DNA of 64,000 nt. It comes from Isurus oxyrinchus. Its lineage: Eukaryota. Below the pieces are notes generated by a model. The model saw nothing but the letters and a program-made list of their open reading frames with translations. It searched no databases and had not been told where the DNA came from. Position 1 is the stretch's first letter; the number at the start of each line of letters is the position of its first letter. This document shows positions 1-64,000 of this stretch, piece by piece. The stretch lies in NCBI GenBank assembly GCA_026770705.1, contig JANJGN010000075.1:1612001-1676000 (forward strand), written 5' to 3'. The position numbers and the translations under genes were made by a program.

Positions 1-360
1 ATCCACACTGGTTTCATGCTTATTCCTCCACTTGGGATTCGATCACAGATCCATAAACCATTGCTCCGGATTATTAGTCCAGTGATACACTACTACGTCA
101 CGGCGTCCTACTGGTTGCGTGGCTGTGATCTAATTTAATGGTATCAAAGACTTGAAGTGTTAAATGACCTGCTAATTTTCCTATATCTTGTTCAGTTTCC
201 TAGTCTTTATTTTCTAAGCCGAACCTGCCACCTTCTGCACCAGCTGAAAATATAGTGACATAGAAATTATAGTAAAGAGTGTGGAACATAGAAGCAGATT
301 TCAGGTGGACATATGCAGCCTGGTGAAATGTGGATAATTTTTGACAATAATTATGAGGTG
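1..360 (+). repeat. Segmental duplication copy (partner 63641-64000)
   Basis: Collinear match to 63641-64000 across a SINE-head/unique/CR1 junction, e.g. ttttcctatatcttgttcagtttcc...tttattttctaagccgaacctgcca. Confidence 0.9.
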
Positions 361-1235
361 ATGCATTCAGAGATGACTCAGGAGAAAAGGCAAGTTGAAG
401 AAAATTGAAAAAGTTCCAAAGTGTGCAGGAAGAGAGGTCACGTACACCAATATTTCAAGATGACGAAACACATTTGAAGCAGTTTAGAGAAGGTTGACCA
501 GACTGATACATGGAATGGGTGGGTTGTCTTATGAGGAAAGGCTGCACAGACTAGGCTTGTATCAGCTGGAATTTAGAAGATTAAGGGGCGACTTCATTGA
601 ACCACTTAAGAGCCTGATGAGCCTTGAGAGGGTGGTTGTGGAGAGGATTTTCCTCTTTTGGGAGAATCTAGAACTAGGGGTCACTGCTTAAAACTAAGGG
701 GTCGCCCATTCAAAACGAACATGAGGATGTGTTTTTCCACTCAGGAAGTCGTGAGCCTTTGGAACTCTCTTCCTGAAAATGCAGTGGAAGCAGAGTGTTT
801 GATATTTTCAAGCAGAGATGAATAGATTCTTGGCAAGCAAGGGGCTGATAGATTACCTTTGTAAAAGGAGTGCAGCTGCGATAACATTTAGATCAGCCAT
901 GATTTAATTAAATGTCAGGGCAGGATGGAGGGGCTGAATGGCCTACTCCTGCTCCTTTATTGTATGTTCGTAAGTAAACGTTGAAGAATCTGGGGCAAAT
1001 AAAACAATCTTGCTGGAATTGTGGTTCTACAAATAAACGCAAACAATGAAAAAGACAGGAAGTGATTCTCAAATATGCATAAATCATCGGCTAGGCCTCA
1101 TCTGGAATATGCTGTCCAATTTTGGTATCCACTTTAGGGAGCATGTCAAAGACTTTGACAGGATGGAGAGGATAATGTCACATTGGTTCTAGCGATGAGG
1201 AGGCTTCATTGATGTGGAGAGATTGGAAAAGCTGG
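300..1235 (+). mobile_element. CR1-clade LINE 3' fragments
   Basis: TRLIHGMGGLSYEERLHRLGLYQLEFRRLRGD; 3' tail gggctgaatggcctactcctgctcct; second fragment RPHLEYAVQFW. Confidence 0.85.
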
Positions 1236-2250
1236 TCTGCCTGTCTCCCTCTGTGTCTCTCCATTTATTTTCCTATTTTACTCTGTACGCCTCAAATTGT
1301 GTGTCATTCTTTTTCTACGTGGCTCTCTCTCTCTGTGTGACAGTTTCTTTCTGTGTGTCTGTCTCTGTCTGTTTAATTGTCACTGTCTGTGCATGTCTCT
1401 CTTGTCTTGTAGCTGTTTATGTCTTTGTGCCTATCTCTATTTGTATGACTGTCTCCGTGTACACGTCTGTCTGTATATGTTTCTTACTGTTGTTGTGCCA
1501 GTCTCTGACTTTTTAGCGTCCCTGCCTATATTTCTGCACGTCTGCCTGTGTGCCTGCCTCTGCCTTTGCGTCTAATAAGACCTGTATGCGTGCCACAGCC
1601 TGTGTCTGTGTGACTGTCCCTGTCTGTGTACCTATCTCTGTCAGTGTGTCTGTCACTTTCTGTGCACATGTGACTTTCTTTGAGTCTGTCTCTGTTTCAG
1701 TAGCTCTGTGTGTCTCTCTCTCTTTTTGTGAGTGTCACTCAGCGCTTGCCTGTCCGTACATCTTTGCCACGAATAACTGTGTATCTCTCCTTGACAATGA
1801 TTCTGTCCCTGCCTGTTTTTCTGTCTCTGTCTGCGTGTCTGTCACTGGGAGCATTTGTCAACACATGTTTGTCTCTCACTTTCTGTGTCCCTGTCACTGA
1901 CTATGTGCCTGTCTCTGCCTGTGTCTCTGTCACTGTCTGTGTCTCTATCTCTGTAAGCCTGAAACTGTCTGTGTTTTTATCTTGAATTTGTGTGTATCAC
2001 TTTATTTGTCTCTGTCAATGTTTGTATGTCTGTCTCTGTATTTGTTTTTCTCTTTATTTTTCTGTCACTGTCTGTCTGTCTGACACTGCCTGTTTGTCTG
2101 TCTCCGCCTTTTGTTTCTCACTGTCAATGCCTCGGCCCCTGTGTGCTTGCAACTGTCTGTGTTCCTGTCTTGAATGTGTGCCTGCCATTGTATTTGCTTC
2201 AGTCGTTGTCTGTGTGTCTGTCCTTGTCTGTCTGTCCGTCTCTCTGCCCC
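1236..2250. repeat. TG/TC-rich low-complexity tract
   Basis: Degenerate (tgtgtc/tctgtc)n, which explains the C/V/S/L-rich ORFs. Related tracts at 7310-7445 and 11070-11515. Confidence 0.9.
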
Positions 2251-3140
2251 ATGATGGCATGATTTGCGGCTTTAACAGCAAGTTAAGGTAACAAGTCAAT
2301 GTAAAAGGAAAATATCGACCATGAAAGGCAACTGCTGGAATGTGTGAACTGAAGGACATTATTTACTGCCCTCTATAGAGATCTCAATCTCAAGGATGTA
2401 ATCAATCCAAGAAGACCAAAGGAAGAACTGCCACCTAGAAATTTAGACCGATTATTGTTACAATTCACGGTTGCAAGTGTAGTTTATTAATGTTCAATAA
2501 GATCACACTTCGTGCATGAACTTAATGGGCAGTGGAAGAAAATTAAACATCAATCGATAAAAAAAATGATAAAGTATCTAGCTGAATTTCAGAGTGACAG
2601 CAAGGGTATGGAAGAGAAACCTGGGGTTTCAGATCAGAAATACATCATCTCGGACAAAGCATTTGAGCGTTTACTTGAAAAGCAATGCTAAAGAGAGAGA
2701 CACGTGATCAAACAAAATGCATAAAAGTATATTGTGATAACCATAAATTAAATATTTTAAAGACATGTTAATTAATTAATGGCTAATTAATTTTTGCGGT
2801 CTTCCATACTGAATCTCCCTGAACTGATTTGTTCATATAATAATATTCAAGTTACCTCCTATACAATTAAATCACTAATTATTCCACATAACATCTTTGA
2901 ATCTGTTAACACAAATGCACATCAAATGTTGCCAACAAATTGAGCATTTGAACAGAATATAACATTATAAAAACGGACAGGAAATAAAAAATCTCAAAAA
3001 AAATATTAAAAAGCAAATTATATACATAGCGAAAGTGAGAACTGGTCTCATGGAGGGATAGATTGCCAAATTACTAATAGGGAACAAGGAAATAACAAAT
3101 TATTTGCGCAAGTTTTAAAACTTCTGTCTTCGAAGTAGTC

Positions 3141-3154
3141 CACACACACACGCG

Positions 3155-3190
<36 letters not shown>
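3141..3190. repeat. (CA)n(CG)n(CA)n microsatellite
   Basis: 50 bp of uninterrupted purine-pyrimidine alternation; Z-DNA-prone. Confidence 0.95.
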
Positions 3191-3191
<1 letters not shown>

Positions 3192-3199
3192 CATCCATG

Positions 3200-4810
3200 G
3201 CCTCGAAATACAAAAGGGAGGGACAAGCTAATACAAGCAGGGTCACTGGAGAAAAAGTACTGGGAAGGCAAATTGAACTAAATGCTGAAATGGCTCCGGG
3301 AATCCATGGCCTGCATCCTGGGGTCCTAATGGAAGGCGCAGCAGGATTATTGGGTACATTGCTTGCAATCATCCAATATTCCCTAATTCTGGAAAACTTC
3401 CATCTGCTTAGAAAATTGTTACTATAGCGCCTAAATTCTAGAAAAATACATTTCAAGAAAGAACAGTGAACCATATACCTGTTAGATAAGCACCTGACGT
3501 TGTGAAAATGGCACAATTCATTATGAAGAATGTAGTAGCAGGGCACATATAAATTGATACTTTAATCAGGCAGAGTGAACATGTTCCTGTGGAATTGAAA
3601 TGGAGTTTGGTAAATGTATGTTTCCTTTGAGAATGTAACAAAGACGCTCGACAGTGGGGAGCCTGTATATCTAGTGTAATTGGATTTACAAATGCTATTC
3701 GATAAGCTACCACGTTAAATGATAACGCAGCACTAAATGAGAGCTCATGGTATTATGGATGAAATAAGGGCAAGGATAAAGGACTGGGAAACTAACTGCA
3801 AATGGAGATGAGGGGGAAATGGAACACATTTAGTTTGGCACACTGTAACAAATGGAGTGTCACAGGGATCGGTGCTGGAACTACAACCATTTATCAACAA
3901 CATGAATGTTTGGATGAAGGGATTGGGCTGAATAGTAGCCACATTTGCAATTACAGAAAAGTGGGCAGGAAAGCAAGTTATGAGGAGGATACGGCGAGTC
4001 TGCAAAGGATAAATCAAATGAATGATTGGCCATCAATTTGGAAGTTGGAGTATAATCTGGGAAAATATGAAATTTTCCAAATGGCAGAAAAAAATCGGAT
4101 ATTAATTACAATGGGGAGAGTCTGCAAAATGTTCTTCTAGAGTGGGCCCTGAGTGCCCTTGGACATGAATCATAGAGAAGTACAATGAAGGCACAACAAA
4201 AATCGATGGAAAAAATAGAAATATGGACATTTTGTTGCAAAGGAGTTTGACTTTAACTGTGGGGAACCTCACCGCAATTTTACAGAGTATTGGTGAGAAC
4301 AAAGCAGGAGTTGTGTCTAAAGCCTTGTTTTCCAGGATATTCTTGCTTTAGGAGCAACTCACACAAGTTTCACTGATACCTCGGTTGAAGCGATAGCCTT
4401 CAGGAAAGGCTGAGCAGATTGGGCCTGTGCACAATGGCGCTTGGAAATCTGAGAGTTGGGCTTAGAGAAGCAAACGAGGCTCTAAGCGTGTATCACAGAC
4501 TCGATAATAGGCTAATTCTCTCCCCGTGGGCTGACTGAGAATTACGGCCTGCAGTTTACGAATAAGGATTCGCACAGATAAACGGCGTTGAAAAGGCATT
4601 TGTTTTCCCTGGCGTTATCTCCACTAGGGAGCAGTGAAGGCTTGGAAATTTAATATATTCAAGGCTGGGATACACAAGGACAGCCAGGTGCATGGGGGAT
4701 GGCAAGAAACTGGAGTGAAGACCGCCATTTGATCAGCAATGATCGCATTGAACGGCGGAGTGGGCACGAGGGGTTGGATGGCCTCCACCAGCTCATATTT
4801 CGATTAAATT
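3200..4810 (+). mobile_element. Degenerate CR1 LINE ORF2/3' end
   Basis: APGIHGLHPGVL, GVSQGSVL (ggagtgtcacagggatcggtgctgg) and a CR1 tail near 4740-4795. Confidence 0.8.
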
Positions 4811-6039
4811 AACGAATTGATGATCTCACGTAAAGGCTTGAAATGTAGGGAATAGTTAAGTTTGTCAGAGGGGCATTGAAATTCTGGTGCAATATGAATC
4901 CATATGAAAATCACAACAAATACTGTACATGTATCACAAAAGGATTAACTTGAATATTTAACAAAATTTAATTGGGCCTTTTTATCATATCTAGCTGCAA
5001 ATAAATTATCCAGCACAGGAAGGACGGGACGAATGAACTCCTATATTTGTATCGGTAAATCTAATCATATTTGTTGTATTCAGTCTCCATTTGGAAACAC
5101 TTAATAATCAATGGCTGTCATCAGTGTATGCCCTTTGTCTTAAGGACATAAGCCAATAGAAATAAGTTTAACCATTCACTAAAGATCCATTTACTGACCG
5201 AAGGAAAACTTCTTTGAATGTCAAAGGATAACAGCTGGGTGTCGTGTGTGTGCAAACACTGAGCATGTTTGCAGAACCCCAAATGTGTCCAAACCAAGAA
5301 ACATCATGTGAATGTGCCAGAGCTCCAATATGGAACAGTTGGAGGCATTGACAGTGGAATTGAAAAAAATGAGTATGGTAATTGAGAGCTGAATTCTCAA
5401 CACAAAGATAGACTGCAGCATTTTTGTTCATTAGTCTCCGCCCACCTTGCAGCTCTCTCTCTCTCAGTGATGTGTTCAGCTCTCACAGGCTAAATGAGGA
5501 AGTGGAGTTAATTCCGAATTCCAAATGGAACCGCTGTCTGAATTATTCACCAGAGCTCTTTAGTTGTACAGTTGGTACAGACACCAGCTTAAAGCTAACA
5601 GAAGGTACATTGAAAACAGCTGAAGGCTGGGGACATGACGGAAAAATAAGCAGACAGAGTGAAAGTGGACATTATTAAAGATGATAGGAAGGACACTTAG
5701 GAGTTAGAGTGGAAATGAGCGTTTTCAAGTTCATGGCGTTTCAGTGCAAAGAAAGAGGAACTTTGCGTCTGTCACTAACGACATTGGGTTATATATAACA
5801 GAATATCCGCACATAAAATTTACCAGAATGTTCCCTAATTGTGTTCAAGTGGTTTACTCCAATTTAACTTTCCAAATCTCCCAATGGCACTCGCTGATGA
5901 ATGATCCCGTCAATGCTGGATTCCCCATCACATTATTGGACCCAGATTCAGATAAGATCTTGATGAGATCACGAGCCCCCCAGACAATTATGGTGTTAAA
6001 GTCCTATAAATCTTTTGAATTGTTTCTAACTTGTTTATG

Positions 6040-6200
6040 TTCATTCAGGGATGTGGGCATCGTTGGCTAGGCCGGCTTTTATTGCCCATCCCTAATTCCC
6101 CTCATTGCAAGGACAATTTTTAGAGTCAACCACATTTCTGTGATCTGGACTCACATGTAGGACAGACCAGAGAACGACGGCAGATTTACTCCCTTAAACG
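6040..6200 (-). mobile_element. HE1-like SINE 3' fragment
   Basis: gggatgtgggcatcg..ggctaggcc...ttattgcccatccctaatt...tcacatgtagg; paralogue at 9320-9470. Confidence 0.65.
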
Positions 6201-8039
6201 TATTTCACCCGCCCATGCCCACTTCGCAGCACAGAACAAATATCACCCAATAATCAGCAGCTGTGTCACAACACTTTTCCGATGTTCCCTTTCTGTGGCT
6301 TTGGAGCACTGAGATGACTTGAAGTCAGACCGAACAACCAGGACCAAGCAGACAATCGGCCCTGCCGAGGTTTTGGGCAGAAAGACTCCTATTTCTAAAG
6401 GATAAATTCACTCTTCTCCAAATCACGTCACAGAACAATCATGTTACTATAAAACCGATTGTAGAATTTACTTCAACATGTGCAATGTGGAATTCGGGAG
6501 ATACCTCTTGACCCAGGGACAGGGCAGAATATGGGAAACTGCAACTCATGAGCAGATGAGGGCTACAGGATTGATGTTTTTCACGGGAAATATGTTCGGA
6601 AACATGTAGGCGATAAATATTATGAGGAAGTGATGATTACGTTGGATGAACCAGAGTGGAAGGAGGATGGTGTGGAGCATCAATTGCAGCATAGGGCGAA
6701 TAGGCCGAGTGAGGTATTTCTCTGCTTTGAAAACAAATAATTTCAACGGATATTAGGCACAAAGCGACAAAAAAGGCACTAACTGAAAATGACTGTGTTC
6801 AGCATCGAAGCCCTTCCCTTCTGATGTAGGGAAATTTAACCATCACAGCAAGAACAGAACATCAGAGTGAAGATTTTGTTTGAACACACTGAATACAAAC
6901 ATATTTTGACAATATTTTCGACATGACCTCAGCCTTAAATAGTATTAAGCCTTAATAAATGCAGCAGTACTGTGAGAGGAGCAGTAGCAGCTGACGGCTC
7001 TCAGGTATTCATTGATCATCAAAACTGAATTCAAGACTGATAACTACAGTAACCCATTTAATATTTCAGCAGCATTTCTTAGCATCTCAATACCTGGATA
7101 CATTTTGGTGAATCACACAAATTAAATGGGTTAAAATGAAGGGTACTGTCAGTGTTTGACTATTTTTTTAAGGCAGAGGTGTGTAGATTCTTGGTAAGCA
7201 AGTGGTTACCGGGGATATGAGAGATTCAGATGACGTAACCAACAGATCAGCCATGATTTTATTAAATGGCAGAACAGGCTGAAGGGGCCGAATGGCCTTC
7301 TCCTACTCCTGTCTGTGTGTCTGTATCTGCGTGTGTCTCTCCCCCTGTATGTGTGTCTTTGTATCTGTCAGTGTTTCTGACTCTATGTGCCTATCTCCTT
7401 CTATGTGCCTGATTCTGTGTATGATCTGCCTATGTCTGCGCGTGTGTTACTCTATAGTTAGGAGCAGTTCACACAAGTTTCACTGAAAGCTTGTCTGAAT
7501 AGTTCAGGAAAGGCTAAGAAGATTGGACCTATACTCAATCGCACTTGAAACCTGAGTGTTGGACTTATAGAATTATATATGGTAACCAGGGTCTTTTGCA
7601 GACTGGACACTAGAAGAATGTTCACCCCGTTAGGTGACTGAGAACTAGGAGGCAGAGTTTAGGAAGAATGATTCAACCAGTGGAATGGAGCCGAAGAGGA
7701 ATTTGTTTCCACAGGAGCTTTCCTCATCAGGGAGCAGTGGAGGCTGGGACATTTAATATATCCACGGTTGTGATCTACGAGGACGTCAAGGTGCATGCGG
7801 GCCAGAAAAGGAAGGCCACAATTACAACAGTCTCGATCTCATTGAATGGCGGAGCAGGATCGAGGTTCTGAATCGCCTATATCTACTCCCATTTCTAATG
7901 AACTAATGATCGTATGATCTTATATATGGGTTTAAAAATGAATGGAATGTTTAATTTTTTAAGGGGAGCATTGAAACTGTGGTGCAAATTGATTCCATTT
8001 GAACTATCCAAAGACCACTGCACATACAATTCAACAGCA

Positions 8040-8199
8040 GGGGTGCTTTATCGACCCCATTTAATCACATTTTGGTTTAAAGTTTGTAAGGTTCCTTTAA
8101 ACTTTGTCCTTAGTTTTACAACTGACCTGAATTAGGGGCTGTGCTTGATTTATCCCTAATTTTGTTAATTTAGTTTAATTGTTTTAACTCTAAAAGAGT
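8040..8199 (+). mobile_element. 5'-truncated non-LTR insertion with 15-bp TSD
   Basis: tacaattcaacagca at 8025-8039 and 8200-8214; absent from the duplicate copy near 4910. Confidence 0.8.
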
Positions 8200-9624
8200 T
8201 ACAATTCAACAGCAATAATTTGTATTTGTGCGAAATTAAAAACTCGGGTATTGTACCACATTTATCAGCACTTTAAAAATCCAACACAGAAAGGACGGGC
8301 CTAATGACCTCCTCTGGTATAAGATATCAATACTTCTTGTTATAGTTGTTGTACTGGGTTTCCATTTGCAACCATTATCAACAATTAATGGAATTCGTCA
8401 ATATATACACTTTTCCTTCAGGGCAGAAATCAATTGAAATAAATTAAAACATTCACTAAAGGTTCATTCACTGAACGCTTGGAAGCATCAGTGAAAGTAA
8501 AAGGAGAACTGCTGGGTGCCGTGTGTTTGCAAACACAGAGCATCTTTGCAGATCCCCACATGTGTACTGACCAAGGAAGATAATGTGAATGTGTCAGAGC
8601 TCCAACTTGGAACAGGTGGAGGCATTGACAGTGGAATTGAAACAATGGATTGTAGTAATTCAGAGCTCAATGCTGAACACAAAGTTAGTCTGCAGCATTG
8701 TTGGTCATTAGTCTCCGCCCTCCCTGCAGATCTATATCTCAGTGATGTGCTCAGCTCTAGCAGCTGAAAGAGAAAGTGGAGTCAATTGAAATTTCCAAAT
8801 TTAAACACTGCCTGAATTATTCAATAGAACAGTTTAGTTGTACAGTTCGTAAATACACCCGCTCAAAGCTAACAGAAGGCATATTGAAAGCAGCTGAAGT
8901 CTGGGAACATGACTGAAACATAAGCAAACATAGTGAAGTTTGTTATTATTAAAGATGATTGTGATAGCACTTAGGCGTTAGAGCGGAAGGGAATGGTTTG
9001 AACCTGATGGGGCCTCAGTTCAACGAAACAGAAACTCAGCTTCTGTCAGTAATGACATTGAATTAGAATTAACAGGATTGCTGAAAATAAATTCATCAAA
9101 ATGTTCCCTAATTGTGTTCAAGTTTTTTCCTCAATTTAACTTTCCAAATCTCCCGATGACTCTCGCTGATGAACGATCCCGTCCACGGAGAATAACCCAT
9201 CACTTTATCTGATCCAGACTGAAAGCATATATTGATTTGATCATGAGCCCCCCCCGAGATAATAGCGGAGTTAAAGGCCTATAGGCCTTTGAAACGTTTC
9301 TAACATTGTTTTTGTTTGTTCAGAGGATGTGTGCATGGCTAGCTAGGCCGCCATTATTTGCCCATCCATAAGTCCCATCACTGGGGCGACATTTTTAGGA
9401 GTCAAGTACATTGTTGTGTGCCCGGAGTCACATGTCGACCAGCCAACGAAAGGTGGCCATGTTTCCTTCACCCTCGTTCCGCGCATGCCCGCTTAGCAGC
9501 ACGGAACAAATTTCAAAATAATCGGCTGCTGTGTCACAAAATTTGACCATTGCTCCCTTTCTTTGGCTTTGGAGCACTGAGCTAACTGGTAGTCACATAA
9601 GACAACAGAACTAAGTAGATTATC

Positions 9625-9920
9625 AATATAAAAACAAAAAATTGCGGATGCTGGAAATCCGAATCAAAAACAGAATTAACTGGAAAAACTCAGCAGGTCT
9701 GGCAGCATCGGCGGAGAAAAGCAAAATTGACGTTTCGAGTCCTCATGACCCTTCAACAGAACTAATTAGAAGTAGGAAAAGGGTGAAATATAAGCTGGTT
9801 TAAGGGGTGTGCGTGTGTTTGGGTGGGGGTGGTGGGTGGGGGGTGGAGGCGGGGAGAGGCCTTGTTCTTCTCAGCTGATGCTGCCAGACTGCTGAGTTTT
9901 TCCAGATATTTCTGTTTTTG
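9625..9920. mobile_element. Penelope-like remnant with inverted termini
   Basis: ctggaaaaactcagcaggtctggcagcatc ... gatgctgccagactgctgagtttttccag; flanked by ctaag(t/c)agattatc at 9611 and 9921; empty site at ~6345. Confidence 0.72.
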
Positions 9921-12900
9921 CTAAGCAGATTATCGGCTCTGCCGAGATCATGGGCAGTCAAACAGGCTCCCATTGCGAAAATTACATTTACTATCCTTCA
10001 AGTCATATCACAGAGCCAATATCTAGCATTAAAGTAGATCAGAATCTACTTCAACATGTGCAATATGGTATCTACGAGATATCTCTTGACCCATGCAGTG
10101 GGCAGAATATGGGACAATGCAGCTCGTGGATTAATTGAGGACTATGTAATTGATATATAGCAGAGGAAATATGTTTGGAAACTTGTGGGTGATAAACATT
10201 ATGAGGAAGTGGTGATTACATTGCATAAACCAGGGTGGCAGGAGGATGGTGTAGAGCATCAATAACAGCATAGAGCTCTTGGACCGAATGATGTCTTTCT
10301 CTGCTTTAAATGCAAATAATTTCAATGGACATTAGGCATGAACCGACAAAAAATGCACTACCTGAAAATGACTGTGTTCAGCATCGAAGCCCTTCACCCC
10401 TGATCAAGTGAAATTTAACCCTCACAGCAAGAGCTGTACATCAGAGTGACGATTCTGCTTGAACACACTGAATACAAAGATGTTGTGACAATATTTTTCA
10501 CAAGGCTTCAGCCTTAAATACTATTCTGCCTTTCTAAGACCATCAGAACTGTGAGAAAAACAGCAGCCGCTGCTCGTTCTCAAGCATTCATTCATCATCA
10601 AAACTTAATTCAAGACTGTTAATTACAGAAAATAATTTAATATTGCGCCAGTATCTTCAAACATCTCAATGTCTGGATGCATTTGGGCGCATCACACAAA
10701 CTGAATGGGTTGAAATGAAGGGTAATGTCAGTGTTTGAATATTTTTAAGGCAGAGGTGGATCGATTCTTGGTAAGCAAGGGGCTGATAGGATATCGGGTT
10801 AGGAGAGATTCACATGACGTAACCATCTAGTCAGCCATGATTTTATTAAATGGCACAGCATTCCGTTGCAACTCATGTTGGTTTGTGTGAAGGACACAGA
10901 ATGAAGGTGATCTTTGCCACCAGATTCAGCCCCGTCTCTATTTCTCGGTTCTCATCATTTAGCATTTACCCTCAGGATTCAGCTGTCACAGGAGACGGTG
11001 GAACTCACAGAGAAGAAACAGTGAATGAGGACCTGGAGAATCTTATCATTTTCTCTGTGGTTAAGCAATGTTTGTATACAGGTCTCTTTCTGAGTATCTG
11101 TCATTTTCTGTATCTGTATCTTCCTCTCTATGTGCGTATGAGTCTTTCTGTGTGCATATCTCTGTGTGTCTGCCTCTGTGTGTCGGTCTCTGTCTGTCTA
11201 TCTGTCGCTGCTTGCATCTGTGTGTATGCCTCTTTGTGTGCGTATGATTCCCTATTTCTCTTTCTGCCTGTGTGTCTGCCCCTGCCCAAGAGTTCGTCTC
11301 CCTGTATGCCTGTGCATTTGACTGTCTCTCTAAATTTCCTTCTTTCTGTCTGCGTGGCAGTCTCTAGCTGTGTGTCTGTATCTGCATGTGCCTCTCTCGC
11401 TGTCTGTGTCTCTGTGTGTTTCTAACTCGATGTGACGATCTCTGTCTATGTGCCTGACTCTGTGTATGTCTCTGCCTATGTCTGCGAGTCTGCGTCCGTC
11501 TAAGTCTTTCTCTGTCGGCGAGCCCCATTAAGAAATTAATTCATACATTAGCAGATGCTTTTGAAGTTGAAGAAAAACACCTCAGTAGGTGTATGATAAA
11601 ATTTGACGAGAAAGAGCAGCTGCTGTAAGGCGTATATTTAAGGATATTAGTCTCCGCCCCTGTACAGATCTATATCTCAATGATGTGACCAACTCCAGCC
11701 CTGTAAAGGAGAAGGTGCTGACTAAATAATAAGAACCGAGCAGTGCTTCAAATCACCATAACAAGAGTAGTTTATTAACTGTCACATGCATGATACCTCG
11801 CATATCAACTAAATGGATAGTGAAAGAAAAACAAAATATTAATAGGTGAAATTTCTGGAAATGTAACTGTCTGAATTTTACAGAGTCAGTGAACGTTTGT
11901 AACGGAAAGCTGTGGTTTCACAGCAGAAACATTTCATCTCAGGCACAAAACAATTTAACCCTTGACAGTAGAAACAATGACCCAGAGACAGGCGTGTGTT
12001 AAATCACTTTGAAAGAAAATACATGGTGACAATTCCTTCTAACTACTTTGAATAGCTTAAACAACTAATTCCACGTTACAAAACCGCCAGAGATGCAGAC
12101 AAACAGACTGATTCACCCTGCACTTAATTATTCACACTATTAAATGCAAGCTGCTTCAAATGCAAAGCAGCCATTAAACATTCTACAAAGCAGCTCAGAA
12201 GTTATTAATAAGCAGAGACGGTGCATTATGCCAACATGTTGAGATTGGAGCGCCATGTAATCATCTATTTACAGACTGAAATAAAAGTTTCATCAAGTAC
12301 CTGAAAAGCAAGCCAGAAGCCACAATGTGCATTGGCCTCTGAGAGGTGGAGACTGGCGAGTTAATGATGGGAATCAAGAACCTGGTGAATGGATATTAGG
12401 CGTGAAGTGACAGAAAATGTAATAATTCGAAATCTGTGTGTTCAACGTCGGAACCCTTCAATTCTGATCAAGTGAAATTTAAACCTCATAGCATGAACAG
12501 TGCATCAGAGTGAATAGTCTATTCGAACACGCTGAGAACAAGCATATGGTTCAATTTTTTTACATGACTTCAAGCATAAATAATATTAAGTTGTTCTATG
12601 AAGATGGCCACTGTGAGAGCAATAGCAGCAGCTTCTGCTTCTCAGGCATTCATTTATCTCAAAACTGAATTCAGCCTGCTAAATAGAGAAACAAATTTGA
12701 TATTGTACAAGCATTTTCTAACATCTCAATTACTGGATGCAATTTGGCGCAACAAATAGATTAAATTGGTTAAATTGAAGGGTCCTGTCAGGCACAAAGC
12801 AATTCTGTAAGGTATAACCGTACTAGAACAGACTGGCAAGTCATTATTTCAGCTGCTTCAACCTCTAGGAGACAGTGCAGATTGTCAGCTGTTCACTGAG

Positions 12901-13649
12901 AATGAGGGCAAGGAATGAGGTGATGGTTATCACTGGAAAACTACACCCACGATGGGCATGTGTGTGAGGGCATTGGGTTATACCTTCAAGTCTGAACATC
13001 AGATTTCAGAGAGGAGAGAGCCCCAAGGAGGCTAAAAGTGGGGAGCAGGGGAATAGTGGAAAGCAGCAAATGCAACTGAATGGATGTCATTAATCATCAT
13101 TTCTTCAGCTCTGTGGAGAAACTAAAGAAGTCGGGGGTGTTCTCCAGATAAAACAGAATTTAAGTGGACGTTTAGGGAATATGACCAGGTATTAGAGACT
13201 TCATTCCTGTGTAGGGACTGGAGAAGGTGGGATGATTCCCCTTAGATATGAGGAGTTTAGCACATTTTTCCCAAGGTGGCAGTGAGGATTGGGAATTATT
13301 TTATCAGAAGAGATGTGACAAGTTGGGAGTGTTGGTGAGAAATCAGAATGGGAGGAACAAATGTGTTGAATACAAAAAATACCCGAGCAAAACAAAGAGG
13401 CTGAGAATGTGTCAGTCTGAGGCTCACGGTTTCAGAAAAATCTTTAAGCAGAAATCTGTGATATCAGCTCAGAGACACTTCATCTCGGACATATGTGATT
13501 TCAACCCCTGACAGGATGAACAGGGCATCAGAGCCAAGTCTGGAGCCAAACATATAAAAATAACATTTATTGTTGTAACCTTTTGGTACGTTTTAAGCCT
13601 TGTTATTCATGAATTTCTCTAACACCACGAGAGTTAGAATAAAAACGTT

Positions 13650-14945
13650 AAAGACCCATTGTTGAGTGAAGCCAAGATGGATTTATGAAAGGGAAATGAT
13701 GTTTGACAAAACCATTAGTGAATTTGAGGGATGCAAATAACGCAATGGATAAAGGTTAAACCAATGGATGCGGTTTATTTGAATGCTTCGATAAGACCCG
13801 AAACAAGAGATTAGAAAACAGAACCAGTCATTGGGGTTAATAAACTAGCATGGATTGAACAATGTTTTCAGATGGAAAATAGAAAGTAGCTATAAAAGGG
13901 TCATTCCCATTTTCTCATGCAGTCATTAAAATGAGGTGCTGCAACGATCAGTGCTTGGTCCAACTGTTCACAATCTACAACAATAAACTGGGTTTAGGGG
14001 CAAAGGTAACATTTCCATATTTGCTGTCAACACACAATTTGTTGGGAATACGAGTTCTGAGGACGGTCCAATGAGGCTTCAAGGGGATGTAGACAGGCTA
14101 AGCAGGTGTGCATGAGTATGGCAGATGGAATGTAATGAGGTCAAAAGTAATGGAATACACTTTGGAAGAAAAAACAGAAAGGCAGAGTATTCCATAAATG
14201 CTGAGGGATTGGGAAGTCTGGGGACTGAGGTGTACCTGTTCATATATCACTAAATGTTAACATGTGGATTCAGCAATCAATTAGTAAAGGAAATGGAAAG
14301 TTGGCCTTCATTGCAAAATGATTTTTGCACAGGAATTAAAATAAAATGTGATACTGCATCTGGTTAGAGCCGTGGCAAGGCCGAAGCTGCAGCGTTATGT
14401 ACAGTCCTGGCCATCTTATCTGAGTAAGAATATAATTGTCATCGAGCGAGTGCAGCGAATGTTCACTAAAGTGATCCCTGAAATGGAAGTAGTATCGCCT
14501 GAGGAGACATTGAGGAGACTGTGTTTGTGTTCTAGAAAATTCTGAGCCTAAGAGGTCATCCCTTTCAAAGGTACAACATCCTTAAGGGGCTTGACAGGAC
14601 AGATGCAGGGAGGAAGTTTCCGCTAATTGGATGGTCTGGAACCAGGGAACAGCGTCCCAGAATTAGAGGTTTGGGGGGTGGGTGGCTACTTAGGACGGGG
14701 TTAAGAAGGACATTCTTCACTCAAAGGATGGTGGATCTTTAAAATTCTCTACCCTAGATGGTTGTGGAAGCTCTTTCATTGAGCATCTTCAAGGCAGACA
14801 TCGATAGATTAACTGATTCAGAAGATATCAAGGGTTATGGGGGCAGTGCGGGAAATGGCGCTGAGGTGGAGGTTCAACCAGTATCTAATTGAAGGGCAGA
14901 GCAGGCTCCAGGAGCTGAATGGCCTCCTCCTGCTTCTCTGTCGCT
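13650..14945 (+). mobile_element. CR1 LINE 3' ~1.3 kb
   Basis: Decayed RT region, IERVQRMFTKVIPEM...EETLRRL, and tail gagctgaatggcctcctcctgct. Confidence 0.88.
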
Positions 14946-15829
14946 TTGAAATTCAGACAATCCATGTCTGGAGTGAGTCTTTGAAATAGCAATCCAATTA
15001 TTCACTCTGAGATTTTATTTACACAAGCCCTGCAGTTAAAAAGAAAAGTTAAAAATAAAACATCAGTTTTGTGACTCAGTGAATCGTTGACTGAAAGTCA
15101 CGTGAAAGCAGCTGGGTGGAATTTGTATTCAAATATGAAAATTCATTAGAGAATACCAAACAGAATGTCCAGTGGAAGTGCGGAGGTCCATTATGGAACG
15201 GATTGAGCTGTTGATGGTGGCAATTTGCACGTGAGATGTGGAGATTGTGAGTTGGATGCTGAGAACATGGGAAAGTTGAAGCTCTGTTTTTGCTGATGGA
15301 CATTAGTATCCGCCCACCCTACAGTTGCATATCTCAGTGACGTGTTCATTCGTAGCTGGGTGAATGACGAAGCAAAGTTAAATCAACATCCCTGATCTGG
15401 AGGCTGACTGAATTATCCGCCAGAGATGGACCAACAACATACACACGCTGAAAAATATCACAAAGCGCCTGGAATTCGAGGACAAATGGGAACAAGATAG
15501 AAAACTCAGCGAACATTCTGAAAATAATCAGTGTGGCAGAGGATAGAAATAGCCCTTACCATCACAGCGGAAGGCAGCGGTTTCAACTCGAAGGAGCTTC
15601 AATAGAAAGAAAGAGGATCTGAGCAACTGTCAATTAGGACGGTGACTCAGAAACAAACGAATCGTTCAAAATAAATTGATTAGAATGTTTTCTAATTGCT
15701 TGAAAGTATTCTCCCAACAGTTTGTTCCATTCTCCCGAGGGCACTGATTCCCAAATGCAAACCCGCGCTTGTTCAAACTATTCTTCTAGTCATCTGTTCA
15801 TTTACGTTTTCAGAAACAGTGTGGGTTTC

Positions 15830-15980
15830 TTGACCTGACGTCAGTGGTGACACTGGAGGAACTTTTCCCTCCTACAGCGCATGCTCGTTCCCCTGCGTGG
15901 AGCAGGCATTAAGAAGCTCTATCATCATATTTGTCTTCCTTCAGTGGATTGGGAGCTATGCGCTGATTGGTCGCGCCAGC
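15830..15980. promoter_or_regulatory. Promoter-like motif cluster
   Basis: TGACGTCA (15837-15844), gcgcatgc, gattgg twice (CCAAT), local CpG retention. Confidence 0.35.
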
Positions 15981-17284
15981 ATCTCCTCTCCATGGAGATC
16001 GGGAAACTAAGAAGAACTTGCATGAGAACGACGGACGCGCACAAATGGATTGATTTAAAATATACTGTAAGAATAACACTGCTTTTCTTTCAATCGAAGC
16101 TCACAACAGTTAATTATTTTGGGCCACACCACTTGTGGCAGAAGCCATGGAATTTCTTCACCTTTTCTCAGAAAAATTATGGATTGTCGAAATGTTCCAA
16201 GAGTTGAAATATCTAATATCACCCCCCCACCCTCCACCCCGCCCCATCCCTCCTAACCTCTAAAAAAGAAGTATGAACAATTCGGATGAATAATGAATAG
16301 ATAATGGAGTTTATAAACATAGACCCTTCAGTATTTCAAATAGAGTTTGGAATGAGGGGATTCAGAGATTAACTCTGAGCCCCCAAAGCAGTTGGAACAG
16401 AGTTTTCAGGACATTAGTGCTCATTCACACTAAAGATTTATATCTAAACAATATGCTCAACTCCAGAAAACTGGATGGAGAAGCTGAGAGAAGACAATTT
16501 ATGAGAAATATGCCCAGCCTGAATCATGCTTCTGCTTCGGCTTTTCTTGTGTTAACATCACAGAATAATATCCCTATTCCACCAACATTCATAGAGCTAG
16601 AACTAGCAAAAACAGGCATGCCCTACCGAAATAGCAGTCCTGGTAATGAAAACATCACAATGAAAATATTATAAAGATAGATCTTGAAATTTTAAAGTCA
16701 CGGGGCTGTTACTCTTTACTTTGATTGTTTATTCCATTGTGGGATTGTCCCTGGGATGAAAAATATCTAACACACTGTCTCTGAAAGACATGCCCTTTCC
16801 TGTTTAATTTTAAGAAATGTTGTGGTGTCCAGACATTAACCCACAGGCAATCACAAATGTCATAAAGCGCCTGAAATTCAGCTTCGATGCTGAAGAGGAA
16901 AGAGAAATATCGAAAATGGATATCACAAGAAGAACAAGAATATTCAAAGTTGGTACTGCAGAAGTCAGTATTTTTAACTTGGAGAAGCGCAGGTTGAAAT
17001 AAGGTGGGACATAGCGTCCAATTGGGGCGCAGTTGGGGCGGGGAGCGTCGGGCTGTGCTAACAAAGTGCCAGAAGACATTTACTAAATATTCACTTTTAC
17101 ATGTGCCTTCTCCCATTTGCTTCTCTGTATCTCCTGTAGATGCACATTCCCGACAGGGGATGTACCCCACGGTCGCCACCAGCAACTTACAGCATTACTT
17201 GCTGATGATTTGAGTGCAGACACCGAAAGGGTTGCTTGAACTGAGATGAGCAGAGATGACAGAGGCAGGCCTTCGCCCTCCTAC

Positions 17285-17296
17285 TGCGCATGCGCA
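17285..17296. promoter_or_regulatory. NRF1-type palindrome TGCGCATGCGCA
   Basis: Perfect 12-bp consensus retaining two CpGs. Confidence 0.4.
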
Positions 17297-18977
17297 CATC
17301 TAAGCAGAAAACAAACTGAAAGGATAACAGAGTGAATATCGGCCGAGATTCCCGTCAGTGACTCCGGGGAATCGGCCCAAGAGTAGGGTCAGCATGTCCC
17401 CTGGATGGAGATCTCAAACACAGCCCAAAGTAAATGTTGAATCTTGAATCTTTAATGTACAGCAGAGGAGTTTGACACATTACAGGGTAGATGGAGGCCA
17501 TTCACCATCCTAAATATTCTGGATCTGAAACTTTCCCCACATAACCCAACTTCATGTCCGTAAATAATCCGTTCCATTCAAATAGATTCTCAAAGTTCTG
17601 GTCGAATCTGCTTGCACCATTCTTACAGGAGATCATTCCAGATCAATCCAACCCTCAATGTGAGAATCTCCATGCACATTTTCACTCACCTAGACATGTT
17701 AAATCATTCATTGATAATTACAGATCAATTTGCGAAATGAAACAGGTTCGCCCTATTCTGTCTATGAAATATAAATAGGATTATGAATACATCTGCAAGG
17801 TCCCTCCTGAACCTTTTCTGCTCCAAAAAGAAGGAAAAACAACAAAACAAAACAAAACAAGTTTCTCTCGCCTCCCAACTTCTCTGAATTGCTTCAACTC
17901 CGGAAAAATAATCATCGTTTCTATAATTACGGATCGGACATTATTCAACTCAACTCAAGGCCTCTGGGGATCCTGCAAGTTAATCAGCTGATCTCGAGGT
18001 CGGACTCAATCGGACACAAATAGCAGCGTTAGTGTTTGATTTCTCCATCATGTCCTCTCCCTTAACTGAAAGAGGTGACTTACCCTTGAACACAGTTCTA
18101 GGGCAAATCTCTCTCTGCCTTGTCCTTCGGTGGTAAGGGTATGGTTGAAGTCTGAGCTCGGATGCTGTTTTCCATTGAAACGAGCTGATGACAGAAGGTG
18201 TAAAGCAGGGCGCTGACAGTATCCTCAGCGGACATCCATTATCGACGCATTGAAACAGGGCCAGTACATGCCTCTTAAAAGCAGACTCTGCTCTCTGCTC
18301 TGATCTAAATCGCTAACATCTCCCATAAAGTAAAAGCAGATTCACTCCCACCCCGTTCCTCGCAACATTTTCAAGTTTCGACACGGTCAATCCAACCTGA
18401 TATGATGTACAGCAAACCAGTTGTTGTTTTTATTCTGTTAGCTACCAGATATCGGACACCTCATGCCTCAGTCCCACTCTCAGTCTCACTGTTCGAGTTA
18501 CCCACTGACACAACACAGACCAGCAACCCAGTGGCTTCTACACAAGATTGTTTCACAACTCACCAAAGAGCAGTAATGAGACGCCTGTCTCCATGTTCCA
18601 GTACGAGCTACTTCGAGACATGAGATCTGGAAGGAACTGCGGCTGATTCCCTTTACTCAGGGCTCAGAATTTCAAACCAGAAAGCGTTGAATGAGAGAGG
18701 AAACAGAGGCTGGGAGGAAGTGAGGTGGTCACCACAGTTAAAGCAACAGAACTAATTTTTATACAACATGTAATGAGATATGGATGTGATTGCTGCATGA
18801 TTGAAAATGTTAACCTTTGTAAGTTAAACAATGATCACGTGTTGAATGGGCCACAATGGGTTATCCAGAAGGAAGAACGACCTGAAATATTTGGCTGTTT
18901 TTGTGAGTTTGTCTTTCATCATGGTCAGGAGCACTTAATCTGGGAGGAATCGTTCCTCACATCCATCTCCCGGCCTT

Positions 18978-19727
18978 CGATTTAAAACTCTCTATAGTTA
19001 ACCTCATGACATCCAAAAATAACAAAATAAACAATCAAAAACGGAACCGAAGGCCTCAACAGGAACATCAGTTGAGCAGCCCCTGCTGTTTTGTGCAGCG
19101 AATGTACACCAGAGTGTCAGTTGCGACGGAGAGATTGAGCTGTATAACAGTTGTTAATCATTAATTTGGGGTGTCTCCCATCTTGCTCCAACACTCCTTC
19201 CTCCATAATCAGAAATGAAGGCTCCAGCAATATTGGTGACGTTAATTAGCGGCGTCCCTGCTTCCCTCAGTTGAACAGGACTAAACTGAAACCTTCCCGC
19301 CTAAAGGACTTTCTTCAATTCATATAGGTTTTTGAATTTTGAACCGAAACTACTCGATCGGCGCAGGCTTGGAGGGCCGAAGGGCCTGTTCCTGTGCTGT
19401 ACTTTTCTTTGTTCTTTGAAATAAGGGGTCGAGGCCTAAAAAAAATCAGTTAGCAGTTTAAACTCTTTCCCAACATTTTCCAATTCTCTCATTCGAACTC
19501 GTGGGTACACAGGATTGACAAGGTGCTATAATTACACAAATAAATGATTAACAACTGTAACACAGCTCAATCTCGACGTCGCAATCTATATTGTCGTGTA
19601 CATTCCCTGCACAAAACAGCAGGGGGAGCTCAATTGATGTTCATGTTGAGGCCCTCGGTTCTGTATTTGATTGTTCGTTTTGTTATTTTTGGAAGTCCTG
19701 AGGTTGACTCTAGAGTGTTTTAAATCG
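18978..19727. repeat. Long inverted repeat (~185-bp arms, ~380-bp spacer)
   Basis: 18978-19162 is the reverse complement of 19543-19727, e.g. ccctgctgttttgtgcag / ctgcacaaaacagcaggg. Confidence 0.9.
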
Positions 19728-22700
19728 GTCAGCTAACGCTGATTGATTGCGTCAATGATTGGTCGGGACATGCCTCCCTTTCTCTCTCTCTCTCTCTCAT
19801 TCTCAGACTCTGTATCTCTATGTGTGTGTCTCTCTCTCCCTCGCTCCCTTTACTGCATTTTTTTCCGGATTTTGAGTGTTTTTCCCCTTAACATACTGAA
19901 CGATTCTGCAGCATGCACTTTGTGGGAAGCGAAAACACACTGTCCGAAGTCCTTCCATCGAAATCTTTTGGCAATTTTGCAGATCTGAAACGTGAGTGAA
20001 TGGCTTGTTGGCTGGACAATATTATTGCTTATCAAGTTTCATGGATCATAACTGACACAGTTATGGTTTTGAAGATTTTCAATGTTTTGGTTTCAGACTT
20101 ATAATCAAGCATGGACGCCGTTTGCATGTCACAACTACAAGTGAAATGATGTTTTGGAATGATTTCGAAATATTATCCTGAAGCACCCAGTGAACTGCAT
20201 CGACGCAGTTACAGATAGGAGCTAAACCGATCATGTTTATTTCCGAGCAGTTGAATGAAGATGTGGCGAAAAATCTGTACTGTTCTGTCCCTCATTCTCG
20301 TTCCACTCCCCAGAGCCATGAATAACCGTGCCAGCCATTGACAGAGTGCTCAGATCTCCGGCAGAGTTTTGGAGTTTGATTAAATAAATTCGGCCATAAA
20401 TTTCACTTAGATACAGGACAAACTGATCTCAGAGCCAAAAGCTCCGTGGTCGATTTGGCAATTTCACCGGAGATAAATATAAATTGAAGATAAGTGGAAG
20501 AGAACTTTGTGGAAGAAATGCAGGAGTTTGACACGGTTTCCATTTCATTTCCAGTATTGGATCTAACAGTACTGAACGACTGAACACCTATTGCTTTGTG
20601 TAGAAGAATACCTGTCCGAGAGCGACACTTTGCCTTCATCAAACATCCTAATGAAGCAGAGCATTCCAAAAAGCTTCCCGGGCCACACTTCCTTTGCAAT
20701 TTAAGATCTGTCGTGCTGACCAAATAGTTTTTCTCTAATGTTCAGGCAATCAGCAACGACTGAAATGATGATAATTTTGTGGTGCAAAGAGGTTCATGAT
20801 GTCGAATCCGGAGCTTAGAATCCGACGTTAACAGGCAGTAAGGCTACCAATGATGCAGCAATTAAAATGTGTTTCAATTGTGAATGTTAGAGGATTAGAA
20901 TATTTTAGGATTGTAGTTTTCAATTAGGGTAAGTGATGGGGCTCGTTTGACCTGTTCTGCAGATTGCCTGACAGTAAGCAGGGCTGGTTAGATGTTTCCC
21001 GATGAAAATGAGACTTGGATTATTTTCCTGGTAAGAAGTCACAAGGTATTTACGCGCAGAGACAATGACAGCAGTTAACACTGAGTAGACTGAAAGTCAC
21101 CCAAACTCCGAGAAAGGTGTTGAAGTTACAGAATTCTGAACAGTAATGCTTTAAACTCTCCATTTACGTCGAAGATGAAAGATAGTTAAGGTCAAGAAAA
21201 GCTCATTATCATTTCTACCTCGATGTGAAATTTAAAATATTTGGCTTCGCAGCTGAGAAGAGGGATAAGCTATTATTTTAACATTAGATTACAGGCTTCT
21301 CGATAAAGCAATGAATATCGCAGAGATGCAACAGCTCAGTGAGATTAGCAGGGACAAAAGATCATTTGGCTTTCAGAGATAGCACAGCCGGAAGCGGAAG
21401 GGAGACAGCACCCAGCTGAAGAGATGCGTCCTGCAGCTTTCTATTGATTCCGGGAGAATATCCTGTCACGGCCGCGAATAATTAGAATCTTTGGAATGGC
21501 CTTTCCTGCTGGTGCTGTATTTAAGGTCATCTCCGAGAATTGCGGAAAATGCCGTCGCACTCAGTTACTGCTCTGTGAAGTGAGAATACGGGAGCCCATT
21601 GGAGGCTGGGGGCATTCGTGGATTGTTGTAAGGACCGGAATTCGTTGGGTGGTGGGGGTGGGGGGGGGGGGGGGGGGGAGGTGGGGCGGGTCCGATGTAT
21701 AATTAGCATAAAAGTGGGTGTAGCCATCTCTGCAAATTAAAGTATAAGAGGCCTCTCTAAAGAAAATGTTGTTTGCTCTTAGTATTTTGCTATTGTAACA
21801 ACATGTATAACGTGAAACCCGACCTGTTCATTCTTGCAGCGAGAACCTGGAAATTCAAATTTCTTTGTGAAAGTTATCGATAGAAATGGAGATCGTGAAA
21901 AATGAGCGACACTAAGATCAGAGGAGCACCGAGATCTGGGAGTTTTGTGGGGCTGGCGGTGGTTATAGATACAGATAAAGCAGGAGTCATATCATCTCCG
22001 TGTTTGTTTATGTACAAGGATGAGAATCCCAAGATGCAGGTTGCTGGGCTGATGAACTAGTAGTGACCCTATTCCTGTTGAAGTCAACAGCAGCATCTTT
22101 AACCCACATGGTTGTGAGATGATGATTTAACTCAGGAATCGCTTTGCCATTGGCGGATGTCAGCCTTCAACACAGGGCTGCCTCTCGGCATCCCAATTGG
22201 GCTGTGGAACATGTGCCCGATTGTGAGAGATGTTTTCCGCTTCTCCATGAATGGAAATTGAATTCAAGCTGAGCCGAGTTAATAGATGTAAATTCAAATG
22301 GGTCTGAGGTTTATTCGAGGATAATTGATGACTTTGGTAAGAGGGCTGAGGATGTCAGAATATTTTGGAACAGAGCGTTGATTGAGGCTCCTCTGCACCG
22401 GGTGTATTTTGCAAACGGCCGCCCCTTTATTTGCGATGCAGTGTTGTTAAAAGCGTTTCGGATTGAACAGCAAAGCAAAGCTTTTAATGTTTAGGTGGAA
22501 TATCTTGCGACCAAGACTAGCAATATTTCTCTCAGTGATTCAAAGTGATATCTTTTCGGTTCAGTTTCGGCGTTTCCGCTTAGCCTGATTGGATAAAGTA
22601 ATTGCAATTCAACTTCAAGTTTGTTCCGAGAATAATTGAACAGGAACAACTGTTGCAACTGATCAATCGTTTAAACTAAGATTACGTGGAACAGATAACG

Positions 22701-22829
22701 GAGTGAAATCTATTGCATGAGTTGGTGTTGCTTTTTGTGGGTTCTGATCCACAAAATTTTCGGGTGGCGCTGTCAAAGTTTCAGACATGTGACATATTTA
22801 ATGAGGCAAAACCCGAAAGGAAGTGTGCA

Positions 22830-23097
22830 AGTTTTTAATCTCAGATATGGTGACCCTGATGCAATTGCCGAATGTTGGAAAAACCCATCTGGTTCGCTAA
22901 TGCCCTTCAGTGAGGGAAATCTGCCGCCCTTACCCGGTCTGGCCTGCATGTGACTCCAGACCCACCGCAATGTGGTTGATTGTGAAAGGCCCTCCGAAAG
23001 GCTCTGGGAATCCATTCGGTTCAAAGACAATTAGGGATGGGCAGCAAACTCTGGCCTGGCTCGCGGCGGCCACATCCCATGAGACAGAAAATAAAAA
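22830..23097 (+). mobile_element. HE1-like (V-SINE) element
   Basis: aaaacccatctggttcgctaatgccct...ggaaatctgccg...tgtgactccagaccc...caattagggatgggca...cacatcccatga + A-rich tail. Confidence 0.75.
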
Positions 23098-24225
23098 CGT
23101 GGGATATAGAATTTTTAAATGTGTATATTGTGGATGTTGGAGTTTGGTTTTGAGGCTTCTGAACCTCCAAATTTTTGGGATCGTACATGGAAATCGTTCA
23201 GTCATCCGACACATTTAAGTGGAGCAAGTTAGGAAAAGGTTTACCAGCTGTTCAGGTCACCTATATCTATAAAGGCCGGCAGTGAGTTACAACCCAGAGT
23301 GCGCTGTATCATTACTGTTTTATGTCTGAATGGGGAGCGCACAATGAGATCTCTGGTTGCAGCTCTTGATCTTCGGGCAGGTCTTCACATTTCGCCTCTC
23401 TTTCCCTCTCCTTTATCTCTTGCCTGATTTGTTCTTGTCTCGTAATCTAGATTTCTCCACCGCACAGAGACAAAGTCCGGGTCTCCTCCATACTGGCTCT
23501 AATCCAGTAAACTCCTCTCTCTCCCCAGTCATTGTTTTCACGGTGTTTGACCGTAGTTTCCTGGACCACCCAGACATCTCACATGTGAACAGCACAGCAT
23601 TGCATCCTGTTTCCCACATCCATCTTTGTTTGAATGTCTCGTCTCTCAAGGTTCCAAGTTCTCTTATCCCGAGAGGGGCCGAGAAACTCCAATCCTGTGT
23701 TTTAAAGACACAAGCAATCCAACAGGCACCCTCAATGTTTCACTTATTTGCGATTAGATATTTTATCTCAAAAACTTGATGTAATTTCTCGCCCTCCACT
23801 ACCTTGACATTAATTTTCTGCATTCTGCATACAAATTCTAAGGTTTCCCACTTTACTATAAAACAGAACCGAATTCAAAGACAAGCTAGATGTTAAGTAC
23901 TAGAGCTAGGCTTTAAGAATTAATTGTTCGTTCGCACTCTGGGAATCTTAAATGAGGAAGAGTAAATCAAATACTACAAGGCTGGAAATACTCAGCAGAT
24001 CAGGTAGCATCTGTATGTAGCAACTTGTATTTGCTCAGAACAGGGAGATGTTACAGAGTTATACGTTTACAAACAATTATCCCTCCAATTTGTCAGCAAG
24101 AACAACAATATTTATTTGATTTTGCACAGAATCCGTTTATTCTCTAACTTCTGCAAGTCATCATGAACATTCTACGAACTGAGTTGTTAACTCCTTCCTC
24201 AATTAGCACAGGGTTAACCCATGGT

Positions 24226-24675
24226 GGTGTTAGGGAGGGAGTTCCAGGATTTTGTCCGTGAGATGTAGGTACACCCACGGCACTGTTAGGGAGGGAGTTC
24301 CAGGATTTCATTTGCATGGTGTAGATGCACCCATTGCGATGTTAGGAAGAGTGCTCCAGGATTTTGTCCGTGTGGTGTAGGTACAGCTACGGCGCTGCTA
24401 GAGAGGGAGTTCCAGGATCTTGTCCCTGTCGTTTAGGAACACCCACAGTGCTGTTAGGGAGGGAGTTCCAGGATTTTGTCCCTGTGGTGTAGGTACACCC
24501 ACGCCGCTGTTAGGGAGGGCGTTCCAGGATTTTGTCCATTTGGTGTAGGTATACCCGCAGTGCTGTTAGGGAGGGAGTTCCAGGATTTTGTCCGTTTGGT
24601 GTATGTACACCCACAGTGCTGTTAAGGAGGGAGATCCAGAATTTTGTCCCTGTGGTGTTAGGGAGGGAGTTCCAA
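24226..24675. repeat. 56-bp minisatellite (~8 copies) derived from a LINE 3' segment
   Basis: gttagggagggagttccaggattttgtcc.tgtggtgtaggtacacccac.g.gct with period 56 (24231, 24287, 24343...); single-copy in the LINE at 32025-32080. Confidence 0.92.
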
Positions 24676-27600
24676 GTGTGGAGGGGGGGAATTTGCACTT
24701 CGAAATTACCCGCCTGGCTGTATTACTGTAACCCACTGGTTTCCAGGACAAGAGCTGCAAAACGGGAAATGTCTGTATAAATCGTCTCTCCTGGTCCAGA
24801 ACAAACACAGGATGAATAAGGGCGATGAAGATATAAACAATTAATTCTGCCCCATAAAATTTGGGTGTTTCCAATGTTTGTTCCTGGTTTAATAAGTCGG
24901 ATGCACCAGACTAGCGCCCGCCGCAAATGGCAATCCCCTTTTCAGCGCTCACACGCCATCAGCCGGTGCCCAGATCCAGCCACCCAGTGACTTAACCTCC
25001 TAGAGACTGGCAAAGAGCAGAGCCTGTAATAGCCGTGAGGCGCCAGCAGATGGCAGCATTGGAACACTTTAATCTCAGGGAAGTTTCTCCAACCTGTGGA
25101 GAGTTAAACTTTCACTTTCCACCTCCATAATTTAGGCATATAGTGGGCGACGGTGAATGTGTGGAGATCATAATTGGAGTTTAAATTCACCATTTATGGC
25201 GGGGCGTGGGGGGGGGGAGGGGGAATTGGTGAACGTGTGGAGATAATATTTGTGGCTTAATAAACCAGTTACTGCGGGGTTGCATGTGTGCAGATTATAT
25301 GTTGGGCTTAATAAAACAATTACTGGGGCGGGTGAATGTGTGCAGATTACATTTGCGTCTTCATAAAACATTGACCGGTGGGTGGGGTGAAGGTGTGGAA
25401 TTATATGTGGACTTTTAACAGCTCCAAAACTAATGGAGTTATCATTTGAGATTCTGTGGGGAGGGGAAGATTCACCTGTTTCACCAGAGTCGACGCCGGG
25501 TTTCAGAACGAGGGACTGTCGCTGACAATTCTGTTGGAGTCTTTGGATGAGATTTAGAACTGATGGGGCAAATAGGTTGGGGCGGGGTGGGGGGTGGCGG
25601 TGCAAAAGTGGAGGTGGGGCATTTGTATTTCGACTCTACCCGTCTGGCTGTATCACTGTAACCCACGGGTTCACAGGACAAGAGCTGCAAATTGGGAAAG
25701 ATCTGTATAAATCTTCTCTCCTGGTCCGGCACAGTCACAGGCTGAATAAAGGCGGTAAAGAAGTAAAAATTAAATTCCGTCCCATGAAATGTGGGTGTTT
25801 CCAATGTTTGTTCCTGTGATAAGGAGTCGGCCTGAGAAATGTTGAAAATTATCAATTCATTAGAAATATTTAGCAAGATGAAGTCTTTGGGTTTAAATAT
25901 TGACAATGTCTTGCAGGGATTTACAGAGCACAGCCAAGTTTTCCAGATACTGGGACCAGTACCTGAAATCGGTACCTAATGCCCACATTGCCGCCTCGAA
26001 AAATCCCCCAAACACCATCTGCAGACAATATCTCCAATGGGGAAAGGAGCAGAGCTCATGGGTAGTGCCCGCTGCTAAAGGGGCGAATGCGCTAGTCGAG
26101 CGACGACTGCAAATTTCAATTGCCTTTGCTGCATTCCCGCCCCATCAGCCTGTGCCCAAAACGAGCCAGCCAGTGATTGAACCTCTCTGAGACGAGAAAA
26201 GAGCAGCGCCTGCAGTAGCTGTGAGCCGCCAGAAGATGGTGGCATTTGATCACTTTCTAATCAGGAAAGTTCCTCCAACTCGTGGAGCGTTGAACTCTCA
26301 CTTCCCATCTCCCCCATTATCAATTTACTCATTTACTGGGCTTTGTGTAGGGTAGGGGGGGGGGGGGCGATGAATTTGTGGAGATTATATTTGGGATTTT
26401 AATAAAACATTTACTTGTCTGGGTGGAGGGGGAGGGGTTAAGGTGTGGCGAAAATATTTGGGGCTTGAACTACTCCAAAAATAACAAGGGGAATCATTGA
26501 GACTCTGTTTGTGTATTGTGCAGTTGGGAAGATTCATGTGTTTCACCAGAGTCAACGCCGTGATTTGGAAACTGAGACTCTCGCTGGCAATTCTGCTGGA
26601 GACTTTGGGTGAGGTTGGAACTGGTGGGGTAAAATGTTTGGGGGGTGTCAACAGTGGAGGTCGGGCATTTGTATTTCGATTCTGCCCGTCTGGCTGTATC
26701 GCTGTAATCCACAGGTTCACAGGACAGGAGGCGCAAAGTGGGCAAAGTCTGCATTAATCGGCTCTCCTGGTCCGGCTCAGGCACAGGGTGAATAAAGGCG
26801 GTAAAGGTGTAAACATTAATTTCTGCCCCATATAATGTGGGGGTTTCCGCTGCTTGTTTCTGTGATAAGAAATGGGGTGAAAATTTGAGAAAATTAACCT
26901 GGGAACTTATTCATCAGAAAACTTTAGCAAGGTTAAGTGCATGGGGTTAAACATTGACAATGTCTTTCTGAGGATTTACAGAGCACTGCAAAGTTATCCT
27001 GACACTGGGACCAGTGCCAGGAATCGGTACCAAACGTCCACTTTGCAGCCTGGAATAATCCCCCAAACACCATCTCCAGACAATATCTCCAATTGGGAAA
27101 GAAGAGCAGAGCTCATGGACAGTGTTCGCTGCCAAAGGGTCGAATGCACCAATGGATGGTCCGCTGGAAATTTCAATCCCCTTTGCTGTGTTCACACCCC
27201 ATCAGCCTGTCCCTCGACGCAGCCAACGAATGACTGAACCTCTCTGAGATTGGCAAAGAGCAACGCCTGCAGTAGCAGTGATACGCCAAAAGATGGTGGC
27301 ATTGGATCACTTTCATCTCCAGAATGTTCTTCCAGCCTGTGGAGAGTTAAACTTTGGCTTTCCATCGCCCCCATTATGAATTTATTCATTTGATGGGGGA
27401 GGATGCATGTGTGGAGATTATATTTGATGCCCTAATACAACATTTACTTCGCGGGCGGGTGAATGTGTGGAGATTTTATTTGGGATTTAACATCTCCAAA
27501 TATAATGCAGGCATCATTGAGACTGTGTGTGTTTATTGTGCAGTGGGAAAGATTCACCTGTTTCACCAGAGTCGACGCCAGTTTTCGAAAGGGAGATTCT

Positions 27601-30170
27601 CGCTGACAGTTCTGTTAGAGACTTTGGGTGAGGTTTAGAACAGGCGGGGTTAATGGGCGGTGGGCAGGGGTATGGGAGTGGAAGTGGGACATTTGTAATT
27701 CGACTCTGCCAGCCTGCCTGTATCACTGTAACCCACAGTATGAAAGGGCAAGGGCTGCAAAATGGGAAATATCTGTATAAAACGTCTCTCCTGGTCCAGC
27801 ACAGACACATGGTGAATTAGGTGATGAAAATGAAAAAAAATTAAATTCCACCCCATAAAATGTGGGTGTTTGCAATGTTTGTTCATGGGATAAAGAGTCC
27901 GTTGCACCTGCCGAGGGCCCGCTGCAAATTTCAATCCCTTGCAGCGATCACACCTCATCAGCCTGTGCCCAGATCTCGCCAGCCAGTGACTGAAACTCTC
28001 TGAGACTGGCAAAGAGAAGCGGCTGCAGTTGCTGTGACCTGCCAACAGACGGTGGCATTGGATAACTTTCATCCCAGGAAAGTTTCTCCAACCTGTGGAG
28101 AGTTAAAATTTCACTTTCCATCTCCCCAATTTAGTAATTTACTGTGGGAGGATGAATGTAAAGACCTTACAATATTGGCTTAATAAAATATTTACTGGAG
28201 GCTTGAATGAGTGGATGTTGTATTTTAGGCTGATTAAAACAATTACTGGGAGGGGGAGGTGAATGTGCGGAGATTATATTTGAGTCTTCATAAAACATTT
28301 ACTGGTGGGTGGGGTGAAGATGTGGGATTATACTTGGGGCTTTAACAGCTCCAGAAGTAATTGAAATATCATTTAGACTCTGTGTGTTTATTGTGTGGTG
28401 GGGAAAATTCACTTGTTTCACCAGAGTCAAAGCCGGATTTTCGAAAGGGAGACTCTTGCTGAAAATTCCATTAGAAACTATGGGTGAGGTTTAGATCTGG
28501 GAGGGTAAATAAGTTGGGGCGGATGAGCGGGAAGTGGAGGTGGGGCATTTGTATTTCGACCGACTGTATCACTGCAATCCACAGGTTAACAGGGCCAGAG
28601 CTGCAAAATGGGAAAGGCCTATTTAAATCATCTCTACTGGGCCGGCACCGACACAGAGTGAATAAAGGTGGTAAAATGTAAAAATTACATCTCGTCCCAT
28701 ACTATGTGGGTGTTTCCACTGCTTGTTTCTGTGATAAGGAATGGGGTGAAAATTTGAGAAAATTATCCTGGGAACGTATCCATCAGAAACCTTTAGCAAG
28801 ATGAGCTGTGTGGGATTAAATATTGACAATGTCTTTCTGAGGATTTGCAGATCACAGCAAAGTTATCCTAACACTGGGAGCAGTGTCTGAAATCGGCACC
28901 AAACGTCCACCTTGCAGCCTGGAATAATCTCACAAACACCATCTCCAGACAATATCCGATGCAATGGGGAAAGAAGAGCACAGCTCATGGGGCGAATGCG
29001 CCAGTCGATCGCCTGCTGGAAATTTCAATTCCCTTTGCAGTGTTCAAACCCCATCAGCCTGTCCCTAGACGCAGCCAGCCAATGACTGAACCTCTCTGAG
29101 ACTGGCAAAGAGCAGCGCCTGCAGTAGCCGTGCTCCGCCAACAGATGGCGGCATTGGATCCCTTTCAGCTCAGGAAAGTTCCTCAACCTGTGGAGAGTTT
29201 ATCTTTCACTTTCCATCTCCGCCATTATCAATTTATTCATTTACGGGTGAATGTGTGGAGATTATATTTGTTTTTTTTAGTAATCCATTTATTGTTTGGG
29301 GGTTTTAGGGGTGTGGTGATTATATTTGGGGCTTTAACAACTCCAAAAATAATGAGGGGAATCAATGAGACTTTGTGTGTTTATTGTGCGGTTAGGAAGA
29401 TCCGCCTGATTCACCAGAGTCGACGCCAGTGTTCGAAAGGGAGACTCGCTGACAATTCTGTTAGTGAATTTGGGAGAGGTTTAGAACTGGCGGGGTAAAA
29501 TGTTTGGGGGTGGGGCGGTCAAGAGTGGAAGTGGGGTATTTCACTTCAACTCTGCCCGTCTGGCTGTATCACTGTAACTCACAGGATCACAGGACAAGAG
29601 CTGCAAAATGGGAAAGGTCAGTATAAATCTTCTCTCCTTACTTGGCACAGAGACAAGGTGAATAAAGGTGGTAAAGATGTAAAAAGTAAATTCCGCCCCA
29701 TTAACGTGGGTGTTTCCAATGTTTGTTCCTGGGGTAAAGAGCCGGTGTGAGAAATGGAGAAAATTATCCTGGGATTGTATTCATTAGAAACTTTTACCAA
29801 GATGCAGTGTGTGTCAGTGGAGGGGGGGCGGCTGCAGGGGTGGGGTGGTGAAGGGTGTGGGGCTAAACATTGACAATGATATGCTGAGGATTTACAGAGC
29901 ATTGTAAAGTTATCCTGACACTGGGACCAGTGCCTGAAATCGGTATCTAACGCCCACATTGCCACCTTGAATAATTGCCCAAACATCATCTCCCGACAAT
30001 GTATCCAACAAGGAAAGAGGAGCAGAGCTCTTGACAGTATCCCCTGCTAAAGAGGCGAATGCACCAGCCGAGAACCCGCTGCAAATTTCAATCCATTTTG
30101 CAGCGTTCACTCGCCATCATTCTCTGCCCAGACCCAGCCACCCAGTTACTGAACCTCCCTGAAACTCCCA
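24676..30170. repeat. Macro-repeat, ~5.5 copies of a 0.75-1.2-kb unit
   Basis: Recurrent blocks gtctggctgtatcactgtaaccc, caccagagtcgacgcc, gtggagagttaaact; anchors at 25043, 26229, 27286, 28042, 29138. Confidence 0.92.
25025..29153 (+). promoter_or_regulatory. Five co-oriented CTCF-like sites (upstream motif + core)
   Basis: TGCAGTAGC-like 9-mer begins exactly 18 bp before a CCA(G/A)CAGATGGC(A/G)GCA-like core at 25043, 26229, 27286, 28042 and 29138. Confidence 0.6.
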
Positions 30171-30349
30171 ACGTCAGACCTGTAGTTAGGTCACAGAGTC
30201 GCCATTTCATGGTCGCCAAGGTTGGAAAGGCTGAATGGCCTCTTCTTCACATTGTCATAGAATTCAACAGGTGTTTATTACTAAAGTAAGCGGCTGGATC
30301 ATCTGGGGTGTGGTTCTGTGGTAGGGAGCATGATTTTCTCACGTGTGAG

Positions 30350-31275
30350 AACAGAGTAGAAGAGTTTATATGAGCAGGAGAAGGTCATTCAGCAAACAAG
30401 CCTGTTGCACAATTAAATAAATCGCACGATCATACGAAATAAATGCAGAAGCAGGCCATTCGGCTCATCAATAAAATTAAATAAGGCCCTGACTCATATG
30501 TTTGTGCTTCGAATTTCACATTCCCATGTACGCCAGAAAACCACTGACTCCCTTGCTAATTAGATTCTATGTACCTCCGCCTTAAAAGTATGTAGTGACC
30601 CCATCGGAGACAGAGAGTTCCAACATCTCACTGCCTTCTGAGAGAAAAAGATAATCTCCACATCTCTGTCCTAAAAGGTCGACCCCGAAGTTTAAAACAG
30701 GGCCCCCTGGTTCTAGACTCTCTCACCAGCAGAAACATTCTTTCCACATTCAACTTTTGCAGACAATTCAGGATCTGATGCAATTAAATGAAGCAACCCC
30801 TTGCTCTTCTAAACTCCAGTGGAAACAAGCCCAGTCTATCCATTCTTCCCTCATATGACAACCCGCTCATTCCAGGTCAAAATCTAATAAACCTCCTCTG
30901 AACCGCCTCCAACTCATGGCTGATCTTGTACCTCAACAGGATTTTCCTGCACTATCCACATGTCCCCTGATGTTTTTAATATCTTGAAATCTGTTTAGAA
31001 AACACGCGATAACTGAGCCTCTGCATCCCTCTGGGAGAGAGATTGTAAATATTCACCATCCTCTGAGTGAGGGAATCCCTCCACATCTCAGTTCTTAATG
31101 GTGTGTCCCTTATTCTGAGACTGTGTCTCCTGGTTCCAGACCCGCCAACCAGAGAACCATACTTCCTGCATCGAACTTGTTGAGCCCGGTAAGAATGTTG
31201 TGTGCACCAATGAAATCACTCGAGAGAATAAAGGCCCACTCCCCTCCATCTCTCTTCATACGACAAACAGCCGTT
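30350..31275 (-). mobile_element. CR1 LINE 3' fragments
   Basis: Reverse-complement CR1 tails (gcaggccattcggc) and ttcctcata..acaacccgctcattccagg. Confidence 0.8.
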
Positions 31276-31857
31276 TTCGTTGCTCTGCCTCTGTGTCACG
31301 TAAACCCTCACATCGGTCGTGAGACCAAAACTTTACCAAAATCCCGTGTTTCCAAGAATTGATGCAATTCTCATTAGTCTTATCTACTCCAGTAAAAAAC
31401 TTCTCTGCCACTCAAGCCCAACTTACCGTTTGCCTCGCTAAGTACTCGCTGTGCTGTTATGACAGCAAAATATAGGCAGCCACAGGCTGCCAACTGGAAA
31501 AAACCGTGTACGGGTTATCTTAAATCCCCTCAGCTTCAGACCCAAAGGCATTGGCCACAGATCCCATTGTCAGATCAAGATCCAGAGATCCTGGACTTTT
31601 TTTTGCACAGTCTCCTTGAGTTCCGGACATCCAGCCAATGTTTTCAAATGGCCCATATCTCAGTCAGAAATGTCACACCACTGAGACAAAGGTAAACTTA
31701 CCGTGCCTGTTCGTCCAGCAAAATGATACAATGGCGGTTAAATGCATTCAGATTGCAAATCATTCAGGGCTTAAGTTGAAGAACAAACAAGACTGGAGCT
31801 CTAAAGAGGCCCTCTCTCCCTACCTACATTCGTTGTTTTAATGTATAGCTGGTTAAT

Positions 31858-31915
31858 GTGGATTTAGCTCAGTGGTAGAACGCATCCTTAACATGTAGGA
31901 AGCCCGCCATCTCCA
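31858..31915 (+). pseudogene. tRNA-Ala-derived pseudogene (T-arm deleted)
   Basis: gtggatttagctcagtggtagaacgcatccttaacatgtaggaagccc/gccatctcca vs vertebrate tRNA-Ala GGGGATGTAGCTCAGTGGTAGAGCGCATGCTT...GGCATCTCCA. Confidence 0.7.
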
Positions 31916-31924
31916 CACTTTTGT

Positions 31925-32850
31925 CACTCATGTGGGCGTGCCCGATTCTGCCCAGCATTTATTGCCCAATCTTATTTCCCTTGAGAAGCTTGTAGTGAGC
32001 TGTGCCCTTGTTCCACTGCAGTCCATGTGGTGTAGGTAAACCCACGGCGCTGTTCGGGAGGCAGTTCTTGGAATTTGACACAGCGACAGTGAAGGAACGA
32101 CACATCTATGTCCAAGTCAGGACGGTGAGTGGCTGGGAGGGGTCCTTCCAGGTGGTGGTGTTCCCATGTGTCTGCTGCCCTTGTCCTTCTAGATATTGGA
32201 GGCCGTCGATTTGGAAGATGCTGTCTATGGAGCCTTGGTGTGTTTTTACGGATCATTTTGTACGTGGTACACATTGTTGCCAGTGTTTCTTGGTGTTGCA
32301 GCGAGTGAATGACTCTGGATGTGGTGCCAAAATAGCGGGCTGCTTTGACATGGATGTTGTCAAGCTGCTTCAGTGTTTTTCGAGCTGCACTCACCCAGGC
32401 AATTGGGAAGTACTCCAACACTCTTCGCTTGTGCTTTACAGATAGTGGACAGGCTTTGTAGTATCACGAGGTGAGTTACTCGCCGCTGGATTCTCAACAT
32501 ATGACCTGAGCTTTTATGGCTACTTCAGCTCAGTTTCTGGTCAATTGTAACCCCCAGGGTGTTGATAGTGGGGGATTCATCGATGCTAATACTATTGCAC
32601 GTCAAGGGACGATGGTTATCTTCTCTCTTCTTGCAGATGGTCACTGCCTGGGACTTCTGTGGTTGAATCTTACTTGCCACTTGTCAACTCAAGCCTTAAT
32701 ATTGTCCGGGTCTTGCTTCATTTGGACTGCTTCAGTGCCTGAGGAGTCATGAATGGTGCTGTACATTGTGCAATCGTCAGCAAACATCCCCATTCCTGAC
32801 CTTATGATGGAAGGAATGTCCTTTATGAAGCAGCGGAAGGTGTTTTGGCC
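31925..32850 (-). mobile_element. HER1-like (CR1-related) LINE 3' part
   Basis: RT motif MFADDCT (ORF 32689-32904), EYFPIAWVSAA...LDNIH, and a 3' tail shared with the HE1-like SINE. Confidence 0.85.
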
Positions 32851-33079
32851 GACGGCTTTCCAAATGCCATCCAAATTGTTGATAGAACACAGGACGTGTT
32901 TCATTCCATTAACCTTAAAATGCAGGAATACACAAAATATAGGAAAGAAACAGTGGTTACAGAACAGGAAGGGGCCATTCGCCGCATCATATCTGTTTTG
33001 ACTCTCATTTGATTACTCAAAAGAGAGAAAAAAGGAACAGCTGGGACTAAAGGACCGAAGGGATGGTTGCTAATCTTGC

Positions 33080-33915
33080 TGTTGGAACAAAAGTAGGTGG
33101 GAAAGTAAGTGGTGATAAGGACATAAGGAGGCAACAAAGGGTTATGGATAGGACAGGCGAATGGGCCAAGATCTTCGAAATGATGAGAGATGCAGTGAGA
33201 TCCGGATGTTCTGGTGCATGAGTCACACAAAAAAATTATGCAGGATCAGCAAGTGTTTAGGAAAGCGAATAAAATGTTAGAATTTATTGCGATGGGATTT
33301 GAGTACAAATATAGGGAGGTCATACTTCAGTTGAATAGCGCATTGGTGAGTCTATGTGTGAAGTACTGTGTGCAGTGCTGGTCTCCTGATTTATGGAAGT
33401 GTGTAAATATGTTGGAAGAAGTTCAGAGGAGGTTTACGAGACTAATACCAGGAATGAGCGGTTTGTCTTATGAGGAAAGGCTGGAGAGCTTGGCATGCAT
33501 CCACTGGAGTTTAGAAGTGTAAGAGGGGACTTGATTGAAACATAAGAGGTCCTGAGGCATGTAGACAGGGCGGATGTGGAGAGGGTGTTTCCTCTTGAGG
33601 GAGAATCTCGAACTAGGGGTCGCCCTTTGAAAATAATGGGTCGCCCATTTTAGACCAAGGTGGGGAGAATGCTTTTATTTCTATCGGGGGGTGGTGAGAC
33701 TTTGGAACTTTCTTCCTCAAAAGGTAGTGGAGGACGAGACTGTGAATATTTTTAAGGCAGATGTGGTTAGTTTCTTGATTAACAAGGGGGTGAAAAGGTT
33801 TAATCGGGCATTGGCGGGAATCTGGGATTTAGGTTATCAATCAGATCATCCGCGATCTGATTGAATTGCAGAACCGGCTCGACATAACGAGTGGTTTACT
33901 CCGGCTCCTAATTGG
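33080..33915 (+). mobile_element. CR1 LINE 3' end
   Basis: KANKMLEFI...YCVQCWSP...LEEVQRRFTRLIPGMSGLSYEERL. Confidence 0.88.
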
Positions 33916-34323
33916 GTTCCCTAATTGCCCCGGGGGGATTAAGAGCAAGAGTAGGACGTTCTGTACTCGAACCTGCTCCACCATTCTATAAGAACATGGC
34001 TGACCTGATTTGGGTCTCAACTCCACTTCCCTGTCTGAGCCCCACCCCACCCACCCGAACCCACCCCACCCCACCCTTCCCCAACCGCACACATGCCCCT
34101 CGAATCCATTGACTATAAGCAACGCAGACTCTCTTTATCAGCTTTGAACATATTTAACGTCCACTGCTCTCTGGGGAAGAGGATTCTACAGATTAGCGGC
34201 CTCTCAGAGAAAATGGAGTCGATTCACAAACAGTGACTCAATGACTGAAGCATCGCCAAGGATCAATAACATTCTCTGCCCTTGTGTAGACTTCGAAATT
34301 ACAGTGAAGTAAGCATGGAGATA

Positions 34324-34383
34324 TGGGATTGGAGGTCTATGGTAAAGCGCATGCTTCGCATGCTTCGATCCTCGGCATCTCTA
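34324..34383 (+). pseudogene. tRNA-Ala(CGC)-derived pseudogene, internal deletion
   Basis: tggtaaagcgcatgcttcgcatg/cttcgatcctcggcatctcta. Confidence 0.65.
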
Positions 34384-35273
34384 TGTTACCAGCTGTCAAA
34401 ATTTAAACATGCATTAGATGTAAATTAAAGACAACACCGGACAACCCGCTTCGGCGGGTTAAATGAGTCGATAGTCCAGGTTCATCTGCGTCTTTTCACT
34501 TGGACACATTTCTTCCAAACGCGTTCTCTAAAATGCTTCCATCCTTTGATCTTTGATGCTCTCGAACCCAATAAACATACTCTCTCTTTCCTCTCTCTCT
34601 ATCTCAGCCTGGTCCTTCCCTCTTCTCCGCTTCCTCAATTCCTCAGGACACAGCTTAAAGGCTCTGGTGCAAAAGGGCTTGATCAGAACTGGCTGGACCC
34701 CTTGATCACACCATCCGGTCCTATCCTGCGTTGCTCACAGATCCGGGATCACCCTGAAATGGAATGGTATTCCTTAAAAATGACATTCGTATTTTGTTTT
34801 AGAAAGTATAATCTTGTCACAGTCAGACTCTATAGTGGTGGGGTATTAGACACAGAGACTCCCATGGAGGGGGGGGGGGGGGGAAGCTGTTGTGGGGTCT
34901 ATGGGTTGGATAAGCCCCACTCTCCGCGAAGGGTGAGAAGTGTAGGTCCACCAGGCCTCGGTGAGTGTGGGAGGAGGGGTGTGGTGGGGGTGGGTAGTAT
35001 CGCTGCCTGAGCCCTCAGTCCTGGGCTGGAGATGAACCCCAGGGCCCACTCTGCCAGTTCATTGCTCTGCTGTGGAACGTGTTGCTGTGCAAATCAGTGC
35101 TGGCCCTGCCTCCCTATTTCATGTCGCGCAGTCAAGAAAAAACGTTAATAACAACAATGTCTAAATCGTTAATATAAATGCTGGTCTGAGAGCTGATCCG
35201 GATGGAACCGCCTTTCTCTCTTCCAGTGATTCGAGTAAAATCAGGACAAGGCCAGTCGTCAAATTGTAATGTA

Positions 35274-35279
35274 TTTATT
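35274..35279 (-). terminator. Candidate polyadenylation signal AATAAA
   Basis: tttatt on the + strand, ~530 nt downstream of the candidate stop at 35812. Confidence 0.3.
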
Positions 35280-35811
35280 GTGAAAATGAAAGCGCGGGAT
35301 TGCTTTATAACCAGACTGGGATAAAATTAAAATAGCTTCCAAAGTATCTTTATTAACTATAGCAATAACAAAAATCGCTTCCCCAGCAACCAACATGAGT
35401 AAAACCCCGCTCTGAAATGGCAATGGATTTTGGCCTTCAGTTTGTGGGCGTGGAGAATTGCCTAATCTTAGCACAGAGAACGTAATCTGGCGGAGGAAGG
35501 GAATAATCAGGCAGTTGTTAAAGGGCAGGTCATCATCGGTACCAGTGGTTGAAATCAGTCCCATTCCATAAGCGTCGCCTGATCCATCTCTCCGCATCTT
35601 CATTCTGGCACTCGTCTCAGACGGGACCGGCGCCCAGGGACAGCTATTCAGTGAATGGGCTAGAACATCACCTGAGCTTGGAGTTGTCGTTAAAACTAGC
35701 TGTAGATCAAGAGTTTCCTTGCATAATCGTGGAACAGGGTGGCTCGTTCATGGTCATTAAGCAGATCGGCACTGGGCTTCTCGCTGAGGGCCCGGGACCT
35801 CTGGGATTGTT

Positions 35812-35877
35812 CTACAGCTTCACCGCTGCGTAGAGGGTGCACTCCTCACTCTGGGCATGGCTGGTATCTCGCTGACA
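35812..35877 (-). CDS. Candidate terminal exon with ITSM-type motif
   Basis: TTGCTTTCATCATCAG|CQRDTSHAQSEECTLYAAVKL*. TLYAAV matches TxYxxV just before the stop. The splice path to the TM exon was not fully traced. Confidence 0.5.
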   Translation of the reverse strand, partial: CQRDTSHAQSEECTLYAAVKL

Positions 35878-36309
35878 CTGATGATGAAAGCAATCGTGCA
35901 ATTGGTCAGAAATTCAGCAATCGTCTTAAAATGTGAGCAGAAAGAGGCAAAAACTCAGCAGCGGGCTTGGTCTTGTGATCAGATGTTAATATGAAGCAGA
36001 CCTCAATGTCAAAGGGGATTGACTGTCTGCTTCTTGTTCCTTTTCCCAGTGAAGCTATTTGCACAGAGGGGAGCTGTTTCTTGTACTAACAAGTAGGGAC
36101 TCACCAGCAAAGGCAGGGAAACAGGAGATTCCGAAAAATTTAGGAGTTTACGACCTGAGCGATAAGTACCCCACCCCTACGAAACACCACTACTCCCCAC
36201 CCCGCCAACCCGCACCCACCCCCACTCCCATTCCCCGCACAAGCTTTTTTCACTTCATTGGGAAGGGATACTCTCGGGATGTGCATTGTTAGGCCGATTC
36301 CCGATCACC

Positions 36310-36900
36310 AGAAGAATATAAAAGCACAAGGTATTAGATTAGGAGTAGGCTATTCGGTCCCTCGATAATGTTCTGCCCTTCGAAAAGGTCATAGATAATC
36401 TGATTGCGTCCTTAACTCCACATTCCGATCCCTCCCCATCACTCTTCACTCCTTTGGCAGTGTAAATTCCATCTAACTCAGCCATTAGTACATTCACTGA
36501 CCCAGCCTCTGCTGCTCTCTGAAGGAGATAATTTCACAGACTACCGATTCACTGAGATAAAAAAAATTCCTCCTCGGTTATGCATGGGAGACACCTTATT
36601 TTTAACTCCCACCCCCTCCCCCAGGTCTATTTTCTCCTTGGTGTGGCAGTATCCTCTGAGTATCCACCGTGTCAAGCTCCATCACCCCACTAGAATCAAT
36701 TTGATTCCAATTTGATGATCACACTTTCGCCTGAACCGAAGTTTATATAGGCCCAACCTGATCCACCTTTCCTCATAAGTTTAGGCTCTCAAACCAGGGA
36801 TCAGCTTAGTGAAATTTCTTTGAACTGCTTCCAATGCAAATACGTCCGCTCCATAAATATTAAGATCAGGACCGCACACACGTGGTCTCACCAAAGCCCT
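36310..36900 (-). mobile_element. CR1 LINE 3' end
   Basis: aggagtaggctattcgg tail; cctttcctcataagt...ccagggatcagcttagtgaa. Confidence 0.8.
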
Positions 36901-36905
36901 ATCAG

Positions 36906-37036
36906 CTACCATTTTATCTCACAGTAAATGTTTCTACTTTTATCAATGCAGCATCAAAAAATCGAGGCAAAACAATTTCCAGGTTAGAATACATTAATGC
37001 ATGGTGCTGGACATTGGAATTTCACACTTGTTCAGT
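36906..37036 (-). pseudogene. Candidate decayed cytoplasmic-tail exon with ITIM-like motifs
   Basis: TTTCTACTTCCCAG|TEQV*NSNVQHHALMYSNLEIV... then, after a frameshift, IDKSRNIYCEIKW*. LMYSNL fits (I/V/L/S)xYxx(L/V). Confidence 0.35.
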
Positions 37037-37674
37037 CTGGGAAGTAGAAATATGACTTGCTTCGATAATAATGTTTCTTGTATTCCACACACAATCCATA
37101 TAGGAGCAATAACAGTAACATTTGAACAGTGCCTGTACCCGGTTCTATGGGGCTATATTTAAGATATACAGCTGCAAAAACGACATCTAAACTTTCAATT
37201 TACTTCATGGCCTGCACAAGGAGCAACTCTTCACTTCTTTTTCAAAGATTCGTGCCCAAATGAGGTTCGGCTGTTCAATCCACTGAGACAAATATTGTTC
37301 AGTTGGATTCTCTCCCCCGCATGCATTTCAGTGGCAATTTTAAATGTATTAAAGCTGTGATCGAAAATACATTTGTTCAATTAAACATTTACCAACGGAC
37401 AAGTCGATAATGACATTAAAAAAGAGAACAAGGACTCAGAGGGTGAATGAAGCAAAATATTGCTCACATCCTTCCAGGTGTCTGAAGGAGCAAAATAGAC
37501 AAAAGATCATCAGAGGATAGACAAAATTGCCCCCTGACCCGCGCACACCCCACTCCCTCAAGCTTCCACCCACATGTATGCACCCACATTCGCACAGGTA
37601 CTGAGGCACACACAACTCACACCGCAGAGCCCGCTCACACACACACAGACAACCCATCTGCTCATAGCACCGCC

Positions 37675-38172
37675 CCCTCAACCACCCACAGCACCCATCC
37701 CCTCAGCCGCCCACAGCAACCCCACCCCGCCTCAGCCGCCCACAGCAAACCCCCCCCACCCTCAGCCGCCCACAGCCACCCCCCCCACCCTCAGCCGCCC
37801 ACAGCCACCCCCCCCCACCCTCAGCCGCCCACAGCCACCCCCCCCACCCTCAGCCGCCCACAGCCACCCCCCCACCCTCAACCGCCCACAGCCATCCCTC
37901 CACCCTCAGCCGACCACAGCAATCCACTCTCCCCTCAGCTGCCCACAGCAACCCGCTCCCCCCTCAGCCGCCCACAGCAACCACCCACCCCTCAACCGCC
38001 CACAGCACCCCCAACCCCTCAACCGCCCACAGCACCCCCAACCCCTCAACCGCCCACAGCAACCCCAACCCCTCAACCGCCCACAGCACCCCCAACCTCT
38101 CAACCGCCCACAGCAACAGCCCCCCCCTCCACCGCCCACAGCACGCCCAACTCCTCAACCGCCCACAGCACC
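37675..38172. repeat. C-rich ~21-23-bp minisatellite
   Basis: (ccctca[g/a]ccgcccacagc[a/c]acc)n, about 22 copies; source of the Pro-rich ORF 37574-38212. Confidence 0.93.
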
Positions 38173-38984
38173 AATTGCAACTTACATCTTCTCCCTTCGG
38201 ATTTGTTTGTAGGATAAGATCAGCGACTAAATAAAACCAAAACATGTTAAAAATAACATTGATGAGTAAGTGCTGACAACATTTGTCCCTTTCAGGGAAG
38301 AGTTTGATGTCTATGGTAGGTCTGTTTTCTCGAGGATGCTTCATTAAGTAACCCTCGCTGCCAACAGATGGGAGCAAAAATCTTCAACCAGCACAAAGAG
38401 GCCTTAGATAGCTCGTGATGGAGCGAACACACTTCCAAAATTGGTCTTTCAGCCCCATGTTCTTCTCAATCAAGGAAATAGATCCTGCAGGTTTTTCCCC
38501 GGGAATGAGTAGCAGATTGACTCTGAGTGGCTCTCTATGCTTACCAGTATCACAAATTCAATATGATGTGGCAAGGTGTTACAGGCTCAACGCACAGGGG
38601 AGACCACTTAGGACTGAGCAAAGGAGAAACTTCTTCACTCAGTGCGTTGAAGCTCTGAAATGCTCTCCCACAGATGGCTGTGAAGGACAAATTACTAAAT
38701 ATATTTAAGAAGGAAATAGAATTATAGAATCTAAAAGTGTCAAGTGTTATGGAGCGAAAGAGAGAGTATGGAGTTGAGATAAGTAATCAGCCTTGATCAG
38801 ATTGAATGGTGGAGTAGGTTTTAAGAGCCGAATGATCTACGTCGGCTCCTATATTCTAGGTTTCTTTGCTTCAAGTCAGTCAGTTTAAACCTCACTTATG
38901 CCTCATATTTCACCCAGCCTCCTCTTAAAAACTTCTAAATGTTTCGGGTCGACCACTCCCAGGGCGTGTTCCATAATCCCAGCA

Positions 38985-39295
38985 TATCTGGGTAAACATT
39001 CCCAGTTGAAGTCCAACGCCCGGGTTTCCGGACGAAAAACAAAGCTGGCATAACAGTACAGCACTGAGGGGGCGCTGCACTGCTGCGTCGATCTGCAAAG
39101 AAAGGCTCCATCTGCTACCTTGGATGATGAAAATGATCCCGGGGGACCTTAGAATGGGAGTTCTCCGAGTTGTGGAGATTGATGGAAGCATGTGACTGCT
39201 GCTGCAGTCCGTAAATTAAGTTTGCTGTTTCTAATGATTAACCTCTCTGGAAAATCAGATCCATAACAATTGCAAAGCGCTTTGGAGGCGTCCAT
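38985..39295 (+). mobile_element. Degenerate DeuSINE/SacSINE1-like element
   Basis: cagtacagcactgagggggcgctgcactg core; tail gcaaagcgctttgg. Confidence 0.55.
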
Positions 39296-40795
39296 TGGTT
39301 GTGTAAATTATTTCATGAATGCAAGCCTTTCGTCTTTTTCTTTCAGATTATTACATTCATATCACACTATTGCTTCACGAGGGAGCTACCGTGTTCATCG
39401 CCTCTGATTTTTCTATCTCCCACAACTAGAAATATGATTGTGTTTCAAAGAACTCGATTAGCCAATCCCTCAGCCTCCCATTTTCATTAGCAATGAGGCC
39501 CAGCGATTCTAAACCCTGCTGAATGTTAGACATTTTTCGATCATCCTGGTAAATATTTTAGACTCACTCAAGTGTCTCTGTACATGTGTTTTTATCCTAC
39601 GCCGACCAGCATTGTTTTCGGTACTAGTTTTGCCGCACATTCCACTTAACCTTTTGACTTTTCAATTCTATCCCTTCCGAAATCACCTGCTTGGAGCGTG
39701 AAAGGAGAGTTAACTTTCGTCGCTTCATTTAGCAATTTGTATAACTGCAATTGCTGATCCACTTCCTACTCTGCAACTTTTAAGCTTTCATTTTCAATGT
39801 TTTCTGCAAACTGCTCAACATTCCCTGCCGGTTATTATTCATGACGCGCTGACAAATTTTTGAGCACAAAAGACAATTCTGTTTGTGGGAATTTCAATCT
39901 GAACTCACATGTCAGGTGTTCGTTGTTTTGCTCTCCAGAGGGCACCGCGTTCCTTCAAACAATAGAAAAGATCAGGTAGTCACTTAATCTGATATGACCC
40001 ATGTCATTAAACACATGAGGCAGGCATTGAATAGACAGGAGGCGGGATTCCCGTGTTTAGTGTAAAAGCTTTCCTGTTTGCGTGACCAGGAGCATGTTTC
40101 TATTAAACTGTGTCAAACCCAGATTATTACAGAGAACAAAGACAGAATTTATGAAGGGAATGAAACGCGCGCACATGTTTGAAATTAAGGCTGCGCGCAA
40201 AGGGTGAAGGAGCACGCGCACGAATCGGCCTCAAATGGCGGATGAGGCCGAATCTTTGAATGATCTTAAGGTAGGGAGAGAGAGATACCTGAATAGCAAG
40301 CGGGTGAAAGGTTGCTCGCCTTGGACGCACATGTGGGTTTCAGTTTCCAATTGGATCATCCATTACCGTACTGAATGGCGGAGTCGTTTCGAGGGGCAGC
40401 GTGGCCTACTCCTGTCCTTAATTCGGATCCCTAATTACCCTGGGGGGCTTAAGAACAAGGGAAGGCGATTCGGCCCTCGAACCTGCTCCGCCATTCCATA
40501 AGAACTTGGCTCACCTGATTGGGGTTTCAACTCCACTTTCCTGTCTGCCCACATGCCCCTCGACACAATTGCCTATGAACAAGACAAACTCCATTTGTCA
40601 GCCTTGAGCATATTCAGCATCCACTGCTCTCTGGGTGAGAGGGTTCCACAGAAAAAAAAAAAAACACCCTCCGAGAGAAAAAACTGGAGTTGGTTCACAA
40701 TCAGTGATTCAATGGCAGAAATATTTGAAAGGGTTAATTATATTCCTCCGCTTCTGCATTAATTCAACAACACAGTAGAGAAAGCAGGCGCAGGT

Positions 40796-40867
40796 AGGGC
40801 TGTAGCTTGGTGGTGGAGCTCTCGTTTCGCGTGCAGGAGGCCCCAGTCTCGATGTCCAGCATCTCAA
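40796..40867 (+). pseudogene. Full-length degenerate tRNA-Ala(CGC) pseudogene
   Basis: 72 nt agggctgtagcttggtggtggagctctcgtttcgcgtgcaggaggccccagtctcgatgtccagcatctcaa; collinear with tRNA-Ala but stems and B box damaged. Confidence 0.7.
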
Positions 40868-41084
40868 TGCTGCAGGATTTAAAAGGACATTATATATAAA
40901 TTAAACGCGCAGAGCACGCCAACAAAGCCACGGGAATGAAGATCAGAGTGCAGGTGTGAAGTGGAGACCTCGTGTTTAAATGAAAAATACACAATGCTTT
41001 CCTAGAATAGAAATTGCCTAAATAATGGCTTCTGATCATAATGTTGGTCACATGTCATTGAAATGCAACACCTTATGGTCTCAC

Positions 41085-41112
41085 CTGGATTCCATAATGC
41101 TTCTCTTCTTCC
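41085..41112 (-). CDS. Juxtamembrane cytoplasmic micro-exon
   Basis: CTTCTCAG|GG AAG AAG AGA AGC ATT ATG GAA TCC AG|GTGAGA. Encodes (G)KKRSIMES, in frame with the TM exon; basic stop-transfer residues. Confidence 0.6.
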
Positions 41113-42304
41113 CTGAGAAGGAAACATAAGGATTAGAAGTCCGGAACAGAATAGAAGTTTGAGTGCTCATGGGTGGAGTTGTCCAGCCAGGTAAGGATTG
41201 GTAACAAGCCACTCTAACGTTCAGATCAGATTAGTCTGGTACATTGGTTGAAGGAAAGCTTGTTTGCGAGTCTTTCAACATCAAGGTTAGGGAGCATTTC
41301 TTAAGGGAAAATGCCCATTGAGCAATTTGTGTGTCTCAGAAAGGGGGGATGCCGAGGAGCGGGGGCAGGGGGGGTGGGGGGATGTGGGGGTGGCAGGGGG
41401 CGATATCAAAGCAAATGTACCATTAGTTTGCAGAGGGTTACCCAAGGGTAGAATGGCAGTGGGCTAGGAAGTACAGTGCAGAATGGAGAAATGGATTGTC
41501 ACTGACATTCAAAAGTCAGAATCGTCCAGATAAGGAAGGCCGCTGAACGCAGCCTCACTCATCCCCCCATCCCCCCCACCCCTCCCCTCCCCATGACTGT
41601 GCCCCAATCCCATTGCAAATTCCATACGTTTTGTCAATAATTCCAAGACGTTCCTCTCCAGGACATAACCTGTTGTAATTCCTTTTAGCCCCATTAGTGA
41701 TTGAAAAACTTCCTTATATCTGACCCAGTTTACATTACAGCAGCTGGAGTCTGCTTACATTTGTCTAATCCTGATTTCCTGCCATGTTCCAGATTCCATT
41801 CCATCGTTTCTCTGAACAACCTCTATAAAATCACGACACTGAGCTCTCCCTCCATTCTTCTCAACCTAAGAGTTTTGCTGTAGATATTTGAATTTGTTGG
41901 ATTTTTGAATGCGATACTGCTTATTCCATCCCCAGCCTAGGAACAATTCTAACCAGGTGATATGTCCTGGACAGCTGCGCAAACGCAGCAGTGCGGCTGA
42001 GGACCGCATCATGAACCAGCCATCTGTTCAGCTCTTGTGAAATCAATGACGCCGGTATTGGATGGAGCTTCTGACAGGTGGTTGATGTGATATTCCCGGT
42101 CTTGCTATTCCACCCAAGGGTAATTTCCACCCATGAGTTTGCAATTGACTATTTCACCCTTCATACAGGGATCACCCTACATTTAATGTTGAAGTTTAGG
42201 CCGTTGGTGTTTTAGGGATTTAGTTCATACTGACCACACATTGTCTACACTTATCTTCATCGGTTCATTTGTAATCACTGGTTGTTACACGTGGTCTGAC
42301 CTAC

Positions 42305-42397
42305 CTTTTATCCAGAGGCAGACACCCAAGAGAGCAAGGAGAAGAATCAGACCCAAAGCAGAACGAACACCAGCAGCCAGAGCAACAGGATTATTTT
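42305..42397 (-). CDS. Transmembrane exon of the Ig receptor
   Basis: TTCAG|AA AAT AAT...ATA AAA G|GTAGGT. 93 nt, phase 1-1, encodes (E)NNPVALAAGVRSALGLILLLALLGVCLWIK. Confidence 0.82.
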
Positions 42398-42751
42398 CTG
42401 AATGACGTAAAGGGGGAAGAGTAGTACAGTGTTAATTAACATCTTCTACAACCAAGGCAATAATCTGCAGCTTAATCAGCACAACAGTTGGGGCACGAGT
42501 GCCATAGAAAACAGAGGGTCAGAGACAGAGAGAGATACAAACACAGAGTAAGAAAATTATCCAGCAGAGAAGACCATTCGGCCCATCGCGCATGCGCCGA
42601 ACCCTTGAAAGACATGGTCAATTAATCCACGGTCTTATCCCATTCGTTCTTTCCTCTTAGCCCTGCAAATTTTATTTTAACATGTATTCTCAGTTCAGGT
42701 TTTAAAACTGTTGAATTGCACTCTGTCGTGTTTCAGATCACAAAAAAAAAA

Positions 42752-43844
42752 TTACTTAAAGTATAACCTCCACGCAGGTTGTTTTGCCAATTCACTTTAA
42801 TATGAGCTCCCTGGTTCGAATCACTCACCGGCAGTGCACGGAGATCCGGCCTGTTTAGCTAAACAAATTACATCAGCATTTCGAACCGTTCTCTTAAATT
42901 ACCAGTTAACATTCTTTCCGGGTCAGAAGATGCAGCACTTTCCTCACTTCCGATCCGTTTTGTGAAGTGTTTTTCTTTAGGCTTTACATTACTTGGATAG
43001 CTTGACCTAAATATCCAAGTGGTTATGGTACTGGGTTTGTAACCCCCAAGATCAAGAGTTCAAATCTCACAATGGCAAAACTATGAAACAATATAACTTC
43101 ATCTGAAACAGATGGAAACGGGTTTGTACTCGAAAGAGTTACATTACATGGATAACTGTTGCAGCCTTTGGTATTCACAGCCTGAATTCAATCCCATGTA
43201 TCGATGGCGCACATGAAAACACTGCTTTAAACAAAAAAAGCCAAACAGCGATGAAATTGGCAAGGCTCTGGCAGGCGGGTGGTGTGTTAATACCCCTGCT
43301 GGAATGACCCAGTAGAATGCTCAAATGCAATTGGTCGGCTTCTAACTTGCGCTATTGTATCCTCAAATGTTTCCTTGGATACTAGCCGATTATCTACTGC
43401 CAGGCAATTATTGTATTAATCCAGGCTAATGGGAAGAAGTGTGATTTCACTGGGTCAATACTGCACACGGGAGAAGAGAACGGGCTGCTCTCATTTGGAA
43501 GCCAGTTTGAACTGTTAAGTGCGCTCCTTCGTCTAATCAGGTAAAGGGCACAGGTTGAAATTGAAACTCTAACATCTTTTACTACTGTCGGATGGATATG
43601 TAAACTACGAATCTGCCTAAAGAAAAACACTTCGCAAAATAGATCGGAAGCGTGGAAAGTGTTGCATTTACTGACCTGGTATGAATGTTAATTGGTAGTT
43701 TAATTGAACATTTCGAATTGCTGATGTAACTTCATTAGCTAAACAGGCCGAAGCTCCATACACGGGAGGGACAGATTCAAGCCAGGCATCACAGGTTAAA
43801 GATAATTGGCAAGATTACCAGAGGGGAGGTTATTCTTTAAGTAA
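42752..43844. repeat. Inverted repeat, ~230-bp arms (42752-42982 / 43615-43844)
   Basis: ggcctgtttagctaa / ttagctaaacaggcc and gaagtgtttttctttaggc / gcctaaagaaaaacacttc. Confidence 0.85.
43000..43138 (+). mobile_element. Short tRNA-derived SINE with 16-bp TSD
   Basis: A-box-like tatccaagtggtt, B box gagttcaaatc; TSD ttacattac(t/a)tggata at 42984-42999 and 43139-43154. Confidence 0.82.
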
Positions 43845-43854
43845 ACAGCACACA

Positions 43855-44214
43855 GTATTACAGTGATGTGCATAGGGTCACTCAGAGCCGAGGATAGATT
43901 TCCTCCGTTAATCAGTGCATCAAACCGACAGTTATAAATTCCTATCTCAGAGTGATCGACATTCTTGATAATCTTTTAAATGAAAACCAAATCAACAAAA
44001 TTGGGATAAATCAGGCACAGTCGACATTCTTGATGGTGAAGGTGACAGAATTGATCCCTGAAGCAGGAGACTTGAACCCATCGTGATTCGCATCACCTTA
44101 TCTGTGCAGGTAAAACGTGATGGTAGGATTGCCCCGGGATTTGTACAGTGAAATGTAACATTCCTGCCCTGAACAACTGCACTAGATCCACGGATATGTA
44201 TGTTTCAGGAAGAC
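43855..44214 (-). pseudogene. Disabled membrane-proximal Ig exon (type E), not in ORF track
   Basis: CCAG|GLPETYISVD/SAVVQGRNVTFHCTNPG/NPTITFYLHR*GDAN...SVTFTIKNVD[insert]HSEIGIYNCRFDALINGGNLSSALSDPMHITVI. Two frameshifts, a TAA stop, a 65-bp insertion and no GT donor. Confidence 0.78.
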
Positions 44215-44339
44215 CTGGTATTAGAATCGAATATGTAGGAACGATTGATTCAAAATTCAATTCTGACTTTTGCCAAAAATGAATATTACCAAAAAATAAC
44301 TAATGCTAAAATTTCATGAAACGCTGCTTAGTCCTTATA

Positions 44340-45105
44340 TCAAAACAGAACATGGAGCAAAGACTCAAGAGTTCAGGCAGGATGTGTGGCCGGAAAACAG
44401 GCCTCACGTTTCCAGTCCAGAGGACTCTTCTTCAGACCTAAAGGTAATTAGAAATGTGATGGATTAAATAGTGAAAGAGGGTGGAGCAGGTGGAACAAAA
44501 TTGATGGTCATGTGGAGTTGGGAGCTCAGTTGAAATTTGAGAAGGATGTCATCGACACAAGACAAATGGAATGGTACTGAAAGTGTGAAAGACGAAAGAA
44601 GATGCTAATAATTGCATAAAGATATGGTAAGAATGTGTTAATTGAGCACTTTTAAGCCTTTTGGACTTAACGTCGATTTCAACAACCTCAGTCATGAACT
44701 GTCTCCTGCATCTTCATATGTTTCCGGTACCTTCTCCCTGACAGGCCCATCTGTAACCTGTTTTGCTGTCAGTGATAACCTTAGTCCTGACATTGACACA
44801 TTCTGCGACCTTAACTTTCAGCCGCTATTACCATCTTCTTTGGCCTTCAACGCTACCACTAACACTCAATTGTCTTTTCTTCCTGCCACACTTGTCAATC
44901 TTCCTTGAGTGTCCACTTATCCCTGTCCTGCTGCTCTACTCCAGCTTCTCCACACCCCTCCCCAACTCTGAAGAAAAGTCATAGAGAATCGAAACGTTAA
45001 CTCTTGATTCTAACTCAGTAGACGCTGCCAGATCTGCTGAGCCCTCCAGCATTTTCTGTTTTTATTTCAGATTTTCAATATCCGCTGAATTTTGCTGTTA
45101 TTTTA
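44340..45105. mobile_element. Penelope-like remnant with inverted hammerhead-bearing ends
   Basis: ctgaagaa...tcgaaacgttaac...gctgccagatctgctgag...ccagcattttctgtttttatttcagatt, with an inverted copy at 44340-44440. Confidence 0.7.
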
Positions 45106-46024
45106 CTGGATAGCCCTCACGTCGAATGCTGTGCCCAATTAGGGGCGTCACAATTTGGGAGGGATAGCGAAGCCCTGTCAAGCAGGCAGGGGCAATTTTC
45201 TGGAAAGCTTTGAGAGAGGGGGGAGTTCGGCGTGGAGAGAGACTGCGAAGCTGGGAAATTTCTCGCAGTTCAGCGATTGTTAAGCGCGATTTTCATCGAG
45301 CTTTGCAAAGTTACTAAAGACTTCTGGATTATGGAGCTCAAGTCCGAGACTATAAGCATCTACCCACGACAGTGCAGCACTCCCACAGTAAAGGCAGCGG
45401 GTGGAGTGTCCGGCTGCATTTGAGGAACTCATGAACTGGTGAAATTTGACTCCAGTGCCTTATAATTCAGGCGATAGTGCTGCAAAAATAGTTTTTTTTC
45501 TAATGTTGAGACAGACCAATACATCTAACATTAGAATATATGGAAATAAAGCCAATTCGTGAGAATGAACCAGCACCGACGTGTAACTCTGCGTTGGTGC
45601 TGTGGCCTTGAACACCGAAGCGAATTTCTCACTGATATAACTCACAAAAAAGCCACTGTTTATTTTAACGGAACACAAAATTTCCGACTGGGCCTAATTC
45701 AATGCCAATTAAGACGGTGACATTTCCAACCACTGGACACTGGCGTCCCCCAGTGACAGAACATTTCAGCTGCCGACTGTCTCCTCACATCACACACCTG
45801 CCTTCCTTTCATACCCACACCAGCCCCTGAAATCACAGCACATGTGCAGCGGGTGAATTCAGCCCCCAACGGAAAAAAAATGTGGAATGAGATCGCTGAT
45901 CATTTGGACTCCATCTCCGCTTTCTTGAAACGATTCATATTGTTCCAGTGAATGAAGCGTTGTTTACTTGAGAATACCAACACCATAAATAGGAATGTTT
46001 AAATATCTGTACTCTGTCACTCAC

Positions 46025-46318
46025 CTTCTATGGTCACCGTGACAGCCTGGCTCTGTTTAGAATCGAACTGCCTGCTCTGGACGGTAACACTATATTGACA
46101 TCGGTATTGTCCGCTGTGGCTTAGACCGCTATTCGGGAATGTGAACGTTTTGGAAGTTCTGCTGGTTGTATTAAAGGGCAGCTGTTGATGTCCTTTATAA
46201 AAATGAAACATTTTCTCTCGATTATCTCCAGTCACGGTGCAGGTCATGTTGATCGTCTCTCCTGCTGCAGACACACCCGTGGTCTGATCAAGATATATCA
46301 CTGGGGTTTTTAGCGGAT
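46025..46318 (-). CDS. C2-type Ig domain exon D (intact)
   Basis: 294 nt, CAG/GTGAGT, phase 1-1. DPLKTPVIYLDQTTGVSAAGETINMTC...FHFYK...SGQYRCQY...SKQSQAVTVTIE. Confidence 0.87.
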
Positions 46319-47986
46319 CTGTGGTAAAGTGAATGAAAGGATCTTTGAGATATGGATCAGAGCCTTTCCATGGACAGCAGCACATTATAAGTACAATAAT
46401 TGATCTGTGTCGAAGCACCGTGTTTACAAGTGTTTGAGACTTTACAAATGTGGAGGTCAGCATGTGATGATTCAGGAAGGAGGATAAGTAAACCCATTTC
46501 CAAACGCCAATCCGGAAATCGGGCCTTCCCTAACAGCTCCGCAGCTGACAAAGTGCGACTGAAGTGCATTCAACATGGTAATTGAGGAATCGCACCAGCT
46601 GATTTGGGCACAGCAAGATGCCATTGACGGACATCAATTAATGGTGGCACACTCAGTGATTTCTCCCTCGGTGATGTTGTTTAAACGATGTTTTTTGGCC
46701 AATGGATACCGAAGAGATGTTGCCACTGATCTGATTCACGAAAATGCAGCTACTTATTTTAAAGCAACACGAAACTGCTGACTGGGCGCTCATTTGAATG
46801 CCCCATTAGAATTAGGTGAGATCAGTGAGTCCCTCAGCATTGGAACCGGGTGAGATCCAGCCTTCATTATGGATGTCAAATCGTTGAGTATATAAATCTA
46901 CCTCCGACAGTGCAGCACTCTCTCAGGACAGACACCGGGCGAGTGTCGGCATGGATTATGGAGCTCAAGTGCTAGATTGTTTACATCTACCTCCGGCAAA
47001 GCAACTTTCCCTCAGCACTGGTACCGGGGGTGTATCGGTCTGGATTATGAAGCTCAAGCCCTAGAGTGTACCGCCGACAGAGCTGCATTCCCTCAGTTCT
47101 GGCACTGTCTGGATCAGACTTCCGGGATATGGAGCTCCACATGGAGTTAGGATTGATCACGCAACCTTCTGACTTTGTGTAGCGTGCTACAGATTTGCTG
47201 AGGTCGTGAATGACGATAGTACAGCACAAGCTGAGGTAATTTCAGTAGCGGATATTTAAGAAAACTGCCACCTCTAATTTCACAACAATTTACTCAACAC
47301 ATTGACTTGGGAATATATTGGCGTTCCTTCACTGTCGCTGGGGCAAAATCCTGGAACAGCTCTGTGGGTGTATTCACACCACATGGCCTGCAGCTGTTCA
47401 AGAAAGCATCTCACCACAACTTTCTCAAGGACAAAGAGGGATGGGTAATACTTGTTGCCACAGCCAGGGAGGCCCACATCCCATGAATGAATTTAACTGT
47501 AAATGAAACCCTAACAGTGAAAGGTTTGAACGGTGCATCCAGTCCCAGGGAATGTCGGATTTGGGATGCGGTTTCCCTATTGTTTGACCACCTCAATGGT
47601 CGTGTTTGGACAGTAAGGCCCACTATGATTTCAGAAAGAGCACAAGCCAATCGCAAGGTGGAGGGTAACGTCACTCAACATGGACACTCCATCACGCTGT
47701 GGCAGGATCCTTCAGCTGCTCACTGTCCACCCACACCCCGCATGATCCTACTTCTGCTGCTCTGCCCTTCCCGTCTCAACACTTGCCGTGGTAGTTGATG
47801 CCCAGTTGGTGTATTCGGGACATATTCTTACAGGGGAAGTGGCAGGACTTGAGCAATTAAGTCAATAGTTTTTGCATACACTCCTCTCCCCAAACACTGT
47901 TTCATTTTGATGCAGGGATCTGAAATTGTGAATATGCCAACGCTGGTGAATAGACATATTAATAATCTCTGTTCTCTGTCACTCAC

Positions 47987-48280
47987 CGGTGGCAGTCACA
48001 GTCACAGCCTCACTCTTTGAGGATGTTAGTTGCCGACCTCTGATTGACATTCCGAATAGGCATTGGTATCGCCCGTTGATACTTCTACCATTAACCCGGA
48101 ATGTTCCAGTATTGTCATGTGTGTCAGTTTGCCATGAGTGCAGCTGTGCATCAAATCTGTAAAAGTAGAAGGTTTTCTCCCGAACATCCCCAGTCACAGT
48201 GCAGGTCATGGTGATCATCTCCCCTACAACATACACCCCTGTCGACTGATCAAGTGTTAACTTTGGTTTTCTTAGCGGCT
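47987..48280 (-). CDS. C2-type Ig domain exon B (intact)
   Basis: 294 nt, CAG/GTGAGT, phase 1-1. EPLRKPKLTLDQSTGVYVVGEMITMTC...FYFYR...GRYQCLF...SSKSEAVTVTAT. Confidence 0.85.
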
Positions 48281-49840
48281 CTGTGATATAAAAAAAAATA
48301 AAAAGTCAATTATAAAAGAATCGCACGAATGTAATGTACAGTAACTAGTTGTCCCACAAATTCAATTGACCCACGCCGAGGGAGACTGTGTTCATCAGTG
48401 AATGCGTTTGAGAAAGGGTGAGTTGCGGAATTGATTAAATTTAACAAATAAATAATAAATTTCAAAGCGCATTTCAGATTTTTTTTCTCTTTCAATGTTG
48501 CAACAGACTTTCAGGCGCTCTTTGATATATCTAAATCTGACTGTTGATGTGTGTGTGCGTGTCTGTGCTTGGGTGGGTTTGAGACTATTTGTTTGAGATT
48601 CTTTGAGGAAGTGTGTGCGTGTGTGCACATGTTTGTGTCCCTTTCTGTGTGTAGTGTATGTGTGCATGCTTGTGTGCGCTTGTGCGTGCGTGTTCATGTG
48701 CTCGTGCATTTCATGTGCGCGTGTGCCTCCGTGTACCATATGGGCTTCAAATGGTCAGCAGTAAAGGCAAGTGGGACCGCGTAAGGACACCTGAGAGGCG
48801 GGACTCTAGACTTTTTATCATTGGCTCATCTGAAATCCTTTACGTCAATTATTACAACTCTCCCACTTTACTCAATCTATCAGGAAGCTTGGACACTGGT
48901 CTTAACGTCCGATAGGGCATCCATCAAGTTCCTACTGTTCAGCACTCACTCAGCAGTGGGTCTGGATTATGGAGTTTAAGTCCTGGAGTATATACACCTA
49001 CCACCGACTGTGCAGTGCTCCGTCTGCACCGGCACCGGGGACATGGTCAGCCCTGATTATGGGAGCACAAGTGCAAGGGTATAAACATCTACCTATGACA
49101 GTGGAACAAGCCTTCAGTACTGGCACCGGGTGTGGTGTGGGTCTCTATTATAGAGCTCAAGTCGAAGGTAATACGCACCTATATCCAACAATGCTGCACC
49201 TCCTCAGTACTGGCACCAGGGGGAGCGTGGTCCTGGATGATTGATTGCCAGTCTGAAGTGGAGTTTGATCACACAGGCTTCTAACTTTGGCTAGCGTGCT
49301 ATATTCTTGGTGAGGAAGGAATGAAGATTGTCCATGACAAAACAGGTAACGTCGGCATCAGTACGGAGAATTAAAGGCAAACGGTGAAAGTATTGGAAGG
49401 TACATCATGACACACCGCATATGGTTTTGTGATGTGGTTTTTCTATTGCTTGGAAGCCTCAATAGCCGTGTTTGGACCATTGAGCCTGGTATAATATCAG
49501 GAAGGGCATCAACCAACACTGAGGTAGGCCGTGACGTCACACAGCAATAGACGCTCCCTCCCCCATTGGCAGAATCCTTCAGCTGCTGACTATGCCCTCA
49601 CATCCTCCTCCTGCTTTCTTCCCACCTCAACACTTACAGTGTTAGTTGATGCCCAGCGGGTGAATTCAGGACCCGTTCTTTCAGGGAACTAATCAGGACT
49701 TGAGCAATGAAGTCAATGGTTTTCGCATGTGGTCTTCTCCCTGGAAAGTGTACATTTTATTTTGATGCAGAGTTCTGAATTTGTGAATATGCTAATTCTA
49801 CTGAATAGAGATGTTAACAGTCTCTATTCCTGTCACTCAC

Positions 49841-50134
49841 CTGTGATAGTCATGGCCACAGCCTCGCTCTTTGGAGATGTTAGATGCCGATCTCTGACGG
49901 AAACTCTGTATTGACATTGGAATAGCCCTTCGCTAATTCTACCTCTAACCGGGAATGTTCCAGTATTGTCATTTGTGTCAATTTGCCAGGAATACTGTCG
50001 TTCATCATCTTTCTAAAAAGATAAGATTTTCTCCTGATCATCCCCAGTCGCAGTGCAGGTCATGGTCACCGTCTCCCCTATTACATACACCCCTGTCCAT
50101 TGATCAAGTGTTATAACTGGTTTTCTTAACGGCT
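49841..50134 (-). pseudogene. Ig exon type B with a single in-frame stop
   Basis: 294 nt with intact splice sites. EPLRKPVITLDQWTGVYVIGETVTMTC...LSF*KDDE...FQCQY...SPKSEAVAMTIT; TAG at 50013-50015 where paralogues have Tyr. Confidence 0.85.
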
Positions 50135-50995
50135 CTGTGATTTTAAAAATAATGGACAAGTCAATTGTAACTGAGTCGCCCGAATGTAATGTTCTGTAAT
50201 TGTTGGTACCGCAAAGATAATTGAGCCGTACCGAAGGAGTCTGTTAACTTCAACGAATGAGATTCGATGAAGGGTGAGTCGGGGTGTTGATTGAACTTAA
50301 AACATAAATAATATATTTAAAAACGCATTTGAAAAACTCTTTTTCAAAATTGCAACAGTGTATCAGGCGATTTGTGAGAGAGTTAATTCTATGCGTGTTG
50401 CAGTGTTTGTCTGTCATTGTGCGTTCCTGTGTTTGCGTGCGTGTGCGTGCATGTTTGTGGGCGCGTGGGCTTGCGTTTCGTGCGCGTGTGTGCCTCCATG
50501 AAACAGGTTGACTGCAGCCGGACAAAAAAAGCGGCTCATCAGGACCTTCCAAAGGGAAGTCATGGATGGGAATTTTTTGACGTGGTAGCAGATTAAACAG
50601 CAACTTGCAAACAAATCTGTATAAACATTGCTAAGGGATAATTTAGCTGATGATTTTGGATAAATGCTTGGGAGTGAATATAACTTGCCTTCTAATGCAC
50701 AACAAAGAAGCGGCAAATAATTTCTTGCCATTTATTGCCACAACTCGTAAATAAATGAAATGTTAATAGCTCCTTCAAAGAACTTGCATTGGCAAGTTGT
50801 CTCCGTCTGTGCTTTTGCATTTTCTGATTCTGTGAGTAATGGTGGCACTGACAACAGCAGATCAGAGTTTTGATCAGTATTAGACATGAGATGAACACAA
50901 AGCCCCCTTGATTGTTCGGCAATGTGCAGCTAGGATTATTCCTATAATGAGCAGGTGTGTTTGAATGGGCACATCTGCTGTTTCCCCTCAATCAC

Positions 50996-51185
50996 CTGCT
51001 ATCGTGACATTCACAGATTCACTAAGCTGGGATTCTAACTCCCTTCCCTTGACGGAGGGTCTATTTTTACAATGTTACCCCCGCCCCCTCCCACTCATTG
51101 GTTTGTATGTTTGAATGTTCCACAATTGTCCTTTGTGACGATTTGATAAGAGAAGAAATGTTGATTATCTTTGCACAAGAACGGT
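50996..51185 (-). pseudogene. Degenerate Ig exon (type C)
   Basis: FLCKDNQHFFSYQIVTKDNCGTF..* ... PSVKGRELESQLSESVNVTIA G|GTGATT. Contains a stop and frameshifts; 5' part missing. Confidence 0.62.
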
Positions 51186-52485
51186 AATGAGACAATGGTC
51201 GGATAATGTGCAGATTGTGAGTGATGTGTTCTGATGGATTCATATTTGGACACAGGAGAAAGGGCAGGACTTACGATTAATGTTCTGTGAGGTAAAGGCA
51301 AGTGGGACCACGTACAGACAACTGAGAGCCGAGCCTCCAGACGTTCATTACTTGCTCATCTATAACACAGTATTTTTGAAATTACAACTCTCGCACATTA
51401 CCCTCACTCTGTCAGGGAACTTGGATCCTGGCGTTAACGTCCAATAGGGCATTCATATAGCACCTACAGTTCAGCACTCACTCAGTCTTGGCACTGGGGA
51501 ATGTCGGCCTGGATTAGGGACCTTCATTCATGGAGTAAATGCATCCATCTCCGACAGTGGGACGCACCCTCTGTTCCAGCACCGAGGGCATGGTCAGCCT
51601 GGATTGTGGGAGCTCAAGCCCTAGAGTATGTACATCTATCTATAAGAGAGGAGCAAGCCTTCAGTACTGGCACCAGAGGAGTGCCAGCGTGGATTATGGA
51701 GCTGAAGTCCAGGAATGAATACATTTACCTCCGACAGTGGAACACTCCCTCAATATTGGGAGTGGGGTATTATAGTGTAGGATTACGGAGCTCAGGTCCA
51801 AGGTATTGCACATCTACCTCCGACAGTGCAGCCCATGTTTTGTACTAGCACCTGGGAGAATGTCGACCTGGGTGATAGATCTCCAGTCTGAAATGGCGCT
51901 TGATCAGATAACTTTATGACTTTAGAGTAGCGTGCTATATTCTTGATGAGTACAGGAATGACGGTAGTCCAAGACAAATGCAAGTATTGCCAGCATAAAA
52001 GTAGACAATAAAAGTGAAAGTTGAAAGGATCGGACGCTACATCATGCCTTACCACGTGCTGGTTTTGGGATGTGTTTTATGTATTTTGTGACCGCCTCAA
52101 TGGCCGGGGCTGGAAACTCGATCCCAGTATGATGTCAGAAAGAGCATCGCCCAATCCAGAGCTTGACAGTGACGTCACCCAACAATAGATACACCCACCC
52201 CCAGTGGCTGAATCCTTCAGCTGCTGACTGTCCCCTTACAACTTACTCTCGCTTTCCTACCATTCCCATCTCAACACTAGCACTGGTCGTTGATGCCCAA
52301 TGGGTGAATTCAGGATCTATTCTTTCAGGGAACGCGTCAGGACTTGAGCAATGAAGTCAAAGATTTTCCCATAATCTCCTCTCCCCGATCACTGAGCGTT
52401 TCATTTTGATGCAGGGACCTGAATTTGTGAATATACCAAACCTTGTGAGTACAGGTATTAACAATCTCTGTTCCCTGTCACTCAC

Positions 52486-52773
52486 CTGTCGTAGTCAGAG
52501 CCACTGCCTCGCTCTTTCGGGATGTTAAATGCCGACCTCTGATGGAAATTACGTATTCACATTGGTATCGCCCTTCGCTACTTCTACCAGTAACCCGGAA
52601 TGTTCCAGCATTGGTGGTAATTCGCCTAGAGTACTTCCGTGCATCATCTTTGTAAAAATTGAAGGTTTTATCCCGATCATCTCCTGTCACAGTGCAGGTC
52701 ATGGTGACCGTCTCTCCAATTACATACAAACATGTCGATTCATCAAGCGATATCAGTGGTTTTCTTAGCGGCT
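52486..52773 (-). CDS. C2-type Ig domain exon B (intact)
   Basis: 288 nt, CAG/GTGAGT, phase 1-1. EPLRKPLISLDESTCLYVIGETVTMTC...FNFYK...GRYQCEY...SRKSEAVALTTT. Confidence 0.85.
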
Positions 52774-54134
52774 CTGTTTTTAAAAAGGTCAATGAACATG
52801 GCAATTATAAATGGGTTGTACAAATGTAATATACCGTATTTTTTTGGTGGCACAAAGGAAATTGATCCATATTGAAGGAGACTGTTGACATCACCAAAAG
52901 AGATTCGATAAAGGGTGAGTTGGGATTTTGATTAAACTTAACAAATAAGTCACACATTTCAAAGCACATTTCAAAAAACCTCGTTCTTTTTCAAAATTGA
53001 AATGGAATATCGGGTGGTTTGTGATCTATCTAATTCTGTGCTTGTTGCTGTGTGTATCTGTGTTGTACATGCCTGTGTGCATATGCGTGAGTTTCGTGTG
53101 CATGTGTGCCTCCATTAACCAGGTGGATGGCAAATTGTCAAAGACGCAGCTCATCACCACCTTGAAAAGGGCAATTACGGATGGGAAATACTTGAGTGTA
53201 AGGGAAATGCAGGAAGAATTTATTGAAAGGCAATTACCTCAAATTTCCAGGCAGCCAGTGATATCAAGTGCATTAAAATTTAGAGGTTCCCAGGTGAACC
53301 TGGCACACCCTTAGGGCCTGCAATCACCAGAAAAGCCTTGGGAGTCAGACTGGAGACGGAGGATGAAAACAACATGGGTTAAATGTGCTCTTCAATAGTT
53401 AAGGGTAGGACAGATTGTCCTAGCCTAGATATGGTGTGAAGGCTCTGCCTGGGTGAAGGGGACTGTGTGTGCCTGGATCCATAGATACCTGTGTAATGTA
53501 AACCTATATGCTGACAAGATTGGATTCTGAACACTGTTCTTGTACGTGATCAGTGATACATAAATAAGCTACACACTTGTAATTTTGCAGAGTGCTCCCT
53601 CAAGCTGCTTTGAGGTGGTTCTCTCCTTGCAAATGTTCCAATGAACGATCGTAACTAGTATCATATTTTCCAGTGGTTCATTTGTCAGTGTAACCAGAAA
53701 AAGGTGAACGCAGATTTAACAGTAACTTTCAATGGAGCTGGAAAAAGATTTTAAATGCATAATTTGGCAGAAATTTTGGATAATCACCTGTGAGTGATTA
53801 TAACTTGCCTTCTAAATGGCAAGGAGTAAGAGGCAATTTAATTCTATCCTTGCCATTTATTGCCACATCTCGTAACAAAATGAAAAATTGATAGCTTCTT
53901 CAAAGAGTTTGCACAGGCAAAATGGGCCGAGTGGCCCCCGTCCGTGCTGTTGCATTTTCTGATTGTGATTAATGGTAACACTGGCAGAAATGGGTCAGTG
54001 TTGTGGATCAGGAGTAGACAAGAGATGAACACAATGTCCCCCTGAGAGTTAGAGGATGTTAAACAAGGATTTATTCTCTAATTCGCAGGAATGATTGAAT
54101 AGATATATTAGCACTCGCGTTCGTAATCACTCAC

Positions 54135-54345
54135 CTGCTACAATGACATTCGCAAATTTACTGGGATGGTAACTCCATTGACGGCGGCCCTTTATATACA
54201 ATGTTACCGCCCCACCCCCCCACCCCCCCCCACAACCGCCACCTCACCCACCCTCCTTGGTTTGTAACGGGCACAGTGAATGTTCCAGTGTTGTTCTTTG
54301 TGATGATTTGATAAGAGGACAAAGGTTGATTATCTTTACACATTA
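54135..54345 (-). pseudogene. Degenerate Ig exon (type C)
   Basis: CKDNQPLSSYQIITKNNTGTFTV... interrupted by a G-rich insert; ends at CAG|GTGAGT. Homologous to 50996-51185. Confidence 0.6.
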
Positions 54346-55489
54346 ACAATAATGAGACAATGACCGGATAATGTGCACCTTGTGAGTGAGGTGTTCTGAT
54401 GGATTGATATTGGGTGACATGAAGCGGACAGAATTACGGATTGATGCTCTGTGAAGTGAAGGCAAGTGAGGCCCCATGCAGATACCTGAGAGGCGGGAAT
54501 CCAGACTTTGTTTACATTTTCTCATTTGAAACACAGCACATCTGAAATTACAAATCCCCCCCTTTCGCCCACTGTGTCGGAGGACTTCGGTGCTGAAGCT
54601 AAGGGTCATTCGTGCACTCATCTACCTCCGCCAATGCAGCACACCCTCGGTTCTGGCACTGGGAGGGCGAGGGGTGTGGGTGGTTAGTGTTGGCCTGGAT
54701 TATTGTGTTCAAATCCTGGAGTATATACACCTACCTCCGACAGAGCAGCGCTACCTCAGTGATTACAGCGGGGAAGTGTCAGTTTGCAATATGGTACTCA
54801 AATCACAGTGTGTGTACATCGACCTCAGGCAGTGCAGCACTCCCTCAGCACTGTCGTTTTGTGTGAGTGAGACATCCTGGATTATTGAGCTCAATCTGGA
54901 ATGGGAGTTGATTATTCAACCTTCTTACTTAGTGTAGCGTGCTAAAGTCTAGATAAGGACATCAGTGAATATAGTCCACGACAAAGGCGCCAAGTTACAG
55001 CATCAATGTGGAGTATGAAAGCCAAACGATGAAAGGTTTGGACGGTACATCTTTCCCCGCCGCAGTTGGATTCTGCGTTGTGGTTTCTCTCTTGTGTGAC
55101 CGCTTCAATGGTGAGGGTTGGGCACTCGGACCCAGTATGATGTCAGAAGGATCATTACCCAATCCCGAGTTAGACCGTGACGTCACCCAGCAATGGGCAA
55201 CCCCTCCTCCCCCAGTATCACATTGCTTCAATGCTGACTGTCCCTTCACAGCCTCCTCCTTCTTTCCTCCCCTTCCCGTCTCAGCACTTGCAGTGGTAGT
55301 TGATGACCAGCTGTTGAATTCAGGGCCTTTCTCTCAGAGAGAAAGTCAGAACTTGAGCAATGGAGTCACGGCTTTCTTGGAAACTCCTCTTCCCAATCAC
55401 TGACCGTTTGATTTTGAAGCAGGGATCTGAATTTGTGAATATGCCAAGCCTGGTGAACAGTATTAACCATTCGATTCTCTGTCACTCAC

Positions 55490-55672
55490 GTATGGTTTTC
55501 ACGGCCACGGACTCGCTACTTCGAGAAGTTTGGTGCCGACCCCAGATGGAAATTCTACCATTAAGCGGGAATGTTCCAATATTGTCATTTGTGCCACTTT
55601 GGCTAGAGTACTGCAGTGCATCATCTTCATAAAAATAGATTATCTCCCGAACACCTCCAGTCACAATGCAGA
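55490..55672 (-). pseudogene. Disabled Ig exon (type B): 5' part replaced by SINE-derived array, second Cys deleted
   Basis: CIVTGGVREIIYFYEDDALQYS...GTFPLNGR/ISIWGRHQTSRSSESVAVKTI with GTGAGT donor. It lacks the YQC segment and the N-terminal PLRKP part. Confidence 0.8.
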
Positions 55673-57424
55673 ACTGGCACCGGCATGTTGACTGGATTAT
55701 GGAGATGAAGGCCTGTAGACTGTAAAAGATGTACATTTTCCTCCGAGACTGCAGCACTCCCTCAGTATTGACACCAGGAGGAGTGTCCGCCTCGATTATG
55801 GAGTTCAAGCCCTGGAGGATATACATCTCCCTCCGACAGTGCAGCATTTCGTCCTGCCTGAGGATTGTCGGGCTGCATTCCCGAACTCAAGTCCTAGAGT
55901 ATAAATAGCTTTGCAGAACCCCCTCAGCACTGGCGCTGGCGGAGTGTCGGTCTGTATTATGGAGCTCAAGTACTGGACTAAATAAACCTGTCTCCAAGTG
56001 TGCAGCAGTACCTCAGTACTAGTGTCAGGCATTGTCGTTCTGGAAAATGGACCTCAAATCCTAGAGTATATACATCTACCCCCGACAGTGTGGCACACCC
56101 TCAGTATTACTATCGGGGGACTGTCGGCCTGGTTTTTGCAGAACAAGTTCTAACAGATGTACATGTACCTCCAAGAGTGCGTCACTCACTCAGCATTATT
56201 ATGGGGGGTAGGGTGAGGCGGCGGGGGGCGGAAGGCGTGTGATGTCGGCCTGGAAGATGCAGATCAAGTCCTAAAGTAAATGCATGCCCCTCCGCCAGTG
56301 CAGCGCTAACTCCTTACTGGCGCCGGGGTGAATATCGGCCTGATTAATGAAGCTGAAGTATTTGGAGTGGGAGCAAACACCAGATCTTCCATTTTCAGGA
56401 GGGAGTGATACCAAATTCCGTACGGGCTGTCGAATACAGATAATCCAAAATGACAGGTGTTCGTCCCAGTTTCAGTGTGGGGAATGAGAGCGAAAATGTG
56501 GCAATAACTGTTCAATTCTGGGTGCAGAAACTCGAACATATCAACATACAAATATACGAAATAGGGACAGGATTAGGCCACTCGGCTCCTTCCAGCCTGC
56601 TGCGCCATTCAGTCAGATCATGGCTGACCTGATGTCACCTTAAACACAATTTCCTGCCGATTCCCGAGAAACTTTCAACTTTCCCATCCCCGCGTTAATA
56701 AAGGATCTATATCGATCTGCCTTCAAAAAATATTCAAATGCTCAATATTCGCCTATTGAGGTATAGAGTTCCAAGACTCACCACCCTCTGAGAGAGAAAA
56801 CCATTCTGCTCATCTCTGCATAAAATGCGCGGCCACTGCTTTTGAACCTGGACAATACATTCTAGGTTATTCCCTAAGAGGAAGCATCTTCTCCACATGC
56901 TCCCTGTCAAGTCACCTCTGGATCCCAAAGAATGGGGCGGGTTGGGGGTTTCGCTGTGACTTCATCAACGTTTGGAGTAGGATATTCTTGGACATTTTGA
57001 CCTCAGAACGGACGTAGAACTGTCATCAGTTGGACTGCGACGTTAGATCAAAGCGCATGATTGAAGCTCGCCCCAGTAACTGAAAATTCGAGCTGCTGCC
57101 TGTCCCGTCACCCACCACCCCCCCCCCCCACCCGCCCCCCCTCCCCCCCCCCCCCCCCCCCACCCCCCCACCCCCGACTCCTGCCTTCGCTCATACCCTA
57201 CTCAGACCCTGCCATCACTGACATTGCACAGCGGCTTCATTCCGCTTCGATTCATTCACAAAGGCTGTCACGGGTTGAGAAATTAAATCGAAGGTCATTC
57301 GGTTCCACTGCTTCCTCTGTACATTGCACGTTACATTTGTTGCAATGTCTACAACATGGTTGTGTAAAAAAAAATAAAGCAGTGATTTATTCTCATGTAA
57401 CAGTTTATGTTCCCGGTCACTGAC

Positions 57425-57718
57425 CTGTTACAGTCACCATCACAGGCTCGCTCACCGGGGAATCTATCCACCGACCATTGACAGAAACGCTATATGCGCA
57501 GCTGTATTGTTCTCCATCTGTTTCAGCGGTAACACGAGCTGTTCGAATGTTGTACTTTGTGGTGAACTGTGAGAGGGACAGATTCTGGTCCCCTCTGTAA
57601 ATGTAGAAAATTTTATCCCGATCATCTGCCGTCACAGTGCAGGTAATGGTGACCCTCTCTCCGAAAACATAAACCCCAGTCCATTGATCAAGTCTGATCA
57701 CTGGTTTTGATAGTTTAG
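57425..57718 (-). CDS. C2-type Ig domain exon A2 (intact, duplicate of A1)
   Basis: 294 nt, CAG/GTCAGT, phase 1-1. KLSKPVIRLDQWTGVYVFGERVTITC...YSCAYSVSVNGRWIDSPVSEPVMVTVT. Confidence 0.88.
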
Positions 57719-59607
57719 CTGTTGTGGAATAAATGAAAGAATGATGAGAAGTGGATCAAGGGAATGTCATGTACACTTGAACGTTACTAGCTCAATGTCC
57801 ATTGATCTGTGTGGAAGGGAAGTGTTTTACATCCGGGACACAGATTCCACAAACGGTGAGTTCGGTTTTTGGCTGCAAAGTAACGGAGACATCAAAATGT
57901 ATTTCAAAGCCCTTCTTAGCAACACAGCACGACCCAGACAGCTTTACAAACACTGAACTGATAGTGAAATATTCCGAATGGTGAAATGGAGCAACATTTC
58001 GCTGAGTAAGCTTGCAGAAACAGTATTGATATAAGGAAAACTTAATAACGTAATTATGGGCTAACAATTGACCTCAGGACACGTTGAAGAACTGCCCAAT
58101 GACTTTCTTAGAAATACTGTCCATGGTTTATTTAGTCTTCACCTGAAATGAGTGATGTTCATAACATCTCATCAGATGGAAACCCCTTCTGATAGTGCAG
58201 TGTTCTTTCAGGACTGCCACCGGTGTGTTGAATGGATTATGGAGATCATGTCCTGGAGTGCAAAGAGCATGAGCCCGTACCTCCGGTAGAACAGAGCTCC
58301 CTCAGCAGTCGCACCTTGGGAGTGTAGGCCTGGCTTATGGAGAGCAAGAACTAACATGTATACATGTACCTGCAAAAGTGATTCACACCCTAAGCATTAT
58401 TATTGGCGGGGGGGGGGGGGGGGCGGGGGGGCGTGGGGGGGGTTAGGAGGGGGGGGTAGTGGGCTGGGGGGCGGCAAGTGGTGGCGTTCTGGATGATGCA
58501 GATCAAGTCCTAAAGTAAATGCGTGTATCGCCGACAGTGCAGCGCTAATGCCTTACTGGCGCCGGGGTGAATATCGGCCTGATTAATGAAGCTAAAGTAT
58601 TTGGAGTGGGGGAAAACACCAGATCTTTCTTTTTCAGGATGGAGTGATACCAAATTCCGTACGGGCTGTCGAACAAAGATAATCCAAAACGATGGGTGGT
58701 CGTCCCAGTCTCAGGGTGGGGAATGAGAGCCAAATTGTAACAATTACTGTTCAATTCAGGGTGCAGAAACTCGAACATATCGACATACAAGTAAACGAAT
58801 TAGGGACAGGATTAGGCCACTCGGCCCTTCCAGTCTGCTGCGCCATTCAGTCAGATCATGACTGACTTGATGTCAGCACAAATACAATTTTCTGCCGATT
58901 CCCGAGAACGTTTAACCACCTCTTTAATAATGGATAAATATCGATCTGCCTTCAAAAAATGTTCAAATACTCAATATTCGCCTTTTGAGGTATGGAGTTC
59001 CAAGACTCACCACCCTCTGAGAGAGAAAACCATTCTGCTCATCTCTGCATAAAATGCGCGGCCACTACTTTTGAACCTGGACAATACTTTCTAGGTTATT
59101 CCCTAAGAGGAAGCATCTTCTCCACATGCTCCCTGTCAAGTCACCTCTGGATCCCAAAGAATGGGGCGGGTTGGGGGTTTCGCTATGACTTCATCAACGT
59201 TTGGAGTAGGATATTCTTGGACATTTTGACCTTAGAACGGACGTAGAACTGTCATCAGTTGGACTGCGACGTTAGATCAAAGCGCATGATTGAAGCTCGC
59301 CCCAGTAACTGAAAATTCGAGCTGCTGCCTGTCCCGTCACCCACCACCACCCCACCCGACTCCTGCCTTCGCTCATACCCTACTCAGTCCCTGCCATCAC
59401 TGACATTGCACAGCGGGTTCATTCCGCTTCGATTCATTCACAAAGGCTGTCACGGGTTGAGAAATTAAATCGAAGGTCATTCGGATCCACTGCTTCCTCT
59501 GTACATTGCACGTTACATTTGTTGCAATGTCGACAACATGGTTGTGTAAAAAAAAATACAAGCAGTGATTTATTCTCATGTAACAGTTTATGTTCCCGGT
59601 CACTGAC

Positions 59608-59901
59608 CTGTCACAGTCACCATCACAGGCTCGCTCACCGGGGAATCTATCCACCGACCATTGACAGAAACGTTATATGCGCAGCTGTATTGTTCTCCAT
59701 CTGTTTCAGCGGTAACATGAGCCGTTCCAATGTTGTTCTTCGTGGTGACGTGTAAGCCGGGCATTTCCTGGTCCCATCTGTAAAAGTGGAAGGTTTTATC
59801 ACGATAACGCCGAGTCACAGAGCAGGTAATGGCGACCGTCTCTCCGACTACATAAACCCCAGTCGGTTGATCAAGCTCTATCACTGGTTTTGATAGTTTA
59901 G
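59608..59901 (-). CDS. C2-type Ig domain exon A1 (intact)
   Basis: 294 nt, CAG acceptor, GTCAGT donor, phase 1-1. KLSKPVIELDQPTGVYVVGETVAITC...FHFYR...YSCAY...SPVSEPVMVTVT; Cys pair 47 aa apart. Confidence 0.88.
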
Positions 59902-61399
59902 CTGTTGCGGAATAAATGAAAGAACGATGAGAAGTGGATCAGATGAATGTCATGTACAGTAGAACCTTACCAACTCAATGTCTATTGATCTGTGCGGAAG
60001 GCAAGTTTTTACATCCGGGATTCAGATTCCACAAACTGAGTTTGGTTTTTGCTTACAAAGGAACGAAGACATCAACATGTATTTCAAAGCCCTTCGTAGC
60101 AACTCAGCACGCCCCAGACAGCTTTACTTACACTGAACTGACAGTGAAATATTATGACTGGTGAAATGTCGCATCATTTCGCAGAGCAAGATTCCAAAAA
60201 CATCACTGAGATAATGAAAGCTTAATAACGTCATTGTATACAGGCTAACAATTGACCTCAGGACACTATGCAGTACTGCTCAATGACCTTCTTCGGAATA
60301 CTGCCCATGGTGTATCTTGCATGCACCTGAAATGAGTTATGTTCATAACATCTCATCAGATAGAAACCCCCATCTGATAGTACATTGTTCTTTCAGGACT
60401 GGCACCGATGTGTTGGATGGATTATGGAGATCATGTCCTCGAGATTTAAGAGCATGTGCATGTACCTCCGGTAGAACAGCAGTCCCTCAGCACTGGAAAA
60501 GAGGTAGTGTCGGCCGGCATAATGGAGCTCAAGTCCTAGAGAATATAAATTAACATCCGGCAGTTCAGCACTCCCTAAAATCTGCACCGGGGGAGTGTCA
60601 TCCTGGATTATGGAGCTCAAATCGCTGGATTGGAAATTGAAATCAGTGCCTGCTGAATCCGGTGAGATTGCTACCAAACCATGTAAAAAGAGTGTCAATG
60701 GCGATAGTCCAAAACAAGGGGAAGTTCTGACAACGTCAATGTGGAGAATGAGAGGCAGTGGGTGGAGGCAATGACTGGCTGATTCAGCCTCCCCATCGCA
60801 TGGGGGGATAGGAGACATGGTGATGTCATCAATTGTGGGATGTCAACACTGGCGGTCACATTGACATCATAAAGTGTCCAACCGTGTCCTTAGATACAGT
60901 GTGACGTCAAACAACAATGGTCCACTTTACCAGGGACAGATTGTTTCAGCTACTTCCTGTACACTCACAGCCACCTCCTGCTGTCTCACCCCTCTGGTTC
61001 CCTCAGCCCCTACAGTCACAGCTGATACATTCAGGCCTCAGTCTTTCCTGGCATCTGGCAGGAGTTGCGCAATGAATTCCAAGGTCATTCCGTTATACCC
61101 CTCACTCCTCATACCAAAAGTACTATTTGCTTACAGTAAATAACTAAATCTCTGCTGCCCACTCTCTCCTCATTCTCATCAATTTCCATTGATCCATGAC
61201 TCCTGTTCCCACAGAAGTACATTTTCCCCATGAAGAAATACTTTGCTTTCTCAATCATCTCATTCTTAATGTCAACCCAACACACAAACCCCCCACCGAC
61301 CACAACACCTCCTCCTCTTCCCCCCCACCCCACCTCTTCCCCATGTTCCGCGATGCCTCTTTATCTGTGTTAACTCCCCCAATCCCTGCTGTACCCCGA

Positions 61400-61675
61400 C
61401 AGCTCTGCGCATCTCCTGAGCTTTCCACCGACCCACAATTGGCGTCATCAGCTGCCTGGGGGACCGAATCTCTGGAATACCCTCGCTGCACGTTGTCACC
61501 TTTCTCTGTCATTCTTCAGGATGCACCTTCATACACGCCTGAACCGTATAGATTTTCGCCATTGACACTAAAATCTCTGTCCATTACACAAGGTAAAATT
61601 TGGTTTCATAATAGTTCCGGTGAAGCACCTTGCAGCGTGTTACAGCATTAAAACCGCTATATAAATGCAATTGTC
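61400..61675 (+). mobile_element. L2-like LINE/SINE 3' tail
   Basis: cagctgcctggg...tctggaataccctc ... gtgaagcaccttg...gctatataaatgcaa. Confidence 0.55.
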
Positions 61676-62838
61676 ACTAAGAGACTGTCAGAGGCGGCTC
61701 TCTTTGAGTGCTCAACTACAGATTATACAGAAGTAACGGTGGCTAACGGTGTTGGACAGAGAGGAAAGTGACAGAGGTGCAGTAGAGCGTATTCTACTCT
61801 CATATTTAGTGCTGCAGTGCGATCAAAACTGCTCTGATGGGGCAGGGAGGGGATTCCACCAGCATGTGGGATGCGACCTTCCTGAACAAGGTATTAGTCA
61901 AAGCTAGTCGGAAAACACAATAACACAGACAACTACATGAGTAACACATTTCTTTTAACTGAGTTAACCGTTGTTCGAAATGGAAATCAACAGTTGCTCT
62001 GGTTGATCCATTGAAGAGTAAGAGATGCTGATACGGGCTAGTTCAGTGGACAGGGAAGATATTTGTGAGATGTGGCCTCTTCAGCTTTAGAAAATGGTAT
62101 CCGGGCTACATGGTGTGAATTATGACAACAGGCTGCATGTACAATGCTGAGTGTAGAATATAATTGGATGAAATTGAGTTGTTTCTGGTAAACGAACTGT
62201 TTCCTGGACGAGTTAGAGGTATTCTATGCCACTCGTTTCCGAATGCAAACCAATGAGAAGTAAACTTGAAATTGAAACTAATCCTGCCAATGACGATGCT
62301 GACAAGAAAGTGCTGAGGCGAGATAAAGCTTGAACCTGCTACTGCAGAATAACTGCAGACCAGGTAAATGGATAGTCTGTTAGATTAGGTTGTTAGCGGT
62401 TATGTAACAAAGTATATAAAAGGAGGGAACAGAGAGATCAGTTACGCTGGCATTGAAAGGCTGAACAGACATAAATGAAACCGTGGCCTCCTTCGTCCTT
62501 ATAAGGAACGTGAGCACTTGGAATGGGAAATGAAAACAAATGTCGAAGTCACTTTAACACTCAATAGAACATTGGTCTGTGACCACCTCCAATACTGGAT
62601 TTCTGCCTCGTCATTTCCGGCAGAGAAAGGAAATGGGATAAAGTGTAAAAAAGGGCATTTATCATAGCATCATCGCACTAACAACTGCTATTATACATGT
62701 TGCATTGCAGCTATCAATGATACAACACGAAGGGTTACAGCAACCAAATTCAATTCGATTACAGCGGACTGATTGATTTAACAGAATGGGAATGGATTAT
62801 TCACTGGCAGGATTTAAAAGAGAAATGTCAATACTTAC

Positions 62839-62871
62839 ATTGAGACACGCTTATCTGAACTGCAAAAGCCA
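62839..62871 (-). CDS. Leader mini-exon (second signal-peptide exon) of Ig-superfamily receptor
   Basis: Minus strand TCTTCTCTCTTTTCAG|TG GCT TTT GCA GTT CAG ATA AGC GTG TCT CAA T|GTAAGT. 33 nt, phase 1-1, encodes (x)AFAVQISVSQ and joins in frame to the Ig exon at 59901 (S-KLSKP). LILR/KIR/FcR genes have similarly split leaders. Exon 1 was not identified. Confidence 0.7.
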
Positions 62872-62904
62872 CTGAAAAGAGAGAAGATGAATTGATTAAA
62901 TGAA

Positions 62905-63340
62905 GACCAGCACATTCCCTTGCTCCCAAGAATCCTGGAATGATACAATACAATTCAAAGAAGGCCCTTGTATATTTGTCAACTCGTTTATGGAGCTTTT
63001 CAATTAATCCCAGTCCCTGCTTTTCCCAATACCCCTGAATTATCTTTTCCACGCAGATAGTTATCAAATTCTATTCCACATGTTCATAATTCTATTTCAG
63101 GAGTGGCATTCCAAGTCACAACAACTCGCTGTCTGTAAAGAAATGTGACCTCATCGTGTCCCCTTTGGTTCTTTTGATTATTATGTTCAATTGTGTGTCC
63201 TCTGGTTACCGACTCTTCCACCACTGGATTCATTTTCTCCTTATCCAGTCCATCAAAATCCATCGGTATTTTGAATACCGCCATCAAATCTACTCCTATA
63301 TCTCTATGCTGTCAGTAGGACAAGTTCAGTATTTCCACTC
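62905..63340 (-). mobile_element. CR1 LINE 3' fragment
   Basis: VFKIPMDFDGLDKEKM...VTRGH...QRVVVTWNATP. Confidence 0.8.
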
Positions 63341-63640
63341 TCACCCAACAACTGCAGTCTAGGACTGGGAGGCACAGGCACGATGATAGTGCCAGAGCCT
63401 TGAGGAGTGAACTTAGAAACTAAGGTGATATAAGATTGAAAAAATCTGCTGACAAAGGCGATGTCAATGGTTTACTTATTTCCGAATTAACAGTATTATT
63501 TGATATCAATCAGAGACTAGCATGTATCTTTGCTCTTACATTCGCTCATAGGGGATCACTGGCTCAGCTAGCATTTACTATCCAATTGTCTTTGAGAACT
63601 CTTTGGTATTTTGGACGCAGGCAATTGGCATTTTTCAGTA

Positions 63641-64000
63641 ATCCACACTGGTTGCATGGTAACTCCTCCACCTGGGATTGGAAAAAAAAATCGATAAACC
63701 ATAACTGTGCATTATTATTCCAGTGATAAACCACTACGTCACTGCTTCCACTGGCTGCGTGGCGATCATCTAATTTAATGGTGTCAAAGACTTTAAGTGT
63801 TAAATGACCTCCTCATTTTCCTATATCTTGTTCAGTTTCCCGATCTTTATTTTCTAAGCCGAACCTGCCAACATCTGCGGGCAGCTGTAAATTTAGTGAG
63901 TTTGAAATTTTAGTAAAGAGGGAGAAGCATAGAAGCAGATTTCAGGTGGACATGGGCAGCCTGATGAACTGTGGATGATAATTCATGAAGAGAATTGAGA
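63641..64000 (+). repeat. Segmental duplication copy (partner 1-360)
   Basis: Same orientation, offset 63,640 bp, roughly 80% identical by eye. Confidence 0.9.

What the first reader, a model, noticed from the sequence alone, without database searches (positions are those of the whole stretch)
35812..42397. TM arginine plus ITIM/ITSM-like tail: possible dual-signalling receptor
Seen: TM VALAAGV-R-SALGLILLLALLGVCLW, then KKR; downstream candidate exons encode LMYSNL, NIYCEI and C-terminal TLYAAVKL*. Known: a TM Arg mediates FcR-gamma pairing in LILRA, GPVI and OSCAR, and KIR2DL4 and CHIR-AB combine it with inhibitory motifs. Inference: a bifunctional receptor, or an inhibitory-to-activating switch. 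CGT is one change from GGT (Gly), and the 36906-37036 exon is damaged. The path from 41085 (phase 2) to the tail, possibly via candidate 38186-38226, is unresolved.
Basis: partly seen in the sequence, partly recalled or inferred. Interest (0 to 1): 0.7.

Follow-up and report, generated by a model that had tools for sequence, protein, structure and literature searches.

The report
Shark brake receptor gains activator arginine
One copy of a duplicated shark immune 'brake' receptor gene carries a membrane arginine at the spot used by activating receptors and has lost one of its two inhibitory tyrosines, which is likely drift in a decaying copy but could be an early brake-to-accelerator switch; two of the three tail motifs first reported lie in an intron.

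Summary
The TM Arg (CGT, 42365-42363) and the terminal TLYAAV motif are real. LMYSNL and NIYCEI are not coding: they lie in two different frames inside the last intron, beside a dispersed repeat, and spliced RNA contigs join 38186 straight to 35877. The true tail has five short exons and, in sister copies and other sharks, two tyrosine motifs. The first is split across an exon junction and reads Phe instead of Tyr in this copy. The Arg occurs in 1 of 17 TM copies in this genome; the two 99% sisters, the great-white orthologue, and all RNA and DNA contigs covering the codon have Gly. This copy gathered coding changes at the intron rate (8 seen, 7.4 expected; sisters 2 versus 8.6), including loss of an Ig tyrosine kept in 41 of 41 domains, so relaxed selection is the best reading. 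Against that: the Arg sits in the register of the cluster's true activating TM, and a Heptranchias receptor has Arg in the same column and also lacks one tyrosine motif. The scan noted this cluster's inhibitory gene and activating TM exon on other DNA before, not this variant.

The parts
62839..62871 (-). Second leader exon (33 nt, phase 1-1). The likely first leader exon (31 nt) lies outside the window, about 31 kb upstream (L079:2329-2299)
   Evidence: AG/GT bounded and open; matches leaders of named shark homologues; no Ig exon found between the two; the link between them is inferred
59608..59901 (-). Ig exon, open frame
57425..57718 (-). Ig exon, open frame
   Evidence: 83-86% identical to domains of great-white P0044
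55489..55670 (-). Broken Ig exon remnant (5' part missing, internal deletion)
   Evidence: also broken in sister L063
52486..52773 (-). Ig exon, open frame; one amino-acid change private to this copy
49841..50134 (-). Ig exon with in-frame TAG at 50015-50013, shared by all three sister copies
47987..48280 (-). Ig exon, open frame, spliced to the next Ig exon in RNA contigs
   Evidence: (records 15 and 21)
46025..46318 (-). Last working Ig exon; private Tyr-to-Ser at 46270 in the conserved GVY motif; joins the TM exon
43860..44214 (-). Dead membrane-proximal Ig exon (frameshifts, stop, 65-nt insertion between 14-nt repeats, donor lost), dead in all three sister copies
42305..42397 (-). TM exon (93 nt, phase 1-1); private Gly-to-Arg, codon CGT 42365-42363
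   Evidence: exon edges match RNA contigs (records 10 and 17), which carry Gly
41085..41112 (-). Cytoplasmic exon 1 (28 nt, phase 1-2), KKR; two differences from the sisters (41103, 41097)
39909..39952 (-).
   Evidence: AG/44/GT in 12 of 13 paralogue sets
38186..38226 (-). Cytoplasmic exon 3 (41 nt, phase 1-0); first base T instead of A turns the ITIM LTYADL into LTFADL in this copy
   Evidence: its last 30 nt are the loose end joined to 35877 in 4 of 4 RNA-like runs
36906..37036 (-). Not an exon: intronic, holds LMYSNL and NIYCEI in different frames, next to a LINE-like remnant at about 36900-36650
35270..35877 (-). Last exon: 66 coding nt with the ITSM-like TLYAAV (35838-35821), stop 35814-35812, 3' UTR with AATAAA at 35279-35274

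Best explanation
This is one recent duplicate of a shark multi-Ig receptor gene of likely inhibitory type, and it alone carries a transmembrane Gly-to-Arg change and a Tyr-to-Phe change in its first ITIM, which likely arose by drift in a copy released from purifying selection rather than making an established dual-signalling receptor. Shown: the exon chain Ig - TM - three small exons - last exon, spliced in RNA for the Gly form; two tyrosine motifs 29 residues apart in the sisters; the Arg and the Phe private and derived; coding changes at the intron rate. Inferred from known paired receptors: the intact sisters would recruit SHP-1/SHP-2 through the ITIM plus ITSM-like pair and damp activation. 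If this copy is made at all, it would keep only the terminal motif (weakened brake), its last Ig domain would likely be destabilised by the Tyr-to-Ser change, and the Arg, near the outer edge of the membrane, would be tolerated and might give weak FcR-gamma pairing as a by-product. Activation in this cluster is likely done by separate genes with a different Arg-bearing TM exon and a short tail.
For: Arg in 1 of 17 TM exon copies; Gly 4, His 5, Ala 4, Thr 3. Great-white orthologue P0044 has Gly, Tyr and the same tail. RNA-like contigs of X6 and X7 and the DNA contig of X1 that cover the codon read Gly; in X7 two alleles show at 48127 but the 853-nt contig through TM and tail is unbroken. Over 16.9 kb aligned three ways, this copy has 8 private changes in 1148 nt of working exons against 7.4 expected from its intron rate; the sisters have 2 against 8.6 (P=0.009; Fisher for this copy versus sisters P=0.051). 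7 of the 8 change an amino acid, as neutral change predicts (P=0.41). One removes an Ig tyrosine found in 41 of 41 distinct motif contexts matched in the fetched shark proteins. First-ITIM Tyr is also lost in 3 of 12 non-Arg copies (Fisher P=0.31). Six copies of a dedicated activating TM exon exist in the genome.
Against: The Arg lies 18 residues before the first cytoplasmic charge (17 where column +3 is basic), against 17 in four activating TMs of the family. Among 26 distinct inhibitory TM segments the only charged residues in columns -18 to +1 are all in this one column (Arg 2, His 2), though it offers only about 1 of 11 single-base routes to Arg/Lys. Heptranchias P0016 has Arg there and lacks the terminal Tyr motif. 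Four random substitutions in TM plus tail give both a basic TM residue and a Tyr loss in 0.45% of simulations (post hoc, and about 6% once the Arg is taken as given). The chain of open exons still reads through (1800 nt, 599 aa) with intact splice sites. An excess of amino-acid changes also fits positive selection. The RNA evidence is one sample in one study, as contigs that drop minor variants.
Confidence: 0.55

Rival explanations
1. Incipient switch: the copy is being turned from a brake into an FcR-gamma-coupled activating or KIR2DL4-like bifunctional receptor by point mutation. The new Arg would pair with the Asp pair of an FcR-gamma dimer, loss of the first ITIM Tyr would break tandem SHP binding, and the ITSM-like terminal motif remains.
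For: Register match to the family's activating TM; same-column Arg in Heptranchias P0016, whose tail end fits a one-base frameshift at the terminal Tyr; His (CAT) in five paralogues is two steps from GGT with one route through CGT. FcR-gamma-like (L090, L091) and CD3-zeta-like (L089) TM exons are in the genome (the labels are my reading of the motif). Precedent: charge gain then ITIM loss in KIR and Ly49 (PMC2213150, passages); independent Arg origin in bifunctional CHIR (PMC1458963, passages); a poly-Leu TM with Arg at position 3 still bound FcR-gamma at 11% of wild type (PMC1440944, passages).
Against: Single copy, not seen in any contig of three laid samples that covers the codon (two covered it); coding changes spread over the gene at the neutral rate, with a conserved Ig Tyr lost; no Asn at -3 and no acidic residue at the TM end; decaying copies collect both kinds of change anyway; P0016 is one predicted protein whose DNA I could not see, and its frameshift may be an assembly indel.
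Confidence: 0.3
2. The private letters are assembly or consensus errors in a hard-to-assemble segmental duplication, and the real gene has Gly and Tyr.
For: The X1 DNA contigs match a sister at 20 of the 20 differing sites I checked and show no contig with the window's letter at the Arg codon.
Against: Private changes have the same transition:transversion ratio as the sisters' (62:49 versus 29:25 and 32:31) and few indels (4 in 17 kb). Two window-private letters occur in other samples: 48127 in an X7 contig and 39225 in an X8 contig.
Confidence: 0.08
3. One reading: an established bifunctional receptor with TM Arg and a tail holding LMYSNL, NIYCEI and TLYAAV.
For: All strings exist; low-depth unspliced RNA-like contigs overlap 36731-37196.
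Against: Frames differ and are blocked; not conserved; contig arithmetic 47+93+28+44+41=253 leaves no room for another exon in X6 and X7; no homologous protein has the motifs.
Confidence: 0.02

Closest known systems
Activating KIR and Ly49 arising from inhibitory homologues (PMC2213150, passages)
   Same: Gain of a basic TM residue and loss of the membrane-proximal ITIM on one branch, by a few point changes in an inhibitory gene.
   Different: There the changes are fixed, spread by recombination and show selection; here one copy, one Tyr motif still present, five other amino-acid changes, no expression shown; Arg near the outer edge rather than a central Lys.
KIR2DL4 and bifunctional chicken CHIR (PMC7279970, PMC1458963, passages)
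   Same: TM Arg together with a single remaining tyrosine motif on one chain; CHIR shows an independently arisen, shifted Arg.
   Different: Those are stable lineages (15 bifunctional CHIR genes); this is a private state; orthology not shown.
Xenopus FcR-like (XFL) paired receptors (PMC2413239, passages)
   Same: Expanded cluster of multi-Ig receptors with two separate TM exon types, one with Arg and a short tail, one uncharged with a multi-exon tyrosine tail.
   Different: The shark activating TM lacks the strict NxxR; the window copy puts an Arg into the uncharged TM type.
Shark proteins auto-named 'Fc receptor-like protein 5' (Carcharodon XP_041035999.1, Heptranchias XP_067835049.1 and others)
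   Same: Same Ig domains, TM and tail; XP_041035999.1 is the apparent orthologue; XP_067835049.1 has Arg in the same column.
   Different: The orthologue has Gly and both tyrosines; the Heptranchias copy keeps the first ITIM and lacks the terminal motif, the reverse of this copy. The names are automatic, not tested.

Membership tests
FcR-gamma-coupled Arg-TM activating receptors (LILRA, GPVI, OSCAR, Fc-alpha-RI type) | [quoted passage not shown] | tested here: met
   18 uncharged residues follow the Arg, against 17 in four activating shark TMs; Glu four residues upstream in Heptranchias and Scyliorhinus homologues marks the likely outer boundary
FcR-gamma-coupled Arg-TM activating receptors (LILRA, GPVI, OSCAR, Fc-alpha-RI type) | NxxR motif (PMC6557307, PMC2413239) | tested here: not met
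   Ala at -3; the cluster's own activating TM also lacks Asn at -3
FcR-gamma-coupled Arg-TM activating receptors (LILRA, GPVI, OSCAR, Fc-alpha-RI type) | Acidic residue at the C-end of the TM (PMC6557307) and short tail without ITIM | tested here: not met
   TM ends in a basic cluster; 60-residue tail with a terminal tyrosine motif; the activating paralogues do end in Glu
FcR-gamma-coupled Arg-TM activating receptors (LILRA, GPVI, OSCAR, Fc-alpha-RI type) | Adaptor present in the organism | tested here: met
   PF11628 matches over the cut-off at 3 places; two read as FcR-gamma-like and one as CD3-zeta-like TM exons (labels from recalled motifs)
FcR-gamma-coupled Arg-TM activating receptors (LILRA, GPVI, OSCAR, Fc-alpha-RI type) | Physical association with FcR-gamma | not testable with these tools
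   needs co-transfection or co-IP
Bifunctional receptors (KIR2DL4, CHIR-AB type) | TM Arg and a tyrosine motif on one open reading frame | tested here: met
   AG/GT sites intact, frame open from TM to stop; one motif left
Bifunctional receptors (KIR2DL4, CHIR-AB type) | Stable lineage: Arg kept across copies, individuals or species | tested here: not met
   1 of 17 copies; orthologue Gly; 1 of 36 inhibitory-type TM rows from other sharks has Arg, in a distant species
Bifunctional receptors (KIR2DL4, CHIR-AB type) | Expression of the Arg form | tested here: inconclusive
   2 of 3 RNA-like runs laid covered the codon, both Gly, one sample; contigs drop minor variants
Inhibitory paired Ig receptors of FcRL/LRC-like type | C2-like Ig ectodomain, one exon per domain, split leader | tested here: met
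   Pfam Ig_2/Ig_3; best solved-structure hits of homologue P0003 are FCRL5 (E 7e-30), then PIR-B and LILRs; leader exons of 31 and 33 nt
Inhibitory paired Ig receptors of FcRL/LRC-like type | Uncharged TM and two tyrosine motifs (ITIM plus ITSM-like) | tested here: not met
   Met in both sisters and the orthologue, not in this copy
Mammalian FCRL family proper | 21-nt second leader mini-exon (recalled, from no call) | tested here: not met
   second leader exon is 33 nt
Mammalian FCRL family proper | Orthology by domain phylogeny and synteny | not tested
   no tree against FCRL or LRC domains was built; flanking genes of the contig not examined

The most novel reading that the evidence does not exclude
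Shark inhibitory Ig receptors have one mutational doorway to activation: a Gly codon whose position matches the Arg of the family's activating TM. It has been changed to Arg independently in this shark and in Heptranchias (and perhaps passed through Arg in the His lineage), each time with loss of one tyrosine motif. This copy is a snapshot of an inhibitory-to-activating switch by point mutation in a cartilaginous fish, the process so far reconstructed only for KIR, Ly49 and CHIR.
Probability: 0.3. Interest if true: 0.7.

Novelty: new variant of a known kind. Interest (0 to 1): 0.42.

Why it matters
If the switch is real, near-identical Gly/Tyr and Arg/Phe copies in one genome give a natural pair for testing how few changes turn a brake into an accelerator, and whether charge gain precedes ITIM loss, in the oldest lineage with adaptive immunity. 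A 2014 survey reported no FcRL, LRC or FcR-gamma homologues in sharks (PMC4016189, passages); the cluster and the adaptor exons found here speak against that. If it is drift, it is an ordinary birth-and-death copy and a warning that tyrosine motifs read from raw sequence are often intronic while real ones hide across splice junctions.

Tried and rejected
The 36906-37036 exon and a 14-nt candidate exon at 37481: rejected by frames, paralogue splice sites and contig arithmetic. Gene conversion from His-type copies as the source of the C in CGT: the neighbouring base differs, so the tract would be one base. Run X8 did not cover the TM exon, and no listed run is on record as RNA: no evidence either way. 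No RNA-like cover of the stop-bearing Ig exon in X6: not used as evidence. The stretch 37600-38175 (29-nt minisatellite) was left out of both read-laying runs and of all substitution counts. A profile search of protein representatives could not be run, so the survey of other sharks rests on 51 proteins from three word-based searches and one cluster look-up. No complex prediction was run: one job cannot include the Gly control and TM helices would pack unspecifically. A pooled cross-species co-occurrence test (P=0.03) used hand-tallied, non-independent rows and is not relied on. Paper searches found no description of this shark cluster and search 68 none of a Gly-to-Arg switch; the library holds only open-licence PMC papers and bioRxiv, and no supplements were read.
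Full report
Setting. The window lies at G000:C75:1612001-1676000 of a 5-Gb genome. The closest named proteins come from Carcharodon carcharias and Cetorhinus maximus, up to 86% identical, so this is a shark, probably a lamniform. The gene is on the minus strand and belongs to a cluster on contigs C75 and C48 with 17 matches to the TM exon and 22 to the last exon.

Observation. LMYSNL (36997-36980) and NIYCEI (36932-36915) are in different frames, and each of the three frames across 37036-36906 contains stops. Paralogues keep neither motif. Directly downstream, from about 36900, lies a repeat with 1569 candidate matches over many contigs (40 scored) that resembles another LINE-like remnant in the window. 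Such hexamers occur at 1.8 per kb on this strand, so two in a 2.3-kb intron are chance.

True exon chain. Alignment with 13 paralogue sets gives TM 42397-42305, then 41112-41085, 39952-39909, 38226-38186 and 35877-35812, with AG/GT sites and lengths kept (one set lacked a mapped first and second small exon, one had a broken acceptor, one lacked the last exon in the stretch fetched). In 4 of 4 RNA-like runs the letters joined to 35877 are the last 30 nt of the 38226-38186 exon. In X6 and X7 exactly 253 nt precede the last exon, equal to 47+93+28+44+41, which leaves no room for another exon. The 47 nt fit the end of the Ig exon 46318-46025; this join is inferred from lengths and from the great-white orthologue P0044, which joins the same domain to the TM. 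These four runs are one sample in one study, and their RNA nature is the tool's guess, though exon-exon joins show splicing. The ectodomain has five open Ig exons and three dead ones; the three examined were dead in the sisters too. With leader exons of 31 and 33 nt, the open exons give 1800 nt, 599 residues (predicted).

Tail motifs. The sisters and the orthologue have two tyrosine motifs 29 residues apart: LTYADL, whose Tyr codon is split across the 39909|38226 junction, and the terminal TLYAAV. In the window copy the first reads LTFADL. So this copy has one tyrosine motif, not three.

The Arg. It is in 1 of 17 copies; the two 99% sisters have GGT. Of 36 inhibitory-type TM rows among 51 fetched shark proteins (isoforms included; the other 15 are activating, TM-less or fragments), 33 have Gly, 2 Ala, 1 Arg. 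Gly is therefore ancestral. Contigs covering the codon in X6, X7 and the DNA run X1 read Gly; X8 did not cover it. In X7 two alleles appear at 48127, one of them the window's, yet the contig through TM and tail is unbroken, so that sample shows no Arg form at similar level; contigs drop minor variants, so this is not absence.

Drift or selection. Three-way comparison over 16,858 aligned sites (minisatellite excluded): this copy has 97 private intron changes and 8 in 1148 nt of working exons (7.4 expected); the sisters have 53 and 60 intron changes and 1 exon change each (8.6 expected together, P=0.009). Seven of the eight change a residue, as neutral change would (P=0.41). One is Tyr-to-Ser in the GVY motif of the last working Ig domain, a Tyr present in 41 of 41 distinct contexts my pattern matched. 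The counts are not fully polarised; Gly-to-Arg, Tyr-to-Phe and Tyr-to-Ser are clearly derived, the change at 41097 is not. Three of 12 non-Arg paralogues have also lost the first Tyr. The transition ratio and low indel count, and two window-private letters seen in other samples, argue against assembly error.

What speaks for a switch. The cluster has a separate activating TM exon, six copies (an earlier scan note, e1-9389865, pointed to it). There the Arg is followed by 17 uncharged residues; in the window copy by 18, and by 17 in the usual case where the residue after Trp is basic. Across 26 distinct inhibitory TM segments, the only charged residues in the 20 core columns are in this column: Arg twice, His twice (one lineage), although it holds about 1 of 11 single-base routes to a basic residue. 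The second Arg is in Heptranchias P0016, which also lacks one tyrosine motif. Tolerance of charge near the membrane surface could explain the recurrence without selection, but the Gly two residues upstream is as accessible and shows none. FcR-gamma-like and CD3-zeta-like TM exons exist in the genome.

Comparison with print. Seen as passages only, no supplements: PMC2213150 (KIR and Ly49 switches), PMC1440944 (position and nature of the basic residue), PMC6557307 (NxxR TM), PMC2413239 (Xenopus two TM types), PMC4016189 (no FcRL, LRC or FcR-gamma found in sharks), PMC4536121 (one passage), PMC1458963 (CHIR), PMC7279970 (KIR2DL4). Searches returned no paper on this shark cluster. The copy works, if at all, like a KIR2DL4- or CHIR-type chain with an Arg and one motif, but fails membership: no NxxR, no acidic TM end, no stable lineage, expression not shown. 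SHP-1/2 recruitment by paired tyrosine motifs is taken from established knowledge, not tested.

Verdict. Observation partly confirmed; interpretation partly supported. Most likely (0.55) a young duplicate of an inhibitory receptor under relaxed selection; an incipient switch (0.30) is not excluded and is directly testable with near-identical sister copies; assembly error 0.08. These odds are my judgement. Interest 0.42; new variant of a known kind.

Noticed in passing
P0016 (Heptranchias perlo, XP_067835049.1): Arg in the same TM column as the window copy; its tail ends as a one-base frameshift at the terminal Tyr would give, while sisters P0018 and P0027 have Gly and both tyrosines.
   Followed up: partly
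L004-L008 (G000 C75 and C48): Five paralogues have His (CAT) in that column, two steps from GGT; the one ectodomain examined (L069) has stops in several Ig exons.
   Followed up: partly
L080-L085: Six copies of a separate activating-type TM exon (Arg, 17 uncharged residues, Glu); the same type occurs in Carcharodon, Mustelus and Heptranchias proteins.
   Followed up: partly
L089, L090, L091: CD3-zeta-like and two near-identical FcR-gamma-like TM exons in this shark genome, against the 2014 report of none in sharks.
   Followed up: partly
L045, L047, L048: First-ITIM tyrosine lost in three other paralogues (Asn, Asn, Phe); L048 also has a broken acceptor and a stop in the last exon.
   Followed up: yes
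window 18594-18564, minus strand: First leader exon of the next family gene, whose other exons lie about 29 kb further on, before the window start.
   Followed up: partly
L060-L061 (G000:C75:2474000-2492160): Sister copy near the contig end has a tandem 7.6-kb duplication of four Ig exons.
   Followed up: no
window 24650-30200 and 4350-12800: Blocks of 1-2 kb degenerate direct repeats (70-80% identical) with no Ig exon; not identified.
   Followed up: no
window 35553, RNA-like contigs of X6, X9, X10: A second 3' UTR sequence branches off at 35553, probably a paralogue sharing the last exon; five further loci match only 36486-35500 at about 84%.
   Followed up: no
P0041, P0045, P0017: Annotated isoforms of homologues that skip the TM exon (possible soluble or intracellular forms).
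   Followed up: no

Follow-up and report, generated by a model that had tools for sequence, protein, structure and literature searches.

A multi-Ig receptor gene of the shark Isurus oxyrinchus with live and disabled ectodomain exons

A row of ten exons for C2-type Ig domains occupies the minus strand of a 64,000-nucleotide stretch of the Isurus oxyrinchus genome (hereafter the window), and five of these exons are disabled. The locus raises the question of what it makes: a membrane receptor assembled around its dead exons, a set of receptors diversified by splicing or by conversion from the dead exons, or the residual product of a decaying paralogue. The observations described here make it likely that the gene is expressed and encodes a type I membrane receptor of a C2-Ig multigene family found across sharks and rays, with an exon row in birth-and-death turnover.

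Exon anatomy of the locus

A preliminary description of this DNA had placed a leader mini-exon, ten Ig exons (five intact and five disabled), a transmembrane (TM) exon and tail exons on the minus strand between 35812 and 62871. This layout is confirmed (Table 1), including the positions of the TM exon and of the final coding exon with its stop; the tail exons total four, one of which (28 nt) was newly located in this analysis. The window contains no runs of N. With the five open exons as query, tblastn against the 64 kb returned 46020–46313, 47982–48275, 49836–50129 (one stop), 52481–52768, 55485–55715, 57420–57713, 59603–59896 and a fragment at 43859–43936. A DNA profile of six exons added the two half-exons (E 1.5e-14 for 50992–51179 and 5.8e-11 for 54131–54338), with no further match below E = 3 across the 64 kb. 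The Pfam names obtained for the five intact exons are Ig_2, Ig_3 and ig. Throughout, searches proceeded by individual exons or with proteins from databases.

The six full-length Ig exons, whose frames are open or nearly so, have AG and GT borders and measure 294 nt each, except for one of 288 nt (52486–52773). Given these lengths and borders all six are phase 1-1, as had been claimed for the intact ones, so that any subset of them stays in frame. The disabled set comprises one exon (B50*) with a single TAG at 50013–50015, which replaces a conserved Tyr codon (TAC or TAT in the other five), a pair of 3' halves, an exon whose 5' half is wrecked and which carries an internal deletion, and a frameshifted, stop-containing exon of the membrane-proximal type. 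On the cytoplasmic side the shift from phase 1 into phase 2 requires the predicted 28-nt mini-exon; its peptide is comparable to KKENMRET in the relative P0154. An AATAAA lies at 35349–35354, 457 nt past the stop codon.

At the other end of the gene, the peptide of the second leader exon matches the leaders of paralogues (e.g., AFAVQWSVAQ in P0008). A scan of 62872–64000 for a phase-1 exon running from an ATG to a donor brought up no convincing candidate, and leader exon 1, with the putative 5' end and start codon of the gene, probably lies outside the window. A search of the 64-kb window for duplicated leader, TM or tail exons had no positive result. Between 1 and 35 kb, tblastn with 175 proteins detected only an orphan leader exon (18565–18621) and a few weak repeat-like matches; this neighbouring leader exon 1 measures 31 nt counted from its second ATG. 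No LRC-synteny marker genes were identified within the window.

Table 1. Exons and pseudo-exons of the receptor gene, in transcription order (positions in the window)
Feature	Position	Strand	Evidence and remarks
Second leader exon, 33 nt, phase 1-1	62839..62871	-	ag/gtaagt borders; encodes AFAVQISVSQ
Ig exon A1, intact, 294 nt	59608..59901	-	AG/GTCAGT; tblastn; tree
Ig exon A2, intact, 294 nt	57425..57718	-	groups with Carcharodon XP_041035999 domains 1-3 (98/92)
B-like pseudo-exon	55485..55715	-	5' part unrecognisable; 11-codon gap deletes second Cys region; no usable acceptor recognised
Pseudo-exon, 3' half only	54131..54338	-	frameshifts and G-rich simple-repeat insertion
Ig exon B52, intact, 288 nt	52486..52773	-	contigs in 4 of 4 runs compared; donor 52486 joined to 48280
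Pseudo-exon, 3' half only	50992..51179	-	copy of the 54.1-kb half-exon; skipped in contigs
Ig exon B50*, full length	49841..50134	-	AG/GTGAGT kept; one TAG; skipped in contigs
Ig exon B48, intact, 294 nt	47987..48280	-	contigs of 3 runs: upstream joint 52486, downstream into 46318 exon
Ig exon C46, intact, 294 nt	46025..46318	-	sister of Carcharodon XP_041035999 domain 4 (100/97); first 28 letters are the contig loose end
Membrane-proximal (D) type pseudo-exon	43859..44190 (borders approximate)	-	one or more frameshifts, a stop in frame, internal insertion
TM exon, 93 nt, phase 1-1, ENNPVALAAGVRSALGLILLLALLGVCLWIKG	42305..42397	-	Arg vs Gly/Ala in four paralogues
Cytoplasmic mini-exon, 28 nt, KKRSIMES	41085..41112	-	predicted: pyrimidine tract, GTGAGA donor; not in reads
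Cytoplasmic exon, RNAVPSGEQNNEHLT	39909..39952	-	sequence comparison
Cytoplasmic exon, ADLILQTNPKGED	38186..38226	-	split codon T|TC = Phe
Last coding exon, CQRDTSHAQSEECTLYAAVKL	35812..35877	-	stop 35812-35814; TxYxxV motif

Spliced contigs across the exon row

Contigs from four runs, three of one sample (X1–X3) and one of another sample and study (X5), were compared with 46851–52850 (6 kb); the run type is RNA by guess only (label 'RNA? (a guess)'). Runs X1–X3 each gave one contig (1579, 1329, and 651 nt) joining 52486 to 48280. The joint reads CT..AC on the plus strand, that is GT..AG on the minus strand, and passes over B50* and a half-exon. Each of these contigs has a loose end at 47989 whose reverse complement equals the opening 28 letters of the exon at 46318. 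Run X5 contributes a 162-nt contig on 52595–52756 with no other letters. Each piece differs from the window by 1–5 letters (95–99% class), so the contigs could represent alleles or a very close paralogue. As a matter of arithmetic only, the 1579-nt contig equals 230 + 294 + 566 nt of remaining predicted coding sequence + 489 nt, and its length agrees with the distance of the AATAAA from the stop.

The skipping of disabled exons lying among intact ones, which had been regarded as necessary for any product, is thus seen in the contigs (52486 to 48280, then 46318). In place of the lack of spliced transcripts that would mark a pseudogene, contigs spliced in frame were found in X1–X3, and the gene is therefore not a silent pseudogene. 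Phase-1 Ig exons duplicated in tandem would have enlarged the ectodomain region, and turnover would be proceeding at present with five live and five dead exons; the spliceosome would join the former and skip the latter, as shown for the succession B52, B48, and C46 over B50* and the half-exon. The predicted product carries at most five Ig domains, in the order A1-A2-B-B-C, followed by an Arg-containing TM helix and ~60 tail residues. A1 and A2, which lie outside the contigs' reach within the 46851–52850 comparison, would form its first two domains.

Combinatorial or mutually exclusive splicing had also been envisaged for this locus and is not supported by the contigs, which show a single joint in 6 kb, identical in three runs of one sample. 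Such a device would consist in regulated inclusion of Ig exons, with B50* as a 'poison' cassette lowering expression when included. It would suit the shared phase of the full-length exons, the skipping of B50* despite perfect splice sites, the predicted isoforms of the nearest Carcharodon gene, which omit single Ig exons or the TM exon, and the many predicted isoforms of ray and teleost relatives. However, the Carcharodon isoforms are automatic predictions, and occasional Ig-exon skipping is common in multi-Ig receptors and calls for no special device. Since contigs drop rare forms, one joint neither shows nor excludes variety; regulated diversification is considered improbable. An extended form of the idea appears just as improbable, namely an exon row that acts as a diversification and dosage device from which cells select phase-1 Ig exons to vary the ectodomain, with the splice-competent B50* as poison cassette and with A1/A2 conversion and high replacement change at the exon centre keeping the binding face variable; the family may include shark antibody receptors, since its closest relatives of solved structure are CHIR-AB1 and FCRL5.

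Turnover, conversion and signs of decay

The units containing A1 and A2 are 74–92% alike over most of 2.2 kb and 96–99% alike from 59736 to 58984, a tract formed by the 3' third of the exon and ~600 nt of intron. Evolutionary conversion clearly acts between these two live exons. The further proposal that conversion proceeds from pseudo-exons is not matched by any recent tract shared between dead and live exons: across the array, no high-identity tract was found between dead and live exon units, and units with dead exons have 66–74% similarity to any live unit. That dead exons are retained as conversion donors for live ones is very hard to credit, even though conversion does act in the array, since the A1/A2 tract joins two live exons and since, among the five dead exons, three survive as halves or without the second Cys region.

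The locus had alternatively been viewed as a decaying paralogue, that is, a gene still transcribed and spliced but heading for loss, with a product that is non-functional or absent. The TM segment (...LAAGVRSALG...) bears an Arg where four paralogues (P0002, P0008, P0158, P0162) have Gly or Ala; three residues ahead of this Arg is an Ala, and the NxxR motif that activating LRC members carry in their TM, as described in PMC6557307, is absent. In the tail, set against the general ITIM form (I/V/L/S)xYxx(L/V/I), the proximal motif has lost its Tyr (LTFADL, compared with LTYADL in the Carcharodon relative) and the distal one, TLYAAV, fits TxYxxV (ITSM-like). The Tyr-to-Phe change and the TM Arg, unlike all four compared paralogues, could signal decay, and the five dead Ig exons, the dN/dS of 0.44–0.94 among exon paralogues and the lack of leader exon 1 in the window are compatible with it as well. 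On the other hand, this view is weakened by contigs that splice in frame and avoid the dead exons, and whose length is consistent with a full 3' half and poly(A) signal. Moreover, open frames and AG/GT borders persist throughout the live set of five Ig, one TM and four tail exons, dN/dS remains below 1, and pseudo-exons within working genes are usual in such families; the Xenopus FcR-like gene models described in PMC2413239 were built solely from exons without frameshifts or stops. Decay is accordingly judged unlikely.

For the expressed family member favored here, a regulatory role in leukocytes is most likely, the ligand, cell type and signalling being putative. Ligand binding would lead to phosphorylation of the distal Tyr, in the one TxYxxV motif left beside an ITIM deprived of its Tyr, and to recruitment of SH2 phosphatases or adaptors. 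By analogy with the bi-functional CHIR-AB receptors, the TM Arg may couple to an ITAM adaptor.

Family membership and comparison with known receptors

With a profile of the five exons, 1441 proteins matched at E ≤ 0.001 and, of these, 136 at E ≤ 1e-30; all ten of the top matches looked up are of chondrichthyan origin. These relatives are shark and ray multi-Ig receptors named FCRL5 (most often), LILRA6, KIR3DL1 or IGSF1-like by NCBI, in agreement with the initial assignment to leukocyte-type receptors of the Ig superfamily. Collinearity with Carcharodon and Cetorhinus proteins extends from the leader through the domain order to the TM and tail, and the domains are of the A/B/C(/D) types followed by a tail with Tyr motifs; the gene is an ordinary member of this large shark receptor family. 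The tree has starred clades for domain types A (100/97), C (100/99), and D (100/100) and a weak one for B (79/96). To judge from sequence likeness, its kin are the FcR-like/LRC superfamily, without a choice between LRC and FcR-like. MDIR was dropped as an identity because MDIR are V-domain receptors. Modelled with AlphaFold2, the five-exon alignment yielded a structure of low confidence (mean pLDDT 58.8).

The cartilaginous fish section of one survey finds no clear homologs of C2-only LRC genes in sharks (PMC4016189, 2014), and such receptors are described as lacking in sharks there and in section 5.3 of a later one (PMC13337447, 2026). The locus and its transcription, together with the many relatives in sharks and rays, reveal a large family of C2-only receptors with Tyr motifs in these animals, which moves the origin of the receptor design back to the root of jawed vertebrates and supplies candidates for shark antibody receptors and NK-type receptors. 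No paper describing the shark family was found in the literature searched, which covers few subscription journals. The particular value of the gene is as a clean example of exon birth and death with transcript proof of nonsense-exon skipping.

The closest database protein is encoded by a Carcharodon carcharias gene annotated as 'Fc receptor-like protein 5' (isoforms X1–X6; XP_041035999 and others; P0154, P0002, P0151–P0155), which belongs to the same family and probably to the same gene lineage. The A-type and C-type domains of the two are ~85% identical per domain and pair in the tree (C46 with domain 4, A2 inside the clade of domains 1–3); this identity, together with the dN/dS range, bears out the rapid evolution claimed at the outset. 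Both genes have the same TM and tail layout, ending ...TLYAAVKL, and neither uses a membrane-proximal D domain. They differ in that the Carcharodon models, which are automatic predictions, contain four domains of A type, of which one is partial, and none of B type, whereas the contigs here use two B exons, and in the Carcharodon Tyr and TM Gly in place of the Phe and Arg. What sets the six predicted Carcharodon isoforms apart is a single Ig exon (434 vs 532 aa), the TM exon or the 3' end. Ray-finned fish relatives in the match list, of the 'FCRL5-like' or LITR type, are likewise multi-Ig receptors named FCRL5.

Among solved structures, the best single-domain match, although weak, is chicken CHIR-AB1 of the LRC (PDB 2vsd; 23.0 bits, E 3.3e-4), which spans positions 2–97 of the 98 in the profile, including the YxCxY and S-x-x-S-D/E-P-V stretches. 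According to PMC6760009, a positively charged residue in the TM occurs in CHIR-AB genes together with a tail that bears an ITIM, a pairing that resembles the gene described here, but CHIR-AB1 has one Ig domain against up to five. The best total belongs to human FCRL5 (PDB 9loc; E 6.7e-16, 61.6 bits summed over nine domains), whose best single domain reaches 15.4 bits over positions 2–73 only; the F-Y motif in the C strand is common to both, and both have long rows of C2 Ig domains and tails with Tyr motifs. Other scores are FcgammaRI ~20.7, LILRB1 17.6, GPVI 17.3, the LRIG1 Ig domain 16.8 and FCRL4 15.0 bits. In LRC genes the second leader exon measures 36 nt, close but unequal to the 33 nt found here. 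The 30/21-bp rule given in PMC2413239 for the two signal peptide exons of FcR-like genes is not followed either (33 vs 21 nt). With human LILR/KIR the sequence similarity is marginal (E 0.035 for LILRB1) and the TM Arg stands outside an NxxR motif. The likeness is one of design: C2-only ectodomains in which a single phase-1 exon encodes each domain, a leader divided between exons, pairs of activating and inhibitory forms, and pseudo-exons, which occur in some KIR genes.

Anatomy of the immunoglobulin exon array

The window contains no runs of N (0), and a stop-to-stop scan for Cys...YxC segments gave five Ig-like segments with open frames, which lie between 46 and 60 kb and are all minus-strand. 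All five were recovered by tblastn of the segments against the whole window, which also revealed a full-length sixth copy at 49836-50129 that carries one in-frame stop (exon 49841-50134, hereafter the nonsense exon), a copy with damage at 55485-55715, and a fragment at 43859-43936. Two 3' halves, at 50992-51179 (E 1.5e-14) and 54131-54338 (E 5.8e-11), came from a DNA profile built on the six full-length exons, which had no further match below E = 3 in the window. Counted by scan, tblastn and DNA profile, the Ig-exon loci are ten, five intact and five disabled, as the preliminary description had proposed. By Pfam, the intact exons belong to Ig_2, Ig_3 and ig. AG and GT border each of the six full-length exons, which measure 294 nt (288 nt in B52), open with two codon-completing bases and are therefore of phase 1-1; borders and lengths agree, in 6/6 exons, with the phase earlier attributed to the intact ones. 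The stop of the nonsense exon lies where the other five exons carry TAC or TAT.

Features of the receptor gene on the minus strand of the window
Feature	Position	Strand	Characteristics
Second leader exon	62839-62871	-	33 nt, ag/.../gtaagt; phase 1 reading AFAVQISVSQ
Ig exon A1	59608-59901	-	intact
Ig exon A2	57425-57718	-	intact
Disabled Ig exon	55485-55715	-	5' part unrecognisable; 11-codon gap across second-Cys region
Disabled Ig exon	54131-54338	-	3' half only; copy of 50992-51179
Ig exon B52	52486-52773	-	intact
Disabled Ig exon	50992-51179	-	3' half only; copy of 54131-54338
Nonsense exon	49841-50134	-	single TAG at 50013-50015; splice sites intact
Ig exon B48	47987-48280	-	intact
Ig exon C46	46025-46318	-	intact
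Disabled Ig exon	~43859-44190	-	membrane-proximal domain type, distinct; frameshift, stop and insertion
TM exon	42305-42397	-	encodes ENNPVALAAGVRSALGLILLLALLGVCLWIKG
Predicted adaptor mini-exon	41085-41112	-	KKRSIMES, donor GTGAGA
Tail exon	39909-39952	-	encodes RNAVPSGEQNNEHLT
Tail exon	38186-38226	-	encodes ADLILQTNPKGED
Last coding exon	35812-35877	-	encodes CQRDTSHAQSEECTLYAAVKL, then stop

In self-comparison, a 2.2-kb A unit is duplicated once at 85% identity, and the B-type units are 66-74% alike. Identity between the A1 and A2 units is 74-92% along most of the alignment, lowest (74%) at the exon centre, and reaches 96-99% at 59736-58984 (against ~56800-57550 of the A2 unit), covering the final third of the exon and ~600 nt of intron. 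The 58984-59736 tract looks like gene conversion beside a fast-changing exon centre; the self-comparison gave no similar high-identity tract between a dead and a live exon. Among exon paralogues dN/dS ranges from 0.44 to 0.94, never exceeding 1, and is high relative to ordinary genes.

The second leader exon resembles the second half of leaders in related database proteins (AFAVQWSVAQ in P0008, AFAVQRSVPQ in P0162). No leader exon 1 was found in 62872-64000, which very likely places the start of the gene outside the window. A separate leader exon 1 of the family type lies at 18565-18621 on the minus strand (MSRSSSYWNMETGVSLLLF, then G/gtgagt), 89% identical to the N-terminus of the Carcharodon proteins P0156/P0008; the family's second leader, Ig, TM and tail exons are all lacking at 1-35 kb of the window, and this exon either is an orphan or opens a neighbouring gene whose first intron is very long and leaves the window.

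At the position of the TM Arg, the four paralogues compared all carry Gly or Ala. The tail requires an adaptor exon leading from phase 1 to phase 2, for which a scan of 39956-42304 returned 44 candidates; two satisfied a pyrimidine-tract and Lys filter, and only the mini-exon tabulated looks like the KKENMRET and KTKSISET of relatives. The codon split between tail exons 39909-39952 and 38186-38226 is T/TC (Phe), whereas the Carcharodon relative has at this site the Tyr of LTYADL; the proximal ITIM is therefore lost and the distal TxYxxV is the sole remaining motif. A long G/C-skewed minisatellite (~37440-38150, units of ~27-29 nt) occupies part of the intron that precedes the last coding exon; it yields open Gly/Trp/Arg-rich and Pro-rich frames and was noted on both strands.

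In-frame splicing around two dead exons

Five runs from one organism, labelled 'RNA? (a guess)', matched 46020-56019, and three of them, all of one sample, contain 5-6% of the sampled words of this stretch. Contigs were compared over 46851-52850 in four runs, X1, X2 and X3 from one sample and X5 from another sample and study. X1, X2 and X3 each gave one contig (1579, 1329 and 651 nt) that spans 52486 upward plus 48280-47989 and omits 4205 nt containing the nonsense exon and the 50992-51179 half-exon. The ends of the skip, CT..AC on the plus and GT..AG on the minus strand, coincide exactly with predicted exon borders. Beyond 47989 all three contigs continue, and their reverse complement gives AG (the A being a synonymous change of one letter at 47988, the G the final base of B48) and then the first 28 letters of C46. 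With the B52-to-B48 joint and the C46 start at the contig end, the contigs thus read B52-B48-C46 in frame. Both the exon anatomy and this splicing around two dead exons are direct observations. The expectation that a product needs skipping of disabled exons is borne out by the bypass of these two, and an in-frame GT..AG joint in contigs of three runs speaks against the lack of spliced transcripts that would mark a pseudogene.

The RNA label is itself a guess, but genomic DNA would hardly account for a skip with exact GT..AG ends in runs of only 84-116 million letters. The three joint-bearing runs represent one sample, and contigs conceal rare isoforms. The nonsense exon, with its good splice sites, may be left out by choice during splicing; alternatively, transcripts that include it may be destroyed by nonsense-mediated decay and so be missing from the contigs. 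X5 contributed a 162-nt contig on 52595-52756 with 0 differences from the window. An AATAAA is found 457 nt past the stop, and the longest contig (1579 nt = 230 + 294 + 566, the remainder of the CDS model, + 489 nt) fits, by arithmetic rather than observation, a poly(A) site just past it.

The contig pieces carry 1-5 letter differences from the window and may therefore represent alleles or a very close copy of the window gene. Two of the three consistent differences are replacement changes, Thr>Ile at 48127 and Thr>Ala at 52618, which fall mid-domain in B48 and B52, respectively. A short X3 contig (130 nt) departs from B52 at 52506 into other letters, also ending in a C-type exon start, and probably derives from a paralogue. 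Within the one sample, X1 shows five mismatches on B52 and X2 one, which hints at two alleles or copies. The stretch 52666-52699 of B52, encoding TCTVTGDDRDK, is matched with one mismatch by a 34-38-nt contig of depth ~25000 in X1 and X2 and 59 in X3; it is shared by a very abundant transcript, perhaps of a highly expressed relative, and the long X1 and X2 contigs break there or just upstream. Three intron spots (47322-47358, 47461-47492 and 46906-46933) carry very short contigs with depth in the thousands in all four runs and also match pieces of long unrelated contigs, most likely reflecting a dispersed repeat transcribed elsewhere.

Relatives in cartilaginous and ray-finned fish

A profile of the five intact exons searched against 1.84 billion representative proteins gave 1441 matches at E <= 0.001 and 136 at E <= 1e-30, mostly multi-domain proteins. 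The ten top matches looked up were all chondrichthyan (Carcharodon, Cetorhinus, Heptranchias, Mustelus, Scyliorhinus, Pristiophorus, Pristis and Mobula). Automatic NCBI names of relatives are mixed: FCRL5, LILRA6, IGSF1-like, 'basement membrane HSPG-like', KIR3DL1 and OSCAR. Ten lower-ranked matches comprised seven from ray-finned fish (gar, cyprinids, clupeids, knifefish), named FCRL5, 'titin' or 'sialoadhesin-like', and three from ray, sawfish or catshark that have numerous isoforms and as many as 25 matched stretches. Proteins P0004, P0010 and P0100 (sawfish, electric ray and Carassius) are predicted to have 13-25 Ig domains and many isoforms, numbered to X43 in Carassius; variable splicing of long exon rows may be a general trait of the superfamily.

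The closest relative, a Carcharodon gene (XP_041035999 and five more isoforms), is 85% identical on the A2 and C46 domains; no nearer protein was found in the collections searched, so the exact gene is not annotated in them. In a tree of 48 domain rows from nine proteins and six window exons (X at the stop), C46 is sister to domain 4 of XP_041035999 (100/97), A2 falls within the clade of its domains d1-d3 (98/92), and the B exons stand without a close partner. The gene is a member of this shark family. Among the predicted Carcharodon isoforms, X5 and X6 (434 aa vs 532) each omit a different A exon, X3 is without the TM exon, X2 has an alternative 3' end and X4 stops just past the ectodomain. 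The exon row may be a cassette device for combinatorial diversity, the stronger idea of the preliminary description; the window gene is one ordinary family member.

Placement, proposed function and known systems

The highest total among solved structures goes to FCRL5 (E 6.7e-16, 61.6 bits, summed across nine domains), whose best single domain scores 15.4 bits over profile positions 2-73 only. The best single-domain score belongs to CHIR-AB1, an LRC member (23.0 bits, positions 2-97), in a match that takes in YxCxY and the SxxSDPV stretch; LILRB1, GPVI and FcgammaRI score 17.6, 17.3 and ~20.7 bits, respectively. The second leader exon of LRC genes measures 36 nt, against 33 nt here. The 33-nt length also differs from the 30/21 leader rule given for FcR-like genes (PMC2413239). 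LRC activating receptors are described with an NxxR motif in the TM (PMC6557307), whereas the TM Arg of the window gene lies outside any NxxR. Because of the scores, the 33-nt exon and the absence of NxxR, placement is made at the broad level: judged by its sequence, the gene belongs to the shark family and the FcR-like/LRC superfamily.

A 2014 paper (PMC4016189) states that homologs of FcRL and C2-only LRC genes were not found in sharks, a published claim that a locus with transcript support touches. The main text of a 2019 review of fish immunity (PMC6795676) is without the terms 'KIR', 'NK cell' and 'leukocyte receptor', and its reference list includes a report from 1988 on Fc-receptor activity for shark IgM. 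Within openly available main texts, the literature search found no description of this shark receptor family. The family is already visible in automatic annotation, and the gene is a further member of an existing receptor type.

The gene would encode a type I receptor carrying as many as five C2 domains. Its TM Arg could associate with an ITAM adaptor through an acidic residue of the latter, and its single TxYxxV motif, once phosphorylated, might recruit SH2 proteins, suggesting a regulatory and possibly bi-functional role. CHIR-AB genes are described as pairing an ITIM tail with a charged residue in the TM (PMC6760009), and the window gene resembles them in its charged TM residue and tyrosine-motif tail. 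Rows of phase-1 Ig exons, pseudo-exons, exon skipping and paired or bi-functional signalling are likewise usual in the LRC, FcR-like, Xenopus XFL and teleost LITR systems.
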